In this document: positions 1-64,000 of the stretch, piece by piece
How the letters are laid out: each line of letters begins with the position of its first letter
Position numbering within the stretch: the first letter of the stretch is position 1
Made by a program: the position numbers and the translations under genes
The notes under the pieces: model-generated
Databases searched by the model: none
What the model was told of the DNA's origin: nothing
Seen by the model: only the letters and a program-made list of their open reading frames with translations
Source: Alphaproteobacteria bacterium
GTDB lineage: Bacteria; Pseudomonadota; Alphaproteobacteria; SP197
Direction: 5' to 3'
Length of the DNA stretch: 64,000 nucleotides
Assembly (NCBI GenBank): GCA_009694045.1
Contig: SHVY01000002.1
Coordinates: 39,491-103,490, forward strand

Positions 1-912
1 GGCCGCCGCACGGTCTTCTTCGGGACCGGCCCTCTGCTCTACCTGGTCGCCCATCAAATCGCCGCCGCCGGGGCCACGGTCGCCGCCGTCCTCGACACCA
101 GCCGCGCGCGGGATTCGTGGCACGCCCTCGCGGGCCTCGTTGCGGTTCCGACGACCGCGCTCAAGGGCGCCTGGTACCAACTCGATCTGGTGCTGCGCCG
201 CACCCCATGGCACCGCGGCATCCGACCTCTGGCCGTCATGGGCCGCGATCGGGTCGAGGGCGTGCGGTTCCGCGACGCGAACGGAACCGAGCGCGAGATC
301 GCCTGCGACGCCGTCGCCTTCGGCTACGGTCTCAAGCCCGAGACCCAGCTCGCCGAGCTGGCTGGCGCGGCGTTCGCGTATGACGGGGCGGGGCTGTGGC
401 TGCCCCGCGTCGACCCCGCCGGACGGCTCGCGCCCAACGTGTACGCGGCGGGCGACGGCTGCGGGATTCTGGGCGCCGACGCGGCCGAGCTGGCCGGACG
501 CCGCGCGGGCCTCGCCGTCGCGGCCGACCTCGGCCGAACCGTGCCACCGCGCGAAATCGCCGGGATCGAGCGGCGTCGATCCGCCATTCGGGCGTTCCGG
601 GCCGGATTGGAGGTGGCGTTTCCCACCCCGACCGAACTCGCCGCGACGCTGCCCGACGCCACGATCCTGTGCCGCTGCGAGGGCGCGACCGTCGGCGCGC
701 TGCGCACCGTGGCCAACCACAAGGACGCGGGCGAGATCAACCAGGCCAAGGCCCTTTGCCGGGTCGGCATGGGCCGCTGCCAGGGCCGGGTCTGCGGCTT
801 CGCGGCGTGCCAGGTCCTGGCCGCCGCCCGTGGCGTGTCGGTGGAGGCGGTCGGCCGGCTGCGAGCCCAGGCACCCGTCAAACCCCTGCCGCTCGCGGCC
901 CGCCTCCCATGA
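1..912 (+). CDS. FAD/NAD(P)-binding oxidoreductase with BFD-like [2Fe-2S] domain (opine oxidase subunit A / HcnB-like); 5' end outside window
   Basis: Frame 1 is open from nt 1. A C-terminal CxC..CxxC BFD-like motif (CRCEGATVGALRTVANHKDAGEINQAKALCRVGMGRCQGRVC) is present. The stop TGA at 910-912 overlaps the next ATG (ATGA). Confidence 0.6.
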   Translation, partial: GRRTVFFGTGPLLYLVAHQIAAAGATVAAVLDTSRARDSWHALAGLVAVPTTALKGAWYQLDLVLRRTPWHRGIRPLAVMGRDRVEGVRFRDANGTEREIACDAVAFGYGLKPETQLAELAGAAFAYDGAGLWLPRVDPAGRLAPNVYAAGDGCGILGADAAELAGRRAGLAVAADLGRTVPPREIAGIERRRSAIRAFRAGLEVAFPTPTELAATLPDATILCRCEGATVGALRTVANHKDAGEINQAKALCRVGMGRCQGRVCGFAACQVLAAARGVSVEAVGRLRAQAPVKPLPLAARLP

Positions 913-2024
913 CCGGCACCATGGCAACCGACGTCTGTATCATCGGTGGCGGCATCGCCGGCTGCTCCGCGGCCCTGCACCTCGCCAAGCGCGGCATCTC
1001 CGTGGTGCTCCTTGAAAAGGGCCGCATCGGCGCCCAGGCGAGCGGGGTGAATTTCGGCGGCGTGCGCCGGCAGGGGCGCCATCTGGCCGAGATTCCCCTG
1101 GCACTCCGGGGCCGCCCGATGTGGGATCGCATGGTCGACCTGGTCGGCGAGGACTGCGAGTTCCGCGCGACCGGCCACCTGCGCCTCGCCCGCGACCCCG
1201 CGGACATGGCGGCCCTGGAAACCTATGCGCGCGATGCCGGCGCCCTCGGCCTCGACCTCGAGCTTATCGGCGGCAACGAACTGCGCCGTCGCTTCCCCTG
1301 GCTCAGCGAGGTTCCCGTCGGCGCGTCCTGGTGCCCGGGCGATGGCCAGGCCAACCCGCGCGTCGTCGGGCCCGCGTTCGGCCGCGCCGCCCGCGCCGCC
1401 GGCGCGGACTTGCGCGAGGGGGAAGAAGCGGCGACGTTCGAGCGCGACGGTAAGGGCTTCCGTATCGCCACCACGTCCGGCCTGGCGATCACCTCCCGCG
1501 CCCTCGTCAACACCGCCGGCGCCTGGGCTGGCCGGGTGGCCGGTCACTTCGACGAGCCGGTGCCGATCCACAGCATCGCCCCGCAGATGGTGGTGACCGA
1601 GCCTTCGCCCCACGTCATCGGCCCCGTCCTCGGCATCGTCGGCGGCGCCCTCTACCTGCGCCAGATCGAGCGCGGCAACGTCATCTTCGGCGGCGGCGAC
1701 GGGCTGGCCGACATCGCCACGACGAGGTCCACGGTGCTGCCGCGCAACACGGTCGAGGTCGGCGCCCTCGCCTGCCGCCTGATCCCGCACCTCGCCCGCC
1801 TCAACGTCATCCGGGTATGGACCGGGATCGAGGGCGAGATGGCGGACGTCATCCCGGTCATCGGCCCCAGCCGGACCACGCCGGGGCTGTTCCACGCCTT
1901 CGGCTTCTCCGGCCACGGCTTCCAGCTCGGGCCGATCGTCGGCGTGATCCTGGCCGAGCTCATCGCCGATGGGACCACGCCTTCGCCCATCGCCCCATTC
2001 GACATCGGCCGCTTCGTCGGCTGA
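909..2024 (+). CDS. FAD-dependent oxidoreductase (DAO family; opine oxidase subunit B / sarcosine oxidase beta-like)
   Basis: N-terminal dinucleotide-binding motif VCIIGGGIAGCSAALHLAKRG. The true start is an internal ATG at 909; the upstream Arg-rich run-on of the six-frame ORF is discarded. Confidence 0.7.
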   Translation: MTGTMATDVCIIGGGIAGCSAALHLAKRGISVVLLEKGRIGAQASGVNFGGVRRQGRHLAEIPLALRGRPMWDRMVDLVGEDCEFRATGHLRLARDPADMAALETYARDAGALGLDLELIGGNELRRRFPWLSEVPVGASWCPGDGQANPRVVGPAFGRAARAAGADLREGEEAATFERDGKGFRIATTSGLAITSRALVNTAGAWAGRVAGHFDEPVPIHSIAPQMVVTEPSPHVIGPVLGIVGGALYLRQIERGNVIFGGGDGLADIATTRSTVLPRNTVEVGALACRLIPHLARLNVIRVWTGIEGEMADVIPVIGPSRTTPGLFHAFGFSGHGFQLGPIVGVILAELIADGTTPSPIAPFDIGRFVG

Positions 2025-2035
2025 GGCGGCCGGCG

Positions 2036-3595
2036 TTAAGCCGGTTTGAAGTCCGCCAACAAGGCGCGGTTGTTGGGCGTGGCCGCCGGCACGATCGAAG
2101 AGCGGCTGATCGCGGCCGTCGCTTCGTACGTGACGAAGACGTAGGCGCCCGACTGCTCCATCAGGTTCTGCATGGTCTCGTACATGGCTTGGCGCTTGGC
2201 CGAGTCGACTTCCCTGGCCGCCTCGGCGTTGAGCTCGTCGAACTCCTTGTTGCAGACTCGTTCCCAGTTGTAGACGCCGACCTGGTCACAGACGAACCAT
2301 TGGGTGGCCCAGAAAGGATCTGGCGCGCTGGTGTAGCGCAGGAACATGAGCTGGAGATCCTTCCAGAACTCGCCATCCGCCTCGACGCCCAGCGACCAAT
2401 AGGCGCCCGAGTCGTACGTCAAGATCTCGACTTCGATGCCGATCCTGGCCAGCTGGGCCTGGATGATCTGGCAAGCGGTGATGCGGTCGGTCTGACTGAG
2501 CACCGACAACGTGCACTTAAAGCCGTCGGGCACGCCTGCTTCGGCCAGCAGACCACGCGCCTTGTCCAAGTCGGGGCCGGCAATCAGGTTGGCGGGGCGA
2601 TGGCCGATGAGGCCCTCGGCGATGATGCCCGTCGCCCGCGGCGTGACACCGAAGAACGCAGCCTCGAGGATTTCGTCGACGTCGATCGCGTACTGGACGG
2701 CCTGGCGGATGCGGATGTCCTCAAACAACGGATGGGCTGTGTTCATGCCGATCCAATAGTATGTCTCGCTCGGCCGCACGATCAGGGTGCTGTCCGCTAT
2801 TGGGTTGGCTTTCAGGACTGGAATCGAACTGGTGCTTACCAAGGTGTAGTCGATCTCGCCGGCTTGGAAGGCGATCTCCGCTGCCTTATCGTCGGAGATC
2901 GGCAGCATCTCGATCGTGTCATAGGCCGGTGCCGTGCCGAAGTAATCCGGGTTGCGCGCCAGCACGATCTTCTGCTTCGGCGTCCAGGAGCCGAGGGCAT
3001 AGGGACCCGCAACCGCAGGCGGCTCGGTGCTGAATGCTCCGCCAACTCCCTCTACCGCCTTGCGACTGACGATGCATCCGGCGATCCAAGGCAGGGTTGT
3101 CGTGAACAAGGGAGCAAAGGGCTCCTTGAGCACAATGACGCCCGAGAGCGCGTCGATGACCTCGACATGGTCGAGCGCGGCCCAATCGCCCCGGTACTCC
3201 GACTGCGTCACGGGATCGGCGATTCGCTCGAACGAGAACTTCACATCATCGGTGGTCAGGTCGCCGAAACCATTGGACCACCTGATGCCGGGCTTCAAGC
3301 GGAAGCTGACATGGAGCGGATCGGTCTGTTCGATGGCCTCTGCCGCGTCCAAGTACCAGGTCCAGGATTCGCCCGGCGTGTAGCTGATGAGGCGCGGGTA
3401 GAGCGCGTAGGCAATGACACCATCGGTCTCGCCGGTGACGACGTGGGCGGGATCCAGGCTGTTGATGTCGGAGTAGACGCGCATACGAAGCGTTGCTCCT
3501 TGCGCGCGGGCATGGCGGATGGCCGGCACCGCAACCGCGAGCCCCGCGCCAGTCCGGACCACGCCGCGACGGGTGAAAACGGAACCGTCAAACAT
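2036..3595 (-). CDS. ABC transporter substrate-binding protein, family 5 (peptide/opine/nickel type), Tat-type signal
   Basis: SBP_bac_5-like sequence with N-terminal TRRGVVRTGAGLAVAVPA signal. Start is the ATG at 3595 with a GGGGGAA RBS; stop is TAA. Confidence 0.75.
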   Translation of the reverse strand: MFDGSVFTRRGVVRTGAGLAVAVPAIRHARAQGATLRMRVYSDINSLDPAHVVTGETDGVIAYALYPRLISYTPGESWTWYLDAAEAIEQTDPLHVSFRLKPGIRWSNGFGDLTTDDVKFSFERIADPVTQSEYRGDWAALDHVEVIDALSGVIVLKEPFAPLFTTTLPWIAGCIVSRKAVEGVGGAFSTEPPAVAGPYALGSWTPKQKIVLARNPDYFGTAPAYDTIEMLPISDDKAAEIAFQAGEIDYTLVSTSSIPVLKANPIADSTLIVRPSETYYWIGMNTAHPLFEDIRIRQAVQYAIDVDEILEAAFFGVTPRATGIIAEGLIGHRPANLIAGPDLDKARGLLAEAGVPDGFKCTLSVLSQTDRITACQIIQAQLARIGIEVEILTYDSGAYWSLGVEADGEFWKDLQLMFLRYTSAPDPFWATQWFVCDQVGVYNWERVCNKEFDELNAEAAREVDSAKRQAMYETMQNLMEQSGAYVFVTYEATAAISRSSIVPAATPNNRALLADFKPA

Positions 3596-3623
3596 GGAAT
3601 GTTCCCCCACTCCCTAGTTGAAA

Positions 3624-3648
3624 GATGATAGATCATAGATCTATTATC
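3624..3648. promoter_or_regulatory. AT-rich imperfect palindrome (contains the 10-bp perfect palindrome ATAGATCTAT) in the divergent SBP/gntR intergenic region; candidate GntR operator
   Basis: GATGATAGATCATAGATCTATTATC sits in an otherwise GC-rich intergenic region between divergent promoters. Confidence 0.25.
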
Positions 3649-3785
3649 TGAGTCCCGTAAAGCGGATTCTCGTGGATCCGAGCTATGACTTACGGTGTGG
3701 GACCCGAACCTGGCGCGATGGCTTGCAGTTGACGCAGCGCGTCCAGACCTGCGGCGATGCCGACCACACGAGGATAAGGTCTTAG

Positions 3786-4460
3786 ATGCTGACGACCGTC
3801 GTGCCCGTCGTTCCCGTCGAGACCGGAACGCTTCTTGATCGGGTCTACCGCGAGATCAAGCGACAGATCATGGCGGGAGCATTCAAGCCTGGTCAGACGT
3901 TCGCGACGATGTCGCTCGCTGCCGCCCTGGGTACCAGCACGATGCCGGTGCGCGAAGCCCTGCGCCGGCTCGAGACTGAAAAGGCGCTGCAGATACTGCC
4001 TAAACGCGCCGTGCTGATTCCACGCATGACCAAGGCACGGTTCCGTGAAATCACCGACGTCCGAATCGCCCTGGAGGGCATGGCTTCGGACTATGCCGGC
4101 CGACGCATCGAGGATGGCGAGCTGCGCGAGCTTGAAGACCTGCTCGGGATGGTGGAGAAGGCACGGAAGGCATCGGACCTGCGCGCGTACCTCGAGGTGC
4201 ATCAGGAGTTCCACTTCGCCATATACGGCGCGGCGCGACTGCCTGTCGTCATGCCTATGATCGAATCCCTTTGGCTACAGATTGGCCCGGTCTACGGGTT
4301 GCTCGACGTCGGCGGCATCAACCTCGGATCCGAGTGTCACCGCTTGGTGCTGGACGGCCTCCATCGGCGCGACGGCGCGCGCGCGCGGGACGCCCTGGCG
4401 CGCGACATCGCGCTCGGCGCCGAGGCCCTGCTCAATAGCCACGCCTTCGCCGAGGCCTGA
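3786..4460 (+). CDS. GntR-family transcriptional regulator (FadR/FCD subfamily)
   Basis: N-terminal wHTH (LDRVYREIKRQIMAGAFKPGQTF...STMPVREALRRLE) plus a C-terminal FCD-like region. The RBS is AGGATAAGG. Confidence 0.8.
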   Translation: MLTTVVPVVPVETGTLLDRVYREIKRQIMAGAFKPGQTFATMSLAAALGTSTMPVREALRRLETEKALQILPKRAVLIPRMTKARFREITDVRIALEGMASDYAGRRIEDGELRELEDLLGMVEKARKASDLRAYLEVHQEFHFAIYGAARLPVVMPMIESLWLQIGPVYGLLDVGGINLGSECHRLVLDGLHRRDGARARDALARDIALGAEALLNSHAFAEA

Positions 4461-4611
4461 GCGGCAACACCCAGCGCGTCCCAGTCGCGGCCCGGTCCGC
4501 ATTGTGAGACTTCGCCAAGGGCTCGGCGCGGCCGTGTTACTTTCGAAGCCGTCGCACGTTGACCAGCCTCTGTCGCCTGCCTATGGTCCGCCAGTCATCG
4601 CGGAGGTTGGC

Positions 4612-5841
4612 ATGGTCAGTCCGCTCGACGTCGGTTTCGTCCGCTCCCATTTTCCCGCGCTCGCGAGCGACTGGGCGATCATGGAGAACGCCGGCGGCAC
4701 CCTGGTGCCGCGCCAGGTGATCGAGCGGCTGCACAGCTATCTGTCGTTCAACCAGATCCAACCGGGGGCCGAGTTCCCGATCTCCGCCCAGGCCGCCGAG
4801 CGGATCGCCGAATCCGAGCGCCTGATGGCGGCCATGATCGGCGCCGAGCCGGGCGAGGTGCTGATCGGTCCCTCGACCACCATGAACGTGTTCCTGCTCA
4901 GCCACGCGATCCGCCCATGGCTGAAGCCCGGCGACGAGGTGATCGTCACCAACCTCGATCACGAGGCGAACAATGGCGCCTGGCGCCGGCTCGCCGAGGT
5001 CGGAGTCGTCGTCAGGGAATGGTCCTTCAACCTCGACACGGCCGCCCTGGAGGCCCACGACCTGCGGGCGCTCCTGACCGATCGGACCCGGCTCGTCTGC
5101 TTCACCCAGTGCTCGAACGTGGTGGGCACGATCCACGATGTCGCGGGTCTCACGCACATCGCCCACGACGCGGGGGCGCTGGTCTGCGTCGATGCGGTCG
5201 CCTACGCCCCTCACCGCCACCTGGACGTGAAGGCGCTGGGGGTCGATTTCTACCTGACCAGCCTGTACAAGATCTACGGACCCCACCTCGGCATGCTGTA
5301 CGGCCGGCGCGACCTGCTGCGCAAGGCCGATCGGCTGAACCATTTCTTCACCGACGACGACGTGCCGCTGCGCCTCCACCCCGGCGGCGTGAACCACGAG
5401 CTGACCGCATCCCTGTCCGGCGTCACGGCGTACTTCGATGCCTTGCACGACCGGCACTTCGGGCCAACGAACCTGCCCCTGCATGACCGGCTAGGCCAGG
5501 TCTTCGGCCTGATCGCCGACCACGAGGAGACGTTGTGCCGCCCGCTCCTGGAGTTTCTCGGCGGTCATCCCCGGGTTCGGCTCAACGGCTCGCGCGATCC
5601 CGACCAGCGTGCCCGCGTGCCCACGGTCACCTTCACCGTCAAGGATCGCAAGGCCGACGAGATCCCGACCGCCCTTCTGCCGCACCGCATCGGCATCCGC
5701 GCCGGCGACTTCTACGCCCGCCGGGCGATCGACACGTGGAATCTCGGCCCCCAGGGCGGCGTCGTCCGCGCGAGCATCGTCCACTACAACACGGTGGAGG
5801 AAGTGAACCGCCTGGTCGCCGCTCTGGACAGGGTGATCTGA
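4612..5841 (+). CDS. Class V aminotransferase (cysteine desulfurase / isopenicillin-N epimerase-like, PLP-dependent)
   Basis: AAT_V-like sequence (..TNLDHEANNGAWRRLAEVG.., SLYKIYGPHLGMLYG). Internal ATG at 4612 with a GGAGG RBS; the upstream part of the ORF is run-on. Confidence 0.7.
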   Translation: MVSPLDVGFVRSHFPALASDWAIMENAGGTLVPRQVIERLHSYLSFNQIQPGAEFPISAQAAERIAESERLMAAMIGAEPGEVLIGPSTTMNVFLLSHAIRPWLKPGDEVIVTNLDHEANNGAWRRLAEVGVVVREWSFNLDTAALEAHDLRALLTDRTRLVCFTQCSNVVGTIHDVAGLTHIAHDAGALVCVDAVAYAPHRHLDVKALGVDFYLTSLYKIYGPHLGMLYGRRDLLRKADRLNHFFTDDDVPLRLHPGGVNHELTASLSGVTAYFDALHDRHFGPTNLPLHDRLGQVFGLIADHEETLCRPLLEFLGGHPRVRLNGSRDPDQRARVPTVTFTVKDRKADEIPTALLPHRIGIRAGDFYARRAIDTWNLGPQGGVVRASIVHYNTVEEVNRLVAALDRVI

Positions 5842-5852
5842 TGAGCGCCCGT

Positions 5853-5881
5853 AGGGGCGGGTCCGAGACCCGCCCCTACAT
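5853..5881. terminator. Perfect 13-bp stem / 3-nt loop hairpin between convergent genes, flanked by an A6/T6 run on one side
   Basis: GTAGGGGCGGGTC cga GACCCGCCCCTAC followed by ATGAAAAAAC. It lies between the aminotransferase (+) stop and the ridA-family (-) stop. Confidence 0.3.
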
Positions 5882-5890
5882 GAAAAAACC

Positions 5891-6241
5891 CTACTTCGCC
5901 GCGACCGCGACGATCTCGATCTTGTAGTCGGGGGTGGCCAGGCGCGATTCGACGGTGGCGCGGGTCGGCTTGTTCGCCTTGTCGACCCACTTGTCATAGA
6001 CCGCGTTCATGCCCGCGAAGTCGCGCATGTCGGACAGGTAGATCTGCATCGTCAGGATCTTCTTCTTCGACGATCCGCCCGCCTTGACCGCCGCCTCGAC
6101 CTTGCGCAGCACGTCCTTGGTCTGGGCGGTGATGTCCTTCTTCGCCGGCGTATCCGCCACCTGCCCCGCGATGTAGACCGTGTCGTTGTGCACGACCGTG
6201 GCGCAGTAACGCATGCCGGGATTGATCCGGGTAATACCCAT
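5891..6241 (-). CDS. RidA/YjgF/TdcF family reactive-intermediate deaminase
   Basis: 116-aa protein MGITRINPG...YLSDMRDFAGMNAVY...ATPDYKIEIVAVAAK. Strong RBS AAGGAG 8 nt upstream of the ATG at 6241; the remainder of the 251-aa ORF is run-on. Confidence 0.85.
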   Translation of the reverse strand: MGITRINPGMRYCATVVHNDTVYIAGQVADTPAKKDITAQTKDVLRKVEAAVKAGGSSKKKILTMQIYLSDMRDFAGMNAVYDKWVDKANKPTRATVESRLATPDYKIEIVAVAAK

Positions 6242-6285
6242 CGGTGATCTCCTTCTGGTTGGGTTGTGGATACGAAACGCGGGCG

Positions 6286-7047
6286 TCAACCGCCCATGGA
6301 CATGCCGCCGTTGACCCGCAGCACCTGGCCGGTGATGTACGCGGCCTCGTCGGACGCGAGGAACGCCATCGCGGCGGCGATTTCCTCGGGTTTGCCGTAA
6401 CGCCGCATCGGCACCAGGCCGAGGGCGGCCTCCAGCCCCTTGGGATCGATCTCGCCCAGCATTTCGGTGGCGATATAGCCGGGCGAAACCCCGTTGACCG
6501 TGACCCCCGACCGCGCCACCTCGGCGGCGATCGGGTGAAGCATGGCCGTGATGCCGCCCTTCGAGGCGGTGCAGACCGAGTACTTGTTGCCGCCGAAATC
6601 GGCGATCTCGGTGATGCAGGACCCGGTGGCGATGATCCGGCCCCACTTGCGCTTCAGCATGTGGGGCAGGACCGCCCGGGTCATGTAAAAGAATCCGTTC
6701 AGGTTGCTCTCCATGGCGCGCGCCCAGTCATCGTCCGTCGACTGGACGAAGGGGCGGTCAATCACCACGCCGGCATTGCTCACCAGGATGTCCAGCCGAC
6801 CGAACGCCTTCAGGGTGGCGGCGACGATCCGCTCGGCGTCGGCCTTGCGCCCGACGTTGCCCTTGAGGGCGATGGCCTCGCCCCCGGCGGCCTTGATCTC
6901 CGCGACCACCGCCTTCGCCTTGGCAATGGTCGTGCGGCAATGGACCACGACCTTGGCCCCGTCGGCGGCGAATCGCTTCGCCACCGCCCGGCCGATGCCG
7001 CGCGAACTGCCGGTCACGATGGCGACCCTGCCCTTCAGATCCGTCAT
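6286..7047 (-). CDS. Short-chain dehydrogenase/reductase (SDR, FabG-like)
   Basis: TGSSRGIGRAVA Rossmann motif, NAG motif and YxxxK (YSVCTASK). ATG at 7047 with a GGGAGGAG RBS. The upstream part of the ORF overlaps thyX and is discarded. Confidence 0.8.
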   Translation of the reverse strand: MTDLKGRVAIVTGSSRGIGRAVAKRFAADGAKVVVHCRTTIAKAKAVVAEIKAAGGEAIALKGNVGRKADAERIVAATLKAFGRLDILVSNAGVVIDRPFVQSTDDDWARAMESNLNGFFYMTRAVLPHMLKRKWGRIIATGSCITEIADFGGNKYSVCTASKGGITAMLHPIAAEVARSGVTVNGVSPGYIATEMLGEIDPKGLEAALGLVPMRRYGKPEEIAAAMAFLASDEAAYITGQVLRVNGGMSMGG

Positions 7048-7070
7048 GGCCGTCTCCTCCCGCCGGGACC

Positions 7071-8009
7071 CTAGCACTCGCGGCCGAGCAGCGTCATCAA
7101 CTCGCGCCACTCGCCCTTGCCCAGACCGCTGCCGCCCTGCGCGACCGTCTCCCCGGCCACCAGCCGGCGCACCACCGCCAGCGCCTTGGCGGAAAACCGC
7201 GCCCCGCCCAAGCCATGCTCCTCGAACGCCGCGTGCACCAGGGGCACCCAGCGCTTGACCGTCTCCAACATCGCCTCGGCATAGGCGCGGATCTCGTACT
7301 GCGCGTGCGGGTCCGCGCGCAGGCTCAGGAAGTGCAGCAGGTTGTGCAGGTCGATCTTCCAGTACCATTGGGTGTAGACGTTGAGCGTCAGGTTCATGCG
7401 GGCGAGCTCTCGGGCCAACCCCTTGCGGTCGGGATCGAGCGGCTTGCCGCCCGGCCCCTCGTTCAAAAGCTGGCCGTAACGCGCGTAACTCCGCCGCGCC
7501 TCCTCCTCCAGCAGCGCGAGCACGCTCGCGGCTTCCTCGCCCTGCAGCACCTCGCCCCGGCCCTGGCGATTGACGACGGACTGCGCCGCCAGATGCTCCG
7601 GCGCGGGGACGTAGAACTCGTCCTCCACCACCGAATACCGGGCCGAGATCTCGTTCACGTTGGCGGTGCGATGGCGGATCCACTGCCGCGCCACGAACAC
7701 CGGCAGCTTCACGTGGTACTTGATCTCGCACATCTCGAACGGCGTGGTGTGGCGATGGCGCAGCAGATAGGCGATCAGGCCGGCGTCGTCGCGCACCGAT
7801 TTGGTGCCCCGGCCATAGGACACCCGAGCCGCCTGCACCACGGCCCCGTCATCGCCCATGTAGTCGACGACCCGCACGAAGCCGCGATCCAACACCGCGA
7901 TCGGCTCATAGATCACGGCCTCCAGCGCCGCGACCGTCGGCCGGCGGGTGGCCGCGGACTGCCGGCGCTGGGCCGCGATCTCGGCCGCCTGATCGGGTGT
8001 CAATCCCAT
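7071..8009 (-). CDS. thyX: FAD-dependent thymidylate synthase ThyX
   Basis: ThyX motif [18 protein letters not shown] at 8009. Confidence 0.85.
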
Positions 8010-8412
8010 GCCCTCCCGCGCGATGCCCGCACCCTAGCCAAACCGCTCGATTTGCGAAAGCGGGGGCCGAACCTATATACTTCAAGTGTCGGGCGGGAAA
8101 CCGGCCGACTATGGCGATAAACACTGCGTGGAATAAGCGGAGCGGACCCGGGGGCAGTACCCGGCGCCTCCACCATCACTCGATCTCGCGGCCCGGACGT
8201 TGGGCCGTGGGATGGGAAACCAAGGGGGCGAACCAGGATCGACGCACGCGGTAAAGGCGCAACTTTTGCCCGGTATGATTCCGCCGTTATCGGGTCGCAT
8301 CTACAAACGCCAATGATAATGAGGCGTTCGCTCTCGCTGCATAAGCGTTAGCGCGGTACGGGGGGCACCGGGCAACAGAAGCCCCCCAACGCTTTCTCGG
8401 GCGCAGGGTACC

Positions 8413-8904
8413 ATGGCCAAGGACGTGATCAGGTACGACCAGTTGATGCAGGACGCGATGCGGGGCGTCGTCGTCCAGGTTCTCAAGACCGCGGTGGCGG
8501 AAGGCCTTCCCGGCAAGCATCATTTTCTCATCAGCTTCCGCACCCATTATCCGGGCGTGGATGTGAGCGAGGATTTGCGGGGCCGCTACCCTCAGGATAT
8601 GACCATCGTCCTGCAGTACCAGTATTGGGACCTCAATGCCGACGACCATAAGTTCTGGGTGACGCTGAGTTTCAACAAGGTGCCGCGGCGGCTGGTGATC
8701 CCGTTCGCGGCCATCACCGGCTTCGCGGATCCCGAGGCGAAGTTCGATCTGCATTTCGCCCCGCGCGAGGTGGTTGAACCGCCGGCGAGGCCGGTCGGCC
8801 GCGTTGCCATGCCGGCCACGGCCATCGCTTCGGCGGCGCCGTCATCGGTGCCGCCGTCGGGCGATGGCAACGTCGTGCCGCTCGACACGTTCCGCCGCAA
8901 ATAG
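8413..8904 (+). CDS. SspB-like ClpXP adaptor (alphaproteobacterial stringent-starvation-protein-B family)
   Basis: Resembles SspB-alpha N-terminal domain (..VVVQVLKTAVAEGLPGKHHFLISFRTHYPGV..) with a disordered C-terminal tail. Confidence 0.5.
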   Translation: MAKDVIRYDQLMQDAMRGVVVQVLKTAVAEGLPGKHHFLISFRTHYPGVDVSEDLRGRYPQDMTIVLQYQYWDLNADDHKFWVTLSFNKVPRRLVIPFAAITGFADPEAKFDLHFAPREVVEPPARPVGRVAMPATAIASAAPSSVPPSGDGNVVPLDTFRRK

Positions 8905-8928
8905 GCGATCCACGAGGGGGGAAGGGGC

Positions 8929-10329
8929 ATGAGCAAGGCCAAGCGCGTGCGCGTGGAGACCGATTCGCTCGGACCGATCGACGTTCCCGGGGACCGCTAC
9001 TGGGGTGCCCAGACCCAGCGCAGCCTGGAGAACTTCAAGATCGGCGGCCAGCGCATGCCCGAGCCGCTGATCGCCGCCTTCGGCGTGTTGAAGCGGGCCG
9101 CCGCGCAGGTCAACCGCGACCTCGGCGTGCTCGATCCGAAGCTCTGCGCCGCCATCGCCAAGGCCGCCGACGAGGTGATCGACGGCCGCCTGATGGATCA
9201 TTTTCCCCTGGTGGTCTGGCAGACCGGCTCGGGAACCCAGACCAACATGAATGCCAACGAGGTGATCTCGAATCGGGCGATCGAGCTCTTGGGCGGTGTC
9301 GTCGGCTCGAAGGCGCCCGTCCATCCCAACGATCACGTCAACATGGGGCAATCGTCCAACGACAGCTTCCCGACAGCGATGCACATCGCGTCGGCAGTCG
9401 AGATCAAGTCCCGGCTTCTGCCGGCGCTCGCCAAACTGCATCGGGCGGTCGCCGCCAAGGCGAAGGCGTTCGCCAAGATCATCAAGATCGGCCGCACCCA
9501 CCTGCAGGACGCGACGCCGCTCACCCTCGGCCAGGAGTTCTCGGGCTACGCCAAGCAGATCGAGTTCGGCATTGCCAGGGTGGAAGCCGTCATGCCCCGA
9601 CTGCTGCGCCTCGCCCAAGGCGGCACCGCCGTCGGCACCGGGCTCAACGCGAAGAAGGGCTTCGACGTGAAGTTCGCGCGCGAGGTCGCCCGTCTCACCA
9701 AGCTGCCGTTCAAGACAGCCGACAACAAGTTCGAGGCCATGGCCGCCCACGACGCCATCGTCGAGGCGTCCGGCGCGCTCAATGTCCTCGCCGTGTCCCT
9801 CAACAAGATCGCCAACGACATCCGCCTCCTGGGCTCGGGCCCACGCTGCGGCATCGGCGAATTGATCTTGCCGGAGAACGAGCCGGGTTCGTCGATCATG
9901 CCGGGCAAGGTCAATCCGACCCAGTGCGAGGCGCTGACCATGGTCTGCGCCCAGGTCATGGGCAACCACGTCGCCATCACCATCGGCGGCGCGCAAGGGC
10001 ACTTCGAGTTGAACGTGTTCAAGCCGGTGATGATCCACAACCTGCTGCAATCGATTCGCCTGATCGCGGACTCGTCGGTCAGCTTCACCGACAACTGCAT
10101 GGTCGGCATCAAGGCGGACGTCGCCCGCATCAACCGCCTGCGCGACGACTCGCTCATGCTGGTGACGGCGCTCAACCCCTACATCGGCTACGACAAGGCG
10201 GCGAAGGCAGCGAAGAAAGCCCACGCGGAGGGCACAACCCTCAAGAGCGCGGCCCTGTCCCTGGGCTACCTGACGGCCGCGCAGTTCGATCAGTGGGTCC
10301 GCCCGGAGAAGATGATCGGGCCTAGGTAG
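8929..10329 (+). CDS. fumC: Fumarate hydratase class II
   Basis: [15 protein letters not shown] signature; full-length 466 aa; TAG stop. Confidence 0.95.
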
Positions 10330-10349
10330 CCGCGCCGCGGCGTTAACCT

Positions 10350-13300
10350 TCAGTTCTCATCCAGCAGCCCGTCGAGGAGGCCGTCGCTGTTGCCCTCCTC
10401 GACCGGGTCGTCCGCATCCACGGGCGGCAGCTCCTCCTCTTCGGGGGGCGGAACCTCTCCGTCCGATTGAACGGCGTCGTCTTGCGGGATCACGTCGGGC
10501 TCGGGCAACGGTTCGGTTTCCAGCGGCGGCGACTCGGTCTCGCCCTCCAAGGGAGGCTCCTCGGCGGCCGGCGCCTCACTGTCGGGCTCCGGCAAGATTT
10601 CGACATCGGCCGGGATCAGCTCCTCCAGCGGAAGTTCCTCGGCCGGCTCGGGCAACGCCGCCTCGGCCGGCGTCACCTCGCCCTCCGGCTCCGGAACACC
10701 GCCCTCCGTCGGCGCCGTCGCGGGGAGCGCGACACCCTCCCCCGCGGTCTCGCCCACGGTTTCCGAAGAAGCCGGCGCGTCCGCCGGAGCCAGCGTGCCA
10801 CCATCCAACAGAAGGGCCGGCACCTCCTCGCCGCTCTCGCCCCCCAGGAGCCCGAACGCAGCCGCACCCGACGCCAGCAGGTGGGCGGTCAGGGCGGCTG
10901 CGTCCCAGGTCGGGGTGGGCGTGTCGATCGGGCCTGACAGCGCGAACCCGATCGCCGGCAGATCGGCCTCCAGCTCCGCGTCACCCGCCATATCAAGCCG
11001 CCACGCCGGCAGGTCGATCTCGCCCCGGCCGCTGGCCGTCGCACCCGTCATGATGGCCCGCAGATCCTCGGTGCGCGCCACCCCTTGGCTGACGAGAAAG
11101 CTACCGGTGACGCTGGCGAAGGTCGTCTCCCCGCCCTCCAGGGCCGTGGCGATCAACGCGATCGCATCAACGGGCTGGCTTGCACTGCCCAAGCGGTCGG
11201 CGATCGCCCCTAGGTCGAAGCCCCGGAATCGTCCGTCTCGTATGGCCAGGTCGAATGACCCGTCCAGACCGCCGATCAGCTCCCGCTCGCTGTTGCCGCG
11301 ACCGCGCCCTTTCCAGCGCAAGCCGATGAGCCCCGACAGCTCGGGCATGCCGAGGGCACCGGCATCGGCATCGGTGAGGTCGAGCGCGAAGTCGATCGAG
11401 AGGGGTTGTTCCGCCGTGACGTGGCCTGCAAGATTCACGATACCGTCGAAGGTCCGCCCGGTGATCCGGTCGATCGTCAGAACCCCATCGGCAAGACCGA
11501 GGGCGATGGTCGCGTCTTCCAAGCCCTGGCCGCGGGCTTCGATCGCCGCGGCGCGCAAGTCCATGCGCCCATCGAACGTTCGCAAGGCGCTCAGATCGAT
11601 TGGCTCCGCCGACCATGGCTCGTCGACCGACCCGTCGGCGTCGCCGAGGATTGGATCAAGGTTCAATCGGTCGGCCGTCATGTCGGCTGTCAACAGGGGC
11701 CGCGGGCCATCGAGTCGGAGCGACGCCGCGCCCGCCAGGCGATTGGCGCCCAGGCCGATGACCAGGCCCGTCACCGCCGCCCCGCCTGGGTCGCCGCTGA
11801 CCAGGCCCGCCAGATCGAGGGGGCCTAGGGGTCCGGGCACGGTGCCCCCCAGGTGCGACACGAGGTCGCCCGCCTCGGGGTGTTTGACCGCCACCTCCGC
11901 GTTCCAGCGCATTCCGTCCGCGCCGAAGGCCAGGTCTCCCTTGGCCCGCGCCGTCGCGCCGATGGCCGCGAGCGTGGCGTCGAACGCAAACTTGTCGCCC
12001 GTCCCGCTGCAGGTGCCCTGCACCGCGACCGGCCCCAAGGCGCCGATCGACTCCGGCGCCAAGACGTCCGCGACCCGCAGCACTCGCGCCACGTCGCGCA
12101 GGGTGCCGGCGATCGTGACGTCGAACGCCGGGTTCGCCGCCGCGAGGGTCACCCTGCCCGCGACCGCGAGATCGCCGGCGGCCGCCGACGCATCCAGGGC
12201 GAGGTCGAATGTGTCGCGGCCACCCGTCACCGTTCCCTGGATGGTGGTCTTGCCTAACTCGCCCCAGCGCTGGGGTTGCGCCATGCCGGCAAGGGTCAGG
12301 ATGCCACCCAGGTCCGAAGTGCCGATCCGATAGGAGAGGTCGACGTGCCCGCCGATCGGATCGATGGTTCCGGTCACCGAAACGGCCGCGCCCGCCACAT
12401 CGACCACCACCAGCCGATCCAAGCGAACCCCAGTCCGGGCAAACCCGAACGCGGCGTCAACCCCGGTCAGGGTGACGCCCTGCAAGGTGGCCTGGGCCGC
12501 CGTCACCCTGACCTCCGCGTCCACATCCGGGACCGTGCCTGGCGCGTCGGACTGGGCCGGCAGGTAGGCGTCCAGGTTGATCTTGTCGGCGGCGATGGTC
12601 GCTTCGACGCGTGGGCGGGGTCCGGGCACGACGCTGATGGAACCGGTCAACCTGGTCTGGTCGATCCGCAGATCCATCGCGCTCAGGGCGATGAGATCCG
12701 GGCTCGCGACGAGATCGGCGCCGAGTCCGAGCCTGCGCAGACGATCCTCGGAGACGTCGGGCACGTCGACGGCCAGCCACGCGAGCAGGGACCGCAAGTC
12801 GTCCGACGCGGCTTCCACTCTTCCCGCGAAGCTCGGCACGCCCGACTCCGTCGCGACCACTCCCGACAGCGCGATGTCCGATCCCCCGGGCAGCAGGACC
12901 GAGGCTCGCTCGACCGTCAATCGTCCATCGCCCAGGTCGACCTTGATCCGGGCCTGCTGGATCACGCCGCCGCGCAAGGTCATGGCATCCACGGAAGCGT
13001 CCAGCGATCCGACGAGGCCCGTCGGCAATACCATCGCCCCCGATCCTGTCGTCGCCGCGTCCGCGTTGGGAACCAGCAAGGCATCAAGGTCCAGGAGGTT
13101 GATCGCCAGCACCGCATCGACCCGCAGCGGCGCTCCCGGCACGATCGTGGCCGCCCCGCGGGTCCGACTGTCGCCGAGGGCGACTTCCAGGTCGGTCACG
13201 GTGATCGCCTCGCCCGACGCGGTGATCACGCCCTTCGCCGCGAAGTTTCCGGTGACGTTCGGTCGCTCCGCCGCATTGGGGATCAGCGCCGCCATGACCT

Positions 13301-14042
13301 CGTCGATCGCGCCGGCCTTGACCTCCAGTTGTCCGCTCACCTCGGGGCGTTCGGCCAAACCCTCGAGGCTCCCGCTGAATGCGACGTTGGCCCCGCCGAC
13401 CGTGACGTCGAGGCCGACGGGGATCACCGCCTTCGCCAGATCTCCGATCCGCGCCTTGAACCCGAGGTCGATCCCGCCCGAGGCCAGGGTCCCCTCGGCC
13501 GCGAACGGGCCCGCGAGCGAGTCCATCGACGCCACGGCGTCGATCCGATCGGCCTGAAACGTGGTTCCCGCACCCGCGCTGCGAAAAATGAACGTGCCAT
13601 TGGTGATGGCCACATGATCCAGGGCGATGGGGAGTTGCCCGCGGCCATCCCCCGCCCCGGCGAACTCCCAGTTCGCCCGCCCATCCGCGAGGCGTTCCAG
13701 GGTCACCACGGGCTGGACCAAGGTCAGGCTGACGACTTGGAGCCGCCCGGCGAGCAGGGGTCGCAGTGCCAGTTCGGCATCGACCGAATCGAGCCTGACC
13801 ATGTCGGGCGCGGCGGCATCGGGCAAATTCCCGAGTCGCACGCGGGTGACCGTGACTCGCGGCGAGGGCAGCAGCGACAGGGCGATCGAACCGTCGATCG
13901 CCACGTCGCGCCCCGTCGCCTTCTTGACCTCGGATACGATCGCGTCTTTGTAGTCGTTGAGGTCCACGAGCGCGGGAATCGCCGCCAAAAGCGCCACGAT
14001 CAGAACCAGGAGCCCGCCCAAGCCAAAGAGCCACCACCGCAT
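10350..14042 (-). CDS. AsmA-family outer-membrane biogenesis protein (~1230 aa) with a ~150-aa acidic Pro/Glu-rich C-terminal tail
   Basis: N-terminal MRWWLFGLGGLLVLIVALLAAIPALVDLNDYKD signal-anchor followed by an AsmA-like region. ATG at 14042. The tail is composed of EPxxE/PExE repeats. Confidence 0.75.
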   Translation of the reverse strand: MRWWLFGLGGLLVLIVALLAAIPALVDLNDYKDAIVSEVKKATGRDVAIDGSIALSLLPSPRVTVTRVRLGNLPDAAAPDMVRLDSVDAELALRPLLAGRLQVVSLTLVQPVVTLERLADGRANWEFAGAGDGRGQLPIALDHVAITNGTFIFRSAGAGTTFQADRIDAVASMDSLAGPFAAEGTLASGGIDLGFKARIGDLAKAVIPVGLDVTVGGANVAFSGSLEGLAERPEVSGQLEVKAGAIDEVMAALIPNAAERPNVTGNFAAKGVITASGEAITVTDLEVALGDSRTRGAATIVPGAPLRVDAVLAINLLDLDALLVPNADAATTGSGAMVLPTGLVGSLDASVDAMTLRGGVIQQARIKVDLGDGRLTVERASVLLPGGSDIALSGVVATESGVPSFAGRVEAASDDLRSLLAWLAVDVPDVSEDRLRRLGLGADLVASPDLIALSAMDLRIDQTRLTGSISVVPGPRPRVEATIAADKINLDAYLPAQSDAPGTVPDVDAEVRVTAAQATLQGVTLTGVDAAFGFARTGVRLDRLVVVDVAGAAVSVTGTIDPIGGHVDLSYRIGTSDLGGILTLAGMAQPQRWGELGKTTIQGTVTGGRDTFDLALDASAAAGDLAVAGRVTLAAANPAFDVTIAGTLRDVARVLRVADVLAPESIGALGPVAVQGTCSGTGDKFAFDATLAAIGATARAKGDLAFGADGMRWNAEVAVKHPEAGDLVSHLGGTVPGPLGPLDLAGLVSGDPGGAAVTGLVIGLGANRLAGAASLRLDGPRPLLTADMTADRLNLDPILGDADGSVDEPWSAEPIDLSALRTFDGRMDLRAAAIEARGQGLEDATIALGLADGVLTIDRITGRTFDGIVNLAGHVTAEQPLSIDFALDLTDADAGALGMPELSGLIGLRWKGRGRGNSERELIGGLDGSFDLAIRDGRFRGFDLGAIADRLGSASQPVDAIALIATALEGGETTFASVTGSFLVSQGVARTEDLRAIMTGATASGRGEIDLPAWRLDMAGDAELEADLPAIGFALSGPIDTPTPTWDAAALTAHLLASGAAAFGLLGGESGEEVPALLLDGGTLAPADAPASSETVGETAGEGVALPATAPTEGGVPEPEGEVTPAEAALPEPAEELPLEELIPADVEILPEPDSEAPAAEEPPLEGETESPPLETEPLPEPDVIPQDDAVQSDGEVPPPEEEELPPVDADDPVEEGNSDGLLDGLLDEN

Positions 14043-14122
14043 GGATACCGCTTCTCTCGCTCCGCCGCGTTGGCGTTGAAGAATGTGCTGCGCTAATCTA
14101 GAAGACGAGGAGGATACGCGCG

Positions 14123-14311
14123 ATGGCCGATGTGATCGATCTCGCCACTTATCGGAATCGGCGCGAGGGATCGGCGGCACCGGGTCGGCGCCGTGGTCGG
14201 CCCTATCGCTACGACCCCGGCCTGCTCGCGGGCAAGGACCCCAAGGGCGGGAACACCGCGCCCCGAGGAAGACCCACGCCGACCGACGACAACCACAAGA
14301 CGCCCGCCTGA
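14123..14311 (+). CDS. Small basic ORF (62 aa), stop overlapping the uvrD ATG (TGATG)
   Basis: Strong GAGGAGGA RBS 8 nt upstream of the ATG. No recognisable homology; Arg/Pro/Gly-rich, which is also typical of GC-frame artefacts. Confidence 0.2.
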   Translation: MADVIDLATYRNRREGSAAPGRRRGRPYRYDPGLLAGKDPKGGNTAPRGRPTPTDDNHKTPA

Positions 14312-16521
14312 TGGCCGATCCGGCGTTCGCCGTCGCGGCCGTTGACCGCGACCAGCCCTATCTTTCCGGCCTGAATCCCGAGCAGAAGCGCGCGGTCCTC
14401 GCGACCGAGGGTCCCGTCCTCGTCCTGGCCGGCGCCGGCACCGGCAAGACCCGGGTCCTCACCACCCGGCTCGCCCACTTGGTGGCCAGCGGCAAGACGA
14501 CTCCCTTTGGCCTCCTGGCGGTGACCTTCACCAACAAGGCCGCGCGCGAGATGGCCGAACGGGTCGGCGCCCTGCTGGGCCGCCCGACCGAAGGGATGTG
14601 GATCGGCACCTTCCACGCCATTGCCGCCCGTATTCTCCGGCGTCACGCCGAGCTCGTCGGCCTGAAGTCGACCTTCACCATCCTCGATACCGACGATCAG
14701 ATCCGTCTGGTCAAGCAGGTGCTGGAAGCTCACGACATCGACGAGAAGCGCTGGCCGGCGCGCCTGGTGCTGTCGCTCATCGAGCGCTGGAAGGATCGCG
14801 GGCTCGGCCCCGACATGGTGCCGCGGGAGGACGATCAGAGCCTCGGGCCTCGCCGCGTGGTGGACCTGTATCGCGCCTACCAGGAGCGCCTGCTTACCCT
14901 CAACGCCGCCGATTTTAGCGACTTGCTGTTGCACTGCTTGCGCCTCTTCACCGCCCACCCGGACGTGCTCGGCGAGTATCAGAATCGGTTCCGCTACATT
15001 CTGGTGGACGAATACCAGGACAGCAACGTCGCCCAGCACCTATGGCTTCGCCTGCTCGCCCAGGCCCACCGCAACCTGGCCTGCGTCGGCGACGACGACC
15101 AGTCGATCTACGGCTGGCGCGGGGCCGAGGTCGGCAACATCCTGCGCTTCGAGCGCGATTTCGCCGGCGCCGAAGTGATCCGGCTGGAGCGCAATTATCG
15201 CTCCACCGGCCACATCCTGGGCGCCGCCGCCGGCCTCATCGCCCACAACGCGGGCCGCCTCGGCAAGACCCTTTGGACCGAAGGCGATGCCGGGGAGAAG
15301 GTCACGATCCGCGGCGTGTGGGACGAGACCGAGGAGGCCCGTCAGGTCGGCGAGGAGATCGAAGCCGGCCACCGCGCCGGGGCGGCCTTGGCGTCGTTCG
15401 CGATCCTCGTGCGGACCGGGGCCCAGACCCGCGCCTTCGAGGAGCGGCTGATCACCATCGCCGTGCCCTACCGCGTGGTGGGCGGCTTGCGGTTCTACGA
15501 ACGGCAGGAAATCCGCGACGCCATCGCCTATCTCCGGGTGATCGCCCAGCCCGACGACGACCTCGCCTTCGAGCGCATCTACAACACCCCGCGCCGCGGT
15601 CTCGGCGATTCGGCGCTCGCGGTCCTGCATACCATCGGCCGGGCCCGGGTCTGCTCCCTTTCCCGCGCCGCCGAGATCGTGGTCGAGACCGACGAGCTCA
15701 GCCCGCAACGGCGCACCTCCCTGCGCCGCCTGGTCGAGAGCTTCCGCCGGTGGCGCGGGGCCGCCGAGAGCATCCCCGCCGCCGAAGTGGCGGCACTGGT
15801 GCTCGAGGAATCCGGCTACACCGCCATGCTTCAGGCCGACAAGTCGCCGACCGCGCCTGGTCGTCTCGAGAACCTGCAGGAGCTGGTCCGCGCCGTCGCC
15901 GAGTTCGCGCGCCTGGCGGAGTTCCTCGAGCATGTGAGCCTGGTGATGGATGCCGCCACCGGCAACGGCGCCGACATGGTCAACATCATGACCGTGCACG
16001 GTGCCAAGGGATTGGAGTTCCACACCGTCTTCCTGCCCGGCTGGGAGGACGGCATCTTCCCCCACCAGATGGCGCTCGACGAGAAGGGCAACGCCGGCCT
16101 CGAGGAGGAACGCCGCCTCGCCCATGTGGCGCTGACCCGGGCAAAGGTGCGGGCGCGGCTGTACTTCGCCGGCCGCCGCCTGGTCCACGGCCAATGGCAG
16201 ACGAACCTGCCCTCGCGCTTCCTCGCCGAGCTGCCGGCCGAACATGTGGAGCGCCAGGACTCCTTCGGCCAGACGCTCGGGAACGCCGGCCGTCCCAATC
16301 ACGGTATGCGGCGCGGCGACCACCACCGGGTGATCGCGGCGCCGGCGCCGATCGCCTACCAGCTCAATCCCGCTGCCGATGGCTTCCTGCCCGGAAACCG
16401 GGTGTTCCACCAGAAGTTCGGCTACGGCCGGGTGCGCGCGGCCGAAGGCAACCGGCTCGACATCGTCTTCGACAAGGCCGGCGAGAAGAAGGTGATGGCC
16501 GAGTTCGTCCAGAAGGCGTGA
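14311..16521 (+). CDS. uvrD: ATP-dependent DNA helicase, UvrD/Rep/PcrA family
   Basis: LNPEQKRAVLATEGPVLVLAGAGTGKTRVL Walker A plus the full set of UvrD helicase motifs. The start is the internal ATG at 14311. Confidence 0.9.
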   Translation: MADPAFAVAAVDRDQPYLSGLNPEQKRAVLATEGPVLVLAGAGTGKTRVLTTRLAHLVASGKTTPFGLLAVTFTNKAAREMAERVGALLGRPTEGMWIGTFHAIAARILRRHAELVGLKSTFTILDTDDQIRLVKQVLEAHDIDEKRWPARLVLSLIERWKDRGLGPDMVPREDDQSLGPRRVVDLYRAYQERLLTLNAADFSDLLLHCLRLFTAHPDVLGEYQNRFRYILVDEYQDSNVAQHLWLRLLAQAHRNLACVGDDDQSIYGWRGAEVGNILRFERDFAGAEVIRLERNYRSTGHILGAAAGLIAHNAGRLGKTLWTEGDAGEKVTIRGVWDETEEARQVGEEIEAGHRAGAALASFAILVRTGAQTRAFEERLITIAVPYRVVGGLRFYERQEIRDAIAYLRVIAQPDDDLAFERIYNTPRRGLGDSALAVLHTIGRARVCSLSRAAEIVVETDELSPQRRTSLRRLVESFRRWRGAAESIPAAEVAALVLEESGYTAMLQADKSPTAPGRLENLQELVRAVAEFARLAEFLEHVSLVMDAATGNGADMVNIMTVHGAKGLEFHTVFLPGWEDGIFPHQMALDEKGNAGLEEERRLAHVALTRAKVRARLYFAGRRLVHGQWQTNLPSRFLAELPAEHVERQDSFGQTLGNAGRPNHGMRRGDHHRVIAAPAPIAYQLNPAADGFLPGNRVFHQKFGYGRVRAAEGNRLDIVFDKAGEKKVMAEFVQKA

Positions 16522-17393
16522 GCGCGCTCTGGCGGATGACGCTCGCCTGCCCGGCCGCGGCGGTCGCTGCCCTGGTCGATGCCCTCGACGACGGCGTGGG
16601 CACCCTTGCGTCCTATCCCGACGCCGCCCCCGGTCGCTGGCGGATCGAGGCGATCCTGCCCTGCGCGCCGCAACGGGTGGCGATCGAAACGCGCCTCGCC
16701 CTCATCGCCGCGGCCCTCGGCATCGATCCGCCGCCCCTGACGATCGAGCCCCTCGCCGACGTGGATTGGCTCGCCCGCAACCGCGCGAGCTTCCCGCCCA
16801 TCGCCGTTGGCCCGTTCGTCGTGCATGGCGAGGGCGGGAGCGCGACGGGGCGCATCCCGATCCGCATCGACGCGGCCACCGCCTTCGGCACCGGCGAACA
16901 CGCGACGACGCGGGGCTGCCTCCTCGCCCTCGCGGTCGCGGTCCGGCACCGCCGCATCGCCCGCGCCCTCGATGTCGGAACCGGCTCCGGCGTCCTCGCG
17001 ATCGCCGCGGCAAGGCTCTGCCGTGCCCGGGTCCTGGCGGTCGACATCGATCCCGAATCGGTTATGGTCGCCCGACGCCACGTCCGCGTCAACGGGGTGG
17101 CCGACCTGGTGCGCGTGGCGCGCTCCGACGGCTACCGCGCAGCCCTGGTGGCGCGTGGTGCGCCTTACGATCTGGTGCTGGCGAACATCCTCGCCCGGCC
17201 CCTCGCCGCCATGGCCCTGGACCTCGCGCGGGTTCTGGCGCGCGGCGGTGTCGCGATCCTGTCGGGTCTTCTGATCGAGCAGGAGCCCTGGGTGCTGTGG
17301 CCGCAGCGGGCGCAAGGTCTCGCCCTCGCCCGCCGCTGGCGAATCGACGGCTGGTCGACCCTGCTGCTGACCCGGCGGGCCCCTAACCGCTGA
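16518..17393 (+). CDS. prmA: Ribosomal protein L11 methyltransferase
   Basis: PrmA-like sequence with SAM motif LDVGTGSGVLAIAA. GTG at 16518 overlaps the uvrD stop (GTGA); an alternative ATG lies at 16536. Confidence 0.7.
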   Translation: MSALWRMTLACPAAAVAALVDALDDGVGTLASYPDAAPGRWRIEAILPCAPQRVAIETRLALIAAALGIDPPPLTIEPLADVDWLARNRASFPPIAVGPFVVHGEGGSATGRIPIRIDAATAFGTGEHATTRGCLLALAVAVRHRRIARALDVGTGSGVLAIAAARLCRARVLAVDIDPESVMVARRHVRVNGVADLVRVARSDGYRAALVARGAPYDLVLANILARPLAAMALDLARVLARGGVAILSGLLIEQEPWVLWPQRAQGLALARRWRIDGWSTLLLTRRAPNR

Positions 17394-18516
17394 CCGGGTA
17401 GCCCATCGCCCGAGCCCACAGCATCTGGACCTGATGCACTCCGTGCTCGCTGATCTCGGTCATGTCGCGGTCGACGATGAACCGACCCCGGCTATAGCCT
17501 CGCGACCGCAGGCCGCGCTGCACCGCCTCGCAGATTCCCTTGTCTTCCCGCCACAGGGTATTGCCGCCGTAGTTCCGCCGCTCCTCGTTGATCGGCGCGC
17601 CGGGCCGCCGCAGGACCTCGTTGATCGTGCGGGTCGTCCCGACCTCGACCGGCTCGAACCGGAAGGCGACCATCTGCGCCTCGCCGGGCAGGACGTTCAG
17701 GGTGGTGTTGGGCCACAAGTACCAGAAGTCAACGCGCTGCGAGGAATCGTCGCGGCTGAACCGATACGCCCGGTTGTCGGGGTTCCCAGCCCGGCTCAGG
17801 CTGCTGATCCAGGTGTCGTGATTGGTGACCCGGTAGCTCTTGATGTCGACCAGGTCGACGAACGCCGGGTGCGCGGGCGCGCAGTGGTAGCACTCCATGC
17901 AGTTCTCGGCGAGCACCTTCCAGTTCGCCATCAGGTCGGCCGGCGGCGGCGCCGCGAGGTCGGGTCCGGCCGGGCCGGCATAGGCGAGCTCGGCCAGGAA
18001 CGGCACGTGTGCGGCGATCTCCTCGGCGAGGCCCGGATAGGTCTCGGCGATCGCCGCGGCCCCCAGGTCCAGGTTGACGAAATAGAAATCGAGCAGGCGG
18101 TCGACCTTCACCGGTTTCAGGCAGAACGCGCCGCCGTCGAACCCGGCGACGTTCTCGCTGCCCCGGGCACTCCTGAGCCGTCTATCGGCATGGTACGACT
18201 AGGCGTGATAGGGGCAGGTTATGACCTTGGCCCGGCCGCTGCCGCGCAGCAGTTCGTGGGCGCGATGCTGGCAAACGTTGTGGAACCCGCGCACCTCGCC
18301 GTCCTTGCCGCGGATCAGGAACACGCCTTCGCCGACCAGCCAGGTGGCGACGTAGGCGCCGATCTCCGCCAGGCGGCTGGCGTGGGTCACGTACTGCCAG
18401 GATCGGGCGAAGATCTTATCCTTCTCCTCGGCCAGGATCGCGGGGTCGGTGTAGACGCGGCCGGGCAAGGTATGCGCCCGCCGTGGATCGGCGATCAGGG
18501 GCTCGGTGTGGTTCAT
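17383..18516 (-). pseudogene. Rieske (2Fe-2S) ring-hydroxylating oxygenase alpha subunit interrupted by one in-frame TAG (18199-18201) at the Trp of the CPYHGW motif
   Basis: ORFs 18199..18516 and 17383..18111 are in the same frame. CQHRAHELL...CPYHA-TAG-SYHADRRL aligns with CRYHTWTYNLDGSL of the intact paralog at 19400..20596. Confidence 0.7.
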
Positions 18517-18562
18517 GCCCCATTATCACCGCGAATCGAGACCCTGCCAACCGCGCCGGGAC

Positions 18563-19314
18563 TCAAGCACGCACCCAGCGCACCTCGGTGTTGATCGAAC
18601 CATCGGACTCGAGCGTCATCGTCCGGTACCCGGGGCAATCCTCGATGTACGCCAGCGCCCCCGGTTCCAGATCGAACTGGGCCGCGGTCGACGGCGTGCC
18701 CATCAACCTGACGCCGCGGCGCAGCGCATCGACGGCCGCGTGGGCGTGGCCCCAGGCGAGACCACGCACATGGGCGTGGCGATCGATCACCCGGAACAGC
18801 CGGCTCCATCGGCCAGCGGGCAATAGTCCGCGCCGCTCCCCATCTGGATCGGATTGTGATGCAGGCAGATCAGCACCGGCTTCGTCGTCTGCCGGGCCAG
18901 CGTCCGGTCCAACGCGCCCAACCGTTCGGGGCCGAGGTGGCCGTGGTTCTGTCCCGGGATCGTGGTGTCGAGGAACAGGATGCGCCAGCCGCCAGCCGGC
19001 CACAGCGGCTCCGCCCGGATGGTACCGCCCGCGAGGCTCCGCGGCATGGCGGCGGGGTCGTCATGATTCCCCGGCAGGGCGAAGACCGGGACCTCCAGCC
19101 CCACGAGGATGGGGCGCAGACGGCGATAGGCCTCGAGGGAACCATCGGCCACCAGATCGCCGGTCGCCAGGACCGCGTCCGGCGGCCAATCCCCTGCCCT
19201 GGCATGGGCCACGACCCGGCCAAGGGTGGCCAGCGGGTCGACGTCCAGAACGCGTTCGCCCACCCGCGCGGTCAGGTGGCAGTCGCTGATCTGAACCAGG
19301 CGCAATGCAGCCAT
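18563..19314 (-). pseudogene. Metallophosphoesterase (CpdA-like cyclic-nucleotide phosphodiesterase) with a 1-nt frameshift near 18793-18806
   Basis: The N-terminal part (..GNHDD..ICLHHNPIQMGS..LADGAG) is in one frame. The C-terminal part (RLFRVIDRHAHVRGLAWGHAH...PSTAAQFDL...PGYRTMTLESDGSINTEVRWV) is in the +1 frame. Confidence 0.6.
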
Positions 19315-19399
19315 GCCTCACCTCCAACCCGGCGAAGGGTACCATTGCCCAAGCGGGCAGGACTTGCCATCATCCTGGGTGTTGTCGCGGAGACCCGTC

Positions 19400-20596
19400 A
19401 TGGCCCGACCCGTGCCCCGGAAACCCGAGATCGCTGAGCAGCTTCTGCCGCCGGCGGCGTACCTGTCCGACGCTTGGTTCGAGCGCGAGCAGCGCGAGCT
19501 GTTCTCCCGCGCCTGGTCATTCGCCTGCACCACCCCGGACGTGTCGGAGCCCGGCGACTATCTGGTCGTCCAGGTTGGCCGTTACCCGATGTTCGTGATC
19601 CGCGACCGGGACGGCGAGCTGCGCGCCTACCACAACATCTGCCGCCATCGCGGCACCCAGGTGCTGGAGGGCAAGGGCAATCAGCGCCACGGCATCGTCT
19701 GCCGCTACCACACCTGGACCTACAACCTCGACGGCTCCCTGCGCGGCCTGCCGAAGCACGCCGAACTGTTCCCCGACCTGGACGTGAAGCGCATCGGCCT
19801 GCACAAGGGCAGCCTCGGCGTGCTGGGCGACCTCGTGTTCGTCAACCCGGACCCGGACCCGGAGCCCTTCGCCGACTGGCTCGGCGGAATCGAAGGGACC
19901 CACATGTGGCCCCACCGCGTCGCCGGACTCTCGGAGAAGCGCCCAATCCGCTACGACATCGCCTGCAATTGGAAGTTGTTCTGCGAAAACGCGATGGACG
20001 GCTACCACCTGTCCTACCTGCACGACAAGACGCTGATGGGACCAGATTCGATGCGCCAGGATTGGGATGCGGTGGGTCGCCATTGGGTGTTCATCAGCTT
20101 CGGCGAATCGGCGAACCGGCAGGACACTCAGTATTCCCCGATTCCGGGCGTCGATGCCTCGGGCCGCCACCCGGTGGTTTGGCAGTTCTTCCCCAACAGC
20201 GGCGTGCTAGGGACCTCGATCTTCTTCTCGGCCTACACCATCGTCCCGGTCGCCCCCGAACGCTGCTACCTCGAACTGCGCACCTGGATGATGCCGATGG
20301 AGACCCAAAGGGAGGAGAAACGCGTTCGCCCCTCGGGCTCGTCGGGCCACGGCACCATCATGCCCGACGGCAAGCGGTTGATCTCGATCCCGACCCTCAG
20401 CGGCCACGCCATGGACTCCCTGGACTTCCAGATCGAGGACATGTGGATCTGCGAGCGTCAGCAGGGGGCGCTGCGCTCGCCGCGCTTCCAGGTCGGACCG
20501 CTCGCCGCCCGGGTCGAGACCGCGTTGACTTTCTTCCAGCGCAACATCCTCGATTTCGTCCCCCTCGACTCCCCGCTCTCGCGCGCCGCGGAGTAG
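19400..20596 (+). CDS. Rieske (2Fe-2S) aromatic-ring-hydroxylating oxygenase alpha subunit (GbcA/CntA-like)
   Basis: CRHRG..CRYHTWTY Rieske motif plus a C-terminal catalytic domain. Internal ATG at 19400. Confidence 0.8.
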   Translation: MARPVPRKPEIAEQLLPPAAYLSDAWFEREQRELFSRAWSFACTTPDVSEPGDYLVVQVGRYPMFVIRDRDGELRAYHNICRHRGTQVLEGKGNQRHGIVCRYHTWTYNLDGSLRGLPKHAELFPDLDVKRIGLHKGSLGVLGDLVFVNPDPDPEPFADWLGGIEGTHMWPHRVAGLSEKRPIRYDIACNWKLFCENAMDGYHLSYLHDKTLMGPDSMRQDWDAVGRHWVFISFGESANRQDTQYSPIPGVDASGRHPVVWQFFPNSGVLGTSIFFSAYTIVPVAPERCYLELRTWMMPMETQREEKRVRPSGSSGHGTIMPDGKRLISIPTLSGHAMDSLDFQIEDMWICERQQGALRSPRFQVGPLAARVETALTFFQRNILDFVPLDSPLSRAAE

Positions 20597-20691
20597 GCTC
20601 GGTGAATCCAGTGTTCTCGCCGCCGAAGAGCCCTTCCCCGCGCGGGCTCGAGGGCGAACGCCGCCGCCCGAGACGGTAAGGAGAGGGGGCG

Positions 20692-22713
20692 ATGCCGAAG
20701 ACCGTATTTCTCGGCGACGCCGAACTTGCGCGCCTCCTCGCCGCGAGCTCCGCGGGCATCTCGGTCGCGGACGTGCGAGAACTCGTCGCCGGCGTGCTGG
20801 CCGCGCCCGAAGGCTGGGACCCCGACGCCTGGTTGACGCTGGTCGCGCCGCGGCCGTCGCCCGAACTCGCCGAGCAACTTCGCGCCCTCAAGGCGACCCA
20901 GGGCGGTGCCGAGGATTCGGGCCCGAACGGCGCCACCCGCCTCGCGGCCTTGCGCGCGGAACTGGCGCGCCGCGGCTTCGACGGGTTCGTTGTGCCGCTC
21001 GCCGACGAGCACCAGGGCGAATACCTCCCGCCCCGGGCGCGGCGTCTCGCCTGGCTCACCGGCTTCACCGGCTCGTTCGGCCTCGCCGCCGTGCTGGCCG
21101 ATAGGGGTGCGATCTTCGTCGACGGCCGCTACACCCTGCAGGCCGAGGCCCAGGTCGACGGCGCCCTGTTCGAGCGTCATCACCATACCCAGAGCCCGCC
21201 CGAGGCCTGGCTCGCCGCTCATGCGAAGCCGGGCGCCAAGGTCGGCTTCGATCCCTGGCTCCATACCAAGAACGACGTGGAGAAGATTCGCTCCGCCCTC
21301 GCCAAGGTCGGCGTGACGTTCGTGGGCGCGTCCCCCAACCCGCTCGACACGGTGTGGTCCGACCAGCCGCCGCCGCCGATCGCCCCCATCGTCCCCCATG
21401 ACGAGGTCTTTGCCGGCCGCCCCTCCACCGCCAAGCGGCGCGACATCGCCGCCTTGATCGTCAAGGAGGGGGCCGCGGCCTGCGTGCTGTCGGACCCGGC
21501 CTCGATCGCCTGGCTGCTCAACGTCCGGGGCGGCGACGTGCCGAACGCGCCCATGCCCCTCTCCTTCGCCATCGCCCATGCCGACGGCCGGGTCGACCTG
21601 TTCGTCGATCGCCGCAAATTGGCCCCCGGGCTCGGCCAGCATCTCGGCCCCGACGTGGGGTTGCACGATCCCCTCGAACTCGGGTCCGGCATCGACGCCG
21701 CAGTCGCCGGCGGCCGGCGCTTGCTGTGCGACCCGCGCTCCGCTCCCTACTGGGTGTTCGAGCGGGTGCGGGCCGCCGGATCGGAGCCGGTCGAGGCCGC
21801 CGACCCTTGCGCACTTCCGCGCGCCCGCAAGAACCCGATCGAGCTCGACGGTACCCGCGCGGCCCACGTGCGCGACGGCGCCGCCATCACCCGCTACCTG
21901 GCCTGGCTCGAGGTTGCTGCCGCCACAGGCACGCTGACCGAAATCGACGCCGCCGATCGGCTCTATGCCGTGCGCGCCGGGGGGACGCTCTATCGCGGCC
22001 CGAGCTTCGACACGATCTCCGGCGCCGGCCCCAACGGCGCCATCGTCCACTACCACGCGACGCCGGAGACCAACCGCAAGCTGGAGCCGGGTTCGCTGTT
22101 CCTGCTCGATTCGGGCGGGCAGTACCTGGACGGCACCACCGACATCACCCGCACCATCGCCATCGGCACCCCGACGCCAGAGATGCGCCGGCATTTCACC
22201 GCCGTCCTCAAGGGCCACATCGCCCTCGCCCTCGCCCGCTTCCCGGTCGGGACCACCGGATCGCAGCTCGATGCGCTCGCCAGACAGCCCCTGTGGCAAT
22301 TGGGGCTCGACTACGACCACGGCACGGGCCATGGGGTCGGCAGCTATCTCAGCGTTCACGAAGGCCCGCACCGCATCTCGAAGGTGGCTAACTCGGTCGC
22401 TCTCGAACCGGGCATGATCGTCTCCAACGAACCCGGCTACTACCGCGCCGGCGCCTATGGCATTCGCATCGAGAACCTGATCGTGGTGGTCGCGGACGAG
22501 GGCGGCAAGCGCCCCATGCTCCGTTTCGAGACCCTGACCCGCGCGCCCATCGATCTCAACCTGGTCGATCGTTCCATGTTGACGGACACCGAGATCGCCT
22601 GGCTCGACGGCTACCACAAGGAGGTGCGGGAGGCGGTCGGACCATCCCTGGACGCGACTCAGGCGGCGTGGCTCGCGCAGGCGACCCGCCCGCTGGAACC
22701 GATGCCGGGATGA
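20692..22713 (+). CDS. pepP: Xaa-Pro aminopeptidase (M24B, aminopeptidase P)
   Basis: AMP_N and M24 domains (HGTGHGVGSYLSVHEGP) with a C-terminal PepP domain. GGAGAGGGGG RBS. There is a ~70-aa N-terminal extension. Confidence 0.85.
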   Translation: MPKTVFLGDAELARLLAASSAGISVADVRELVAGVLAAPEGWDPDAWLTLVAPRPSPELAEQLRALKATQGGAEDSGPNGATRLAALRAELARRGFDGFVVPLADEHQGEYLPPRARRLAWLTGFTGSFGLAAVLADRGAIFVDGRYTLQAEAQVDGALFERHHHTQSPPEAWLAAHAKPGAKVGFDPWLHTKNDVEKIRSALAKVGVTFVGASPNPLDTVWSDQPPPPIAPIVPHDEVFAGRPSTAKRRDIAALIVKEGAAACVLSDPASIAWLLNVRGGDVPNAPMPLSFAIAHADGRVDLFVDRRKLAPGLGQHLGPDVGLHDPLELGSGIDAAVAGGRRLLCDPRSAPYWVFERVRAAGSEPVEAADPCALPRARKNPIELDGTRAAHVRDGAAITRYLAWLEVAAATGTLTEIDAADRLYAVRAGGTLYRGPSFDTISGAGPNGAIVHYHATPETNRKLEPGSLFLLDSGGQYLDGTTDITRTIAIGTPTPEMRRHFTAVLKGHIALALARFPVGTTGSQLDALARQPLWQLGLDYDHGTGHGVGSYLSVHEGPHRISKVANSVALEPGMIVSNEPGYYRAGAYGIRIENLIVVVADEGGKRPMLRFETLTRAPIDLNLVDRSMLTDTEIAWLDGYHKEVREAVGPSLDATQAAWLAQATRPLEPMPG

Positions 22714-22970
22714 AGCACGCCGGCGACGTGGCTCTGGACCAGCTCGACGATCTGTTGGCCCGCCTCCGCGCCACCGAGACCTTGCGCGAACGCAAGCGCG
22801 GCATCTTCTATCGCGGCGGCACGGCCACCCTTCACTTCCACGAGGACGCCGCCGGACTGTTCGCCGACCTGAAGGTCGGCGCCGCGTTCGAACGCCATCC
22901 GGTGACGACCGCCGTCGAGCGGCGCGCCTTTCTCGCCACCTTTAAACGCCACATCGCACGAGAGCCATGA
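22710..22970 (+). CDS. Hypothetical 86-aa protein, translationally coupled on both sides (ATGA/ATGA)
   Basis: The ATG at 22710 overlaps the pepP stop and its stop overlaps the dmpA1 ATG. No recognisable domain. Confidence 0.4.
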   Translation: MKHAGDVALDQLDDLLARLRATETLRERKRGIFYRGGTATLHFHEDAAGLFADLKVGAAFERHPVTTAVERRAFLATFKRHIAREP

Positions 22971-24073
22971 CCAATCCCCATCTCGCGACCCCCTCGGGAA
23001 AGCACCGCGCCCGCGCCCTCGGCATCCCGTTCGACGGCCAGCCGGGCGCCAACAACGCAATTACCGACGTCCCCGGGGTCGAGGTCGGCTACGCCACCCT
23101 GATCCGGGGCGACGGCCCGTTGGTGGTCGGCAAGGGCCCGGTGCGGACCGGGGTCACGGCCATCCTGCCGCGCGGCCACGGGGGCCTCGGCGAACCCTGC
23201 TTCGCCGGCACCTTCAGCCTGAACGGCAACGGCGAGCTTACCGGCACCATTTGGATCGAGGAGGCCGGCCGGCTCGGCACGCCGATCACCATCACCAACA
23301 CCCACTCCTGCGGCATCGCCCGCGACGCCACCATCGCCTGGCAGGTCCGCAAGGACGCACGCTACGTCGATCCCTTTGCCTTGCCGGTCGCCGGCGAGAC
23401 CTACGACGGCTGGCTGAACGACATCAACGGCTTCCACGTGAAGGAGGACCATGTTTTCCAGGCCCTCGATGCCGCGCAGGGCGGGCCGATCGAGGAAGGC
23501 AGTGTCGGCGGCGGCACCGGCATGATCGCCTATGAGTTCAAGGGCGGCTCGGGCACCGCCTCGCGGGTCGTCGCCTACGAGGGGCGCCGGTTCACCGTCG
23601 GCGCCTTCGTCCAGGCAAATTTCGGGGTGCGCGATCAGCTCGTGATCGCCGGCGTGCCGGTCGGCCGCCACCTGCCCGAGGGCAGCTTCCGCGCCAGAGA
23701 AAGCGGTTCGATCATCGCGGTCATCGCCACCGACGCGCCTCTCCTGCCGCATCAGCTCAAGCGCCTGGCCCGGCGCATCGGCCTCGGCGTCGGCCGTTCC
23801 GGCGCGGTGTCGGGCAACAGCTCCGGCGACATCTTCCTCGCGTTTTCCACCGCGAACCTCGGCGCGGCGGGGGCGAGGCTGGGCCTTCCCGCCGCGACCT
23901 TCATACCCGAGGACCAGATCGACTCCCTGTTCACGGCCGTCATCCGTGCGACCGACGAGGCGATCCTCAATGCCATGGTCGCCAACCAGACCATGATCGG
24001 GCGCGACGGCCACACGGTCCTGGCCCTGCCCCACGACAGGGTCCGCGAGCTGCTCGCCAAGTATGGCCGCTGA
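22967..24073 (+). CDS. DmpA/S58-family peptidase (L-aminopeptidase D-Ala-esterase/amidase-like), copy 1
   Basis: S58 (DmpA/OAT) fold sequence: NAITDVPGVEVGY..GPVRTGVTAIL..GGGTGMIAYEFKGG. Confidence 0.8.
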   Translation: MTNPHLATPSGKHRARALGIPFDGQPGANNAITDVPGVEVGYATLIRGDGPLVVGKGPVRTGVTAILPRGHGGLGEPCFAGTFSLNGNGELTGTIWIEEAGRLGTPITITNTHSCGIARDATIAWQVRKDARYVDPFALPVAGETYDGWLNDINGFHVKEDHVFQALDAAQGGPIEEGSVGGGTGMIAYEFKGGSGTASRVVAYEGRRFTVGAFVQANFGVRDQLVIAGVPVGRHLPEGSFRARESGSIIAVIATDAPLLPHQLKRLARRIGLGVGRSGAVSGNSSGDIFLAFSTANLGAAGARLGLPAATFIPEDQIDSLFTAVIRATDEAILNAMVANQTMIGRDGHTVLALPHDRVRELLAKYGR

Positions 24074-25193
24074 TCCCAGGCGCGAGACCCCATCGGGCAA
24101 GCCCCGCGCGCGCGCGCTCGGCGTGCCCTTCGATGGCGAGCCGGGTCCCAACAACGCCATCACCGACGTGGCCGGGGTCGAGGTCGGCTACTGCACCCTG
24201 ATCCGCGGCGACGGCCCCTTGGTCGTCGGCCAGGGCCCGGTGCGCACCGGCGTCACCGCCATCCTGCCGCGTGGGCGCGGGGCCGTCCTCGACCCCGTCT
24301 TCGCCGGCACCCACGATCTCAACGGCTGGGGCGAGCTCACCGGCACCCACCGCATCGAGGGCGCGGGTCTCTGCGGCGGGCCCATCACCATCACCAACAG
24401 CATGTCGGTCGGCGTGGTGCGGGATGCCGCCGCCCGCTGGCTCGCCGACAACCAGAACCCCGAGCGGCTCATGGATCTCATGGGCCTTTCGATCCGGGTG
24501 ACCGGCGAGACCTACGACGGCGATCTCAACGACATCGTCGGCCAGCACGTCCGCCCCGAGCACGTGGTCCAGGCGATCGAGGGCGCCCGCGGCGGCCCCC
24601 TCGAACTGGGCAGCGTCGGTGGCGGCACCGGGATGATCGCCTACGAGTTCAAGGGCGGCTGTGGCTCGGCCTCGCGGATCGTCACCTGCGACGGGCGTGC
24701 CTACTCCGTCGGCGTCTTCGTCCAGGCGAACCACGGCCTGCGGCGCGATCTGATCGTCGCCGGCATTCCCGTTGGCCGGATGTTGGGCACGGACCGGGTG
24801 CGGGCCGACGACATGGGTTCGATCATCGGGGTCTGCGCGACCGATGTGCCGCTGCTGCCCCAGCAACTGAAGCGTGTGGCCCAGCGTGTCGGCCTCGGGC
24901 TCGCGCGCACGGGGGCGATCGCCAGAAACGGTTCCGGTGAAATGTTCTTGGCCTTCTCGGTCGCGAATCCGGGCGTGCTCGGGGCCACGGAGGGCCCGCG
25001 ATACGCTTGTTTCGTCCACGACATCCACCTCTCGACCCTGTTCGAGGGAGTCGTGAGCGCGGCCGAGGAGGCCGTGATCGACGCCATGGTCGCCAATGCC
25101 CCCATGACCGGCCGCGACGGCAGAACCGTCCCCGCCCTACCCCACAAAGACTTGATTTCGTTGCTTTCCCACCATCGGCGTCTGACGTCCTAA
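24063..25193 (+). CDS. DmpA/S58-family peptidase, tandem paralog copy 2
   Basis: Collinear with copy 1 along the whole length. The ATG at 24063 overlaps the copy-1 stop by 11 nt. Confidence 0.8.
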   Translation: MAADPRRETPSGKPRARALGVPFDGEPGPNNAITDVAGVEVGYCTLIRGDGPLVVGQGPVRTGVTAILPRGRGAVLDPVFAGTHDLNGWGELTGTHRIEGAGLCGGPITITNSMSVGVVRDAAARWLADNQNPERLMDLMGLSIRVTGETYDGDLNDIVGQHVRPEHVVQAIEGARGGPLELGSVGGGTGMIAYEFKGGCGSASRIVTCDGRAYSVGVFVQANHGLRRDLIVAGIPVGRMLGTDRVRADDMGSIIGVCATDVPLLPQQLKRVAQRVGLGLARTGAIARNGSGEMFLAFSVANPGVLGATEGPRYACFVHDIHLSTLFEGVVSAAEEAVIDAMVANAPMTGRDGRTVPALPHKDLISLLSHHRRLTS

Positions 25194-25366
25194 CCTGGAC
25201 CGTTTTGGAACAGGGGCGGGACAAGGTGTCGGTGCCTTGGTCACCTGGGCGACTCGTCCGTTTCCGATCGGTATGGTTAATTCGTGGTTAATCAAGGGTT
25301 TGTGCCTTGGCACCGAGCTTTGGCACGGACCTTGGAAGGAGAGGTAAGGGACAGCGATGTCCTCAG

Positions 25367-25419
25367 GGCGCTCTCCCGCCATCCCCCCTCCCGCCTCGTC
25401 AGGCCGGCGGGGGAGCGCC
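25367..25419. other. Imperfect 14-bp inverted repeat (GGCGCTCTCCCGCC ... GGCGGGGGAGCGCC) immediately downstream of ligA
   Basis: One mismatch; nested inner CCGCC/GGCGG pairing; no U-tract on either side. Confidence 0.2.
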
Positions 25420-25422
25420 CGA

Positions 25423-29189
<3,767 letters not shown>

Positions 29190-29203
29190 CGTGGTCGCCG
29201 GCG

Positions 29204-30019
29204 TCAGAGCAAGCCACCGAACGCGCGGCTGATCCACGAGCCTTCGTCCTCGATCGGCTCGAGATTATTGTCGACGAGCAGGCGATAGCTGTCCACGTAC
29301 CAGCCGCTTCCGGGAAAGTTGTAGCCGAGCACAGCCGCCGCCGTCTGGGCTTCGGTTTCGACCCCAAGCGCCAGATAGGTTTCGACCAGCCGGTGCAGCG
29401 CCTCGGGTACGTGGCTCGTCGTCTGGTACTTCTCCAGCACGGTGCGGAACCGGTTGATCGCGCCAATATGGTCGCTGCGCCCCTGGTAGAAGCGCCCGAT
29501 CGCCATCTCCTTGCCGGCCAGATGGTCGTGCGCCAGGTCGATCTTGAGCTTGGCGTCGCGGGCGTAGTCGGTCCCGGGAAACCGTTGCACCACCTCGTCC
29601 AGCGCCTTCATGGCCAGCTCCGTCAAGCGCTGGTCCCGCTGCACGTCCGAGATCTGCTCGTAGTACGACAGCGCGATCAGGTAGTAGGCGTAGTCGACGT
29701 CGTCGTGCCCGGGATGAAGCTGGACGAATCGATCGGCGGCGATGATCGATTCGTCGTAGGCATTGGCCTGATAGTAGGCGTACGCGGCCATCAGCTGAGC
29801 CCGCGTCGCCCAGACCGAGAACGGATGCTGGCGTTCAACCTCGTCGAACGCCTCGGCCGCGACCTCGTACTCCTTCTCCTCCGCCAGGTCGACGGCCCGG
29901 TTGTAGAGCTCCTCGACCGGCTGCTCGACGTAGGAGTCCTCCGTGTCGACGCAAGCCCCGAGCAACAGGACAGCGACCGCGATCAGCGATCCCTTGAGTG
30001 TGATCATCCGCATCGTCAT
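29204..30019 (-). CDS. bamD: Outer-membrane protein assembly factor BamD (TPR lipoprotein)
   Basis: Lipobox LLLGAC and TPR repeats. Confidence 0.8.
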   Translation of the reverse strand: MTMRMITLKGSLIAVAVLLLGACVDTEDSYVEQPVEELYNRAVDLAEEKEYEVAAEAFDEVERQHPFSVWATRAQLMAAYAYYQANAYDESIIAADRFVQLHPGHDDVDYAYYLIALSYYEQISDVQRDQRLTELAMKALDEVVQRFPGTDYARDAKLKIDLAHDHLAGKEMAIGRFYQGRSDHIGAINRFRTVLEKYQTTSHVPEALHRLVETYLALGVETEAQTAAAVLGYNFPGSGWYVDSYRLLVDNNLEPIEDEGSWISRAFGGLL

Positions 30020-30058
30020 GGGGCGGAGTCTAGCATCCGAGCGGTCCCGCGCCCAAGC

Positions 30059-30961
30059 TCACCCAGCCTCCGCGACGCGATCGGGAGCCGGTGCCCCGAG
30101 CGCCTCGTGGCGCCAGGCGTCCGGGTCGGCGAAGAGAGCCCGCAACAGGGCATTGTTGAGCCCATGCCCCGACCGTCTGCCGATGAAACGGCCGATCAGC
30201 GGGGCGCCCGCCAGGTAGAGGTCGCCCAGGGCATCGAGGATCTTGTGGCGGACGAACTCGTTGGCATGCCGCAGCCCGCCCGGGTTCAGCACGCGGTCGC
30301 GGGCCACGACGACGGCATTGTCCAGGGATCCGCCGCGGCCGAATCCGGCGGCCCGCAGCGCGTCCACGTCGTCGAGGAACCCGTACGTGCGGGCCGGCGC
30401 GATCATCGTCCGGAACGATCGCGGGGTCACCGCCACGATGTCGTGCTGCCGCCCGATCGGCGTGCCCGCGTGATCGATGGCGAGGTCGAGCACCAGCCCT
30501 TCGCCCGGCTCCAGGGAGGCGTGGGCGGCGCCATGATCGACGCGCACCAACTTCAACACGCGAATCCCGCGCCGTGGCGCGTCCTGGGCCACCAGCCCGA
30601 CGGCGTCGATCAGGGCGACGAACGGGGCCGCACTGCCGTCCATGATCGGCAACTCAGGGCCGTCGATCTCGATCACCGCATTGTCGATCTCGAGCCCGGC
30701 GAGGGCCGCCATCAGATGCTCGACGGTGGCGACCGTCACGCCGTCGGCCGATCCGATCGACGTCCGCAGGCGGGTTTCGACCACGTGGCTATGCCGCGCC
30801 GGGATGGGCGGGGCGCGATCCCCAAGATCGATGCGGCGAAACTGGATGCCGCCGTCCGCCCGGCCAGGGCGCAAGGTCACGGTGGCGACCACGCCATCGT
30901 GCAGCCCCACGCCGTGAAAGGTCACGGGACCGCCGACCGTCTGCTGCCAGGATTCGCTCAC
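30059..30961 (-). CDS. lpxC: UDP-3-O-acyl-N-acetylglucosamine deacetylase
   Basis: Full-length LpxC. GTG start at 30961. Confidence 0.95.
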   Translation of the reverse strand: MSESWQQTVGGPVTFHGVGLHDGVVATVTLRPGRADGGIQFRRIDLGDRAPPIPARHSHVVETRLRTSIGSADGVTVATVEHLMAALAGLEIDNAVIEIDGPELPIMDGSAAPFVALIDAVGLVAQDAPRRGIRVLKLVRVDHGAAHASLEPGEGLVLDLAIDHAGTPIGRQHDIVAVTPRSFRTMIAPARTYGFLDDVDALRAAGFGRGGSLDNAVVVARDRVLNPGGLRHANEFVRHKILDALGDLYLAGAPLIGRFIGRRSGHGLNNALLRALFADPDAWRHEALGAPAPDRVAEAG

Positions 30962-31005
30962 CGCGCCACCCTAGGGCAATCGTGGGTCGGCGAGAAGGTC
31001 CCGCC

Positions 31006-31166
31006 CCCCGTGTCATGTCCCGAAGGAGACGACACGGGGAGAGAGTTATCTAGTGGTCCGCCCCAAACGCTTGATTCCCGATCATGGTGTTTGGGGCGGA
31101 CCACGGGATGAGAGTCTCATTGGGGGTTTGGCCCGACGGATCGGAATCGATCCGTCGGGCCAAACC
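31006..31166. repeat. Three GC-rich perfect hairpins in the ftsZ-lpxC intergenic region
   Basis: Hairpin 1 at 31006-31039: 9-bp stem CCCCGTGTC/GACACGGGG. Hairpin 2 at 31053-31104: 16-bp stem GTGGTCCGCCCCAAAC/GTTTGGGGCGGACCAC with a 20-nt loop. Hairpin 3 at 31125-31166: 18-bp stem GGTTTGGCCCGACGGATC/GATCCGTCGGGCCAAACC with a 6-nt loop. Confidence 0.5.
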
Positions 31167-31172
31167 ACTAGT

Positions 31173-32795
31173 TCAGTTGGCCTGGCGCCGCAGGAACGCC
31201 GGGATGTCGAGCACGTCGTCGAAGCTGCTCGCCGCGAGCCGGTCCGCCGGTTGCGGGCGGAACAGCTCCGATGCGGCGGTCTCGACCGTCGCCTCGGCCT
31301 TCGGCGCGGGCTTGGGGGCCTCGGCCGGAGCCTTCTCGACCTTCGCCCGACCCGCGCCGGTCATCCGCTCGAGCAGGCTCGGGATGCGGCGACGCTCCTC
31401 CGTCGCCTCGGCGGCCCGGGTCACGGGTGCCACGGGAGCGAACGGACGCTTGGGTTCGGCCGGCCGGGTGGGGATGAACCGATCGCGCACCGCTTCCTGC
31501 GGCTGCGGCGCCGGCTCGGCCTTGACCGGGGCGGGTTCGGGCCTCGCCGCCATCGTCGGGGCCGGGGCAGGCGTGGGTGGCGCCGGCACGTCGAGCGCGA
31601 CTTCCTGCATGGCAAGGGCCGTTTGCCCCGATGACGCGAGCACCTGGGTGGTGCGCATGGCCATCGCCGCCCCCTCGGCCGCCGCGATCAACGGTGCCGC
31701 GGCCGCCCCGACGGCGGCGTGCGCCGCCTGGGCCACGGCGTCGCCGCCCTTCACCAGCACGGGACGCATCGGGGTCCCTTGCGGACGCCCCAACGTCTGC
31801 GCCCGGAACGGGCTCTGGCTCGCGGACGCCTGGGCTTCGATGCCGGTCGCCACCAGCGAGATCCGCATCCGCCCCGTAAGGGCCTCCTCGAACGTCGCAC
31901 CGAAGATGATGTTGGCGTCGGGATCGACCTCTTCCCGGATCCGGTTGGCGGCCTCGTCGACCTCGAACAGGGTCATGTCGGAGCCGCCGGAGATGTTGAT
32001 GAGGACGCCGCGCGCACCCTTCATCGATACGTCGTCGAGCAGCGGGTTGCTGATCGCGGCCTCGGCGGCCTCGGTCGCCCGCTTCTCGCCGCCCGCCTCG
32101 CCGGTGCCCATCATCGCCTTGCCCATCTCGCTCATCACCGTGCGCACGTCGGCGAAATCGAGGTTGATGAGGCCCGGCTGCACCATCAGGTCGGTGACGC
32201 CCCGCACGCCGGCGCTGAGCACCCCGTCGGCCATGTTGAAGGCATCCGCGAACGTGGTCTTGTCGTTCGCCACCCGGAACAGGTTCTGGTTGGGGATGAC
32301 GATCAGGGTATCGACGTATTGTTGCAGGTCGACGATCCCCTCCTCGGCCACCCGCATGCGCTGGGTGCCCTCGAAGTGGAACGGCTTGGTGACGACGCCC
32401 ACGGTCAGGATACCCATCTCGCGCGCCGCGCGGGCGACGATGGGCGCGGCACCTGTGCCGGTCCCGCCGCCCATGCCGGCGGCGATGAAGCACATGTTGC
32501 TACCCTGCAGGTGGCTGATGATTTCCTCTATGGCCTCTTCCGCTGCGGAGCGTCCCACGTCCGGCCGCGATCCGGCGCCGAGGCCCTGGGTGAAGGACAC
32601 CCCGAGCTGGATGCGCCGATCGGTGAGGCACTGGCTCAGCGCCTGGGCATCGGTGTTGGCACAGACAAAGTCGACGCCCGCGAGCTTCGTCCTGATCATG
32701 TTGTTGACCGCATTGCCGCCGGCCCCGCCAAGGCCGAAGACGATGATTTGCGGCTTCAACCGCTGCGTTTCCGGAATCCCTAAATTGAGTGCCAT
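31173..32795 (-). CDS. ftsZ: Cell division GTPase FtsZ (long alphaproteobacterial linker)
   Basis: GGGTGTG tubulin motif. GGAGGA RBS before the ATG at 32795. Confidence 0.97.
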
Positions 32796-32958
32796 GTCTT
32801 CCTCCAGGGCATTACCGCCCGCCTAAGTTCCACACGCGCGCGATCGCTCGCACGCTCTTGCGCCACGTCTTCGGCCGCTCGGCCTATCCGTCCCTCATCC
32901 CCGTCCCACGCCATGTCCCTCCTCCTTCATGGTTTTGTCCCTTGCGCCACCCCGTCGT

Positions 32959-34212
32959 TCAGAAGTTTTCCTTGAACCATTGGCCGATCCGCCCCATGCG
33001 CTCGAGCAAGCTCGCCTGCGCCACCCAAGGCGCCAGCATCGCGTCGTCGTTCGAGCGCGCCGCGTACCGCAACAGACCCGCGCAGGTGGCGAACGCCGGC
33101 CCGCCGTTGGCCTCGGACAGGCCCTTGAGCCACAACGGTTTGCCGATCCGCACCTGTTTGCCGAACAACTGGCCGGCGAGTTCGCGTGCGCCCAGAAGCT
33201 GGCAAGCACCGCCGGTCAGGACCAGGCGGCGCCCCGCGGCCCGGTGAACCCCGGCGGCCTCCAGCCGCCCGCGCAGGATCTCGAGGGTTTCCTCGACCCG
33301 CGGCCGGATGATGCTGACTAGAAGGGACCGGGGAACGTGGTTGATCCCGCCGGGCTGGCTTTCGCCGAGCGTCGGCACGTCGATCACCTCGCGGTCGTCG
33401 TCGCGGCTGGTGACGGCGCTGCCGAACAGGATCTTCATGCGATCGGCGTGGGCCGATGGGGTCGACAGCACCCGCGCGATGTCGTTGGTCACGTGCATGC
33501 CGCCGATCGGCACCACGTCGGTGTGGACGCAGGCCCCGTCGACGAACACCGCCGCCGACGTGGTTCCGGCACCCATGTCGATCACGGTGACGCCCAGCTC
33601 GATCTCGTCCTCGACCAGCACGGCGAGCGCCGAGGCATAAGGCGACACCGCGTGGGCGGCCACGTCCAGGTGGCAGCGGGCGACGCAACCGTCGAGATTG
33701 CGAAGCGGCCCCGCCGCGGCCGTGATCAGGTGGACGTTCACCCCCAGCCGGTCGGCGATCATGCCGCGCGGATCGCGAATCCCGTTGGTTCCGTCGATGC
33801 TGTAACCCACCGGCAGGCTGTGCAGCACGATACGGTCGGGGCTTTCGGTCGCGATGCGGCTGTGCCCCAGGATGCGGCGCATGTCGCGCTCGCCGATCTG
33901 GTGACCGCCGACGGCGACCTCGACCGCGAGGGTCTGCGAGCTCGGCCTGCCGGTCACGACGCTGACCACGACCTCGTCGATGCGTTCCCCGGCCATCTGC
34001 TCGGCGGTCTGGACGGCGCGGGCCACCGACTCCCCGGCCGCTTCCATGTCGACGATCGCCCCCGCCTCGATGCCGCGGCTGACGTTGTGGCCGATCCCGA
34101 CGGCCCGCAGGCCACCGCCGTCCTCGGGACGGGCGATAAAACAGCAGACCTTGGAGGTCCCGATGTCGATCGCGGCTCGGATGGGAGGTGCGGTGCGCGA
34201 CAACATGCTCAT
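32959..34212 (-). CDS. ftsA: Cell division protein FtsA
   Basis: Actin-like ATPase: AIDIGTSKV, DMGAGTT. Confidence 0.95.
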   Translation of the reverse strand: MSMLSRTAPPIRAAIDIGTSKVCCFIARPEDGGGLRAVGIGHNVSRGIEAGAIVDMEAAGESVARAVQTAEQMAGERIDEVVVSVVTGRPSSQTLAVEVAVGGHQIGERDMRRILGHSRIATESPDRIVLHSLPVGYSIDGTNGIRDPRGMIADRLGVNVHLITAAAGPLRNLDGCVARCHLDVAAHAVSPYASALAVLVEDEIELGVTVIDMGAGTTSAAVFVDGACVHTDVVPIGGMHVTNDIARVLSTPSAHADRMKILFGSAVTSRDDDREVIDVPTLGESQPGGINHVPRSLLVSIIRPRVEETLEILRGRLEAAGVHRAAGRRLVLTGGACQLLGARELAGQLFGKQVRIGKPLWLKGLSEANGGPAFATCAGLLRYAARSNDDAMLAPWVAQASLLERMGRIGQWFKENF

Positions 34213-34267
34213 CGCCCCCTCCCCGCCGATCGTGGTGATCTGCCGATGCTCCCCGCCATGCTCCCCC

Positions 34268-35140
34268 TCAGGTGCTCTCGCCGGTTCCGGTCTCGCGGAT
34301 CGTCTTCAGCGCTTCCGCTCCCTCGGGCGTAAGGCGCAGAAACATGCGGTCCGCCAGACGCAGGTCGATGGTCTGAACCTCGCGCTTCAGCAGCGCATGC
34401 GTGCGGTCGAGTTCGGCGACGTGCGCCCAGGCCGCGGCCAGGCCGTTGGCCGGCATCCGAACGGTGATCCCGTTCGCGAAGCGGATGTCCCAACGGCGCT
34501 CGCCGACCCGAATCGCGGCGGTCACCATGGCGGCGACCGCGGGTTCACCGGCCAGCACCGCCAGCAGCTCGGCCGCATGCTCGGGCGCGCCCTCGCCCAC
34601 GACGAGGGGCAATTCGCTGAACCACCGCGGATCGACGCCCGCGATCACTTCGCCGGAGCGATCGATGACCTTGGCCTCGCCGTCGTTCTGCCACAGGGCC
34701 ATGGGTCGCCGTTCCGTCAACCGGACGATCAGCACGTCCGGCAGGCGTCGCTCGATCACGACGGCATCGACCCAGGGCAGAGCCGCCAGCCGATCGCGGC
34801 GCGTGGCCAGATCGAGGAACAGCAAGGGCTCGCCGATGGCGACGTCGAGGGCGGCGATCAACGCCTTGCGGCCGGTCTCGCGCCGACCGCTGGCGTAGAC
34901 TTCGCGCACTCCCATGCCCATGGCGACTGTCGCGCGCTCGGTCGCCGCGCCGATCGCCATGGCACGAGCGATCAGGACCGGCTGCCACCACGGCCGTGCC
35001 AGCACGCCGATCGCCACCGCGATCGCGACTCCTGCGACCGCCACGAGAATCCGCCGCCGTGGCCATGGATTCGCGGCCTGGCGACGCGGCTTCCGTCGCC
35101 CGGCGGCCGGCGCGCGCGGCTCCGCCATCAGGTGTCGCAT
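34268..35140 (-). CDS. ftsQ: Cell division protein FtsQ (POTRA)
   Basis: TM segment followed by POTRA/FtsQ domains. ATG at 35140; an alternative ATG at 35128 overlaps the ddl stop (TGATG). Confidence 0.85.
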
Positions 35141-36048
35141 CGCGCCTCCTCGACCATCCAGGACACCAGGCGCGGGAAGTCGATGCCGGCCGCCGCCGCC
35201 TGCTCGGGCACGAGGCTGAGCGGCGTCATGCCCGGCTGGGTGTTCACCTCCAGGAGGTACAGGCGGCCCGGTTCGCCCGCCGTGTCGTCGTAGCGCAGGT
35301 CGGCGCGGCTGACGCCCCGGCACCCGAGGGTGCGATGCGCGAGCACGGAGATGCGCTGCGCCTCGCCGAACGCCGACCTGTGGATCGGTGCCGGCACCAG
35401 ATGGTCGGCGACTCCCTCGGTGTACTTGGCCTTGTAGTCGTAGAAGCCGAGCCGCGGCCGTATCTCGGTGACGCCCAGGGCGCGATCGCCCATGACCGCC
35501 ACGGTGATCTCGCGGCCCGGCACGTAGCGCTCCACCAAGACCGCGTCGCCATGGCGGAAATCGTCGTCGACCAGGGTCGCGCGGTTGTCGCCCAGCCCGA
35601 CGATGCGCACGCCGACGCTCGAGCCCTCGTTGATCGGCTTGACGACGAAGGGCGGGTCCATCGGCGGCCCCGCCGGCGTCGCCTCCCGGTGCACGACAAT
35701 CCCTTCCGCCGTCGGCACGCCCGCCGCATCCAGCAGGCGCTTAGCCATCGGCTTGTTCATGGCCAGCGCCGAGGCGAGGGGCCCGGAATGGGTGTAGGGC
35801 ACCCCGAGGATCTCGAGCACACCCTGAACGCAGCCGTCCTCGCCATAGCGGCCGTGCAGGGCGTTGAACACCACATCGGGACGCGGTGTGAGCGCGGCCA
35901 GCACCGTCGCCACGTCGCGCCGCGCGTCGATGGCGGTGACCTCGTAGCCCGCGGCCTCCAATCCCTTGGCGACGGCCCGGCCGGTCACCAGCGAGACCTC
36001 GCGCTCGGCCGACCAGCCCCCCATCAGCACGGCGACGCGCTTCTTCAT
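35128..36048 (-). CDS. ddl: D-alanine--D-alanine ligase
   Basis: 306-aa ATP-grasp protein [19 protein letters not shown]... The ATG at 36048 overlaps the murB stop (ATGA). Confidence 0.95.
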
Positions 36049-36986
36049 GGCGCTGCCTTCAGGGCCGGTTCGGCATGACGGCCGATCCGCCGGATCTCCC
36101 AGGAAAGCTGGACGCCGGTGGCTTCGAACACGCGGCGGCGGACGTCCTCGCCCAATCCCTCGATGTCGGCCGCCGTGGCGGACCCGGTATTGATCAGGAA
36201 GTTGCAGTGCTTGGAGGAGACCTCGGCGCCGCCACGGCCGAGGCCCCGGCAGCCGGCCCGGTCGATCAGCTCCCAGGCCTTGGCCCCAGGCGGATTGACG
36301 AACGTCGAGCCGCCGGTGCGCGCGCGGATCGGTTGGCTTCCCTCGCGCGACTCTTGGATCTCGCGCATGCGGGCGGCGATCCGGCTCGGCTCGTCGAACC
36401 GACCGACCAGGGTCGCGGCGGTGAATATCCAGTCGTCGGGCGCCTCCGTGTGCCGGTAGGCGAGGCGCAATCCCTCGCGCGGCACCTCGTGGATCGCCCC
36501 GGCCCGATCGACCGCCCGGGCGGTCACCAGCACCTCGGCCAGCTCGCGGCCGTAGGCACCGGCGTTCATGCGCAACGCACCGCCGACCGTCCCCGGCACC
36601 CCGGAGAGGAACTCCAGCCCGGTGACCCCCGCTTCGGCCGCGGTCATGGCGACGGTCAGGTCGAGCGCCCCGGCACCCACGCGCAACCGAAGGCCGAGAG
36701 TTTCGATGCCGGCGAACCCGCGCCCCAGCCTGATGACGACGCCGTCGACCCCGCCGTCGCGGATCAGCAGGTTCGAGCCGACGCCGATCGTCGTCACGGG
36801 CACGTCCCCCGGCAGGGCGGCGAGGAACCTGGCAAGGTCGGCCTCGTCGGCCGGGCGGAACAACACCTCGGCCGGCCCGCCGACCCGGAACCAGGTGTAG
36901 GGCGCGAGCGGCGCCCCGGCGGTAACGCGGCCGCGGGCCGGCGGCAGGCGGTCGATCAGGGGGGGGGTGCGGGTCGCCGGCATCAT
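36045..36986 (-). CDS. murB: UDP-N-acetylenolpyruvoylglucosamine reductase
   Basis: FAD-binding PCMH domain. The ATGATG start overlaps the murC stop. Confidence 0.9.
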
Positions 36987-38419
36987 GCGCCCGCTCCCGC
37001 CCGCGCTCGCCCGTCGCCCAAAGCCGCGAGCTCGCCCGGCAGGGCATGGGCCCACTGAGTGATGGTGCCGGCGCCCAGACAGATCACCACGTCGCCCACC
37101 TGCGTCAGGCGCGCGACCAGGGGCGCCAGGTCCGCCGGCGCATCGAGCGAGTCGACGTGGCGATGGCCGCGCGTCCTGAGGCCCTCGACCAGGTGGGCCC
37201 GGTCGGCGCCCGCGATCGGCTCCTCCCCGGCCGCGTACACGTCGGCGACGATCACCATGTCGGCGTCGTTGAAGCAGGTGCAGAACTGGTCGAACAGATC
37301 GTGCAACCGGGTAAAGCGGTGGGGCTGCACCACCGCGACGATGCGACCGTCGTAGGCCTCGCGCGCCGCCCTGAGCACGGCGGCGATCTCCACCGGGTGA
37401 TGCCCGTAGTCATCGACGATGGTGACCCCGCCCACCATGCCGGTTCGGCTGAAGCGCCGCTTCACACCCTTGAATCCGCCCAGCGCCCGCCGGATGGTAT
37501 CGCCATCGACCCCCAGCTCATGGGCGACCGCGATGGCGGCCAGGGCGTTGCTGACGTTGTGCCTTCCCAGCATGGGTAGGCGGACGTCCGTGATCGCGGT
37601 CTCCGAACCCGAGGCTCGGTCGGTGATCGCCACGTCGAACAGGGACCCGCCCGGCGCGCGCCGCAGGTTGACCCCCCGCACCGCCGCCTGGGGGCTGAAC
37701 CCGTACGGGACGATCCGCCGGTCCACCACCCGACCGATCAGGCCCTGGACCTCCGGGTGATCGATGCACAGGGCGGCGAAGCCATAGAAGGGAATGTTCT
37801 CGACAAAGGTCGCGTATGCCTTGCGGACTTCGTCGAATGACCCGTAGTGCTCCATGTGCTCGGGGTCGATGTTGGTGACCACGGCGATGGTCGCCGGCAG
37901 CTTCATGAAGCTGCCGTCGGACTCGTCGGATTCCACCACCATCCAGTCGCCGGCTCCGAGCCGTGCGTTGGTGCCGTAGGCTTCGATGATGCCGCCGTTG
38001 ATCACCGTCGGGTCGTAGCCCGCGCCGTCCAGCACGGTGGCGATCAGCGACGTGGTCGTCGTCTTGCCGTGGGTGCCGCCGACCGCGATCGACCAACGCA
38101 GGCGCATCAGCTCGCCCAGCATCTCGGCGCGCCGCACGATCGGCAGCAACCGGGCCCGGGCCGCCATTACCTCCGGGTTCCCGGCCTTGACTGCCGAGGA
38201 CACCACCACGACCTGGGCGTCGGCCAGGTTCTCCTCGCGGTGGCCGAGGGCCACCTCGATGCCGAGGGCGCGCAGCCGCCGGGTGTTGGCGTTCTCGGCG
38301 AGGTCGCTGCCGCGCACCCGGTAGCCGAGGTTTCCGAGGACCTCGGCGATGCCGCTCATGCCGATCCCGCCGATGCCGACGAAATGGATGGGGCCGATTT
38401 CGAGGGGGAGCGATCTCAT
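36983..38419 (-). CDS. murC: UDP-N-acetylmuramate--L-alanine ligase
   Basis: [26 protein letters not shown]; [10 protein letters not shown]. The start overlaps the murG stop (ATGA). Confidence 0.95.
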
Positions 38420-39549
38420 GCCGCTTGCGCCTGTCGCACGGAAGTGTTGCCGCCGTTGGCGGGGACCAGCCCGAGCACCAGCTCGGCCAGCGCATGGGCC
38501 GCCCGCGGGTGCCCTGCGGTCTTGGCCGCGGCAGCCGCCACCGCCAGCAGGTCGGGACCCCGCATCAAGGTCTCCAACCGGGCCGCGAGGGCCTCCGGCG
38601 CGAAGGCGGGCTCGGGCATCAGCCAGCCGCCGCCGACGCATTCCAGGCCCCGCGCGTTGGCGGTCTGATGATCGTCGGCGGCGAACCGATAGGGTACCAG
38701 CACCGCCGGGCGGCCCGTGGCGGCGAGCTCGGCGACCGTCGAGGCGCCGGACCGCGCGATCACCAGGTGGGCCGCGGCCAGCCGGGCCGGTACATCGTCG
38801 AAGAACGTCTTGAGTTCGACCTCGATCGCCGATTCCCGGTAGTGCGCGGCGACCTCTTCCAGGTCGTCGGCCCGGCACTGCTGCTGCACCCGAAGCGACG
38901 CCCGCAGGGCGGGCGGCAGGGCCGCGATGGCCGCCGGAACGATGGCGCTCATCACCCTGGCACCCAGGCTGCCGCCCATGACCAGCAGGTTGAAGGGCTG
39001 GCCCGGGCGCGGCGGGACGTAACCTTGGATCGCCACGGCCGCCACGTCGCGGCGCACCGGGTTGCCGGTGATTCGCGTCTTGGCGACCAGCCCGACCGCT
39101 ACGCGCTGGGTGTCGGCGAACGACAGGGCAAGGACGCGGACCCGGCGCGCCAACAGGCGGTTGGCGCGGCCCAGCACTGCGTTCTGCTCGTGGATCATGG
39201 TCGCTAGACCGCCCCGCATCGCCGCCAACAGGGGCAAAACCGACGGGTAGCCGCCGAAGCCGATCACCACCGCTGGCGCGATCTCGCGCAGCAACCGATG
39301 CGCCTCGAGGGTTCCGCGCACCAGATCCAGCGCGCCAAGCATACGGCCGCCGATCCCCTTGCCTTGGATCTGTCCCGCCCGCACGACGTAGGTGGGCCAG
39401 GGGCCGAAGCCGCGCGCGAGGGCGCCGCCCCGATGATCCGTCACGCAGGCGACGCGCAGACCCCGCGCCATCAGTTCCTCGGCCAAGGCCATGGCCGGGA
39501 ACAGGTGGCCGCCGGTTCCGCCGGCGGCGAGCAGCACGGGTCCGCTCAT
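38416..39549 (-). CDS. murG: Undecaprenyldiphospho-muramoylpentapeptide beta-N-acetylglucosaminyltransferase
   Basis: [14 protein letters not shown] motif. ATGA overlap with the ftsW stop. Confidence 0.95.
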
Positions 39550-40670
39550 GCACCGGCTCCCTGCTCGGCGTTGCGCCGCGTGAGGGCGAGGAGGAACCCC
39601 ATGCCCAGAGCCAACGCGATCAGCGACGACCCGCCATACGAAATGAAGGGCAGCGTCATCCCCTTGGCCGGCATCAGGCGCAGGTTCACCGCCATGTTGA
39701 TGATCGCCTGAATGCCGAACTGCACGCTGAGACCGGTGACGGCCAAGAGCGCGAACAGGCGCTTCTCGGCGTAGGCGAAGACGAAACCGCGCAAGGTCAC
39801 GAAGGCGAACAGCGCGATGATGCCGAGGCAGGCGATCAGTCCGAACTCCTCGGCCGCGACCGCGAAGATGTAGTCGGCATGCGCGTCCGGCAGGATGTCC
39901 TTGACCACGCCCTGGCCCGGACCGCGGCCGAACAGACCGCCCTGCTCGAAGGCCATGATGGCGGTATCCGCCTGGTAGGTATCGCCGGTCGTCGGATCCA
40001 GGAACTGGTCGATCCGATCCTGCACGTGCGACATGGTGTAGTAGCCGGCGATCAGCCCGGCGACGGCGATCGTCGCCAGCAGGGCGACCCAGACCATTCT
40101 GAGGCCGGCGAGAAAGAACTGGGTGCCCCAGACCGCCGTCACCGTCGCCACCATGCCGACGTCCGGCTGCAACACCAGAAGGGCGACGATGGCAAGATAG
40201 AGCCCGGCCGACAGCAGGTTGCCGGGAAAGCTCGGGTTGCCACGCTGGGACGCGAACAGCCAGGCGGCCGTCACGGCGAAGCAGGGCTTGACGAATTCCG
40301 ACGCCTGAATCGACAGGCCGCCGATGGCGATCCAGCGCGTCGCCCCCTTGATCTCGGTGCCCACCAAGGGGGTCAACACCAGGAGCCCGAGCACAATGGC
40401 GAGGCACGCCAGGGCCACCCGCCGCACGGTGACGGGGCTCGCCAGGGACGTGATCAGCAACACGCCCAACGACAGCGGCAGGAAGACGAACTGTCGCTCG
40501 ATGAAGTGGAAGGGCGCGACGCCGATCCGTTCCGCGACCGATGGGCTCGCGGCCATGATCAGGATCGCGCCGACCGCGGCCAGAAGCATCAGCGCCGCGA
40601 GGGTCCAGCGATCGACGGTCCACCACCACCGGGCGAGGACGCTGCGGTCGGCGCGGTCGAAGCCGCTCAT
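39546..40670 (-). CDS. ftsW: Peptidoglycan glycosyltransferase FtsW (SEDS)
   Basis: SEDS family with 10 TM segments. ATGA overlap with the murD stop. Confidence 0.95.
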
Positions 40671-42070
40671 GCCGCGGTCCCCCGACCATCCGAGCCGACA
40701 TCGAGGCTCTCCACCATGCGCCGGAACGCGACGCCCCGCGCCTCGAAGTCCTGGAACTGGTCGAACGAGGCGCAGGCCGGCGACAACAGCACAACGGCCC
40801 CAGCGCGACGCTCGCTCCGCGCCTGACGGGAAGCGGCCGCGACCGCCGTCGCCAGGTCGCCGGATCGGGTCGTCGCGACCTTGCCGGCGAGCTCCTCGGC
40901 GAACGCCTCCGCCGCCTCGCCGACCAAGAAGACGTGGACCACCCGATCCCAATAGGGTTCGGTCCCCGCAAGACCGCCGGCCTTCGACCGTCCCCCCGCG
41001 ATCCAATAGATCGTGTCGTAGGACGCCAGCGCCCGGGCGGCCGCATCCGCGTTGGTCGCCTTGCTGTCGTTGACGAAACGAACGCCGTCGCGGGTCGCCA
41101 CCAGCTCGAGCCGGTGCGGCAGCCCGGGGAAGGTCGCCAGGGCCGCGGCGAGGGCCGCTTGCGGCACGCCAAGGAGCCGCGCCACCGCGACCGCGGCTGC
41201 CGCGTTCTGCCAGTTGTGCCGCCCGACCAGGGTGGTCGAAGCCGACAGATCGGCGATCATCGTGGCCGGCCCGCCGAGCGCGTCGTGGACCTTGGCGTCG
41301 ATCACGAACACCCCGCGCTCCACCGGCCGCCCGATCGCGATCGGTGCCACGCGGTGGCGCCCGCCGGCGGCGAGTGTCGCGGCGATGTCACGGCCATGGC
41401 CGTCGTCGACGCCGACCACCGCGGCCTGTCCCGCGCTCTGCATCGTGAACAGGCGTCGCTTGGCGGCGGCATAGCCGGCGAAGTCGCCGTGCCGTTCGAT
41501 GTGATCGGGCGACAGATTCAGGAGAACGGCCACGCCGCAGGCCAGCGTCTGGCACAGGTCGATGCCGTAGGACGACAGCTCGAGCACGTACACTCCCTCG
41601 GGCGGCAGGGGCTCGAGGTCGAGTGCCGCCGTTCCCAGGTTGCCACCCACCTGGCAGGGCACCTTCGCCGCCCGCAGCAGATGGCCGGTCAACGCCGTCG
41701 TGGTCGATTTCCCGTTGGTGCCGGTGATGCCGACGACCCGCGCGCCATGCCCCGATCGGGCGAACAGTTCGATGTCGCCGATGATCTCGACCCCGGCTCC
41801 CCGCGCCGCCGCCGCGACGGGGTGCGGCCGCGGCCGGTGCAAGGGGATGCCCGGCGACAACACCAGTGCCGCGACGTCGGACCATTGCATCCGCCCCAGG
41901 TCGGCGAGTTCGGCTCCCGCCGCCATCGCCGCCTTGCGCGCGGTCGCGTCGTCGTCCCAGGCGATCGTCCGGGCGCCGCCGGCCTTCAGCGCGCGCACCG
42001 CCGAAAGGCCGGAGCGCGCCAGTCCGAGGACGGCGACGCGGCGGTCGGTGAAGGCGGCCACGGGGATCAC
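40667..42070 (-). CDS. murD: UDP-N-acetylmuramoylalanine--D-glutamate ligase
   Basis: GITGTNGKSTTT motif. GTG start 4 nt after the mraY stop. Confidence 0.95.
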   Translation of the reverse strand: MIPVAAFTDRRVAVLGLARSGLSAVRALKAGGARTIAWDDDATARKAAMAAGAELADLGRMQWSDVAALVLSPGIPLHRPRPHPVAAAARGAGVEIIGDIELFARSGHGARVVGITGTNGKSTTTALTGHLLRAAKVPCQVGGNLGTAALDLEPLPPEGVYVLELSSYGIDLCQTLACGVAVLLNLSPDHIERHGDFAGYAAAKRRLFTMQSAGQAAVVGVDDGHGRDIAATLAAGGRHRVAPIAIGRPVERGVFVIDAKVHDALGGPATMIADLSASTTLVGRHNWQNAAAAVAVARLLGVPQAALAAALATFPGLPHRLELVATRDGVRFVNDSKATNADAAARALASYDTIYWIAGGRSKAGGLAGTEPYWDRVVHVFLVGEAAEAFAEELAGKVATTRSGDLATAVAAASRQARSERRAGAVVLLSPACASFDQFQDFEARGVAFRRMVESLDVGSDGRGTAA

Positions 42071-42074
42071 GGCG

Positions 42075-43163
42075 TCACCGCAGCTTCAGGGTCGCGAGCC
42101 CGGCGAACGCGAGCACCATGGCGATGATCCAGAATCGGATCACCACGGTCGGCTCGGCCCAGCCCTTCTGCTCGAAATGGTGATGCAGGGGCGCCATGCG
42201 GAATACGCGCCTGCCGGTCAACTTGAAGGATCCAACCTGGACGATGACCGACACGGCTTCCAGCACGAACAGGCCGCCGATGATCGCCAGGGCGAATTCG
42301 TGCTTGGTCGCCACCGCCACGGCGCCCAGGGCCCCGCCGGCCGACAGGCTGCCGATGTCCCCCATGAACACCATGGCCGGGGGCGCGTTGAACCAAAGGA
42401 ACCCAAGCCCCGCGCCCACCAGCGCGCCGCAGAACACCGCCAACTCGCCGGTTCCCGGCACGAACGGGATCTGCAGATACTCCGCGTAGACGACGTTGCC
42501 CGCCAGATAGGCGATGAAGCCGAAACAGCCGGTCGCGATGATGATCGGCCCGATCGCCAAGCCGTCGAGCCCGTCGGTGAGGTTTACGGCGTTCGACGCG
42601 CCGACCATCACGAACACCGCGATCGGCACGAACAGCCAGCCGAGGTCCAGGAGCACGTCCTTGAAGAATGGCACCGCAAGGCCGTCGCCTAGCGGTTTTC
42701 CGGTCAGGGCCATGATCCACAGCGTCACGCCGACGCAGATCGCGATTTCGACGAGGAGCTTGAGCTTGCCGGGCACCCCCCGGCTGCTGCGCCGGGTGAC
42801 CTTCACGAAATCGTCGGCGAACCCGACCGCGCCGAACCCCAGGGTCGCCACCAGCACCGCCCAGACGTAGCCGTTGCCGATGTCGGCCCACAGCAGGGTC
42901 GAGACGACCAAGGCGATCAGGATCAGGAGCCCGCCCATGGTCGGCGTGCCCTTCTTGCGCAACAGATGGTCGGGCGGGCCGTCGTCGCGGATCGGCTGGC
43001 CGTGGCCCTGGCGCCGCTTCAACCAGCGAATGACGAAGGGCCCCACGGCGAAGCTGACCAGCAGCGAGGTCATGATCGCCCCGCCGGTCCGGAACGTCAG
43101 GTAGCGAAACAAGTTGAACGCGACGAACTCGTCGGCCAGGGGGGTGAGGAAGGCGAAGAGCAT
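42075..43163 (-). CDS. mraY: Phospho-N-acetylmuramoyl-pentapeptide transferase
   Basis: Full-length MraY (362 aa). Confidence 0.95.
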
Positions 43164-43176
43164 CGCGTGGGGTCCC

Positions 43177-44598
43177 TCAGCCCGCGCAGCGCGCCGGTTG
43201 GGGAGTCATGTCGATCAGCGCCGCCGCCACGCGCTCCAGGGCGATGCCGCGGCTGCCCTTGACCAACACCACATCGCCCGCCCGCACCTCCTCGAGCAGG
43301 GCCGGCAGGATCGCCTCGGCATCGGCCGCATGGCCGCCGCGCATGGCCTCGGGGAGCGCGTCGCGCAGATGGGCCATCAGACCGCCGACCGTGAAGACCA
43401 GGTCGATGTTCTTCGCCTTGGCGCAGGACGCGAAGCCGGCGTGCAGCCCGGGGGCGTCGTCGCCCAGCTCGAGCATGTCGCCGAGCACGGCGATGCGCCG
43501 TCCCTGCGTGCCCGGCACCGCCGCCGCCAGCACCTGCAGAGCAGCCTTCAGGGTCACGGGGCTACTGTTGTAGCTCTCGTCGATCACCGTCATGGCGCCG
43601 CAGCCGAGATAGACCCGATGCCGCTGCCCGCGTCCGGCCAAGGCCTCGACCTTGGCGAGCGATGCGGCCGCGCGCCCGAGGTCGGCGCCAAGCGCATGCA
43701 CGACCGCCAGCACCGCCAGGCTGTTGGCCACCCAGTGGCGCCCAGGAACGTTGAGCGATGCGTCGAGGGACCGCCGCCCCACCGCGGCCTTGACCCGACT
43801 CGTCTCCGCGCCGATCTCCGCCTGCACCAGGCGCACCGTGGAATCCGGATGGGCGCCGAAGCTCACGATGGTGCGCACGCCGCGCGCGCGCGCCGCCTGG
43901 GAAAGGTGGTGGTAGAAGGGATTGTCGTGGTTCAGCACGGCAACGCCGGCGGCGCTCATGCCATCGAACACTTCGGCCTTGGCGTCGGCGATGGCGCCGA
44001 TCGACGGGAAGTGTCCGAGGTGCACCGCCTCGACGGTGGTGATCAGGGCGACGTCGGGCCGCAGAAGTCGCGACAGCGGCGCGATCTCGCCGGCATGGTT
44101 CATGCCGACCTCGAAGACGCCGAACCGAGCGTCCGCGCCCATGCGCGCGAGACTCAGGGGCACGCCCCATTGGTTGTTGAAGCTCCGGACGCTGGCGGCG
44201 ACGGCGCCCTGGTCGCCCAGCACGATCCGCAGCGCTTCCTTCACTCCGGTCTTGCCGACGCTGCCGGTGACCGCGACGATCCGTGCCGTGGTGCGGGCCC
44301 GCGTCGCCCGGCCGAGCGCCACCAGCGCCTCGAGGGTGTCCGCCACCAACAGCAACGGCGCGTCGGCGGCGACCCCCGGCGGAACGCGATGGACGATCGC
44401 CGCGGCGGCACCGCGCGCCAGGGCGGCCGCCACGTAGTCGTGGCCGTCCTGCTTCGGCCCGGCCAGGGCAACGAACAGGTCGCCGCCCGCGACGCCGCGG
44501 CTGTCGATGGCGACGCCGGTCGCGGCCCAGCTCTGGGTGGTCGTGCCGCCGGTCGCGGCGCAGGCGTCGTCCGAGGTCCACAAGGAGTTGCGGTTCAT
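43177..44598 (-). CDS. murF: UDP-N-acetylmuramoyl-tripeptide--D-alanyl-D-alanine ligase
   Basis: [14 protein letters not shown] motif. ATGA overlap with the murE stop. Confidence 0.95.
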
Positions 44599-46028
44599 GA
44601 GGGTCCGCCTTTCAGTTGGACGGCGACGCCCTTCACCATGGCGACGTCGTCGAAGGGCAATGTCCTTTGGCCCACGATCTGCCCTTGCTCGTGGCCCTTG
44701 CCGGCGACGACGAGAACGTCGTTCGCCCGGAGTTCGTGCATGGCCTGGCGGATCGCCTCCGCCCGGTCGCCGATCTCGATGGCGCCCGGGGCGGCGGCGA
44801 GGATCGCCCGCCGGATTTCCGCCGCGTCCTCGGTGCGGGGGTTGTCGTCGGTGATCACCGATCGGTCCGCGAGCCGCGCGGCGATCGCGCCCATCAACGG
44901 CCGTTTCGCGCGGTCACGGTCGCCGCCGCAGCCGAACACGACATGGAGCCGGCTGCGCGTCATGGCGCGCGCCACGGCCAAGACGTTCGCCAAAGCGTCC
45001 GGGGTGTGGGCGTAGTCGACGTAGACTCGCGCGCCGTTGCCGAGCACGGCGGCCTCCTGCAGTCGCCCCGGCACGCCGACGAGGCCGGCCAAGGCCTCGA
45101 TCGCGTCGCCCGACGCCGTGCCCGTCGCCACGACGAGACCCGCGGCCGCCAAGGCGTTGGCCGCCTGGAACCCGCCGGCCAAGGGCAGACGCACCGTCCG
45201 CGTCATGCCGCCGGCGGCGATGTCGAGCACCTGCCCCCCCGGCTCCGAGCGCACGTCGACCAGCCTGAGGTCGGCCCCGGAGGCACCGAAGGTGATCGCC
45301 CGAAGTCCGCGTTTCCGGGCGATAGCCACCAGGTCCGCGCACTCCGGCACATCGGCGTTCAGGACCGCCGCCGCACCTCGGGGCAGCAACTCTTCGAACA
45401 GGCGAAACTTGGCTGCCCGGTACGCCTCGGGCGTGGGGTGATAGTCGTAGTGATCTTGGGTCAGGTTGGTGAACGCCGCCGCCGCCAGCCCGACCCCATC
45501 GAGGCGGAACTGATCCAACCCGTGGCTTGAGGCTTCCAGCGCGACGTGATCGACCCCGTGCTCCCGCAGCTCGGCCAGGGCCGCGTGCAGTCTAACAGGT
45601 TCCGGCGTGGTGTGCCCAAGGGGCCGGTCGGGTCCGTCGCCGACCACGCCAAGCGTGCCGAGGGACGCCGCCGCGTGCCCCACCAGCCGCCATAGCTGGC
45701 GGGTGAACCCCGCGACCGAGGTCTTGCCGTTGGTTCCCGTCACGGCGACGATCGTCCGCGGTTGCGGCGCATGGAACCGCGCGGCAATCAGCGCCAGGCG
45801 ACGGCGCGGGTTCGCGTCGGACAGCACCGGCACTCCGGCCTCGCCCAACCCGGCGGCGACGTCGGGTGAGGCAAGCACGGCGGCGGCACCGCGCGCGATG
45901 GCGTCGGCGACGAACCGGGCGCCGTCGACCTTGCCGCCCTTCAGGGCGGCGAACAGGAAGCCCGGCTTGACCGCGCGCGAATCCGGCGTCAGGCCGGATA
46001 TCTCGAGGTCGCCGGGCAGCCCGTGCAT
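44595..46028 (-). CDS. murE: UDP-N-acetylmuramoyl-L-alanyl-D-glutamate--2,6-diaminopimelate ligase
   Basis: VAVTGTNGKTS motif. GAGGAGG RBS before the ATG at 46028; the upstream 93 codons of the ORF are run-on. Confidence 0.95.
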   Translation of the reverse strand: MHGLPGDLEISGLTPDSRAVKPGFLFAALKGGKVDGARFVADAIARGAAAVLASPDVAAGLGEAGVPVLSDANPRRRLALIAARFHAPQPRTIVAVTGTNGKTSVAGFTRQLWRLVGHAAASLGTLGVVGDGPDRPLGHTTPEPVRLHAALAELREHGVDHVALEASSHGLDQFRLDGVGLAAAAFTNLTQDHYDYHPTPEAYRAAKFRLFEELLPRGAAAVLNADVPECADLVAIARKRGLRAITFGASGADLRLVDVRSEPGGQVLDIAAGGMTRTVRLPLAGGFQAANALAAAGLVVATGTASGDAIEALAGLVGVPGRLQEAAVLGNGARVYVDYAHTPDALANVLAVARAMTRSRLHVVFGCGGDRDRAKRPLMGAIAARLADRSVITDDNPRTEDAAEIRRAILAAAPGAIEIGDRAEAIRQAMHELRANDVLVVAGKGHEQGQIVGQRTLPFDDVAMVKGVAVQLKGGPS

Positions 46029-46041
46029 CGCCGCAGCCTCC

Positions 46042-47823
46042 TCAGGGAACAGCAGAGAGAGACGCAAGGGTCGATCCCACGACGGCGTGATCGCCGGGCA
46101 ACAAGGCCTCCGCCGCCTCGGTCGGATCGGTCGGATCGGAGGCGCGCGGCGCCATGCCCACCAGCGGACCGATGCGGTCGATGATGCGCGCCACGGTGGG
46201 GGCCGCCGTCCAGCCGCCGGTCGCGTAGCCGTAGGTCGCCTTCGTCCCCTTGGGCTCGTCCAAGGTGACCAGCACCACGTAGCGCGGGTCGTCCATGGGG
46301 AAGGCACCGATGAACGAGGACAGCAGAGCGTCCTTGCGGTATCCGGCGGCGCTCGCCTTTTCGGCGGTGCCGGTCTTGCCGCCGACCGCGTAGCCCGGAA
46401 CGTTCGCCGACTTGCCGGTGCCCGCCATGACCACGAGCCGCAGGAGGGCCCGCATCGCGTCCGACGTCGTGGACTTGATCACCGCCGTGCCTGGCGCCAC
46501 CGCGTCGGCGTCGCGCCGCAGCAGCGTCAGCGTTCTGAGGGTGCCGCCGTTCACCATGGCGGCGAAGGCCGTGACCGTCTGCAGCGGCGAGATGGCGAGG
46601 CCGTGACCGAAGGCCACGGTCATGGTCGTCAAATCGCCCCAGGTGGCGGGCACTATGGGCTCGCCCACCTCCGGCAGATCGAAGGCGGGCGGACGAAAGA
46701 AGCCGAGCTTCTTCAGGAACGACTTCTGACCTTCCGCGCCCACGTCCATCGCCATCTTCGCGGCGCCGATGTTCGAGGAATAGATGAAGATCTCCGGGAT
46801 CGACAGCCAGCGGCTCTTGGCATGGCTGTCGCTGATGGTGTAGCGCGCCACTCGGATCGGCTCGCTGGCGTCGTAGCCATCGACCAAGCCGACCTTGCCG
46901 CCGTCCAGCGCCATGGCGGTGGTGAACACCTTGAAAATCGACCCCATCTCGTAGACGCCCAGCGTCGCGCGGTTGAAGCGCGCTTCGTCCGGACCGGCCA
47001 TCGGATGGTTGGGGTCGAAATCCGGCAGGGAAGCGATCGCCAGGATCTCGCCGGTCTTCGGGTCCACGATCATGCCGGTGCCGCCGATCGCCCGGAACTC
47101 CGCCACGCTCTTCGCCAGCTCGTCGCGCAGCACCTGCTGCAAGCGGACGTCGAGGCTGAGGGTCAGCGGGCCCTCGCCCTCGATCGCGAGACGCCGCAGC
47201 TCGTCGTCGAACGCCTTCTCGATGCCGGCCAGGCCCTGGTTGTCCACGTCGGTGAAGCCGACGATGTGGGCGGCCAGCGCGCCCTGCGGATAGACCCGGC
47301 GCTGCTCGCGCTGGAACTGGATCCCCGGCAGGCCGAGGGCGTGAACCGCGCTCTCCTGGGCAGGCGACAACCCGCGCTTGATCCACGCGAAGGTGCCCTT
47401 GCCGGAGAGCTTGCGAAGCACCTCGTCCTGGTCGAGGCCTGGCAGGGCGCCCATCAGCGCCGCGACCGCCTCGTCCACATCCAGGATGCGCGCCGGGTTC
47501 GCGTAGAGCGACGCGGTCGGCAAGGTCGAGGCGAGCAGCACGCCATTGCGATCGACGATGTCGGCGCGCTCGAACGACGCGGCGTTGACCCCCGCCGAAC
47601 GGGCGGCGGTGTCGTCGCCCGGCGATCCGCCGACGGCGATTTCCGATGCCCTGAGCGCCAGCACGAGAAAGGCGAAGGCGAAGGCGGCGGCGGCCACGAC
47701 CAGACGACGGCGGCCCTGTTCGACCGCGCGCTTGGTATCGCCTTCGAGCCACAGGTCGGGCCGCGCCTGAATCCGCAAGGGGCTCCGCGGCGCGAACGCG
47801 TGCTGGAGATCAAGCTGCTTCAA
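46042..47823 (-). CDS. ftsI: Peptidoglycan D,D-transpeptidase FtsI (PBP3)
   Basis: TM segment, PBP dimerisation domain and transpeptidase domain (SxxK, SxN, KTG). The putative TTG start at 47823 overlaps the ftsL stop (TTGA); the start is uncertain. Confidence 0.85.
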   Translation of the reverse strand: MKQLDLQHAFAPRSPLRIQARPDLWLEGDTKRAVEQGRRRLVVAAAAFAFAFLVLALRASEIAVGGSPGDDTAARSAGVNAASFERADIVDRNGVLLASTLPTASLYANPARILDVDEAVAALMGALPGLDQDEVLRKLSGKGTFAWIKRGLSPAQESAVHALGLPGIQFQREQRRVYPQGALAAHIVGFTDVDNQGLAGIEKAFDDELRRLAIEGEGPLTLSLDVRLQQVLRDELAKSVAEFRAIGGTGMIVDPKTGEILAIASLPDFDPNHPMAGPDEARFNRATLGVYEMGSIFKVFTTAMALDGGKVGLVDGYDASEPIRVARYTISDSHAKSRWLSIPEIFIYSSNIGAAKMAMDVGAEGQKSFLKKLGFFRPPAFDLPEVGEPIVPATWGDLTTMTVAFGHGLAISPLQTVTAFAAMVNGGTLRTLTLLRRDADAVAPGTAVIKSTTSDAMRALLRLVVMAGTGKSANVPGYAVGGKTGTAEKASAAGYRKDALLSSFIGAFPMDDPRYVVLVTLDEPKGTKATYGYATGGWTAAPTVARIIDRIGPLVGMAPRASDPTDPTEAAEALLPGDHAVVGSTLASLSAVP

Positions 47824-48128
47824 CGGGTGAATCCTTCCGGTACGATCTCGGCGACCCGTATCGGAACCGCGTCGATGGTCATGATCTGCTGCGCCAACAT
47901 CGGCCCGGCCCCAAGCAGGCGCACCGCATCGGTGGTCAGACGCTCGGGCCTCGCCAGGTACGCCCATTCGGCGTGCAGGACGTGAATCGCCTGCTCGCTC
48001 GCGGCACGGATCGCGTTCAGTTCGGCGAGTTCCTGCTCGCGGAACTTGGCCTGGTAGGTGATCGGGAACAGCGCGAACGCCGACAGAGCAGCGAGCAGAA
48101 GCCAGAGCATGGTCCCGCGCGCGGTCAT
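47820..48128 (-). CDS. ftsL: Cell division protein FtsL-like small bitopic protein
   Basis: ~102 aa with a single TM ([15 protein letters not shown]) and a coiled-coil-like region. It sits in the canonical position between rsmH and ftsI. The ATG at 48128 overlaps the rsmH stop (ATGA). Confidence 0.65.
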
Positions 48129-49081
48129 GTCGCGACACTCCACGCCGGCTCGGCGGTGCGCACGGCGGCGCGCAGGCGGGCGGAACGGGCGCGTGGGTTG
48201 CGGGTGACCTCGGCCTCGCCGGGAGTAAGGGGCCGCCGGACCAGCGGCGCGAACGTCGGCGCGCGCCGCGCCACGGCGGGGGCGTGGCGGCTTGGCGCCG
48301 GCGCCTGGCCGCTCCGCTCCGCGAGAAACCGTTTGACGAGGCGATCCTCGAGCGAATGGAACGCGACCACCACCAGCCGTCCCCCAGCCACCAACAAGCG
48401 CTCGGCGGCATCGAGCGCGCGGCTGATCTCGCCCAGCTCATCGTTGACGAAGATTCGCAGGCCCTGGAACGTGCGGGTCGCCGGGTCGATCCCGTCGCCG
48501 CTCGCGCGCACCACGCCACGCACGATGCGGGCGAGTTCGCCGGTGCGCAGGATCGGCGACCCGCCGCGCGCGCGAACGATGGCGCGGGCGACGGCACGGG
48601 CGCGCCGCTCCTCGCCCAGGCGTCCGATGATGTCGGCGAGCTCGGCCTCGGCCGCGCCGTTCACCACGTCCGCGGCGCTCGGACCCTGGCACTCCATGCG
48701 CATGTCGAGGGGGCCGTCGAGCCGGAACGAGAACCCGCGCGCGGGGTCGTCGATCTGCGGCGAGGACACTCCGAGGTCGAGGGCGATGCCGTCCACCAGG
48801 TCGATCCCCGCGGCGGCCAGCAGCCGATCCATCGCGCCGAATCGCCCGGCCAGCAGGGTCAGTCGGCCAGGATAGGCTTGGGCGACGATCTCGCCCCGGG
48901 CGATGGCGGCGGGATCCCGATCGATCGCCCACACCCGGCAGCGCGCCGCGTCCAGAATCGCGCGGGTATAGCCGCCGGCCCCGAACGTCGCATCGACGTA
49001 GCGCCCGTCGTCATGGGGAACCAAGGTCGCCAGCGCCTCCGCCAGCAGCACGGGCACGTGCCCCGCGTCAGCGCCCGCCAT
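48125..49081 (-). CDS. rsmH: 16S rRNA (cytosine1402-N4)-methyltransferase
   Basis: [17 protein letters not shown] start; [14 protein letters not shown] motif. The ATG at 49081 lies within the last 14 nt of mraZ. Confidence 0.9.
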
Positions 49082-49526
49082 CCACCGGTCCCTTGAGCGA
49101 TAGTCCAAGCCGCGAACGCTCGGCGCGAAGCTGCTGGAACAGCCGCTCGCGATGCTGGGCGCCGGCCGCGGGCTCCCAGATCTGGAAGTACGGTCCGCGC
49201 CCCAGGAATGTTGCCTGATCGGTGATGCGGGCGTAGGCGATCAGATGGTCGGGCAGGATGATCCGGCCTTCGCCGTCGAACGGCACTTCCACCGCCTCGC
49301 TGAACAGGCCCGAGGCCAGATCGCTGCCGTCGCCGAACATGTCGACGATCGAATCGCTCATCCGAGTCATGGCTTGCCGGCCCAGGGCCTCGATCGCATC
49401 CACGCCGTCGCGGATCGAGCGCATCGCCACGATCCCCGGGAAGTTGTCATCGGCCAGGGCCGTGCGGAATGCCGCGGGCACGGAAACCCGGCCCTTGCGG
49501 TCCACTTTGTTGGTGAAAACCCCCAT
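49068..49526 (-). CDS. mraZ: Transcriptional regulator MraZ
   Basis: Internal ATG at 49526 giving [21 protein letters not shown] (first MraZ/SpoVT-AbrB repeat) followed by a second repeat. Confidence 0.85.
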
Positions 49527-49630
49527 GAAGGCGGCAGTCACGCGTCGTTCCCCCAGCTCTCGAATGCCCGAGCGATGCCGCTGGGCGACCCCTTGAAACC
49601 CCACGGCCATAGATAGCCGTTCCGGGCCTG

Positions 49631-49660
49631 CATGGGATAGCATGGGATTTCATGGGCGTC
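49631..49660. promoter_or_regulatory. Three direct repeats CATGGGA-N with exact 10-bp periodicity (TGGGN MraZ-box-like), ~105-135 bp upstream of the mraZ start; putative MraZ operator / Pmra region
   Basis: CATGGGATAG CATGGGATTT CATGGGCGTC at 49631, 49641 and 49651. An adjacent AT-rich stretch at 49671-49720 is plausible -35/-10 material for a minus-strand promoter. Confidence 0.5.
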
Positions 49661-49849
49661 AACGTCACCGAGAAGATTTTTTCGTTGTTGTTTAAGAACT
49701 TATTAACGTCGAGGGGGTCGCCCAAAGGGCGAACATTGGGTCGTCCGAAGTCACCGATCGGGTTTCGACCGAGGGACTCTCGCGCGCAATTGTGGCGATT
49801 ATTTGTTCTCTAAATGTTCCTATTGTGATGATCTGCCCGGCTGGAGCAA

Positions 49850-50258
<409 letters not shown>

Positions 50259-50275
50259 GGCCATAGGTAGGGCCG

Positions 50276-51004
50276 TCACCCCGCCAGGGCAAGCACCGCG
50301 TAGACCAGCTGCACCGTCTCGGGGTCGGCGACCCCATCGCATCCGCCGGGGCGGAAGTGGCGCTGGAAGGCCGTCACCACCGCCCCCAGCTCCGCGTCAT
50401 AGGGTCCGCCCGTCGCCACGCCATAGCCGAAATCCGCGAGGACGGCCCGCAGGGCGGCGACGCCGGAACCCCCATCGCCCGCGCGAAAGACCATGCCCAT
50501 CTCGCCGGTCACGGGCCGCGCCGCCGGCCACAAGCCGACGCCCGCGTGCGCCAGCCGCGCCCAGTCGAACAGCTCGCCCGGGTCCTGCTTGCGCGCGGGC
50601 GCCACGTCGGAATGACCCAGCACATGCCGGGGCGCGATCCCATGGGTGTGCACGAGACCGGTCGCGAGCGTGACGAGTGCCGCCATCTGCGGCTCGGCGA
50701 ATGGCCGGTAGCCGAACTGGTGCCCGGGGTTCGCGAGCTCGATCCCGATGGAGCGGCCGTTGATGTCCGTGACACCACGCCATGACGCGACGCCCGCATG
50801 CCAGGCCCGGCGCTCCTCCGGCACGAGCCGCGCGACGGCGCCGCCCTCGTCGATCAGGTAGTGGGCGCTGACCTTGGCCGCCGGATCGCACAGCCGGTCG
50901 AGCGCTTCGGCCGCCGTGCGCATGCCGGTGTAGTGCAAGATCAGCATGTCGATGGCCGTTCCGGCGGGGCGCGCGTCATGGTTGGGTGAGGACCGTTCGA
51001 TCAC
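50276..51004 (-). CDS. N-acetylmuramoyl-L-alanine amidase (AmpD/Amidase_2 family) with C-terminal peptidoglycan-binding domain
   Basis: SPNHDARPAGTAIDMLILHYTGM..H..G.. amidase_2 motifs plus a C-terminal PG_binding_1-like region. The GTG start at 51004 overlaps the ABC-F stop (GTGA). Confidence 0.8.
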   Translation of the reverse strand: MIERSSPNHDARPAGTAIDMLILHYTGMRTAAEALDRLCDPAAKVSAHYLIDEGGAVARLVPEERRAWHAGVASWRGVTDINGRSIGIELANPGHQFGYRPFAEPQMAALVTLATGLVHTHGIAPRHVLGHSDVAPARKQDPGELFDWARLAHAGVGLWPAARPVTGEMGMVFRAGDGGSGVAALRAVLADFGYGVATGGPYDAELGAVVTAFQRHFRPGGCDGVADPETVQLVYAVLALAG

Positions 51005-52797
51005 AGCTGCAACCCTTCCGCCAGCGCGAGCCACGCGTCCTCGGCCGTGGCCAGCTCGCCCCGGTGCTCGGCCAGCAGGGCGATAGTCCGGTCGTACCGC
51101 GCCCGATCCCGCGCGAACAGGTCGGGATCGCCAAGGATCGATTCCATCTCGGCGACGGCGCCGTTCAGGGTCTCGATCCGGGCCATGGCGCGCGCCAGAT
51201 CCCGTTGTTGCCGGTTGGCCGAAGGCGCGCGCGGAGCCACGGGTTTCGGCACCCCCTTCGGATGCGACGCCCCCTTCGGACGCGGTGACAGCGGCGCCAC
51301 GGCCCGACACTGGCGCGTGTAGTCGGAGTAGCCGCCGGCGTACTCGCGCACCCGCCCGTCGGGATCGAAGGCGATGATGCCGGTGACCAGCCGGTCGAGC
51401 GTGGCGCGGTCGTGGGTCACCAGCAGCAGGGTCCCGGCGTAGGCATCGAGCGCGTCGACCAGCAGATCCAGGGTTTCCATGTCCAGATCGTTGGTCGGTT
51501 CGTCCATGGCGAGCACGTTCGACGGTTCGGCGAACAGTCGGGCCAGCAGCAGCCGGTTCCGCTCACCGCCCGACAGGGTCTTGACCGGGCTGGTCAGTCG
51601 CTCCGGCGGGAACAGGAACTCCTGGGCATAGCCGGCGACGTGGCGCGGGCGGCCATCGACCATGACCGTGTCGCCGTTGGGCGCCAGGGTCCGCCACACC
51701 GAGGCCTCGGGATCCAGCACGGCCCGCTGCTGGTCGAAGGATGCGATCCTGAGCCCGGCGCCCAGGCGGACCGTGCCCTCGTCGGGCGCCACGGTCCCCA
51801 GCAGCAGGCCGAGCAGGGTCGTCTTGCCGGCACCCGAAGGGCCGATGATTCCGAGTCGATCGCCACGCAGGACGCGGGTGGTCAGGTCGCGGACCAGCCA
51901 GCGCTCGCCGACCCGCTTGCCGATCCTTTCGGCGTCGATGACCAGTTCGCCCCCGCTGCCGCCGGCGGCCACCTTAAGATTGGCCGTGCCGCCCGAGTCC
52001 GCGATCCGCCGCGACCGCTCGGCGCGCAAGGCCGCCAGGCGTTCGACCCGCATCTCGTTGCGGGTTCGCCGGCCGGTGACGCCCCGCAGCATATAGCGCT
52101 CCTCGCGCTTCAGCTGGGCATCCAGCCGGGCCGCGGCGCCGGCCTCCTCCAGGGCGACCGTGTCGCGCCAGGTCTCGAACGCGGCGAAGCCGGCGTCCAG
52201 CCCGCGCAGCCGCCCGCGGTCGAGCCACAGGGTCCGCCGCGTCAGGCGTGCCAGGAACACCCGGTCGTGACTGACCACCAGCAAAGCACCCTTGAACGCG
52301 AGCAGCGACTCCTCGAGCCAGGCGATGGTCGGCAGGTCCAGATGGTTGGTGGGCTCATCCAGCAGCAGCACGTCGCGCCCCACCGCCAGGGCCCGGGCCA
52401 GCGACACCCGCCGCAATTCGCCGCCCGAAAGGGCCGCGAGCGCGGCCGCCGAAGCCACGCGCAACTCGGCGAGCAGGCCCGCCGCCCGCCCCATCTCGAC
52501 CGGCGACGCCTCGCCGCGGAACCCCGCCAGCACGTGATCGAGCGCGGTCTCGCCGCCCGCGGCCCGCGCCTCCTGCGGCAGGTAGGCGAGCGCGGCGCCC
52601 GGTTCCGCGTAGCGCTCGCCGGCGTCGACGTCCGCTTCGCCCGCGAGGATGCGGAGCAGCGTCGACTTCCCCGCCCCGTTCCGTCCCACCAGGCACACGC
52701 GCTCACCCCGCGCCAGGTGCAGATCGACCCCGGAAAACAGCGGTACGCCGCCGAACCCGGTGGTGACCCCGCGCAACGACAGGATCGGCGGCGCCAT
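51001..52797 (-). CDS. ABC-F family ATPase (Uup/EttA-like; two tandem ABC domains, no TM domain)
   Basis: Two Walker A motifs (GRNGAGKST, GPSGAGKTT) and two LSGGE signatures. ATG at 52797. Confidence 0.85.
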   Translation of the reverse strand: MAPPILSLRGVTTGFGGVPLFSGVDLHLARGERVCLVGRNGAGKSTLLRILAGEADVDAGERYAEPGAALAYLPQEARAAGGETALDHVLAGFRGEASPVEMGRAAGLLAELRVASAAALAALSGGELRRVSLARALAVGRDVLLLDEPTNHLDLPTIAWLEESLLAFKGALLVVSHDRVFLARLTRRTLWLDRGRLRGLDAGFAAFETWRDTVALEEAGAAARLDAQLKREERYMLRGVTGRRTRNEMRVERLAALRAERSRRIADSGGTANLKVAAGGSGGELVIDAERIGKRVGERWLVRDLTTRVLRGDRLGIIGPSGAGKTTLLGLLLGTVAPDEGTVRLGAGLRIASFDQQRAVLDPEASVWRTLAPNGDTVMVDGRPRHVAGYAQEFLFPPERLTSPVKTLSGGERNRLLLARLFAEPSNVLAMDEPTNDLDMETLDLLVDALDAYAGTLLLVTHDRATLDRLVTGIIAFDPDGRVREYAGGYSDYTRQCRAVAPLSPRPKGASHPKGVPKPVAPRAPSANRQQRDLARAMARIETLNGAVAEMESILGDPDLFARDRARYDRTIALLAEHRGELATAEDAWLALAEGLQL

Positions 52798-52799
52798 GC

Positions 52800-53528
52800 T
52801 CAGCGCAGTCCGCGCTCGCGCGCCAGGCGGTCGTAGGCGTCGTTGATCAGCGCCAACCGCTGGTTGGCCAGGGCGGCGAACTCGGGTGGCATGCCGTCGG
52901 CCATCAGCGTGTCGGGATGGTTCTCGCGCACCAGCTTGCGGTACGCCGCCTTCAGCTCTGGATCGCCGACGGATCGCGCCACGCCCAGGATCACGTAGGG
53001 GTCCTTGGATACCGCCGCCCCGTGCTCGGCGGCCAGCCTGGCGAAGACGCCGTCCTCGAGTCCGAACCGCTGCGCGACCTTCTCGAGCAACGCGATCTCG
53101 GGTCCACTGATGGTGCCGTCCGCCTTGGCGATGACGAACAGGGCGTCGAGCAGCTCCTCGAGGATCGCGGGCCGGCCTTGGAAGATCTCGCCGATCTGCC
53201 GGGCGTAGGGTTCGAAGCCGGCGGCATCCGCCTTCGCCCGGTTGAACAGCTCCCCCACCCCACGGATCTCGCTCTCGGGGATGCGGAACACCCGCTTGAA
53301 GGCCGCGACCTCGTCGCGGGTCACCACCCCGTCCGCCTTGGCGAGCTTGGCCGCCAGGACCACGAGGGCGATGGTGAACGCGACCTGCTTGGTCGCGACG
53401 TCGGGCCCGGCACCTTGGCCGGACGCGCGATCCACCACGTGGCCGGCTACCGCGCCGATCAACGCGCCCAGGGGTCCGCCCAGCGCGAACCCGGCCACCC
53501 CGCCCAGAACCTTGCCCCAGATGCTCAA
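52800..53528 (-). CDS. djlA: Co-chaperone DjlA (N-terminal TM, TerB-like domain, C-terminal J domain)
   Basis: SIWGKVLGG start as in E. coli MQYWGKIIG; C-terminal J domain DPYVILGVARSVGDPELKAAYRKLVRENHPD. TTG start at 53528 with a perfect AGGAG RBS 7 nt upstream. Confidence 0.8.
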   Translation of the reverse strand: MSIWGKVLGGVAGFALGGPLGALIGAVAGHVVDRASGQGAGPDVATKQVAFTIALVVLAAKLAKADGVVTRDEVAAFKRVFRIPESEIRGVGELFNRAKADAAGFEPYARQIGEIFQGRPAILEELLDALFVIAKADGTISGPEIALLEKVAQRFGLEDGVFARLAAEHGAAVSKDPYVILGVARSVGDPELKAAYRKLVRENHPDTLMADGMPPEFAALANQRLALINDAYDRLARERGLR

Positions 53529-53655
53529 CCGTCGCTCCTGACTTCGCGGCTCGCAGACTCGCGTTTTGCGGAGGCTTACGTCAAGATACCCGCGCTGTAC
53601 GCAGGGGTCCGCCTTGCACGAGGCCCCTCGCGAAACCGTAACGCGGGGAGGAACC

Positions 53656-55683
53656 ATGCCGGACAGAAGAACGGTCGCGATAGTCGGACCTTCGCTCGGC
53701 GGCAAGACCAGCCTCTTGGAGAGCATCGCCTTCGTCTCCAAGGCGATCCAGCGCAAGGGCAGCGTCCGCGAGGGGACCTCGATCGGCGACTTCTCGCCCG
53801 AGGCTCGGGCGCGCCAGGGCAGCATCGAGGTCTCGGCCGCCCACGTCGCCGCCAACGGGGTCGATTACACCCTGCTCGATTGCCCGGGCTCGATCGACTT
53901 CGCGTCCGAGACCTACCACGCCCTGATGGGCGTTGATGCCGCCCTCGTGGTGGTCGAGCCGGTGGCCGAGCGGGCGATGACCCTGGCGCCCCTGTTCCAC
54001 GTCCTCAACCAGTTCCAGGTCCCCCACCTCATCTTCATCAACAAGATGGACCGCGCCTCGGCGCTGCTGCGCGACGTGATCCCGGCGATGCAGGCGGTCT
54101 CCGGACGGCCGTTGGTCATGCACCAGGTGCCGATCCGCAGCGGCGAGAGCGTGACCGGCTACGTCGATCTGGTGAGCGAGCAAGCCTATGCCTACCGCCC
54201 CGGCGCGCCGTCGGACCAGATCGCCCTGCCCGAGGAGGTCAAGGAGCGCGAGACCACGGCCCGCACCGAGATGCTCGAGCGCCTCGCGGATTTCGACGAC
54301 GCGATCATGGAGAAGCTGCTCGAGGACCAGGCGCCGAGCCCCGAGGAGATCGAGGCCAGCATGTGCAAGGACGTGGCCGACAACCAGCTGGTGCCGGTCT
54401 TCGTCGGCTCGGCCGAACGCGACCACGGCGTCCGCCGCCTGCTCGCCCACATGGCCCAACTGGTGCCGACGGCGGCCGCCACCGCCGCCCGGCGCAAGCT
54501 TGGGGGCAACGGCGCGGGGATCGCCCAGGCGCTCAAGACCTACATGACCGGCCAGGGCGGCAAACTCACACTGGTCCGCGTCTGGCGCGGCGCCATCGGC
54601 GACGGCGACATGGTGAACGGCCAGCGCGTCGGCGGCGTCTACCGCCTGATGGGGGCGCAGCAGCAGAAGATCGATCGGGCCGAGGCCGGCGACGTGGTGG
54701 CCTTGGGTCGCCTGGATTCCACGCGCACCGGCGAAACCCTCGCGGTCGGGGACAAGGCGCCCGATGCGCCGCTTCCCCGGCCCGAGCCCATGGCCCCGAC
54801 CTTCGCCATGGCGATCCACGCCCAGAAGCGGGACGACGACGTGAAGCTGTCCGGCGCGCTCGCCAAACTGCTGGACGAGGATCCGTCACTCGCGGTCGAC
54901 CACGATCACCAGACCAACCAGCTCATCCTGCGCGGCCAGGGCGACATCCACCTGCACATCGCCTTCGAACGGCTGAAGAACCGCTACAAGCTGCCGGTGG
55001 TCGCCGAGCGGCCGAAGGTCCCGTACAAGGAGGCAATCCGCAAACCGGTCATCCAGCACGGTCGCTTCAAGCGGCAGACCGGCGGCCACGGCATGTTCGG
55101 CGACGTCCATCTGGAGATCAAGCCGCTGCCGCGCGGCGCCGGCTTCGAGTACGGCGATCGCGTGGTCGGCGGCTCGGTGCCGCGCCAGTTCATTCCGGCG
55201 GTCGAGAACGGGGTGCGCGAGTACCTGGTGAAGGGACCGTTGGGGTTCCCCGTGGTTGACCTCTCGGTGACCCTGTTCGACGGCTCCTACCACAACGTCG
55301 ACAGCAACGAGATGTCGTTCAAGCTGGCCGCCAAGATGGCGATGACCGAAGGCATGCCGAAGTGCGGGCCGGTCCTTCTGGAGCCGATCTGGCATGTCGA
55401 CGTCTCGGCGCCCAACGCGGCGACCGCCAAGATCAACGCCCTGGTCAGCGGCCGCCGCGGCCACATCCTCGGCCTCGAGGCCAAGGACGGCTGGGAGGGT
55501 TGGGACGTGGTCTCGGCCCAGCTGCCGCAGACCGAGCTCCACGATCTGATCCTCGAGCTGCGTTCGCTCAGCCAAGGGGTCGGCACCTACACCAGCCGCT
55601 TCGATCATCTGGCCGAGCTCACGGGCCGTCTCGCCGACCAGATCGTCCAGGCCCACGCCGAAACCGACGCGAAGGCATCCTGA
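53656..55683 (+). CDS. Elongation factor G-like GTPase (EF-G paralog with divergent G domain)
   Basis: P-loop GPSLGGKTS; EF-G domains II-V (..VYRLMGAQQQKI.., ..HNVDSNEMSFKLAAKMA..). GGGGAGGA RBS before the ATG at 53656. Confidence 0.8.
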   Translation: MPDRRTVAIVGPSLGGKTSLLESIAFVSKAIQRKGSVREGTSIGDFSPEARARQGSIEVSAAHVAANGVDYTLLDCPGSIDFASETYHALMGVDAALVVVEPVAERAMTLAPLFHVLNQFQVPHLIFINKMDRASALLRDVIPAMQAVSGRPLVMHQVPIRSGESVTGYVDLVSEQAYAYRPGAPSDQIALPEEVKERETTARTEMLERLADFDDAIMEKLLEDQAPSPEEIEASMCKDVADNQLVPVFVGSAERDHGVRRLLAHMAQLVPTAAATAARRKLGGNGAGIAQALKTYMTGQGGKLTLVRVWRGAIGDGDMVNGQRVGGVYRLMGAQQQKIDRAEAGDVVALGRLDSTRTGETLAVGDKAPDAPLPRPEPMAPTFAMAIHAQKRDDDVKLSGALAKLLDEDPSLAVDHDHQTNQLILRGQGDIHLHIAFERLKNRYKLPVVAERPKVPYKEAIRKPVIQHGRFKRQTGGHGMFGDVHLEIKPLPRGAGFEYGDRVVGGSVPRQFIPAVENGVREYLVKGPLGFPVVDLSVTLFDGSYHNVDSNEMSFKLAAKMAMTEGMPKCGPVLLEPIWHVDVSAPNAATAKINALVSGRRGHILGLEAKDGWEGWDVVSAQLPQTELHDLILELRSLSQGVGTYTSRFDHLAELTGRLADQIVQAHAETDAKAS

Positions 55684-55684
55684 C

Positions 55685-55972
55685 ATGACCGAGCAGCCCG
55701 TCGTCCAGATCAACCTGCCGAAACCGCCGAAGGAGGGCGGCGGCGCCTCCCTCGTCTACATTCTCTACCTCTTGAGCTTCGTCCTCGGCGTCACCTTCCT
55801 GATCGGCGTGGTGCTCGCCTATCTCAACCGCGGCGAGGCGCCGGACTGGGTCAAGACCCACTACCAGTTCCAGATCCGCACCTTCTGGATCGGCTTGCTC
55901 TATGGCGCGATCGGCTTCGTCCTGGTGGCGATCGTCGTCGGCATCCCCATCCTGATCGCCACCGCCGTCTAG
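55685..55972 (+). CDS. Small two-TM membrane protein (DUF4870-like) ending at an in-frame TAG; probable interrupted gene, with its conserved-looking tail continuing to 56053
   Basis: The ATG is 1 nt after the EF-G-like stop. After the TAG at 55970 the same frame reads LIVRCIKGLKLVNRGEPVPNPTTWLF, ending at the TGA at 56051-56053. Confidence 0.55.
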   Translation: MTEQPVVQINLPKPPKEGGGASLVYILYLLSFVLGVTFLIGVVLAYLNRGEAPDWVKTHYQFQIRTFWIGLLYGAIGFVLVAIVVGIPILIATAV

Positions 55973-56138
55973 CTCATCGTCCGCTGCATCAAGGGCCTCA
56001 AGCTCGTGAACCGCGGCGAACCCGTCCCCAACCCGACGACCTGGCTGTTCTGAGACGCACATATGCGTTTCCCCCGTTGTCGGAGGGAACGTTTTTGTTT
56101 CTCCCCCGCTCCTCGTGGCAGGGGGGAGGGGGAGGGGG

Positions 56139-59100
56139 ATGCGCGCCACCGCGTCACGCCAGGAAATCGAGGTCTCCGCCTGGCTCAATGACCTCGCGCT
56201 TGACCAGTACGCCACCGCGTTCGCCGCGAACGACATCGACCGCGCGACGCTGGCGACCCTGACCGACGCCGACCTCAAGGAGCTTGGCGTCGCCTCCCTG
56301 GGCCATCGCAAGAAGCTGCTCCAGGCGATCGCGTTGCTCGGGCCGCACCCCTCGCCGTCCGCCGCCAGCTATACGCCCCGCCATCTGGCCGAGCGCATCC
56401 TGGCCGCCCGCGACACCCTCGTGGGCGAACGCAAGGAAGTGACGGTCCTGTTCGCCGACGTGCAGGGCTCCCTTTCCCTCATCGAGGGCCTGGACCCGGA
56501 GCAGTCGGCCGCGCGTCTCGCCCCGGTGATCGAGGCGATGATGGCGGCCGTCCACCGCTTCGAGGGCACCGTCAACAAGGTTCAGGGCGATGGGATCATG
56601 GCGCTGTTCGGCGCCCCCGTGGCCCACGAGGACCACGCGATTCGCGCCGGCTATGCCGCCCTCGCCATGCGCGACGCGATCGCCGCCCAGGCGGAGCGAA
56701 CCCGGCGCGAGCACGGCTACGAGGTGCGCGCCCGTGTCGGCCTGCACTCGGGCGAGGTGGTCGTGCGCGGCATCGGCACCGACCTGAGCGTGGATTACGA
56801 CGCCATCGGCCCGACCGTGCATTTGGCGAACCGCCTGGAACAGCTCGCCCTACCCGGCACCATCCGGATCAGCGCCGCGACCCAGCGCCTGGCCGCCGGG
56901 TTTCTCGCCGTGGCACCCCTGGGGCCGGTCCCGGTCAAGGGCCTGAGCGAGCCCATCGAGATCTTCGATCTCCAGGGCGCCACCGGTGCCCGCAACCGGC
57001 TCCAGGCCCTGGGCGAACGCGGGCTCTCTCCCTTCGTCGGTCGCGCGGGCGAGGTCGCGATGCTCGAACACGCCCTCGACCGCGCCAAGGGGGGCGAAGG
57101 CCGGGTCGTGGGCCTGGTCGGCGAGCCCGGGGTCGGCAAGTCGCGCCTGGCTTTCGAGTTCGCGCGCTCGCCGGGCACCGCCGGCTGCCTTGTTCTCGCC
57201 GGGAGCTCGGTGTCCTACGGTCGGGCAACGTCCTGGCTGCCCGTGATCGACCTGCTGCGCGCATACTTCCGGATCGACGCCGGCGACGACGACGACGAGC
57301 GCGCGGTCCGCGAGAAGGTGATGGGCAAGGTCCTGGCCATCGATCAGTCGCTCGCGCGGGCCGCGCGCATCGTGCTCAGGTTGCTGAAGGTCACGGCGGA
57401 CTTCCCCGAGTGGGACGCGCTGGAGCCGCCGCAGCGCCGCCGTATGACCTTGGATGCGATCCGCGCCCTGCTGCTCGCCGCAGCCGCGATCCAACCGCTC
57501 GTCCTGATCTTCGAGGATCTGCATTGGGCCGACGGCGAGACGTTGGCGCTGCTCGACGGCCTGATCGGGGGCATCGCCACCCATCGGGTGATGCTGTTGG
57601 CGACGCTCCGACCGGAATTCGCCCATGACTGGGGCGGACGCAGCACCTATGCACAGGCCGGCTCGACCCGCTGCCGCCCCTCGGCATCGCGGACTTGCTG
57701 ACCGCGCTCCTGGGCAATGACGCGAGCCTCGGCTCACTCAAGGCCCGGCTCGCCGCCATGGCCGGCGGCAACCCGCTCCACGTCGAGGAAGGCGTGCGCG
57801 CGTTGATCGAACAGGGTTCACTCGTGGGCACGCCTGCCGCCTACCGGTTCATCGGCGACATCGCGAACCTCGCGATGCCGGATGGCGTGCGCGCCATCAT
57901 CGCCGCGCGCATCGATCGCCTGACGCCGGAGCGGAAGCAGCTCCTTCAGGCCGCCTCGGTCGTCGGCAGCGACGTGCCAGTCGATCAACTCGCAGCCATC
58001 GCCGACCTCGATCCGGACACCCTGAAAACGGCGCTCGCGGCGTTGCAGGCGGCTGAGTTCCTCTACGAGACGCGACTGTTCCCAGATCGCCACTTCGCCT
58101 TCAAGCACGCCTTCACCCACGACGTCGCCTACGGCGGCCTTCTCCGAGCACGCCGCCGCGATCTTCACGCCCGGCTCGGCGCCGCGATCGAGGAGTCCCA
58201 AGGTGCCGGTGCCGAGGTTGAGGCCCTCGCCGGCCATTTCGAGCGCGGCGAAGTCTGGGACAAGGCCGCCCGCTACTGGCTCGCGGCAGCCGATCAGGCG
58301 AGGGGACGCTATGCGTATGCGCGCGCACTCGACGTCGGCAAGAAAGCCCTCGCCTGTGCGCAACACCCCACAAGCGACCCCGGTATCAAGCAGTCGATTC
58401 TAACGACCCTAGGCGATTTGGCGGGGTTGTATGGCGACTTCAATGACGCCAATGCTTGGTACGAGCAGGCTCTTCGCGTGCCCTGCTCGGAGGACGCTCG
58501 TCGGTCGATCGACAATCGGGTCCATCGACCATACTTCGCCGGGCCTGACGATGCGCGCGTCGCGTACCACACGCACGGATCGGGAGACGAGTGGGTGATC
58601 GTCTTCTGCCCAAGCCTCTATGAAGTTCGTATTTCCCAGCCGCTGCTCGAGTTGATGTGTCAAACGGTACAGGGTTGTCACGGTTCACCCGCGTGGCGAC
58701 GGACCCTCCGATCCGGCACCGGAGCCTTACACGTTGGCCGAGCAGGCCGCTGACTTCCGGCGGGTAATCGAGAAACTGGGATCTGGTTCCAAGACCGCGA
58801 TCGGGATCTCGCGCGGCGGCACTTTGGCTCTCATCTTGGCTCGAGATCATCCGGGCCTTCTGGATCGAATCGCGCTGGTCGGGACTCCCGTGGACGACTT
58901 GGTGAGCCCAGGATGCCTCTACCCGCGCCCCGACGCGCTATCCGAGAAAACCCTTCAAGCCGTCGAGGACGGAGATTTTCAAACCGCCGCGTCGATTGCC
59001 TCGCACAGTGTTTTCTCGGAGGACGGCTATTTCGATTTCGCCGAGAACTCCATTCGCATATGGCTGGCGCACGGGGAAGCCACGGCTCGCCGTTTGTTGA

Positions 59101-59369
59101 TAGGCTTCCATGGTCCGAACCCGGAATTGGACATCAAGCCATGGTTGGGAACGGTGCGAATACCCACGCTCGTGACACACGGCGTCAATGACCGGCGCGC
59201 CCCGTACGCGGTGTCGAAATACATAGCCAACCAGATTCCTGGGGCGTTGCACTTTGGCTTTCCCGGGCGCGGACACGAGCCGCTCTTCACGGCGCCGGCT
59301 GAATTCCTCGCCGTCCTTGACCAATTCATCAAGACCGGCACCGTGCCGTCCCCTACCCGATCAGGATGA
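56139..59369 (+). pseudogene. Large multi-domain signalling gene (SAM, class III adenylate/guanylate cyclase, AAA/STAND ATPase, TPR), running on without a stop into an alpha/beta-hydrolase domain; disrupted by two +1 frameshifts
   Basis: SAM region WLNDLALDQYATAFAANDID..LKELGVASLGHRKKL; cyclase region KEVTVLFADVQGS..FEGTVNKVQGDGIMALFGAP; AAA region GLVGEPGVGKSRL. Shift 1 at ~57651-57665: ..GGRSTYAQ / RLDPLPPLGIADLLTALLGNDASL..GGNPLHVEE. Shift 2 at ~58653-58661: ..SQPLLELM / KRYRVVTVHPRGDG...GISRGG nucleophile elbow. The ATG at 56139 follows a G-rich RBS. Confidence 0.55.
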
Positions 59370-60690
59370 ACACCCGGGTGTTGCCGCGGACCACGCTGAG
59401 GCTCATGCGGCTGGAGTTCTGGCGGGCAATGTCGAGCAGGGCTTCCGGCGTCGCCACCGGCTCGCGGTTGACGGCGACGATCACGTCGCCCGGCCGCAGG
59501 CCCGCCCGCGCCGCCGGGCTGCCCGGCACCACGTCGGACACCAGCACGCCGCCCTCGCCGTCCTCGTCCGGGGGCAGGGCCTGGAAGCTCGCGCCGGCCA
59601 GGAGCGGCACGGTCGCCGCCGTCGTGGCCGCGGACGCCGGCGCCGCCGCTTCGTGCTCGATCGTCGCCATCACCGTGCGCGGCACGCCGTCGCGCACCAC
59701 GTCGAGCGCCATGGAATCGCCCACCCGCAGCAGCCCGACCTTGTTCCGGAGGTCGAAGCTGCCGTCCACGGCCCGGCCGTTGGCGCCGATCACCAGATCG
59801 CCCGGCTGCAAACCCGCCTGGTCCGCCGGCGACCCCGGCTTGACCGCCACCACCAGGGCGCCCGCGGTCGAGGCGAGGCCCAACCCTTGCGCCAGGTCCG
59901 GCGTCAGATCCTGGGTGCGCACCCCAAGCTGGCCGCGATCGATCGAGCCGTGCAGGGCGATCTGTTCGGCGATCCCGCGCACCATGGTGACGGGGATGGC
60001 GAAGCCGATGCCGATCGAGCCGCCGCGGCCGAGGATCGCCGTGTTGATGCCGACCAGCTCGCCCGCCATGTTCACCAGCGCTCCGCCCGAGTTGCCGGGG
60101 TTGATCGAGGCGTCGGTCTGGATGAAGTCCTCGTAAACCTCGAGCCCGAGGCCCCGCCCCAGCGCGCTGACGATCCCGAGCGTCACGGTCTGGCCGATGC
60201 CGAACGGATTGCCGATCGCCAGCACGAAGTCGCCGACCTCCAGCGCGTCCGAATCGCCGATCGGAATCGCCGTCAAACCCTCGGCCGGGATGCGCAGGAC
60301 GGCGATGTCGGTTTCCGGATCGGTTCCGACCAGCTCGGCGGCGAAGCTGCGCTGGTCGCGGAGCGTGATACGGATCACGTCGGCGCCGTTGATGACGTGA
60401 TGGTTGGTGACGATCAGCCCTTGGTCCGCGTCGATGATGACGCCGGAGCCGGCGCTCGTCACCTCGCGGCTGCCGCCGTCGTCGGGCAGGCCGAAGAAGT
60501 TGCGGAAGAACGGGTCGGCGAACAGGGGATTGGCTGGATCGGCGATCGTCGCCTTGACCGCGACGTTGACCACGGCGGGGGTCACCTGCTTGATCATCGG
60601 CGCAAGGCTGGGCAGCGGCGCGGTCGCGGCCCCCGCCACGCCCGCCCATCCGACCACCGCCACCACGAGCCAAGCGCCCATTCGCCGCAT
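59353..60690 (-). CDS. degP: Periplasmic serine endoprotease DegP/HtrA (trypsin domain plus two PDZ domains)
   Basis: HHVINGAD..D..GNSGGAL catalytic triad context; two PDZ domains. Signal peptide from the ATG at 60690; alternatives at 60681 and 60705. Confidence 0.9.
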   Translation of the reverse strand: MRRMGAWLVVAVVGWAGVAGAATAPLPSLAPMIKQVTPAVVNVAVKATIADPANPLFADPFFRNFFGLPDDGGSREVTSAGSGVIIDADQGLIVTNHHVINGADVIRITLRDQRSFAAELVGTDPETDIAVLRIPAEGLTAIPIGDSDALEVGDFVLAIGNPFGIGQTVTLGIVSALGRGLGLEVYEDFIQTDASINPGNSGGALVNMAGELVGINTAILGRGGSIGIGFAIPVTMVRGIAEQIALHGSIDRGQLGVRTQDLTPDLAQGLGLASTAGALVVAVKPGSPADQAGLQPGDLVIGANGRAVDGSFDLRNKVGLLRVGDSMALDVVRDGVPRTVMATIEHEAAAPASAATTAATVPLLAGASFQALPPDEDGEGGVLVSDVVPGSPAARAGLRPGDVIVAVNREPVATPEALLDIARQNSSRMSLSVVRGNTRVFILIG

Positions 60691-60728
60691 CGCTTCGTCC
60701 TCCATCGCGGCCACTATATAGTGCGCCC

Positions 60729-62132
60729 GTGACGGTCGCGAACCCCCCCCTTCGCTCCGGCTGGCGCCGGTGGCTCGCCGCCTCCGCCGTGTACCGCGAG
60801 CGCGCCGTCCTCGTCGTCCTCGCCCTCGGGTTCGCGAGCGGCCTGCCGCTGGCCCTCAGCGGCGCAACCCTCGCCATCCGCCTGCGCGAGGCCGGGCTCG
60901 AGCTCGGCTCCATCGGCCTGTTCGCGGCCGTCGGCGCGCCCTACACCCTCAAGGTCCTGTGGGCACCGCTGGTCGATCACCTGCCGATCCCCGTGCTCAC
61001 GCGGGTCCTCGGGCGCCGGCGCGGCTGGTTGTTGGCAAGCCAGGTCGCCGTCGTGGGCGCGATCCTCGCCCTCGGCGGGGTCGATCCCGAAGGCGCGATC
61101 GGCCTGGTCGCGCTCCTCGCCTTCATCCTCGCCGCCCTGTCCGCGACCCAGGACATCGTGATCGACGCCTACCGGGTAGAAAGCCTGGAGGATCGCCAGC
61201 AAGGCGCCGGAGCCGCCATGGCGGTGTTCGGCTACCGGGTCGGCATGTTGGCCTCGGGTGCGCTCGCCCTGATCCTCGCCGAGCGTCTGCCCTGGGTGGC
61301 GGTCTACCTCGCGATGGCGGCCTTGATGGCGGTGGGCGTGTTCGCGACCCTCCTCGCGCGCGAGCCGGCCGGCGCCGCCGCCCGCGCAGCCGGCGTCCGA
61401 GATCGCGCCGAGGCCGCTCGCCTCGCCGGCCGCCTGGGACTCGCGAACGCCAGGGCGGCGGCGGCCTGGGCCTGGCTCTACCGCGCCGCGGTCCGCCCGT
61501 TCCTCGACTTCATGACCCGGTCGCGATGGCTCTGGGTCCTGCTGTTCGTGGTGCTGTACAAGTTCGGAGACGCTCTGGCCGGCTCCCTCGCCAGCGTGTT
61601 CTACCTCGATATCGGCTTCGCCAAGGACGAGATCGGCGCCGTCGCCAAGGTCTTTGGCTTCGGCGCGACCTTGGTTGGGCTGGCGCTCGGCGGTTGGCTG
61701 CTCAACGCCGTCGGTGCCGTCCGCGCGCTGCTGATCGCCGGCATCCTGCAGCTCCTCTCCAACCTGACCTTCGCCGTCCAGGCCGTGGCGGGCCCGGACC
61801 TGGGGTTCCTCGCCTTCACCATCGCGGCCGAGAACCTGGCCGGCGGGATGGGGACCGCGGCCTTCGTCGCCTACTTGAGCGGCCTGTGCAACGTCGCCTA
61901 CACCGCCACCCAGTACGCCCTGCTGTCGTCCCTCGCCGCGTTCGCGCGCACTCTTCTGGTCACCCCGGCGGGGTTCCTGGTTGAGCGCCTGGACTGGACC
62001 GGCGCGGCCGCCGCCGTTGGCCTAGGAGCCCTGCCCAATCTGCCCTGGATTGGCTTCTTCCTGCTCACCACCCTCGCCGCGGTCCCCGGGCTTCTGCTTC
62101 TCCTGGTCGTCGCGCGGCCGCGACGTGATTAG
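60729..62132 (+). CDS. ampG: Muropeptide permease AmpG (MFS)
   Basis: LGFASGLPLAL...GAPYTLKVLWAPLVD AmpG signature; ~14 TM. GTG start at 60729; TAG stop. Confidence 0.85.
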   Translation: MTVANPPLRSGWRRWLAASAVYRERAVLVVLALGFASGLPLALSGATLAIRLREAGLELGSIGLFAAVGAPYTLKVLWAPLVDHLPIPVLTRVLGRRRGWLLASQVAVVGAILALGGVDPEGAIGLVALLAFILAALSATQDIVIDAYRVESLEDRQQGAGAAMAVFGYRVGMLASGALALILAERLPWVAVYLAMAALMAVGVFATLLAREPAGAAARAAGVRDRAEAARLAGRLGLANARAAAAWAWLYRAAVRPFLDFMTRSRWLWVLLFVVLYKFGDALAGSLASVFYLDIGFAKDEIGAVAKVFGFGATLVGLALGGWLLNAVGAVRALLIAGILQLLSNLTFAVQAVAGPDLGFLAFTIAAENLAGGMGTAAFVAYLSGLCNVAYTATQYALLSSLAAFARTLLVTPAGFLVERLDWTGAAAAVGLGALPNLPWIGFFLLTTLAAVPGLLLLLVVARPRRD

Positions 62133-62204
62133 GTTCGCCCGGTTGGAAATCGGCGCAAGCGGTATCATGTTGACGGAGACGCCGCTTCCCGACGAAGGGG
62201 TTAC

Positions 62205-62598
62205 CTGACCGACCAACCATCGATCCCGGACGAGCCCCGCGCCGAGCGCAAGCTCGCGGCGATCCTGGCGGCCGACGTCGCCGGCTACAGCCGGTTGATG
62301 GGCCAGGACGAGGAAGGGACGCTGCACCGGCTCAACGCGCATCTCGAGGCGCTGGTCGAACCGCGCATCACCGAGCATCGGGGACGCATCGTCAAACGCA
62401 CCGGCGACGGCCTGCTGGTGGACTTCGCCAGCGCGGTCGAGGCGGTCCGCTGCGCCATCGCGGTCCAGGCGGGCATGGCGGCCCGCAATCGCGCGACCCC
62501 TTCGGAACAGCGCATCGAGTTCCGCATCGGCATCAACCTCGGCGATGTCATCATCGTCGGCGACGACATCCATGGCGACGGCGTCAACATCGCGGCCC
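62205..62598 (+). pseudogene. Class III adenylate/guanylate cyclase remnant: no in-frame start codon upstream of the first motif, and the catalytic domain is truncated after GDGVNIAA
   Basis: ERKLAAILAADVAGYSRLMGQDEE..RIVKRTGDGLLVDF..RIGINLGDVIIVGDDIHGDGVNIAA, followed by sequence that is antisense to the MBL gene. An upstream ATG at 62168 lies in a different frame (MLTETPLPDEGVT*). Confidence 0.5.
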
Positions 62599-62714
62599 CG
62601 CACCAGCCAGATGTTGCAGCGGTAGAACGGCTTGACGTGGGGCTCCCAGATCGCCGTGACGCCATTGGTCAGCGTCCGCCACTCGAACCAGTGTCCCGCG
62701 ATCGCAAGGCTCAC
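62589..62714 (-). pseudogene. MBL-fold metallo-hydrolase N-terminal remnant (~42 codons), its GTG start overlapping the pxpA stop (GTGA)
   Basis: SLAIAGHWFEWRTLTNGVTAIWEPHVKPFYRCNIWLVRGRD, followed by sequence antisense to the cyclase remnant. Confidence 0.4.
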
Positions 62715-63499
62715 CGCGCAAGCTCAGCCAATTCCAGCTCGGGCAAGGGCGCCACACGCCAGCCGCCGCCTTCCAGGGCCGTGCGCACCGCACCCGCCAC
62801 CGCGACCGCCGTCGGCTCGTCGCCGTGGACGCAGAACGAGTCGATCCGTGCCGGTATCCGCTTGCCGCCGACCGAGAACAACGCGCCCTCCCCCGCCATG
62901 CGCAAGACGTGGTCCACGGCCTTGGCGGGATCGCGGATCAGGGCGTAGTCCAGCTTGCGCGAGGTCAGGTTGCCATCCTCGTCGTAGGTGCGGTCGGCGA
63001 AGGCTTCTTCCGCCACCGCGAGACCCGCCGCGCGGCCCGCCTTCGCCATGGCCGAGCCCGCGACCGCGAGGAAGATCAGGCCGCGGTCCACGCCCCGGAT
63101 TCCTCGCGCGATGGCCGCCGCCAGGTCGTCCTCGACCGCGGCCAGGTTGGAGAGCGCCCCGTGCGGCTTCACATGGCTTACCCGCCCGCCAGCGAGCGCC
63201 GCCACCCCCATCAGCGCGCCGATCTGGTAGGCGACCATGGCCTCGACCTCGGCCCCGCTCATGCGCATGGGTCGCCGCCCGAAGCCCTGCAGGTCGGGGA
63301 ACGACGGATGGGCGCCCAGGCTCACGCCCGCGGCCACGGCACCCTTCACCGTCGCCGCCATCACGCTGGGATCGCCGGCGTGGAAGCCGCAGGCGACGTT
63401 GGCCGACGCGACGATGCGAAACAGCTCGACATCCGCGCCCATCCGCCAGGCGCCGAAACTCTCGCCCATGTCGGCGTTCAGGTTGATCGACCTCGCCAT
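62711..63499 (-). CDS. pxpA: 5-oxoprolinase subunit A (LamB/YcsF family)
   Basis: MARSINLNADMGESFG start and LamB_YcsF fold sequence. No pxpB/pxpC neighbours in the window. Confidence 0.85.
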   Translation of the reverse strand: MARSINLNADMGESFGAWRMGADVELFRIVASANVACGFHAGDPSVMAATVKGAVAAGVSLGAHPSFPDLQGFGRRPMRMSGAEVEAMVAYQIGALMGVAALAGGRVSHVKPHGALSNLAAVEDDLAAAIARGIRGVDRGLIFLAVAGSAMAKAGRAAGLAVAEEAFADRTYDEDGNLTSRKLDYALIRDPAKAVDHVLRMAGEGALFSVGGKRIPARIDSFCVHGDEPTAVAVAGAVRTALEGGGWRVAPLPELELAELAR

Positions 63500-63582
63500 T
63501 TCACCTCCGCGCGCGTAAGCACCCTGCTCTCAAAACACTAACACAAGCGCGGTCGTGTCGGACCGGAGCCAAATGTCGTCGC

Positions 63583-63879
63583 TCAGTGCGGCGCCGACGA
63601 CTGCCGGGTGAATGTCACGAGTGGCTCGCAGGATCCTTTGGCCAAGTTGCGCCGCACGACATCCGCGAAGGATTTTGTGTCCTTGATCTGTTGCAGTCCC
63701 AAGGGTGTGAAGGTCTCCGGACCAAAGGCGTTGGCGGCAAGCAGGGGGTTCGTCAGGGCTTGGGAGAAAGCGCCGGATCCGACCATCTGCCCCATGAGTG
63801 GCGGGATGACGGAGGTCTTGCCACGGCCCTCGGCAATGAGCCAGCTCGACCCGATCGACCCCCTTGACGCCACCAACAT
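63583..63879 (-). CDS. Hypothetical ORF or fragment in a lower-GC segment at the window end (weak VirD4/TraG-like GK..VIPxL resemblance)
   Basis: MLVASRGSIGSSWLIAEGRGKTSVIPPLMGQMVGSG... Four codons upstream of the ATG there is an in-frame TAG, and the frame stays open above it. Confidence 0.25.
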   Translation of the reverse strand: MLVASRGSIGSSWLIAEGRGKTSVIPPLMGQMVGSGAFSQALTNPLLAANAFGPETFTPLGLQQIKDTKSFADVVRRNLAKGSCEPLVTFTRQSSAPH

Positions 63880-64000
63880 CCGGGTCGACGACTATCCCGA
63901 TCTATTCACCGGACGAAGCGTGATACGTGCGGCGGGATCACGGGTGGCGTTTTGGACGCGGGGATGTGTGGCGTCTGATTGGCGTGGTTTGGTGTCGAAG

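Follow-up and report, generated by a model that had tools for sequence, protein, structure and literature searches.

Disrupted accessory genes beside an intact core block in a Lake Baikal alphaproteobacterium: probable gene decay in a natural population

Do several broken genes beside a flawless core block reflect real gene decay, or a poor draft assembly? The question is raised by a 64-kb stretch of DNA (the window) from an alphaproteobacterial metagenome-assembled genome (MAG) of ~70% GC, which derives from Lake Baikal bathypelagic metagenomes. In the window, 44 CDS translate without an internal stop, and seven accessory genes are disrupted. This count is slightly above that of an earlier note, which had claimed at least six; the seven remnants carry at least ten lesion events in total. 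As independent comparison data, we used the Logan contigs of two Illumina libraries, SRR8561390 (1250 m) and SRR8561391 (1350 m), together with three ENA contigs; all of this material consists of consensus contigs. The Logan contigs match the window at 99.85–100%. The window itself is a haplotype mosaic, as positions 15558–19565 are identical to an SRR8561391 contig and positions 55117–60112 to an SRR8561390 contig. We give a probability of roughly 85% to the reading that the remnants are true pseudogenes, carried by a natural population of this free-living, uncultured high-GC alphaproteobacterium of the deep lake and produced by ordinary decay under relaxed selection. Taken as a whole, the earlier observation is partly confirmed.

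The lesions are unevenly distributed. The 20-gene core block (ligA, recN, bamD, lpxC, ftsZ, ftsA, ftsQ, ddl, murB, murC, murG, ftsW, murD, mraY, murF, murE, ftsI, ftsL, rsmH and mraZ; 25423..49613, minus strand) is intact, as had been claimed. It is covered nearly end to end by NCBIfam models without internal stops; FtsQ is matched partially and FtsL has no model match, and both are uninterrupted ORFs, the FtsL length agreeing with an independent gene call. Two RNA genes that served as controls for core features, the two-piece alphaproteobacterial tmRNA (8049..8390, plus strand) and the class A RNase P RNA (49851..50254, minus strand), are also intact. The disrupted genes sit in two flexible regions flanking the block. 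The 41.6 kb of core CDS are free of lesions, whereas the 18.5 kb of accessory CDS contain at least eight events, so the restriction to accessory genes holds. By gene, 7 of 19 accessory and 0 of 32 core genes are disrupted (Fisher's exact test, p = 4e-4, with the core and accessory classes assigned post hoc), and a uniform distribution of lesions, as in a poor assembly, is rejected within the window. The pseudogene fraction is ~13%, a value for the examined 64 kb only. Frameshifts suspected at ~900, ~6260, 8904, 27500 and 30059 are boundaries between separate intact genes (ooxA-like/DAO, RidA/SDR, SspB/FumC, LigA/RecN and BamD/LpxC, respectively).

The first flexible region contains a Rieske oxygenase alpha-subunit pseudogene (17383..18516, minus strand). 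An amber codon (TGG>TAG, 18199–18201) directly follows the CPYHA sequence and breaks off the Rieske domain at profile position 66 of 88, and the Ring_hydroxyl_A domain continues in the same frame as before the stop. Trp occupies the amber site in 118 of 118 homologs. A second substitution, Gly>Arg (AGA, 18181–18183), also strikes a residue that is Gly in all 118, and the relative P0243, 80% identical, retains both residues. In SRR8561390 (contig L003), an extra GG at ~18133 shifts the frame. The repaired ORF aligns with residues 5–368 of CntA, the oxygenase subunit of carnitine monooxygenase (PDB 6y8j; E = 1e-71), sharing the CxH...CPYHAW Rieske motif and the catalytic domain; 6y8j has Trp at the stop position. 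The window gene differs from CntA in its interruption at the motif Trp and its Gly>Arg change, and no CntB-type reductase gene adjoins it. From this alignment, the gene is predicted to have encoded a CntA-like monooxygenase of the carnitine/quaternary-amine type; its substrate is uncertain, because the NCBIfam GbcA score is far under the cutoff of that model. A second Rieske oxygenase alpha subunit (19403..20596, plus strand; 28% identity to the pseudogene) is intact. Between the samples, it varies by an in-frame 6-bp indel (19845–19856) and one Ala/Thr SNP (19871). Thus, the only indel variation of the intact paralog keeps the frame, whereas that of the pseudogene is the frameshifting GG.

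Between the two Rieske genes lies a pseudogene of a CpdA/Icc-like class III cyclic-nucleotide phosphodiesterase (18563..19314, minus strand). A 1-bp deletion at ~18800–18802 leads to a premature TGA at 18787–18789, and each of the four contigs compared has the gene split into calls of 175 + 75 aa. Once repaired, the protein aligns collinearly with Rv0805 on both sides of the shift and shares the metallophosphoesterase motifs of CpdA, Icc and Rv0805 in the same order (D-x-H, GD, GNHD, HH and GHxH); the window gene differs from them in being frameshifted. Against the CpdA model NF008359, the repaired protein covers positions 14–260 of 275 with 164 bits. As this is below the equivalog cutoff of 225 bits, we call the protein CpdA-like rather than CpdA.

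In the second flexible region, a gene for a DUF4870 small membrane protein (55685..56053, plus strand) carries an amber codon at 55970–55972 (TGG>TAG). The conserved C-terminus runs on in frame past the stop, and the site is Trp in 113 of 113 homologs. This lesion is polymorphic. A different contig from the same ENA deposit (ERZ1305449) carries an intact 122-aa allele with TGG (P0001) that is otherwise 100% identical. The truncated 95-aa product could retain some function.

The next disrupted gene encoded a SAM/class III cyclase/AAA_16 (STAND)/TPR/alpha-beta hydrolase protein (56139..59369, plus strand), and it is now split over three frames by two frameshifts. Its top match, P0121 (70% identity over 99% of the length), is one uninterrupted ORF of 1077 aa and is collinear with the three parts (residues 4–507, 500–843 and 845–1072). 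The first frameshift, a 1-bp deletion at 57660, is polymorphic, being missing in contig L002 and in one ENA contig. The second, a +1 insertion at ~58664–58667, is present in every contig seen. Slippage in a (TG)n repeat was ruled out as its origin, since in the P0121 alignment one surplus base separates CAA from TAC. A SNP at 56214 is a derived Ala>Thr change, P0121 having Ala. An 871-aa product of the gene could retain some function. The same domain order and length characterize a family of about 1050–1080 aa, annotated as 'class 3 adenylate cyclase/pimeloyl-ACP methyl ester carboxylesterase'; most of the best 120 matches listed are full-length proteins of this size, whereas the window member is split. 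Among the matches listed, the genomic context of the two closest relatives is unrelated to that of the window gene and is not conserved.

Downstream, a class III adenylate/guanylate cyclase fragment (62202..62597, plus strand) covers Pfam profile positions 9–134 of 183 and terminates at GDGVNIAA; no in-frame start codon is present upstream of its domain. The TAG at 62130–62132, which lies between the AmpG-like gene and the cyclase and was considered as a further lesion, is simply the AmpG stop codon. The cyclase fragment abuts the N-terminal 40 codons of a convergent MBL-fold hydrolase gene (62598..62714, minus strand), which indicates that one deletion took the 3' ends of both genes. When intact, this hydrolase gene would have about 245 codons, and a 244-aa homolog is intact in Azospirillum B510. 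The start of the fragment overlaps the pxpA stop codon. At the window end lies the decayed 3' remnant of an animal-haem-peroxidase-family gene (63583..64000, minus strand, running off the window), whose final ~85 codons (63583..63840) remain in frame. From ~63845 upstream, peroxidase homology is found in a different frame (VDRVEL, DPDV), and the remnant carries a frameshifting deletion, further deletions and at least two stops. The independent assemblies break at ~63918–64037, just beyond it. Neither the 40-aa MBL fragment nor the 98-aa ORF had a Pfam match, and both were identified by tblastn against plasmids (for the MBL fragment, annotated MBL genes with E down to 5e-10) and an exhaustive HMMER search. 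The earlier note had pointed to a TAG just upstream of the ORF 63583..63879. A TAG at 63892–63894 is indeed in frame with this ORF; since the peroxidase homology there is in another frame, it does not replace an ancestral Trp codon. Accordingly, where two or three TGG>TAG ambers had been proposed, the Rieske and DUF4870 ambers stand and the third does not.

Uninterrupted homologs thus span the lesions of the Rieske, CpdA-like, DUF4870, STAND, MBL and peroxidase genes. Relaxed constraint is evident from the Gly>Arg change and the +2 shift in the Rieske gene, the second frameshift in the STAND gene, and the stops and deletions in the peroxidase remnant. Under the decay reading, ordinary mutations would strike genes across the whole region. 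Those falling in housekeeping genes (among them the dcw cluster, lpxC, bamD, recN, ligA and the genes for RNase P RNA and tmRNA) would be cleared by purifying selection. Those in dispensable accessory genes would be tolerated and would drift to fixation or still be segregating, and dead genes would gather further lesions. In the Rieske gene, the shared amber would have come first, followed by Gly>Arg and then the sample-specific +2 frameshift. In the STAND gene, the shared hydrolase frameshift would have preceded the polymorphic frameshift and the Ala>Thr change, and the peroxidase remnant would have accumulated many lesions. Three loss-of-function variants are still polymorphic, namely the DUF4870 amber, the first STAND frameshift and the Rieske GG insertion. 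Of the seven dead genes, three fall within cyclic-nucleotide signalling, namely the two class III cyclases and the CpdA-type phosphodiesterase. This fits a functional module being lost, rather than hits at random. An AmpG-like protein scan of genome contigs yielded distant relatives only (at most 57% identity), without synteny and without homologs of the disrupted genes; the scan did not show an intact ancestral locus.

The coherence of this module, two cyclases and a matching phosphodiesterase all dead, also suits another reading, in which losing cyclic-nucleotide signalling, the quaternary-amine oxygenase and the peroxidase is beneficial in the cold oligotrophic bathypelagic niche. Null alleles would then rise by selection, or be kept by frequency dependence of the Black Queen type, rather than by drift, and several null alleles are in fact common enough to form the consensus in some samples, the consensus in others being the intact allele. 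However, repeated hits in one gene and a simple GC>AT spectrum are just what is expected of neutral relaxation, and the remnants are still present, though streamlining selection would favour their deletion. We therefore regard adaptive loss as unlikely. The lesions in the region comprise GC>AT transitions, 1–2-bp indels and one larger deletion, and every substitution of inferable direction is G>A on the coding strand. Both nonsense hits are TGG>TAG (2/2), which is mildly unexpected under simple mutation models (p = 0.003–0.04) and, with n = 2, may hint at a context effect. In work by Coulondre and Miller on lacI, amber-mutation hotspots were reportedly located at 5-methylcytosine in CCWGG sites. 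The Rieske amber (CCTGG>CCTAG) is what deamination of the inner methylated C on the opposite strand would produce, whereas neither the DUF4870 amber (TCTGGC) nor any other G>A change lies in CCWGG. As CCWGG sites are not depleted (369 observed against 361 expected) and one of the two ambers fits, a Dcm-type hotspot is a candidate lead only. In an extended form of adaptive loss, the cyclic-nucleotide module, the oxygenase and the peroxidase would be caught midway in selective dismantling, with intact and null haplotypes coexisting and recombining, and a CTGG>CTAG hotspot resembling m5C deamination might add ambers. We think this improbable; the three haplotype combinations observed could come from chimeric consensus assembly rather than real recombination.

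A draft-quality artefact, in which faulty sequencing or assembly of a poor MAG created the stops and frameshifts, is very unlikely, even though the source is a metagenome-assembled genome and the window is itself a mosaic of haplotypes. The earlier note had placed the frameshifts in G/C runs and considered that they fit indel-type sequencing error. Neither point is borne out: no lesion lies in a homopolymer run, none of the frameshift contexts (GCC-GG-CTG, GGCC[A]GGCT and CAAACGGTAC) being a homopolymer of at least four bases, and the same lesions recur in the separately assembled contigs of SRR8561390 and SRR8561391 and in the three ENA contigs, where the gene calls are split alike, so that they are real in the DNA at the contig level. 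Their absence from the core CDS, their positions at invariant residues and the secondary lesions piling up in already dead genes also argue against an artefact. The claim that the ambers reflect real mutational decay is upheld. Recoding, in which TAG is read as Trp or read through, the frameshifts are programmed and the genes are functional, is hardly credible: both ambers fall exactly at invariant Trp codons, as a TAG-to-Trp reassignment would look, but TAG serves as the stop codon of 8 of the 44 intact genes, thyX, sspB, fumC, htrA and ampG among them, which excludes it, and it is further opposed by the TGG allele of DUF4870 coexisting in the same sample set, the additional Rieske lesions, the presence/absence polymorphism of the first STAND frameshift, homologs that are single ORFs in one frame and contexts free of slippery heptamers. 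The 64-kb window contains no tRNA gene.

For the window, the lesions are biological rather than a sign of draft quality. Natural decay under relaxed selection would make it a small, clean case of gene loss under way in a free-living planktonic bacterium, in which hits accumulate in order, null alleles coexist with intact ones across depths and a cAMP/cGMP signalling module is lost coherently. Annotation should treat the ORF fragments (105 + 242 aa, 175 + 75 aa, 95 aa, 520 + 352 + 159 aa, a spurious ORF of 230 aa, and 98 aa) as pseudogenes instead of hypothetical proteins.

No new mechanism is revealed. Unitary pseudogenes that nonsense mutations, frameshifts and deletions create when selection is relaxed are catalogued in bacteria such as Mycobacterium leprae, Salmonella Typhi and Yersinia pestis. 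The window resembles these genomes in its single-base nonsense mutations at conserved codons, 1–2-bp indels and deletions, and also in that secondary hits stack up and dispensable genes are struck while the core stays intact. It differs in that no IS elements are seen in it and several lesions are polymorphic within the population, and its host is free-living lake plankton rather than a recently host-restricted pathogen.

The lesions in the window are confined to accessory genes. According to the codon-usage log-likelihood frame map of the window, in which every coding segment was annotated with Pfam or NCBIfam, 44 CDS translate without an internal stop and seven genes are disrupted. The GC content is approximately 70%, so shadow ORFs dominate the raw ORF lists. 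Suspected frame switches at ~900, ~6260, 8904, 27500 and 30059 are the borders of complete adjacent genes. At least eight independent events were found in 18.5 kb of accessory CDS against none in 41.6 kb of core CDS within the window, and 7/19 accessory genes versus 0/32 core genes were hit (Fisher's exact test by gene, p = 4e-4, with the classes assigned after the data had been seen). The restriction to accessory genes proposed in the earlier note thus holds in this window.

The same note described an intact core block of 20 genes, and this is borne out. On the minus strand (25423..49613), ligA, recN, bamD, lpxC, ftsZ, ftsA, ftsQ, ddl, murB, murC, murG, ftsW, murD, mraY, murF, murE, ftsI, ftsL, rsmH and mraZ are arranged in this order. 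The products span their NCBIfam models nearly whole (LigA 2-663 of 664, RecN 1-562 of 563, MurC 2-447 of 449 and MraY 2-321 of 321). FtsL has no model match and FtsQ has a partial match only; both are uninterrupted ORFs, and the length of FtsL is the same as in an independent gene call.

The non-coding genes identified using ARAGORN and Rfam are also intact. The alphaproteobacterial two-piece (permuted) tmRNA gene (8049..8390) is located directly upstream of sspB (8413..8904), whose product is the adaptor that hands ssrA-tagged proteins to ClpXP, a functional pairing. The RNase P RNA gene (49851..50254) occupies the interval that separates mraZ from the gene of the AmpD-like amidase, and therefore the seemingly long 'intergenic' stretch upstream of the dcw cluster is not empty. 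An 86-aa ORF (22710..22970) with good coding statistics has no Pfam or NCBIfam match, and overlaps two peptidase genes, M24 at its stop and the first S58 (DmpA-type) at its start. Since the gene calls of every independent contig include this ORF, it probably encodes a genuine small subunit or partner.

The disrupted genes lie in two flanks around the conserved block (17.4-19.3 kb and 55.7-64 kb), and both flanks may be regarded as flexible. In the first flank, the Rieske oxygenase pseudogene (17383..18516, minus strand) has an in-frame TAG at 18199-18201 and reads ...ITCPYHA*SYHADRRL... around the stop. The Rieske domain is cut at position 66 of the 88-position Pfam profile, and the frame then continues into the catalytic domain, Ring_hydroxyl_A. 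After repair, the protein aligns with CntA, a carnitine monooxygenase (PDB 6y8j), with E = 1e-71, and CntA has CPYHAW...LDGSL where the pseudogene has its stop. In all 118 motif-bearing database homologs, Trp is present at the stop position, and Gly is present where the pseudogene has Arg (AGA, 18181-18183). In P0243, the nearest relative at 80% identity, the sequence here is CPYHAWSYHADGRL, which indicates that the amber and the Gly>Arg change are both derived G>A transitions. In the database homolog search no intact allele was found, the closest full-length protein being 65% identical. Simple redundancy after a recent duplication is unlikely, since the identity of the dead gene to the intact neighbouring Rieske paralog is only 28%.

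The CpdA-like phosphodiesterase pseudogene (18563..19314, minus strand) has lost 1 bp at ~18800-18802, where the context is GCC-GG-CTG. The N-terminal frame terminates with ...CPLADGAGCSG*, and the motif-carrying continuation LFRVIDRHAHVRGLAWGHAH is in another frame. With a one-residue bridge, the protein is collinear with Rv0805, and it matches positions 14-260 of 275 of the CpdA equivalog NF008359 at 164 bits, which is below the cutoff.

In the second flank, the gene of a DUF4870 membrane protein (55685..56053, plus strand) has an in-frame amber and reads ...PILIATAV*LIVRCIKGLKLVNRGEPVPNPTTWLF*. The amber position is Trp in 113/113 homologs. The best database match to the repaired protein is P0001 (122 aa), which is 100% identical and has Trp at this position. 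As P0001 is encoded next to the same neighbours on a different contig of ENA analysis ERZ1305449, the amber is a segregating null allele.

The adjacent pseudogene (56139..59369, plus strand) encodes SAM, class III cyclase, AAA_16 (STAND), TPR and alpha-beta hydrolase domains, and is broken by two frameshifts. Most of the best 120 matches listed are full-length proteins of ~1050-1080 aa with exactly the same architecture. The best among those listed, P0121 (1077 aa, 70% identity), is collinear with the pseudogene in three frames (residues 4-507, 500-843 and 845-1072). At the first frameshift (fs1), an A is missing at 57660, where the window has CAGGCCGGCTC and L002, a contig assembled from the 1350 m sample, has CAGGCCAGGCTC. 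The second (fs2) is a single additional base between CAA and TAC at ~58664-58667. Programmed frameshifting in the broken genes is excluded because the orthologs are in a single frame and fs1 is polymorphic.

A class III cyclase domain fragment (62202..62597, plus strand) ends with GDGVNIAA, having covered the profile as far as position 134 of 183. The next base already belongs to an MBL-fold hydrolase gene on the minus strand, of which the N-terminal 40 residues are left and whose start overlaps the pxpA stop codon. In tblastn against annotated plasmids, these residues align with N-termini of MBL fold metallo-hydrolases, with E values as low as 5e-10, and the Azospirillum B510 homolog has 244 aa. 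As the two fragments adjoin base to base, a single deletion would have taken the 3' ends of both convergent genes. Upstream of the cyclase domain, no in-frame ATG, GTG or TTG was found within 62133..62260, and there may be an additional 5' frameshift near 62200; the cyclase homologs are highly variable at the N-terminus. An ATG at 62167 begins a short ORF (MLTETPLPDEGVT*) in a different frame from the fragment.

At the end of the window, an exhaustive HMMER search and Pfam identified a haem-peroxidase remnant (63583..64000, minus strand). Residues 14-96 of its 98-aa ORF align with the very C-terminal end of ~200-1100-aa proteins; ten of these HMMER matches were scanned with Pfam, and all of them have an animal haem peroxidase domain. 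The similarity moves to another frame upstream of ~63845 (DPDV...VKGVDRVEL in the window, DPDV...YRSVDDVEL in the homologs). About 8 bp are missing at the VEL/LIAE junction, and a further, internal deletion as well as two stops in the upstream frame are present; the region is apparently an older remnant with multiple hits. The TAG at 63892-63894, taken earlier for a third in-frame amber, is in the frame of the surviving ORF, but the ancestral frame reads GGG ATA GTC, and no Trp>amber change occurred. The independent assemblies all stop ~40-160 bp upstream of the 98-aa remnant (~63918..64000 and beyond). Such assembly ends suggest that a repeat, mobile element or strain-variable region lies just beyond the window, and it may have destroyed the peroxidase gene.

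The truncated products were looked up by exact sequence. They were found in independently assembled Logan contigs of SRR8561390 and SRR8561391, which sampled Lake Baikal at depths of 1250 m and 1350 m (PMC7678222), and in three contigs of ENA analysis ERZ1305449. One fragment is also annotated on a 103.5-kb contig of the NCBI MAG 'Alphaproteobacteria bacterium' (locus tag EXQ94_). The earlier note considered frameshifts in G/C runs as sequencing error; no indel lies within a homopolymer run. The lesions are not an assembly artefact. Common to all contigs are the Rieske amber, the division of CpdA into 175 + 75 aa, the frameshift in the hydrolase part and the cyclase/MBL junction.

The samples differ at other sites. 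Over 55117-60112, the window has 100% identity to L001 (1250 m) and two differences from L002; over 15558-19565, it has 100% identity to L004 (1350 m) and four differences from L003 (1250 m). The window is a mosaic of haplotypes. L002 and one ENA contig lack fs1, and the STAND gene there codes for 871 aa; L002 also keeps the ancestral G at 56214. L003 has an additional GG (+2) within the Rieske pseudogene. In the intact Rieske paralog, only one Ala/Thr SNP and the copy number of an in-frame 6-bp unit distinguish the samples; CCGGGT (19845..19856) stands in two tandem copies in the window against one in L003, giving 398 and 396 aa. Frameshifting variants in the dead genes against in-frame variants in the live neighbour are the signature of relaxed versus maintained constraint.

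The shared lesions (the Rieske amber, the CpdA deletion, fs2, the cyclase/MBL deletion and the peroxidase decay) would be the older ones, and the DUF4870 amber, fs1 and the Rieske +GG would be younger and still segregating. One ENA contig has an intact DUF4870 allele but carries fs1. Three allele combinations at 55971 and 57660 were observed, plus the inferred ancestor, and these would imply recombination or recurrence. The compared assemblies are Illumina consensus sequences, and chimeric consensus assembly is a possible source of the combinations.

All substitutions with inferable direction, namely the two ambers, Gly>Arg and the Ala>Thr at 56214, are coding-strand G>A changes, in agreement with the general mutational bias from GC to AT. 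The amber in the Rieske pseudogene is CCTGG>CCTAG in a Dcm-type CCWGG site, the classic context of 5-methylcytosine deamination; the remaining changes are outside CCWGG, and CCWGG is not depleted. With the codon usage of the window, 63-68% of the possible single-base nonsense changes give TAG, and an amber preference is therefore expected. The share of TGG>TAG is 5-21%, varying with transition bias, so that two of two nonsense hits have p = 0.003-0.04, a curiosity at n = 2. Both ambers (18199..18202 and 55969..55972) are CTGG>CTAG. With 20 occurrences against ~55 expected, CTAG is strongly depleted in the window, and these ambers account for two of the 20. The ambers are not read as sense by TAG recoding: TAG ends 8/44 intact genes (TGA 34, TAA 2), the TGG allele coexists at the DUF4870 site, more disabling changes are present in the Rieske pseudogene, and no tRNA gene is present within the 64 kb.

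Three of the seven dead genes are parts of cyclic-nucleotide signalling. The loss of two class III cyclases and the CpdA-like phosphodiesterase suggests that a whole cAMP/cGMP module became dispensable, rather than unrelated genes being hit. No close relative was apparent among 185,579 GTDB species representatives; the best match of AmpG (60729..62132) is only 57% identical, with no syntenic locus, and the lineage appears to be without a close sequenced relative in this set. Accessory-gene pseudogenization in the window is well supported as real. It is of the ordinary kind, with no new mechanism, and its sole unusual feature is the clear population polymorphism.

Follow-up and report, generated by a model that had tools for sequence, protein, structure and literature searches.

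We found that a gene for a Rieske oxygenase related to the carnitine monooxygenase CntA is interrupted by an in-frame amber codon. The locus is very probably a recently inactivated unitary pseudogene, and it belongs to an uncultured alphaproteobacterium from deep Lake Baikal. Below, "the window" means the whole 64-kb stretch of DNA that was analyzed (64,000 nucleotides), and all coordinates refer to it unless another contig is named. The features that the argument depends on are as follows.

17383..18516, minus strand: predicted former Group V (CntA-like) Rieske non-heme iron oxygenase alpha subunit gene, 377 codons, now very probably a pseudogene
18202..18516 (18199..18516 with the stop codon), minus strand: remnant ORF 1, 105 amino acids, MSP81507.1 / EXQ94_00895, annotated at NCBI as "hypothetical protein"
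18201..18199, minus strand: premature amber codon TAG in place of the Trp codon TGG of CPYHAW, codon 106
18181..18183, minus strand: second lesion, AGA (Arg112) in place of Gly, which turns HADGRL into HADRRL, six codons after the TAG
about 18134..18137 (the GACGGCGGCG run), minus strand: out-of-frame insertion of 2 nt (GG) in the variant from 1250 m (L001), in one Logan contig only
17383..18111, minus strand: remnant ORF 2, 242 amino acids from a GTG, MSP81506.1 / EXQ94_00890, annotated at NCBI as "hypothetical protein"
18563..19314, minus strand: CpdA-like metallophosphoesterase gene, directly upstream of the oxygenase, frameshifted at about 18800-18812
19400..20596, plus strand: intact, divergent Rieske oxygenase paralog, 28% identical to the broken gene, ending in TAG

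The interrupted frame and the enzyme it encoded

Translation of the minus strand from 18516 to 17383 gives 377 codons with one internal stop and the terminal stop. The product is not a single uninterrupted two-domain polypeptide: codon 106 is TAG. Around this codon the minus strand reads ...AKVITCPYHA-TAG-SYHADRRLRSARGSENVAGF..., from the codons GTC ATA ACC TGC CCC TAT CAC GCC TAG TCG TAC CAT GCC GAT AGA CGG. The initial annotation placed the 105- and 242-amino-acid ORFs in one frame with the TAG alone between them, and the arithmetic bears this out (18516 - 18111 = 405 = 135 x 3). It also described the corresponding motif of the paralog correctly; that gene (19313/19400..20596) reads CRYHTWTYNLDGSL. 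At its 3' end, the broken oxygenase overlaps by 11 nt (17383..17393) the 3' end of a convergent prmA-like methyltransferase gene, which is on the plus strand and ends at 17393.

For domain and homology searches, we joined the two parts and set the TAG position to Trp. The Trp-restored protein matches the Pfam Rieske domain (PF00355) at residues 39-124 (E = 2.7e-15) and Ring_hydroxyl_A (PF00848) at residues 193-371 (E = 3e-23). The ligands of the Rieske [2Fe-2S] cluster are present as CQH at 81-83 and CPYH at 101-104, and these align with Cys86, His88, Cys106, and His109 of CntA. The 2-His-1-carboxylate iron site is also present: His211, His216, and Asp325 align with His208, His213, and Asp323 of CntA (the roles of the CntA residues are from PMC7948474 and PMC10952381). 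At residues 204-217, the protein reads ENCMECYHCAPAHP, with the bridging Glu followed by a Cys-x-x-Cys pair (E-C-Y-H-C), which is the same pattern as MECYHCGPAHP in CntA. A cysteine pair by the mononuclear iron is a feature of Group V Rieske oxygenases (PMC10952381). These residues divide between the two remnants. ORF 1 is a truncated Rieske domain that retains all four cluster ligands (CQH...CPYH) and stops roughly 19 residues short of the end of the Pfam match. ORF 2 is the catalytic domain, with ECYHC, His211, His216, and Asp325 all intact.

Judging from these residues and domains, the ancestral gene is most probably a Group V (CntA-like) Rieske oxygenase alpha subunit, and a quaternary-ammonium compound is its putative substrate. 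A more specific assignment to GbcA is not indicated, as the score against that NCBIfam equivalog (119.8 bits) is far below the cutoff of 670. Homologs at JGI are named "choline monooxygenase" or "carnitine monooxygenase subunit," which are automatic labels only. No gene for a CntB-like reductase was seen beside the broken oxygenase in the window, which is annotated in part.

The protein search returned thousands of full-length relatives of 369-406 amino acids that span 91-99% of the joined sequence. The closest of the full-length relatives are 62-66% identical (P0002, P0004, P0005, and L009). The closest relative overall is a JGI fragment, truncated by the end of its contig (P0003/L005), which is 80% identical and has TGG at codon 106 and GGC at codon 112. 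Among genome and metagenome contigs, we found no member of the same species or close relative that has both an intact TGG and the same gene order: the best match among genome contigs (L009) is at 66% identity in a different neighborhood, and the best among metagenome contigs is at 53%. At the locus of the 65%-identical P0002 (L006, coordinates 249-1421 and 4080-5384), there is a second Rieske oxygenase gene (434 amino acids) close by, encoded on the other strand, which is also the arrangement in the window. In L006, genes resembling acyl-CoA synthetase and Asp/Glu racemase come after the oxygenase homolog.

We aligned 117 full-length homologs. As the initial annotation proposed, the TAG falls at an invariant position, as the column is Trp in all 117. 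Its proposal of a single G-to-A transition from TGG to TAG is also the parsimonious one, and the DNA of the three closest homologs (L005, L003, and L006) reads TGG at this site. It had no good reason to single out the invariant Trp as remarkable. The broken gene has nine Trp codons, and 18 of the 27 ways to reach a stop by one transition begin at TGG. Because Trp codons are the commonest one-transition route to a stop, a hit on one of them is expected.

We propose the following course of events. A G-to-A transition would have turned the Trp codon after the second pair of Rieske ligands (CPYH-A-W) into an amber stop. Ribosomes would then terminate after residue 105. The truncated product would be missing the final part of the Rieske fold along with the entire catalytic domain, so it would not form a functional oxygenase. 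The gene has since acquired further damage, with the Gly112Arg change in all copies and the 2-nt frameshift in one variant, and the cpdA-like gene upstream is frameshifted too.

Separate assemblies, further lesions, and age

The initial annotation had allowed for a base-call error, in which case the true codon would be TGG and the gene would be intact. The genome was assembled from short-read metagenomes and NCBI annotates two separate hypothetical proteins rather than a pseudogene, both of which would fit an error. However, three assembly efforts (the NCBI genome, which is the window; ENA; and Logan) agree on this base, and so do two physically separate samples. Specifically, the Logan contigs L001 (from SRR8561390) and L002 (from SRR8561391) carry the same TAG, and the 105- and 242-amino-acid gene calls recur on two ENA contigs of ERZ1305449. 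The two runs are separate Lake Baikal samples from 1250 m and 1350 m (PMC7678222). Compared with the window, L002 shows 100% identity across 4,008 nt and L001 shows 99.85% across 6.6 kb. The Gly112Arg change and the frameshift in the cpdA-like gene are reproduced as well. Because separately assembled contigs from the two samples agree on the TAG, a base-call or assembly error is untenable; we consider this explanation effectively refuted and give it hardly any weight. The TAG allele is the assembled consensus at both depths, 1250 m and 1350 m, although TGG may persist in the population as a minority allele.

The pseudogene carries other damage. At codon 112, all three assemblies (the window, L001, and L002) have AGA, which encodes Arg; this position is Gly in all 117 homologs, and the three closest DNAs have GGC or GGG. 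In L001, the GG insertion (L001 3990-4000) sits 21 codons after the TAG, just upstream of the GTG of the 242-amino-acid ORF, and tblastn breaks L001 into two frames at about query residue 128-130. The 6.6 kb shared with the window contain just one further indel, which lies in the intact paralog and keeps the frame: L001 lacks the 6 nt at window positions 19845-19850, in a PDPDPEP repeat, and the gene calls are 396 and 398 amino acids. There are also two SNPs between L001 and the window, at window positions 19871 and 19262. Given these indels and SNPs, at least two strains co-occur.

Directly upstream, the cpdA-like gene is split between two frames. The ORF at 18787..19314 matches positions 14-172 of the 275 positions of the NF008359 profile, and an ORF in another frame (18563..19003) matches positions 185-260. 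L001, L002, and the ENA contigs have the same gene calls of 175 and 75 amino acids, and neither Logan contig shows an indel relative to the window at the site of the frameshift.

We considered two other candidate signs of decay in the oxygenase and rejected both. First, Phe363Val resembles a third lesion, in that the position is Phe in 117 of 117 homologs, but the 80%-identical relative has Thr there, so we view it as a feature of the lineage and not as decay. Second, codons that end in A or T (ATA, TAT, CAT, GAT, AGA, and AGT) seem to cluster near the TAG, as if they marked a mutational patch or a foreign insert. The cluster is not significant: a permutation test on its 5 such codons in 16 gives p = 0.68, and clusters of the same or greater size occur in intact genes.

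Other than these lesions, the sequence still looks like a gene. The coding scores per codon of the two halves are 0.52 and 0.48, as compared to 0.28-0.57 for intact genes, and GC3 is 0.90 in each half. Relative to the 80%-identical L005, dN/dS is 0.20, or 0.196 downstream of the stop. None of the metal ligands has been lost, nor has the bridging Glu or the Cys pair. The gene-like codon usage and the dN/dS of 0.20 imply that the loss is recent relative to the divergence from L005, and we infer that the inactivation was recent on the scale of sequence divergence. Of the explanations in the initial annotation, a very recent nonsense mutation is the one that holds up, with the TAG in separate assemblies of two samples, further lesions nearby, and a sequence that is otherwise still gene-like.

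Read-through, a split enzyme, and other interrupted homologs

To see the family without relying on gene calls, we fetched about 160 homologous loci by a DNA pattern that is blind to them. About 3-4% of these loci are also broken, so a few percent of the family's copies in public assemblies are disrupted. A homolog with 63% identity that came from other metagenomes (L003/L004, from JGI 3300056725 and SRR35551589) has an in-frame TAG at Glu121, the Glu of ARGSE (L003 868-870 and L004 919-921). In this homolog, an ATG stands one codon past the stop (TAG CGC ATG), and the 3' end is shared with an overlapping PhyH-family gene. Among the fetched loci, another homolog has an in-frame TAG at the invariant Lys200 of NWK (L138 1834-1836), on a contig whose name gives a very low coverage (0.33). 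A third has an in-frame TAG in a variable loop (L126 4847-4849). Three more of the fetched homologs (L142, L147, and L148) have frameshifts.

All of these belong to the same oxygenase family as the broken gene in the window and are likewise interrupted by a TAG or a frameshift, but at other positions and in other organisms. Because both the positions and the organisms differ, these are independent events. We read them as ordinary disruptions that arose independently, or as errors on low-coverage contigs.

One could instead imagine that translation passes through the UAG with the help of a suppressor tRNA, natural read-through, or a pyrrolysine-like system, and that some full-length enzyme is still produced, possibly in small, regulated amounts. 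Two observations could be cited for this. The in-frame stops in homologs of this family are TAG in four of four cases (the window, L003/L004, L126, and L138), and the family acts on quaternary amines, which is a loose association with Pyl enzymes only. Pyl enzymes occur elsewhere in quaternary amine metabolism. As a signal, the run of four TAGs did not survive scrutiny: its chance under plain mutation is about 0.10, because single-step mutations to a stop in these genes give TAG in 50-62% of cases. Also, no two of the four TAGs share a position (they replace W, E, K, and a residue in a loop), and the lineages are unrelated. UAG is not conserved at the position seen in the window, where 117 of 117 homologs have Trp.

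The rest of the window also argues against read-through. The initial annotation had listed a suppressed stop as a less likely option, and we found nothing in its favor; TAG is the true terminator of at least four conserved genes here. In fumC (8905..10329), ampG (60594..62132), and degP (59353..60855), the TAG is within 2, 7, and 1-2 residues, respectively, of the end of the family profile; thyX and the intact Rieske paralog likewise end in TAG. UAG is thus not avoided as a terminator, as would be expected under recoding: TAG is a normal terminator in the source genome. Similarly, when we scanned the ORFs neighboring the stops in L126, L138, and L003 with TAG as a sense codon, we saw no sign of recoding. 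These ORFs lack an internal TAG or have just one near the end, which fits a normal terminator.

No tRNA genes, including any with a CUA anticodon, were found in the 64-kb window by ARAGORN, which reported only a two-piece tmRNA, and an Rfam scan of the window found only tmRNA and RNase P RNA. The tmRNA is of the two-piece (permuted) alphaproteobacterial type, with the tag ANDNEAFALAA, and the RNase P RNA is of class A (8049..8435 on the plus strand and 49851..50254 on the minus strand, respectively). Both are ordinary housekeeping RNAs, and they confirm a chromosomal alphaproteobacterial context.

The base that follows the premature TAG is U. A U after the stop is reportedly a strong termination context in E. 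coli, which is a further point against read-through. Finally, a read-through product would gain little: Gly112Arg would still cripple the full-length protein, and in the L001 variant, the frameshift downstream of the TAG would defeat read-through altogether. Overall, we consider it extremely improbable that a functional full-length enzyme is made from this locus by read-through or recoding. The broader idea, that UAG repeatedly interrupts this quaternary-amine oxygenase family so that low-level read-through or recoding makes expression regulated or conditional, strikes us as just as hard to credit.

Another possibility is that the 105-residue Rieske piece and the 242-residue catalytic piece are made separately and assemble into a functional split enzyme. 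The metal ligands are retained in both pieces, the 242-amino-acid ORF is intact in all of the assemblies, and the TAG-CGC-ATG of the 63%-identical homolog (L003) could allow re-initiation there. However, the cut is inside the Rieske fold, as the Pfam match runs to residue 124 and the first piece ends at 105. Residues 107-135 would be lost, including L114-R115 and F126, which are at least 90% conserved, and the invariant L133.

Independent translation of the 242-amino-acid ORF also does not seem feasible. There is no Shine-Dalgarno sequence before its GTG at 18111, and no start codon is suitably spaced from the AGGAG at about 18169-18173. Furthermore, none of the 117 full-length homologs and none of the roughly 160 fetched loci are broken at the same point. 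The initial annotation had raised the prospect of homologs that naturally end at CPYHA and are followed by a separate downstream gene, and this same survey turned up no such arrangement. An intact 242-amino-acid ORF, with the 2-nt insertion falling just short of its GTG, is what a very young pseudogene would look like, although taken alone it would also be compatible with separate expression. Taking these points together, a working split enzyme seems very improbable, and the product of the downstream ORF is probably neither made nor needed.

Gene loss and comparison with known systems

With a recently inactivated pseudogene as the preferred explanation, the oxygenase gene appears to be dispensable in the Baikal population. 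Could its loss have been favored? Under this scenario, selection maintains the null allele, and cells in the deep lake would benefit from losing both the oxygenase and the cpdA-like gene, so that the decay would not be neutral. Two adjacent genes on the same strand have been inactivated, and the inactive alleles are the consensus at two depths, which would fit. However, nothing in these data separates adaptive from neutral loss, and the two samples come from one campaign. We view adaptive loss as unlikely.

The practical consequences are for annotation. The entries EXQ94_00890 (MSP81506.1) and EXQ94_00895 (MSP81507.1) belong together and should become a single pseudogene entry for a CntA-like, Group V Rieske oxygenase, and the cpdA-like neighbor likewise needs a pseudogene flag. 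Metabolic reconstructions of this metagenome-assembled genome should not count the oxygenase as functional. The locus is also a small, clean case of ongoing gene loss in a free-living alphaproteobacterium from a deep lake, with a second disabling mutation segregating. Overall, this is a real but ordinary young nonsense pseudogene beside a second pseudogene, and it has little import beyond annotation.

Two known systems put the locus in context. The first is CntA, the oxygenase subunit of carnitine monooxygenase from Acinetobacter baumannii (PDB 6Y8J), which is the closest solved structure (E = 2.4e-73 over residues 5-368). CntA and the ancestral gene share the Rieske ligand pattern C-x-H...C-P-Y-H-A-W, and the M-E-C-Y-H-C-x-P-A-H-P block is identical in CntA and the broken gene. 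Unlike CntA, the copy in the window is broken by the TAG stop and by Gly112Arg.

The second is the ordinary nonsense pseudogene of bacteria. The locus has the same hallmarks: a single premature stop within a frame that is otherwise gene-like, secondary lesions that are accumulating, a broken neighbor, an intact paralog, and an annotation as two short "hypothetical proteins." Nothing material sets it apart from such pseudogenes, and its one notable feature is a null allele that forms the consensus in samples from two depths.

Follow-up and report, generated by a model that had tools for sequence, protein, structure and literature searches.

The layout of the HOTT/Tic20 superfamily consists of one integral helix, a conserved charged loop, and two further integral helices, and the Pfam family PF09685 (DUF4870), now named “MamF_MmsF,” lies within this superfamily (PMC11628618). 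The 64-kb stretch of alphaproteobacterial DNA analyzed here (the window) contains a small gene with an in-frame TAG whose read-through product resembles these proteins. The read-through product has three predicted helices, the conserved helix 1-2 loop NRGEAPDW..HY.FQIRTFW, and the invariant Y/L/G/T, HY.FQIRTFW, and W..RC.KG motifs shared with DUF4870/HOTT proteins. The superfamily architecture (helix, charged loop, two more helices) was found only in the 122-amino-acid read-through product, the 95-amino-acid product being without most of helix 3. The locus differs from the described DUF4870/HOTT proteins in that the window allele is truncated within helix 3, and from MamF/MmsF in that its product is not a magnetosome protein. 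The findings reported below point to a plain, recent, and polymorphic nonsense mutation rather than to programmed read-through, recoding, or sequencing error.

Results

Structure of the truncated gene and coding character of its tail

An earlier note on this DNA had described a reading frame at 55685 to 55972 that begins 1 nt after an EF-G-like gene, ends at a TAG, and continues in frame to a TGA at 56051 to 56053, and these coordinates were confirmed (Table 1); the EF-G-like gene stops with a TGA at 55681 to 55683, and after a 1-nt spacer the ATG of the DUF4870 gene follows at 55685. The tail had been given as 27 codons, a figure that holds when the final stop is counted and is one too many for sense codons, of which there are 26. 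Translation through the TAG gives a product of 122 amino acids, and the peptides of its tail include GLKLVNR and GEPVPNPTTWLF.

Table 1. Coordinates of the truncated DUF4870 gene, its neighbors, and the other features of the window discussed in the text
Feature	Position	Strand	Remarks
thyX	7071-8009	-	Ends in TAG
fumC	8929-10329	+	Ends in TAG; FumaraseC_C profile matched over 1-53 of 54, to residue 463 of 466
Rieske oxygenase alpha-subunit gene, interrupted	17383-18516	-	TAG at 18199-18201, in place of the CPYH[GA]W tryptophan
Natural end of the interrupted Rieske gene	17383	-	TAG; Ring_hydroxyl_A match to residue 371 of 377
Second Rieske oxygenase gene, intact paralogue	19313-20596	+	Ends in TAG
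EF-G-like GTPase paralogue	53656..55683	+	675 aa, all five EF-G domains; separated by 1 nt from the DUF4870 gene downstream
Truncated DUF4870/HOTT open reading frame	55685..55972	+	95 sense codons plus premature TAG
Amber codon TAG	55970..55972	+	Replaces invariant Trp96 TGG; G>A transition at 55971
Stranded tail LIVRCIKGLKLVNRGEPVPNPTTWLF	55973..56050	+	26 codons; remainder of helix 3 and conserved C-terminal motif
Ancestral (true) TGA stop of the 122-codon gene	56051..56053	+	C-terminal end shared among homologues
1-bp deletion in the cyclase gene, relative to L002	57659..57660	+	Splits the SAM/guanylate-cyclase/AAA_16 gene
HtrA-like protease gene	59353-60714	-	Ends in TAG
MFS transporter gene	60729-62132	+	Ends in TAG

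Since the window has a GC content of 69.6%, and 19 of its 27 stop-to-stop open reading frames run on for at least 25 stop-free codons past the stop, the openness of the tail is by itself a weak signal. The evidence beyond chance is its coding pattern of GC content, the PF09685 match, and the alignment of homologues to its last residue. GC content at the first, second, and third codon positions was 0.58, 0.42, and 0.96 in the tail; 0.60, 0.37, and 0.97 over the 60 codons that precede the TAG; and 0.61, 0.36, and 0.96 over the whole 95-codon frame. A scan of the whole window for stops with coding-like sequence on both sides returned two sites, both TAG: the one at 55970 to 55972 (+) and one at 18199 to 18201 (-), in a Rieske oxygenase gene.

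Identity of the tail as a DUF4870/HOTT C terminus

With tryptophan at the stop position, the 122-amino-acid product matched PF09685 over profile positions 6 to 104 of 107 (hmmscan, 22.8 bits, E = 9.7e-5), just below the gathering score of 25; in the same profile search the 95-amino-acid product matched no Pfam family. PF09685 is also the precomputed assignment of the identical protein P0001 and of most homologues, and homologues at about 54 to 62% identity carry the NCBI name “DUF4870 family protein.” No NCBIfam model matched the DUF4870 protein.

A large protein collection contained 921 homologues, nearly all of 112 to 128 amino acids and a few of 133 to 179, and hundreds of them aligned as far as the last residue of the tail. 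In an alignment of 36 homologues, W96, R100, and G104 were invariant; I98, C101, K103, P117, and W120 were conserved in at least 90%; and all 36 proteins ended where the TGA of the window lies. The family consensus of the tail reads RCVKGLKxxxRGEPxPNPxTWMF. At the DNA level, 86 loci were compared, made up of 80 GTDB species genomes among the matches listed together with metagenome contigs. In every one of the 86 loci listed, the residue aligned to position 96 was tryptophan, encoded by TGG, and none of these loci had an internal stop; the C terminus lay within one residue of the window TGA in 84 of them. The closest GTDB representative among the matches listed was 60% identical, and neither the 120 homologues listed nor the 86 loci included a naturally short DUF4870 member.

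The earlier reading of the tail as the C terminus of a DUF4870-type membrane protein was thus borne out, since the PF09685 match needs the tail and the homologues align through its end. The motifs picked out at the time (KGL, RGEP.PNP, and a terminal W-x-F) all fit the family consensus, and the suggestion that the TAG occupies a tryptophan codon agrees with W96 in 36 of 36 homologues and TGG in 86 of 86 loci. The outcomes that had been named as refuting the proposal were absent, in that no homologue ended at the ...PILIATAV position and the tail was conserved. The family identifier offered, PF16159, was wrong; in the Pfam library used, DUF4870 is PF09685. Judged from these sequence comparisons, the tail is the genuine C terminus of a predicted 122-amino-acid DUF4870 (“HOTT,” Tic20/MamF-like) membrane protein.

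The AlphaFold2 model of the 122-amino-acid product (pLDDT 78) contained helices at residues 19 to 48, 54 to 83, and 86 to 110, with codon 96 inside the third. Because helix 3 spans residues 86 to 110, the TAG cuts it after 10 of its 25 residues and removes the tail. The 95-amino-acid product thus comprises, in the model, helix 1 (19 to 48), helix 2 (54 to 83), and a 10-residue stump of helix 3, and what is lost is the conserved C-terminal tail together with the final 15 residues of helix 3.

Origin of the stop by a single substitution

Three orthologous loci, L008 and L009 (JGI) and L010 (NCBI GCA_038920635.1), encode proteins 72 to 76% identical to the window product and have an intact 122-codon gene. 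The codons at the site are GTC TGG CTG in all three and GTC TAG CTC in the window, so the premature stop is attributable to one G>A transition at 55971. The window and these loci share the order DjlA, EF-G-like GTPase, DUF4870, and, further along, HtrA protease and MFS transporter. Relative to the orthologues, pN/pS was 0.41 to 0.45 in the tail and 0.44 to 0.57 in the body of the gene, values that are indistinguishable, and the tail had no indels relative to L008 to L010; because of these two features, the lesion is considered young.

A single nucleotide separates the EF-G-like stop from the DUF4870 start, and the two genes are therefore probably cotranscribed or translationally coupled. Their adjacency is kept in the close orthologous loci L008 to L010, with a 3-nt spacer, and is missing in about 80 other, more distant genomes among the matches listed. 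Strict scans for terminators and promoters at the DUF4870 locus gave none. By eye, a hairpin followed by a U-rich tract is visible at 56040 to 56098, just past the DUF4870 TGA, which the strict terminator scan did not call, and a G-rich run, GGCAGGGGGGAGGGGGAGGGGGATG, lies directly upstream of the start of the downstream cyclase gene (window 56100 to 56140, + strand).

TAG as a normal stop codon in the window

In the window, TAG is the stop codon of at least six genuine genes, whose Pfam domains finish a few residues earlier (Table 1), and the in-frame sequence past these stops is short or of noncoding character. Because these genes stop at family-typical ends, the genetic code is taken to be standard, and an alternative code in which TAG specifies tryptophan was rejected on the same grounds. 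The earlier note had drawn the same conclusion from fumC, correctly, as the FumaraseC_C match ends 3 residues before the TAG of that gene. ARAGORN found no tRNA gene within the 64-kb window, its only prediction being a permuted tmRNA. This two-piece tmRNA, of a kind typical of Alphaproteobacteria, lies just upstream of fumC at 8083 to 8435 (+) and has the tag peptide ANDNEAFALAA. RNA structure around and after the DUF4870 TAG was unremarkable, the predicted fold of 55940 to 56110 being no different from that of shuffled sequences (z = -1.39).

Alleles in the Lake Baikal assemblies

The exact 95-amino-acid product (P0004) was found in the Logan assemblies of SRR8561390 and SRR8561391, runs made from samples taken under the winter ice of Lake Baikal at depths of 1250 m and 1350 m, respectively, and in a 54.5-kb ENA contig. 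Independent assembly of the TAG from two samples makes a random read error unlikely. L001 was 100% identical to the window over 55117 to 60112, and the differences between L002 and the window were one SNP and one indel. The ENA set ERZ1305449, to which the 54.5-kb contig with the TAG allele belongs, also includes a 22.3-kb contig with identical gene context, and on this contig lies P0001, which is 100% identical over 122 amino acids and has tryptophan at position 96; the TGG allele of the 22.3-kb contig is known from this called protein. Because an intact version is present in the same set of public assemblies, the lesion is best regarded as an ordinary, recent gene-truncating mutation.

Disruptive polymorphisms comparable to the DUF4870 lesion were present in the neighboring Rieske and cyclase genes, in combinations that differed between assemblies. 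In the window, the cyclase gene is split into frames at 56139 to 57701 (520 amino acids) and 57695 to 58753 (352 amino acids), both on the + strand, and it is unbroken, at 871 amino acids, in L002 and in the 54.5-kb ENA contig. The 1-bp deletion is polymorphic between samples and unlinked to whether the DUF4870 gene has TAG or TGG: TAG occurs with the deletion in the window and L001 and with an intact cyclase gene in L002 and the 54.5-kb contig, and TGG occurs with the deletion in the 22.3-kb contig. Compared with L001 to L004 over window positions of about 15558 to 21522 and 55117 to 60112, the window was a mosaic of single-run variants: at the DUF4870 locus it was identical to the 1250-m assembly, and at the Rieske locus to the 1350-m assembly. 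This pattern suggests that the window sequence derives from several coexisting haplotypes or from a consensus or coassembly, and differing combinations of lesions are as expected of coexisting haplotypes or consensus mosaics.

The interrupted Rieske gene (fragment protein MSP81507.1, locus tag EXQ94_00895) has its TAG at codon 106, the tryptophan of CPYHA-W, within the stretch covered by the Pfam Rieske domain (39 to 124), and carries it in all four public contigs found. An exact-sequence search of the protein collection returned no intact allele with tryptophan at this position. In L003, from the 1250-m assembly, an extra 2-bp GG insertion lies downstream of the TAG, between 18134 and 18133; since a further frameshift thus follows the TAG in one sample, the gene looks like a decaying pseudogene, as far as its sequence can indicate. 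Other differences between the window and L003 were an in-frame polymorphism in the number of a 6-bp (GTCCGG-type) repeat at about 19845 to 19850, in the second Rieske gene, and two SNPs, both transitions, near 19871 and 19262.

Mutational context of the two TGG>TAG lesions

The window has two nonsense lesions, 38 kb apart, and each is a TGG>TAG change at a tryptophan position. From the codon usage of the window, and with transition and GC>AT biases varied over a range, the probability that a single nonsense change is TGG>TAG was calculated as 0.06 to 0.17; the post hoc probability of two in two is about 0.003 to 0.03, which makes the coincidence mildly unexpected. A mutational process specific to certain sites, or suppression, might lie behind it. 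On the opposite strand, the changes at 55971 and 18200 both turn the second C of CCAG into T, and the Rieske site lies within CCTGG (CCWGG, Dcm type). A C>T change in such a context is the pattern expected of 5-methylcytosine deamination. The shared CCAG context is weak evidence, because 75 of the 127 TGG codons are preceded by C. It is very doubtful that the two lesions are nonindependent, whether through a tryptophan-inserting amber suppressor or near-cognate read-through that makes TGG>TAG changes near neutral or through a sequence-specific hotspot.

Discussion

The locus is very probably an otherwise intact 122-codon DUF4870/HOTT gene carrying a recent amber nonsense allele (TGG>TAG, G>A at 55971) that segregates beside the TGG allele. 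In the mechanism proposed, a G>A change at 55971 turned the Trp96 codon TGG into TAG in the gene of a three-helix inner-membrane protein; translation would stop at codon 96, and the product would end 15 residues short of the end of helix 3 and have none of the conserved tail. The TAG and intact TGG alleles coexist in the natural deep Lake Baikal population of an uncultured alphaproteobacterium. Because both the end of helix 3 and the C-terminal tail conserved in the family are missing, the 95-amino-acid product most likely represents a null or strongly impaired allele. The persistence of this allele would be a matter of neutral or mildly deleterious drift rather than of adaptation.

The same observations bear on three other explanations. 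If the TAG were decoded partly or fully as tryptophan, by a suppressor tRNA-Trp(CUA) or by near-cognate read-through, full-length protein would still be made. The undamaged state of the DUF4870 tail is in keeping with such decoding, as is the fact that both in-frame stops in the 64 kb are TAG at an invariant tryptophan, with a chance of about 0.003 to 0.03. The base directly after the DUF4870 TAG is C, and a stop followed by C is a weaker termination context in Escherichia coli. This explanation is nevertheless highly improbable, given that at least six genuine genes have TAG at their family-typical ends with only short or noncoding-like sequence beyond, that none of the 86 relatives listed has TAG at codon 96, and that an intact TGG allele is present in the same ENA assembly set. 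The TAG-bearing Rieske gene has, moreover, gained a frameshift in one sample, as expected of a dead gene; the window holds no tRNA gene; and RNA structure past the TAG is not unusual (z = -1.39). An error of sequencing or assembly, with the organism truly having TGG, might be suspected from the TGG version in a public assembly, from the origin of the window in a metagenome-assembled genome, and from its mosaic relationship to the single-run assemblies. The TAG was, however, present in each of two independently assembled runs from different depths as well as in the ENA contig and the window, and recurrence of a substitution error at the same base across independent samples is very unlikely, which leaves little room for an artifact.

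The truncation might instead be functional or adaptive, either because the 95-amino-acid, two-helix form is active or altered or because loss of the gene is favored, with selection keeping the allele at high frequency. In line with this view, the TAG allele was the one assembled, and is probably the majority, in both winter bathypelagic samples, and other loss-of-function alleles segregate nearby. The deleted part, however, includes the invariant R100 and G104, the five residues that at least 90% of homologues share, and half a transmembrane helix; no naturally short member occurred among the 120 homologues listed or the 86 loci; and the data separate selection from neither drift nor hitchhiking. 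An adaptive truncation is therefore considered quite unlikely, and the recent, segregating nonsense allele is the reading adopted here.

With three disrupted genes in 64 kb, the window illustrates on a small scale how loss-of-function alleles segregate in a natural population of a deep lake. Combinations of lesions that differ between samples are relevant to inferences of gene content and metabolism from the source metagenome-assembled genome.

Programmed read-through and recoding, as in pyrrolysine UAG, suppressor tRNAs, and phage-type UAG reassignment, share with this locus an in-frame UAG followed by conserved coding sequence. The locus differs from such systems in that its stop is not conserved (none of the 86 loci listed) and replaces an invariant tryptophan, in that TAG is a normal stop in the window, and in that no stimulatory structure was detected; recoding or suppression at the DUF4870 TAG is thus unsupported. 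The lesion is of a known kind, with no new genetic code, recoding mechanism, or gene family involved. The features of a nonsense gene are all present: the conserved sense codon is one base away, homology extends to the stop of the orthologues, TAG is a stop, and the lesion is in the DNA. An ordinary amber nonsense mutation or incipient pseudogene likewise arises when one transition turns a conserved sense codon into a stop, with in-frame homology continuing to the ancestral stop; here the intact allele also occurs in the same public assembly set and in all orthologues, and TAG serves as a normal terminator elsewhere in the window. There is no difference in kind between the two, the only oddity being the second TGG>TAG lesion 38 kb away. 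Annotation pipelines flag incipient pseudogenes with “internal stop,” and the present locus should be annotated as a single DUF4870/HOTT gene, either pseudogene or truncated allele, that contains an internal stop, rather than as a 95-amino-acid hypothetical protein followed by an intergenic region.

What the first reader, a model, noticed from the sequence alone, without database searches (positions are those of the whole stretch)
56139..59369. Multi-domain SAM-cyclase-STAND-ATPase-TPR gene fused to an alpha/beta hydrolase, broken by two +1 frameshifts
From the ATG at 56139 the gene encodes a SAM domain, a class III nucleotidyl cyclase domain and an AAA_16/STAND P-loop (GEPGVGKSRL). At ~57651-57665 the conserved continuation RLDPLPPLGIADLLTALLGNDASL...AGGNPLHVEE is found only in the +1 frame, where ORF 57695..58753 begins at TTG. 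That frame carries the TPR/helical region and, with no intervening stop, the N-terminus of an alpha/beta hydrolase (VAYHTHGSGDEWVIVF). A second +1 shift at ~58653-58661 (LLELM / KRYRVVTVHPRGDG) leads to the GISRGG nucleophile elbow in ORF 58734..59369. If intact, this would be a >1000-aa cyclase-STAND-TPR-hydrolase signalling protein, which is an unusual domain combination.
Basis: partly seen in the sequence, partly recalled or inferred. Interest (0 to 1): 0.6.

Follow-up and report, generated by a model that had tools for sequence, protein, structure and literature searches.

The report
Frameshift-broken cyclase–STAND–hydrolase signalling gene
This is a recently inactivated copy, in an uncultured Lake Baikal alphaproteobacterium, of a large one-piece signalling gene (SAM, nucleotide cyclase, STAND ATPase, alpha/beta hydrolase) that is intact and fairly common in other bacteria, so the breakage is ordinary gene decay although the gene family itself has not been studied.

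Summary
The three ORFs and their domains are real. They are the pieces of one 1076-aa gene. With two single-base corrections it aligns without gaps to intact 1077- and 1068-aa homologs at 70% and 69% identity. It also aligns to more than 100 other intact SAM (or zinc-ribbon)–cyclase–AAA_16–alpha/beta-hydrolase proteins from several phyla.

The shifts are not two +1 events. Site 1 is a one-base deletion (an A lost between 57659 and 57660). Site 2 is a one-base insertion within TGT-CAA-A-CGG (58658-58667). The third ORF is therefore back in the frame of the first.

The window comes from a Lake Baikal MAG.
- An independent assembly of the 1250 m library is identical to the window.
- The 1350 m library, and a further ENA-deposited assembly of undetermined library, lack the site-1 deletion and encode an 871-aa product.
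- Every assembly carries site 2.

Both lesions are therefore real mutations. Site 2 is shared by all assemblies and site 1 is polymorphic. The out-of-frame hydrolase remnant shows no extra decay, so the lesions are recent. Neighbouring genes are intact.

The domain combination is unstudied but not rare. Interest is low to moderate.

The parts
56139..57659 (+). 5' segment of the broken gene (phase 0, ATG 56139 preceded by a G-rich Shine-Dalgarno-like run). It holds SAM (about 56169-56333), the class III cyclase (about 56430-56966) and the STAND nucleotide-binding domain (AAA_16, about 57030-57578). Key motifs: metal Asp in LFADVQG 56448-56468 and VQGDGIM 56580-56600, TVHLANR 56814-56834, Walker A GEPGVGKS 57120-57143, Walker B IFEDLHW 57507-57527.
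   Evidence: NCBI annotates this as MSP81538.1, 520 aa.
57659..57660 (+). Site 1: a single A is missing between these two bases. The intact allele reads CAG GCC AGG CTC = Q A R L; the window reads CAGGCC-GGCTC. This allele is polymorphic between Lake Baikal samples.
   Evidence: L021 has the A; L020 and the window lack it. (871-aa product P0122 in SRR8561391 and ENA ERZ1305449)..
57699..57701 (+). Premature TGA that ends the phase-0 reading 14 codons after site 1 in the window allele.
57662..58663 (+). Middle segment (phase 2). It holds the STAND helical and winged-helix domains (GGNPLHVEE 57764-57790), a short TPR-like helical arm, and the first strands of the alpha/beta hydrolase (from about 58547; ARVAYHTHG 58553-58579, VIVFCPS).
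   Evidence: Domain limits were taken from the AlphaFold model of homolog P0128. NCBI annotates this as MSP81539.1, 352 aa, hypothetical.
58661..58667 (+). Site 2: one extra base in TGT CAA A CGG TAC, where intact homologs have one codon (C-Q-V/G-Y/F). It is present in every assembly of this population.
   Evidence: One search shows a separate 159-aa call downstream in all three contigs.
58751..58753 (+). TGA that ends the phase-2 reading 29 codons after site 2. This is the stop of the 871-aa product in the site-1-intact allele.
58665..59369 (+). 3' segment (back in phase 0): the remaining four fifths of the alpha/beta hydrolase domain. The catalytic triad is intact: Ser in GISRGG 58803-58820, Asp in NDRR 59187-59198, His in GRGHEP 59265-59282. 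The stop is TGA 59367-59369, which overlaps the 3' end of the convergent htrA/degP gene (59353..60690, minus strand) by 17 nt.
   Evidence: NCBI annotates this as MSP81540.1, 211 aa.

Best explanation
Window 56139-59369 is a single ancestral gene of 1076 codons. It encodes SAM domain, class III nucleotide cyclase, STAND (AAA_16) ATPase with winged helix, a short TPR-like arm, and a C-terminal Ser-Asp-His alpha/beta hydrolase. In this Lake Baikal alphaproteobacterial population it has been inactivated by two real point indels.

The first event was a 1-nt insertion at 58661-58667. It is shared by all available assemblies. It cuts the hydrolase off after its first strands and leaves an 871-aa SAM-cyclase-STAND-arm protein. 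The second event, seen in the 1250 m sample and in the MAG the window comes from, was a 1-nt deletion at 57659/57660. It truncates the protein inside the STAND module at 520 aa. Both lesions are recent, because the out-of-frame parts are as well conserved as the in-frame parts.

For the intact family the most likely working model is inferred, not shown. The STAND ATPase acts as a ligand-gated oligomerisation switch that brings cyclase domains together into active dimers, helped by the SAM domain. The C-terminal hydrolase sits where STAND proteins carry their sensor and serves as the input module, binding or turning over a small ester- or lactone-type ligand.
For: One gene:
- The corrected protein is colinear and gap-free with intact homologs across both sites.
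- The best hits are 1077 aa at 70% identity and 99% coverage, and 1068 aa at 69%.
- About 110 listed clusters, and full-length ORFs in isolate and MAG genomes, share the architecture.

Real mutations:
- The window is identical over 4996 bp to an independent Logan assembly of SRR8561390.
- SRR8561391 differs only by one SNP (56214) and by having the A at site 1.
- The ENA contig ERZ1305449 also encodes the 871-aa form.
- Site 2 is present in all of these assemblies.
- The two runs are separate libraries from 1250 m and 1350 m (PMC7678222).
- Neither site lies in a long homopolymer.
- Nine neighbouring genes give full-length Pfam matches with no frame breaks.

Recent lesions:
- Identity to P0128 is 0.70 after site 2, against 0.63-0.82 elsewhere.
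- After site 2 the window keeps 40 of 44 family near-invariant residues, against 39 of 44 for intact P0128.
- The triad Ser, Asp and His are intact.

Family mechanism:
- The metal-binding Asp pair, the Arg, the Walker A Lys, the Walker B Asp and the hydrolase Ser/His are invariant or nearly so in 101 sequences.
- The AlphaFold model (pLDDT 87) puts the hydrolase directly after a TPR-like arm of only seven helices.
- The nearest solved relatives of the hydrolase include the receptor-hydrolases KAI2/HTL/D14 and RsbQ, as well as enol-lactonase, esterases and an AHL-degrading esterase.

Precedent: related cyclase-ATPase-TPR-LuxR 'mclx' genes of M. tuberculosis are often pseudogenised by frameshift indels (PMC4452763).
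Against: - No read-level data could be inspected, so allele frequencies within each sample are unknown.
- The sequence is a MAG consensus.
- The lack of any decay in the out-of-frame parts is also what an artefact would look like.
- No intact allele of this same species was found, so 'shared by all assemblies' rests on two libraries from one lake.
- The sensor role of the hydrolase is untested. A conserved catalytic triad fits an enzyme or effector equally well.
- The canonical transition-state Asn of class III cyclases is His in the whole family, so the cyclase activity and product are unverified.
Confidence: 0.85

Rival explanations
1. Domain loss, not death. The 871-aa SAM-cyclase-STAND-arm protein left by site 2 is the working product of this lineage. 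Most relatives of this superfamily have no hydrolase. The window allele (site 1) is then a later null allele. It may have been selected because a STAND protein that has lost its C-terminal sensor tends to be deregulated.
For: - The 871-aa form is what two of the assemblies encode.
- Many homologs are cyclase-AAA_16-TPR proteins without a hydrolase.
- The 5' 2.5 kb keeps high GC3 (0.86-0.92) and 86-94% of family near-invariant residues.
- From general knowledge of STAND proteins (MalT, APAF-1, NLRs), removing the sensor domain commonly gives signal-independent activity.
Against: - The 871-aa product ends in about 50 residues of orphan hydrolase strands plus 29 out-of-frame residues, which is a poor C-terminus.
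- The hydrolase remnant is not yet decayed, so there has been no time to show selection for the truncated form.
- A second inactivating hit in the same gene in a sister population is the usual pattern of a gene that is no longer needed.
Confidence: 0.25
2. Sequencing or assembly artefact. The gene is intact in the cells and one or both indels are errors of the MAG consensus.
For: - The source is a metagenome-assembled genome.
- The out-of-frame segments look perfectly conserved.
- Site 1 is absent from another sample.
- Reads could not be examined.
Against: - Site 2 recurs in two separate libraries (SRR8561390 and SRR8561391, 1250 and 1350 m) and in at least three assemblies made with different pipelines.
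- Site 1 is reproduced by two independent assemblies of the same library and is linked to a SNP 1.4 kb away. It therefore marks a haplotype, not a random error.
- The sites are a lone A and a 2-to-3 A run, not error-prone homopolymers.
- All nine neighbouring genes checked, across about 17.5 kb of flanking sequence, are unbroken.
Confidence: 0.07
3. Programmed recoding. Ribosomes shift -1 at site 1 and +1 at site 2 to make the full-length protein.
For: The two shifts have opposite signs, so the last segment returns to the first frame. All three segments are well conserved.
Against: - There is no X XXY YYZ heptamer at site 1.
- There is no stop or rare-codon +1 motif, and no long homopolymer for transcriptional slippage, at site 2.
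- All homologs examined across the two sites encode the region in one frame.
- The sister population simply has the missing base at site 1.
- A stop codon follows site 1 after 14 codons.
Confidence: 0.02

Closest known systems
Mycobacterium tuberculosis Rv0386 / Rv1358 / Rv2488c ('mclx' cyclase-ATPase-TPR-LuxR proteins)
   Same: Both have an N-terminal class III cyclase followed by an AAA_16/STAND ATPase and a helical TPR-like region. The mclx genes are also repeatedly found split by frameshift indels in natural strains (PMC4452763; family survey PMC2447327).
   Different: The mycobacterial proteins end in a LuxR helix-turn-helix and have no SAM domain. The window gene and its family end in a Ser-Asp-His alpha/beta hydrolase and start with SAM, a double zinc ribbon or an OmpR-type winged helix.
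LipJ (Rv1900c) and other alpha/beta-hydrolase–cyclase two-domain proteins (PDB 1YBT/1YBU, 3MR7)
   Same: They combine an alpha/beta hydrolase and a class III cyclase in one polypeptide. Weak sequence matches were seen.
   Different: The order is reversed, with the hydrolase N-terminal. There is no STAND ATPase, no SAM domain and no TPR arm. The NCBIfam LipJ model scores 59 bits against a cut-off of 800.
TOMM system kinase/cyclase fusion protein (NCBIfam TIGR03903)
   Same: This is the best NCBIfam match. It covers the cyclase, AAA_16 and helical region (residues 97-758 of P0128).
   Different: The score is 265 bits against a cut-off of 705. There is no kinase domain here, no hydrolase there, and no TOMM gene neighbourhood.
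Alpha/beta-hydrolase receptors and lactone hydrolases (plant KAI2/HTL/D14, Bacillus RsbQ, PcaD 3-oxoadipate enol-lactonase, Est816 AHL-degrading esterase)
   Same: These are among the nearest solved or curated relatives of the C-terminal domain by sequence profile and by fold (E 1e-24 to 1e-15, TM about 0.8). All share the Ser-Asp-His triad and a helical lid.
   Different: Identity is only about 20-27% and all scores fall below family cut-offs (PcaD 76 bits against 256). The HG oxyanion motif after strand 3 is replaced by (N/S/C)-P in this family. Those proteins are stand-alone, not fused to a STAND switch.
MalT-type bacterial STAND regulators
   Same: Both have a P-loop NOD with Walker A and B, helical and winged-helix domains, then a C-terminal helical-repeat sensor arm.
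   Different: The effector here is a cyclase, not a DNA-binding domain. The repeat arm is reduced to about seven helices and capped by a hydrolase. No membership test against MalT itself was run.

Membership tests
Class III nucleotidyl cyclase (Pfam PF00211) | Domain match above the curated threshold | tested here: met
   Guanylate_cyc scores 79.7 bits against a cut-off of 21.9. The nearest solved structures are Cya2, CyaB and CyaC.
Class III nucleotidyl cyclase (Pfam PF00211) | Two metal-binding Asp and the transition-state Arg | tested here: met
   D in LFADVQG, D in VQGDGIM and R in HLANR are present in the window. All three are invariant in 101 family members.
Class III nucleotidyl cyclase (Pfam PF00211) | Transition-state Asn (the N of the usual V-N-x-A-x-R motif) | tested here: not met
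   The window has TVHLANR. His occupies this column in 100 of 101 family members. CyaB and Cya2 have Asn there (alignment). The effect on activity is unknown.
Class III nucleotidyl cyclase (Pfam PF00211) | Lys/Asp pair specifying ATP | tested here: inconclusive
   The window has K (NKVQGD), aligned to the Lys of CyaB, and D (DYDAIG). The Lys column is K/R/Q across the family (46/28/27), so the product may differ between members. No assay was possible.
STAND P-loop NTPase (AAA_16) | Walker A, Walker B, then helical and winged-helix domains and a C-terminal sensor region | tested here: met
   AAA_16 scores 79.8 bits against a cut-off of 32.6. GEPGVGKS and IFEDLHW are present and invariant in the family. 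The helical/winged-helix domains and the arm are seen in the model of P0128 and align to the window's middle segment. In the window allele the module is cut at site 1.
Alpha/beta hydrolase fold | Domain match plus the Ser-Asp-His triad with a G-x-S-x-G elbow | tested here: met
   Abhydrolase_1 scores 53 bits against a cut-off of 25.8 on the 3' ORF alone. GISRGG, NDRR and GRGHEP are present. Ser and His are invariant and Asp is present in 100 of 101 sequences.
Alpha/beta hydrolase fold | Uninterrupted reading frame through the whole domain in this genome | tested here: not met
   A one-base insertion at 58661-58667 separates strands 1-3 from the rest in every assembly of this population.
Intact SAM-cyclase-STAND-hydrolase fusion family (unnamed; NCBI 'alpha/beta fold hydrolase', JGI 'class 3 adenylate cyclase/pimeloyl-ACP methyl ester carboxylesterase') | Colinear full-length homology over all domains | tested here: met
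   The corrected window protein matches P0128 and P0129 at 70% and 69% identity with 99% coverage. There is no gap at either site. It keeps 86-94% of near-invariant columns in every segment.
Programmed ribosomal frameshift / transcriptional slippage gene | Slippery motif at the shift site and conservation of the shift in homologs | tested here: not met
   No heptamer, stop-codon motif or long homopolymer is present. The aligned homologs are in one frame across both sites. The sister population lacks the site-1 lesion.
mclx (Mycobacterium cyclase/LuxR-like) family | C-terminal LuxR-type HTH after cyclase-ATPase-TPR | tested here: not met
   No HTH or LuxR Pfam match was found in any of the three ORFs or in seven full-length homologs. 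The C-terminus is a hydrolase.
TOMM kinase/cyclase fusion (TIGR03903), LipJ (NF058673), PcaD (TIGR02427) | Score above NCBIfam's curated cut-off | tested here: not met
   Scores were 265 against 705, 59 against 800, and 76 against 256 bits for the intact homolog P0128.
Anti-phage defence system (PADLOC models, e.g. Pycsar) | Match beyond generic cyclase-domain similarity, with partner effector genes nearby | tested here: not met
   Only PycC cyclase-domain similarity was found (77 bits over residues 91-253). The neighbourhoods of the window, L022 and L024 share no genes and are housekeeping or metabolic.

The most novel reading that the evidence does not exclude
The intact family may be a so far undescribed type of bacterial receptor. 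In it a catalytic alpha/beta hydrolase, of the KAI2/D14/RsbQ/enol-lactonase kind, would be the ligand-sensing module of a STAND ATPase switch that controls cyclic-nucleotide synthesis. The Lake Baikal alleles would then capture two steps: loss of the sensor (site 2), followed by a second-site knock-out of the resulting deregulated cyclase (site 1).
Probability: 0.15. Interest if true: 0.6.

Novelty: new variant of a known kind. Interest (0 to 1): 0.28.

Why it matters
For the window itself the result is mostly housekeeping. Three NCBI protein records (MSP81538.1, MSP81539.1, MSP81540.1) are fragments of one pseudogene and should not be counted as a cyclase, a hypothetical protein and a hydrolase.

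The two alleles from 1250 m and 1350 m give a small, clean example of stepwise gene loss in a natural deep-lake population.

The wider point is that a cyclase-STAND protein capped by a catalytic-triad alpha/beta hydrolase exists intact in many soil and water bacteria, including the cultured Bradyrhizobium erythrophlei GAS478. I could not find it described in the searchable literature. If the hydrolase is the sensor, this would link small-molecule ester or lactone perception to cAMP signalling through a STAND switch. That can be tested with an intact homolog, not with this broken copy.

Tried and rejected
- Source genome and syntenic orthologs. I looked in the GTDB species representatives with a hydrolase-domain profile. 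This gave 19 loci at 23-41% identity. The source genome was absent and no syntenic ortholog was found.
- JGI metagenome contigs. A scan with the corrected C-terminal protein found only two distant hydrolases at 24% identity.
- First protein search. Using only the C-terminal 569 aa gave 45% as the best identity and wrongly suggested that the fusion was rare. The full-length query found the 70% relatives and the large family. The window's own proteins were not returned by either search, so the absence of self-hits carries no information.
- Synteny. The 70% homologs sit among unrelated genes, so orthology by context could not be shown.
- GC3 drop. GC3 falls from 0.91 to about 0.70 toward the 3' end. 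I considered this as a sign of decay or foreign origin and set it aside. The drop starts upstream of site 2 and a milder version occurs in the intact homologs L022 and L024.
- Promoter and terminator scan of 55600-59600 found nothing.
- Literature. Searches for the architecture found no paper on it. A search on the run accessions identified the Lake Baikal origin.
- Fold search. A Foldseek search of the whole model against the PDB returned only single-domain hits, with no whole-architecture precedent.
- Defence-system reading. I rejected this on the PADLOC result and the gene neighbourhoods.
- Other broken family members. Frame breaks seen in L002, L004, L008, L013 and L017 were not interpreted. 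The contig and isolate names of L004, L008, L013 and L017 suggest long-read MAGs, where indel errors would be common. I did not verify this.
Full report
**What is in the sequence**

On the + strand there are three consecutive ORFs: 56115/56139..57701, 57695..58753 and 58734..59369. Pfam finds SAM_1/SAM_2, Guanylate_cyc and AAA_16 in the first. It finds nothing in the second. In the third it finds an alpha/beta hydrolase that begins only at profile position 53, so it is N-terminally incomplete.

The codon phase (position mod 3) is 0 for the first ORF, 2 for the second and 0 again for the third. The two shifts therefore have opposite signs, -1 then +1. They are not two +1 shifts as the finding's title says. 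A GC3 frame plot follows the same switches.

**One gene or three**

I joined the three readings at the points suggested by homology, which gives a 1076-aa protein. A first search with only the C-terminal 569 aa found colinear proteins that carry cyclase, AAA_16 and hydrolase together at 40-45% identity.

A search with the full corrected protein found much closer intact relatives:
- P0128: 1077 aa, 70% identity, 99% coverage, from an alphaproteobacterial MAG.
- P0129: 1068 aa, 69% identity.
- About 110 further clusters of 1040-1130 aa, with SAM or a double zinc ribbon at the N-terminus followed by cyclase, AAA_16 and hydrolase.

A scan of one genome per species found the same fusion as full-length single ORFs in Rokubacteria, Alphaproteobacteria, an Acidimicrobiaceae MAG and the cultured Bradyrhizobium erythrophlei GAS478. 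Hydrolase-domain matches also occur in SAR324, Acidobacteriota and Entotheonella contigs. One member has an OmpR-type winged helix at the N-terminus.

The corrected window protein aligns with P0128 and P0129 with no gap at either junction. At the DNA level the homologs have exactly one codon where the window has two bases (site 1) or four bases (site 2). The hydrolase is therefore truly fused, and the window carries one gene broken twice.

**Are the breaks real**

An exact-sequence look-up of the small neighbouring gene (55685-55972) found three other assemblies of the same region. Cluster look-ups identify the window as a MAG named 'Alphaproteobacteria bacterium'. NCBI annotates its three pieces as MSP81538.1 (520 aa), MSP81539.1 (352 aa) and MSP81540.1 (211 aa).
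- The Logan assembly of run SRR8561390 (L020) is identical to the window over 4996 bp.
- The assembly of SRR8561391 (L021) differs at only two places. It has an A-to-G SNP at 56214 and an extra A after 57659, which restores CAG GCC AGG CTC = Q-A-R-L.
- That allele encodes an 871-aa protein. The same protein is on a 54.5-kb ENA contig.
- All of these assemblies carry the extra base at site 2 and call a separate small gene downstream.
- The two runs are separate libraries from 1250 m and 1350 m in Lake Baikal (PMC7678222).

Neither lesion sits in a long homopolymer. Site 1 is the loss of a lone A. Site 2 lies in CAA-A-CGG. Nine neighbouring genes all give full-length domain matches with no frame breaks: murE, ftsI, rsmH, mraZ, an ABC-F ATPase, a DjlA-like protein, an EF-G paralog, htrA/degP and an AmpG-like transporter.

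Together this argues strongly for real mutations. Site 2 is shared by the population. Site 1 marks one haplotype. Read pile-ups could not be inspected, which is the main remaining gap.

**Age of the lesions**

The segment after site 2 is 70% identical to P0128, no lower than the other segments (0.63-0.82). It retains 40 of 44 residues that are at least 90% conserved in the family. Intact P0128 itself retains 39 of 44. The catalytic Ser, Asp and His codons are intact. There is thus no detectable drift since the frame was lost, and the lesions are recent.

GC3 falls from about 0.9 to 0.7 toward the 3' end. The fall begins upstream of site 2 and is seen more weakly in the intact homologs, so I do not read it as decay.

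**Programmed recoding**

There is no slippery heptamer at site 1. At site 2 there is no +1 motif and no long homopolymer. The homologs I aligned across the two sites are in-frame there. The sister population simply has the missing base at site 1. I consider recoding excluded for practical purposes.

**What the intact protein is and how it probably works**

I aligned 101 full-length members and tallied key columns.
- Invariant: both metal-binding Asp, the transition-state Arg, the Walker A Lys, and the hydrolase Ser and His.
- Nearly invariant (100 of 101): the Walker B Asp and the hydrolase Asp.
- Two departures from textbook motifs are family-wide. His replaces the cyclase transition-state Asn. 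(N/S/C)-P replaces the hydrolase HG oxyanion motif.
- The purine-specifying Lys column is K/R/Q. The window has K, paired with the Asp.

An AlphaFold model of P0128 (pLDDT 87, pTM 0.65) shows these parts:

| Part | Residues |
|---|---|
| SAM bundle | 1-62 |
| Disordered linker | 64-82 |
| Cyclase | 84-285 |
| Nucleotide-binding domain | 300-510 |
| Helical and winged-helix domains | 515-667 |
| TPR-like arm (only about seven helices) | 671-795 |
| Lidded alpha/beta hydrolase | 798-1067 |

By fold the cyclase resembles CyaC, CyaB and Cya2, and the hydrolase resembles generic esterases, C-C hydrolases and an AHL-degrading esterase. By sequence profile its nearest solved relatives also include the receptor-hydrolases KAI2/HTL/D14 and RsbQ. 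The best NCBIfam hydrolase model is PcaD enol-lactonase, far below its cut-off.

From established behaviour of STAND proteins and class III cyclases, which are active only as dimers, I infer the following. Nucleotide-dependent oligomerisation of the STAND module, helped by the SAM domain, assembles active cyclase dimers. The hydrolase occupies the usual sensor position and gates this, either by binding or by turning over a small ester or lactone. The domain order and residue conservation are shown. The gating role is inference.

**Consequences in this genome**

In the 1350 m allele the product is SAM-cyclase-STAND-arm with a stub of hydrolase. In the window allele it stops inside the STAND module after 520 aa. 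The downstream pieces lack plausible independent function. The 211-aa ORF lacks the first four strands, and the 159-aa call lacks the nucleophile.

The simplest reading is a gene on its way out. A less likely reading, which I keep as a rival, is that the sensor-less 871-aa protein was active or deregulated and that site 1 is a secondary knock-out.

**Comparison with what is known**

- The closest described relatives are the M. tuberculosis cyclase-ATPase-TPR-LuxR proteins Rv0386, Rv1358 and Rv2488c. They share the cyclase-STAND core and, notably, the habit of being split by frameshift indels in natural strains (PMC4452763). They end in a DNA-binding domain, not a hydrolase.
- LipJ-type proteins join a hydrolase and a cyclase, but in the opposite order and without a STAND module.
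- No NCBIfam model reaches its cut-off.
- PADLOC shows only generic cyclase similarity.
- The gene neighbourhoods of the window, L022 and L024 have nothing in common.
- Full-text searches found no paper on this architecture.

**Verdict**

The interpretation of a single fused gene is supported. The locus itself is an ordinary, recently frameshifted pseudogene, with a neat two-allele series between two depths of one lake. The family it belongs to is a common but unstudied variant of the cyclase-STAND signalling proteins. Interest is low to moderate, 0.28.

Noticed in passing
window 56214 (and L021 position 1096): The only substitution between the 1250 m and 1350 m assemblies over about 3.7 kb is A/G at 56214 (Thr/Ala in the SAM domain, YATAF versus YAAAF). 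It is linked to the presence or absence of the site-1 deletion, so there are two haplotypes.
   Followed up: partly
window 8049-8435 (+): A two-piece (permuted) alphaproteobacterial tmRNA gene. Rfam alpha_tmRNA scores 225 bits, and ARAGORN reads the tag peptide as ANDNEAFALAA.
   Followed up: no
window 49851-50254 (-): A bacterial RNase P class A RNA gene (281 bits). It lies just after the mraZ end of the cell-division (dcw) gene cluster.
   Followed up: no
window 44595-49610 (-): An intact dcw cluster segment: mraZ, rsmH, a small ftsL-like ORF, ftsI and murE. It was used here only as a control showing that nearby genes are unbroken.
   Followed up: partly
window 53656-55972 (+): An EF-G paralog (675 aa, all five EF-G domains) is followed immediately by a 95-aa predicted membrane protein whose start lies 2 nt after the EF-G stop. 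This pair sits directly upstream of the broken gene. The 95-aa protein has no Pfam match on record.
   Followed up: no
window 59353-59369: The stop of the hydrolase reading frame and the 3' end of the convergent htrA/degP gene overlap by 17 nt. No terminator-like hairpin was detected between them.
   Followed up: partly
L002 8004-10903; L004 7737-10906; L008 7728-10969; L013 7957-10912; L017 9734-10913: Other members of the same fusion family in public MAGs also appear split between reading frames, by tblastn with the corrected window protein. The contig and isolate names of four of them suggest long-read assemblies, where indel errors would be likely; I did not verify this. It is unclear how many of these breaks are real.
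   Followed up: partly
proteins P0006 (after about residue 860) and P0010 (after about residue 905): Two metagenomic family members lose all similarity part-way through the hydrolase domain and continue as Arg/Pro/Ser-rich sequence. This looks like frameshifted reading in those assemblies too.
   Followed up: no
family alignment A3, column of window TVHLANR (56814-56834): The canonical transition-state Asn of class III cyclases is His in 100 of 101 members of this family, and the purine-specifying Lys column is K/R/Q. The catalytic competence and the nucleotide product of the whole family are therefore open questions.
   Followed up: partly
L016 7454-10909: One family member (1152 aa, alphaproteobacterial MAG) carries an OmpR-type Trans_reg_C winged-helix DNA-binding domain in place of SAM at the N-terminus. 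The N-terminal module is therefore exchangeable: SAM, double zinc ribbon or DNA-binding.
   Followed up: no

Follow-up and report, generated by a model that had tools for sequence, protein, structure and literature searches.

The question raised by this locus is what became of the DNA between ampG and pxpA. Near the end of the window (the whole stretch of 64,000 nucleotides that was analysed), these two intact genes are separated by about 580 bp, in which an earlier note, made from the letters alone, had recognized the beginnings of an adenylate cyclase gene and an MBL-fold hydrolase gene, tail to tail and with 9 bp in common. Alignments with homologues (A1 and A2) and a tblastn search bore out this description of two 3'-truncated remnants. 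The chromosomal junction between them probably arose from illegitimate recombination between short stretches of common sequence (ATCGCGGCC, 9-10 bp). The locus is an ordinary pseudogene scar and an example of a known process, with no new mechanism or system.

Organization of the ampG-pxpA interval

The features of the interval are listed in Table 1; ampG and pxpA exceeded the cut-offs of their families by a wide margin. AmpG (MSP81542.1 at NCBI) was the last gene found to be syntenic with its closest relative, contig L087; DNA similarity between the window and this contig stopped at 62117, and only 9 bp separate AmpG from the next gene in L087. Across the region, no Rfam family, tRNA or promoter-like site was detected, and none of the three terminator-like sites was located at the junction. 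The TAG codon of ampG (62130-62132) is in frame with the cyclase remnant, with no stop in between, and read-through of this codon would add the remnant to the C-terminus of AmpG; the shared frame is probably a coincidence.

Table 1. Position and identification of the features between ampG and pxpA (window coordinates).
Feature	Coordinates	Strand	Identification or remarks
ampG, AmpG muropeptide transporter, intact	60729..62132	+	NCBIfam TIGR00901, 480 bits, full length
230-aa ORF, best treated as spurious	62022..62714	-	42 MBL codons + 188 codons running antisense through the cyclase remnant and the final 111 nt of ampG
Non-coding stretch from the AmpG stop to the cyclase remnant	62133..62222	+	Frame open, start codon absent, no codon-phase GC signal
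Class III adenylate/guanylate cyclase, 5' remnant, ~125 codons	62223..62597	+	PF00211, alignment A1, tblastn
Junction microhomology ATCGCGGCC	62589..62597		Ile-Ala-Ala of the cyclase on the plus strand; Gly-Arg-Asp of the MBL on the minus strand
MBL-fold hydrolase, 5' remnant, 42 codons	62589..62714	-	phmmer, PF00753, alignments A2 and A5
pxpA, 5-oxoprolinase subunit A (LamB/YcsF family), intact	62711..63499	-	PF03746, 311 bits; NCBIfam NF003814

PxpA (MSP81543.1) was assigned to NF003814 with 338 bits (cut-off 226) over residues 3-253. Neither pxpB nor pxpC was found throughout the 64 kb window, in which pxpA is an orphan; at pxpA loci elsewhere, they were present in the flank in 62 cases out of 81. 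The lack of these two partners bears on metabolic inference. Upstream of pxpA (63500-64000), GC content was lower (0.61-0.63), with no clear codon-phase signal and no match to Pfam, NCBIfam or plasmids. None of the assemblies of this population extends more than 0.4-0.5 kb upstream of pxpA; just beyond the end of the window, there may be a repeat or a strain-variable boundary.

A cyclase remnant downstream of ampG

The plus frame reads DEPRAERKLAAILAADVAGYSRLM...TGDGLLVDF...IHGDGVNIAA, followed by PHQPDVAAVERL, and contains the cyclase motifs ERKLAAILAADVAGYSRLM, TGDGLLV, and GDGVNIAA. Over 125 residues, the remnant was 80-84% identical to PF00211 proteins (E ~1e-57 to 3e-57). The match to the Pfam Guanylate_cyc profile (PF00211) covered positions 9-134 of 183 and scored 18.9 bits, below the cut-off of 21.9, a shortfall due to the truncation of the domain. 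In alignment A1, the window tracked the family up to GVNIAA and then read PHQPDV, where all homologues have RLE(A/G)LAEPGGI.VSR.VRD.VRDKL; with homologue P0009 as the query, tblastn matched 62229-62597. In the closest solved structure (3mr7), the domain takes up positions 7-174 of the homologue, of which the window reaches only 125; the catalytic fold is thus incomplete, with residues 126-174 gone.

Both metal-binding Asp residues, the Lys, and the Asn of GVNIAA are retained; the catalytic Arg, the final third of the fold, the TPR region, and a start codon are missing. In class III cyclases, the Asn of GVNIAA and an Arg four residues further on stabilize the transition state. The break falls between these two residues, and a Pro stands in the position of the Arg. 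The remnant shares motifs and a high level of identity with the PF00211 cyclases that carry a TolB-like/TPR region (alphaproteobacterial type), but differs from them in ending at profile position 134 out of 183, without the Arg, the C-terminal strands, or the TPR. In-frame homologues read LPDKPSIAVLPF, with a TolB-like/TPR part of ~395 residues; judging from these, the ancestral gene probably had ~600 codons, of which ~125 are left.

At the 5' end, it had been claimed that no in-frame start precedes the first cyclase motif, and indeed the cyclase frame contains no ATG, GTG, or TTG from the AmpG stop to 62295, leaving no start before the first metal-binding Asp. The 5' frameshift proposed in the same context was not supported: the ORF that begins with the ATG at 62168, in another frame, has only 13 codons and is unlike the homologues. 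These start 5-7 codons before ERKL (MENQRTERKL, MDEQQRTERRL), and the position of their ATG is occupied by ATC/CCG in the window (about 62223-62228); loss of the start codon by substitution would be a simpler reading than a frameshift. The 125 codons of the stub are free of internal stops and frameshifts, which points either to a recent event or to some residual constraint. As the start codon, the transition-state Arg, and the C-terminal third are missing, the stub is dead: it is a pseudogene fragment and not a functional member of the family.

Cyclase homologues of ~200 aa were considered as a natural short family, which was rejected because their C-termini (PCRTSRRSPCCRSPT) are LPDKPSIAVLPF, and hence the downstream TolB-like/TPR part, read out of frame. 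In L090 (6001-7760, equivalent to 1373-3084 of L091) and L083 (10001-11751), a cyclase ORF (~204 aa) and a TolB-like/TPR ORF (~396 aa) lie in different frames (-1) and overlap by ~45 nt, the second one beginning with GTG/TTG-PDKPSIAVLPF. This arrangement was reproduced in an NCBI MAG and an independent Logan assembly; in P0005, P0011, and P0055, the two parts are fused in frame. The split homologues could reflect the division of one gene into two, a pseudogene with a frameshift, or a site of recoding, and a slippery heptamer was not obvious in them. Part of the remaining ~200-aa matches came from error-prone long-read assemblies. The homologue loci L082, L083, L090, and L092 exhibited no synteny with the window.

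An MBL-fold hydrolase remnant downstream of pxpA

The minus-strand ORF reads MSLAIAGHWFEWRTLTNGVTAIWEPHVKPFYRCNIWLVRGRD, followed by VDAVAMDVVADDDD (VDAVAMD...). Its GTG start (62714-62712) overlaps the TGA of pxpA (62713-62711) as GTGA, in agreement with the coupling of the GTG at 62714 to the pxpA stop that had been noted from the sequence. A word-indexed homology search with the 42 MBL residues gave no match. With phmmer, the same residues matched 258 proteins at E<=1e-3 among 1.84 billion representatives, and the full-length matches that were scanned proved to be Lactamase_B (PF00753) proteins of 253-306 aa, which establishes the family similarity. The remnant was 55-71% identical to the N-termini of MBL proteins of 240-269 aa.

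In alignment A2, the window matched through RCNIW.VRGRD, of which G40, R41, and D42 are invariant in the MBL alignment, and then departed from the homologues, which continue as RDLLIDTG...ATHxHxDH. As had been stated for both genes, homology is thus lost at the junction, with the expected RLE continuation missing on one side and LIDTG on the other. Among 63 complete metagenomic relatives, the median length was 255 aa and HxHxDH was present in 61; on this basis, about 215 codons (~84% of the gene) have been lost, together with HxHxDH and every downstream metal ligand. The solved MBL structures (closest 2xf4; glyoxalase II/YcbL-like) align only from residue 45. The remnant thus resembles MBL-fold hydrolases (PF00753) in its 42 N-terminal residues, including the invariant RCNIW.VRGRD, but ends before HxHxDH, and the stub is dead because no metal-binding motif is reached. 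No pxpA was found upstream of the closest MBL matches, P0122 and P0128.

Bases shared at the junction

Cyclase homology stops at 62597 and MBL homology at 62589; the coordinates proposed earlier, 62590-62598, were one base too high. The C at 62598 also fits both parents, as the first base of CGN (Arg) in the cyclase and as part of CCG, the antisense of MBL Arg-39. When 3 million random junctions were simulated within the window, at least 9 shared bases were obtained with P=1.7e-4 and at least 10 with P=6e-5, which puts the overlap of 9-10 bp beyond chance, as expected for a microhomology scar. Synonymous codons differ in the homologues (GCC GCC in the cyclase; GGG CGG GAC in the MBL gene of L099). 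We infer that both parents matched at all 9 bases, protein conservation fixing only some bases in each of them.

In the 64 kb window, the sequence of which is 70% GC, ATCGCGGCC occurs six times on the plus strand and five times on the minus strand, so substrates for such events are plentiful. To the left of the junction, codon-phase GC in the plus frame was 0.74/0.45/0.91, the same as in ampG, and to the right, GC3 in the minus frame was 0.90. This supports a switch of the coding strand at the junction.

Reproducibility of the join

Since the sequence derives from a metagenome-assembled genome, with a contig end 1.4 kb from the junction, we considered whether unrelated contigs had been merged via the common 9 bp. 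Logan contig L081 (SRR8561390) was 100% identical to the window over 61521-63918, and Logan contig L089 (SRR8561391) had a single mismatch, at 62051, over 60412-63406. Moreover, pxpA, the 230-aa ORF, and ampG were carried by two contigs in ENA, 22 kb and 54 kb in length, that belong to sample ERZ1305449 and were compared by gene products. The same join is therefore present in four other contigs, two runs, and two haplotypes, which makes a mis-join very unlikely. An overlap of 9-10 bases is also far below the k-mer size of assemblers and should not be able to create a false join in them, and GC is uniform across the join. A chimeric assembly, the exclusion of which had been suggested in the earlier note, is thus extremely improbable.

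Position 62051, a third codon position of ampG, is a C/T polymorphism that distinguishes two co-occurring haplotypes. The 230-aa products of the two ENA contigs, which belong to different haplotypes, are one residue apart (N221D), a difference that probably corresponds to this polymorphism. The haplotypes also differ by a frameshift in an 871-aa signalling gene, and by the length of a small ORF upstream of pxpA (98 aa versus 70 aa). The junction is older than the split of at least two haplotypes.

The locus in related genomes

In two JGI metagenome contigs, L097 and L099, which share 99.98% identity, pxpA is 74% identical to the gene in the window and leads into an MBL gene through the same GTGA overlap. 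The MBL gene of L099 reads VSLRLADRWFAWRTIDDGIVAIDEPHIKPF*RCNIWLVRGRDRDALIDSGLG...ATHTHFDHIGAHHEF and continues as ...GRDRDALIDSG...THTHFDH. The minus strand of the window aligned with L099 across the 3' end of pxpA and MBL codons 1-42, and parted from it right after GGCCGCGAT. This alignment demonstrates an ancestral pxpA-MBL operon and reveals what the window has lost. The MBL gene of L099 is itself a pseudogene, with a TAA at codon 31 (TAC in the window) and homology that stops at about residue 145 of 255. In a further relative, L007 (pxpA 74% identical), MBL is absent, and the pxpA stop overlaps the end of the same gene that converges on MBL in L099; this gene encodes 150 aa and is unrelated to cyclases.

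Taken together, the states of L099, the window, and L007 indicate that MBL was eroded independently in at least three lineages. The gene was probably already dispensable in the clade, its relatives having either lost it or kept a pseudogene. The erosion of dispensable genes is a textbook feature of bacterial genome evolution, and Mira, Ochman and Moran reportedly described in 2001 how deletional bias erodes genes in bacterial genomes. The likeness here is that MBL is found after pxpA at three stages of loss: L099 retains 145 codons, with a stop among them, the window 42, and L007 none.

A second tail-to-tail scar was observed in L099 (4001-4737, the same in L097), where the MBL pseudogene meets the 3' end of the convergent 150-aa gene. 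The stop codon of the latter has been lost, and about 56 extra codons run antisense into the MBL remnant.

On the ampG side, the closest AmpG relative (L087/L088, 77% identical) has DjlA, EF-G, a MamF-like gene, DegP, and AmpG in common with the window. In these contigs, an ACT-domain gene and then a two-component system follow AmpG, and the cyclase, MBL, and pxpA are all absent. Moreover, a pxpA search of GTDB representative genomes gave 80 loci, none of which had an MBL N-terminus or a cyclase downstream. The comparison of syntenic regions thus provided the continuation of MBL, in L099, but no relative that pairs a cyclase with MBL, or that associates this block with AmpG.

Origin of the junction

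Recombination would have connected the initial ~125 codons of a cyclase gene, situated downstream of ampG, with codons 1-42 of MBL, the second gene of the pxpA-MBL operon. As both parents have the shared 9-mer in direct orientation, the simplest event would be a deletion in which a single copy of the repeat remained and all the DNA between the two copies was lost. Such a deletion would have removed 50 or more codons of the catalytic domain of the cyclase, about 215 MBL codons, and further intervening DNA; on the cyclase side, the loss probably takes in the TolB-like/TPR tail of roughly 400 codons. The mechanism itself (slippage or end joining at the microhomology), as well as the type and size of the event, is inferred. 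No undeleted parental allele was found in GTDB representatives or JGI metagenomes, L099 showing the MBL side only.

Spontaneous deletions verified in Salmonella Typhimurium have direct repeats of at least 8 bp at their end points (Sun et al. 2012, PMC3411829). The window resembles them in that a short direct repeat remains as a single copy, its length of 9-10 bp falls in the verified range, and genes are truncated; it differs in that the event is deduced from a single derived allele, and in that the parents may not have adjoined. As for the loss of the 3' parts of two convergent genes through microhomology, as originally proposed, the truncations and the 9-10 bp overlap stood; that the two genes were convergent neighbours is less certain, the pxpA relatives L099 and L007 having no cyclase opposite MBL or pxpA. 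As neither the AmpG relatives nor the pxpA relatives bring these genes together, the event may have been a deletion of large size, or the junction may mark where some other rearrangement ended, rather than a small local deletion between neighbours.

According to the second of these possibilities, the junction would be where an inversion, translocation, or insertion ended at the same microhomology, and the 3' halves would still exist at other sites in the genome. Synteny with the AmpG relative does not extend past the AmpG stop codon, the gene that converges on MBL in the relatives of pxpA is not a cyclase, pxpA is without its usual pxpB and pxpC neighbours, every assembly breaks shortly upstream of it, and other broken genes are located nearby (56115-59369); together, these observations suggest a rearrangement hot spot. 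However, the missing 3' parts of the cyclase and MBL were found nowhere else in the 64 kb window, the 9-mer is direct, which fits a deletion, whereas an inversion requires inverted repeats, and MBL has also been lost by erosion in related lineages. We therefore consider such an end point unlikely, and a deletion between direct copies of ATCGCGGCC the simplest account. The locus provides a clean, small case of gene erosion, whose break point can be placed to the base, at a microhomology of 9-10 bp.

The 230-aa ORF spanning the junction

The join also creates an ORF of 230 codons on the minus strand. This ORF is called in the ENA and Logan assemblies (Prodigal-type callers) but not by NCBI, whose AmpG and PxpA accessions are consecutive, indicating that its pipeline calls no protein between them. 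Searches of Pfam and NCBIfam gave no family for the ORF, its cluster consists of two sequences from this population, and no relative was found beyond the population among 1.84 billion representatives. Past codon 42, GC was 0.74 at third positions and 0.84 at first positions. Neither the conservation nor the codon composition of a functional gene was thus observed.

It is conceivable that the ORF is a real chimeric or newborn gene, whose translation is coupled to that of pxpA and whose transcript runs antisense into ampG. The GTGA overlap with pxpA is intact and ancestral, Prodigal-type callers report the ORF, and there is no terminator-like site from the junction to the overlap with the 3' end of ampG, the sole one on the same strand being located upstream of pxpA. 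Against this, the codon-phase GC is wrong after codon 42, and the ORF is without a family, matches only itself among the 1.84 billion representatives, and is left uncalled by NCBI; moreover, at 70% GC, long antisense ORFs are expected. We thus find a genuine gene very improbable. The same low credence applies to the corresponding scenario, in which the deletion would have made a chimeric ORF (42 MBL and 188 antisense residues) that is still translated via the GTGA, with pxpA transcription continuing antisense into ampG because no terminator is left between the convergent units. If true, antisense transcription from pxpA could modulate muropeptide transport, and gene birth and antisense rewiring by deletion would have been caught in the act.

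The ORF is best treated as spurious, although some translation via the coupling to pxpA is possible. For annotation, the locus should be described as two pseudogene fragments, and the 230-aa 'hypothetical protein' as an artefact of gene callers.

A broken signalling gene upstream of ampG

Another disrupted gene was observed at 56115-59369. It is a large signalling gene that combines SAM, class III cyclase, AAA_16/TPR, and, at the C-terminus, an alpha/beta-hydrolase. A break at 57695-57701 divides it into ORFs of 528 aa and 352 aa; in another contig of the same sample, it forms a single ORF of 871 aa. The hydrolase domain is split again: its N-terminus (ARVAYHTHGSGDEWVIVF) closes the 352-aa ORF, and the remainder (Pfam profile position 53 onward, with GISRGG) is present in another frame at 58734-59369. 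In L087, the slot of this gene is occupied by a MazE-PIN pair.
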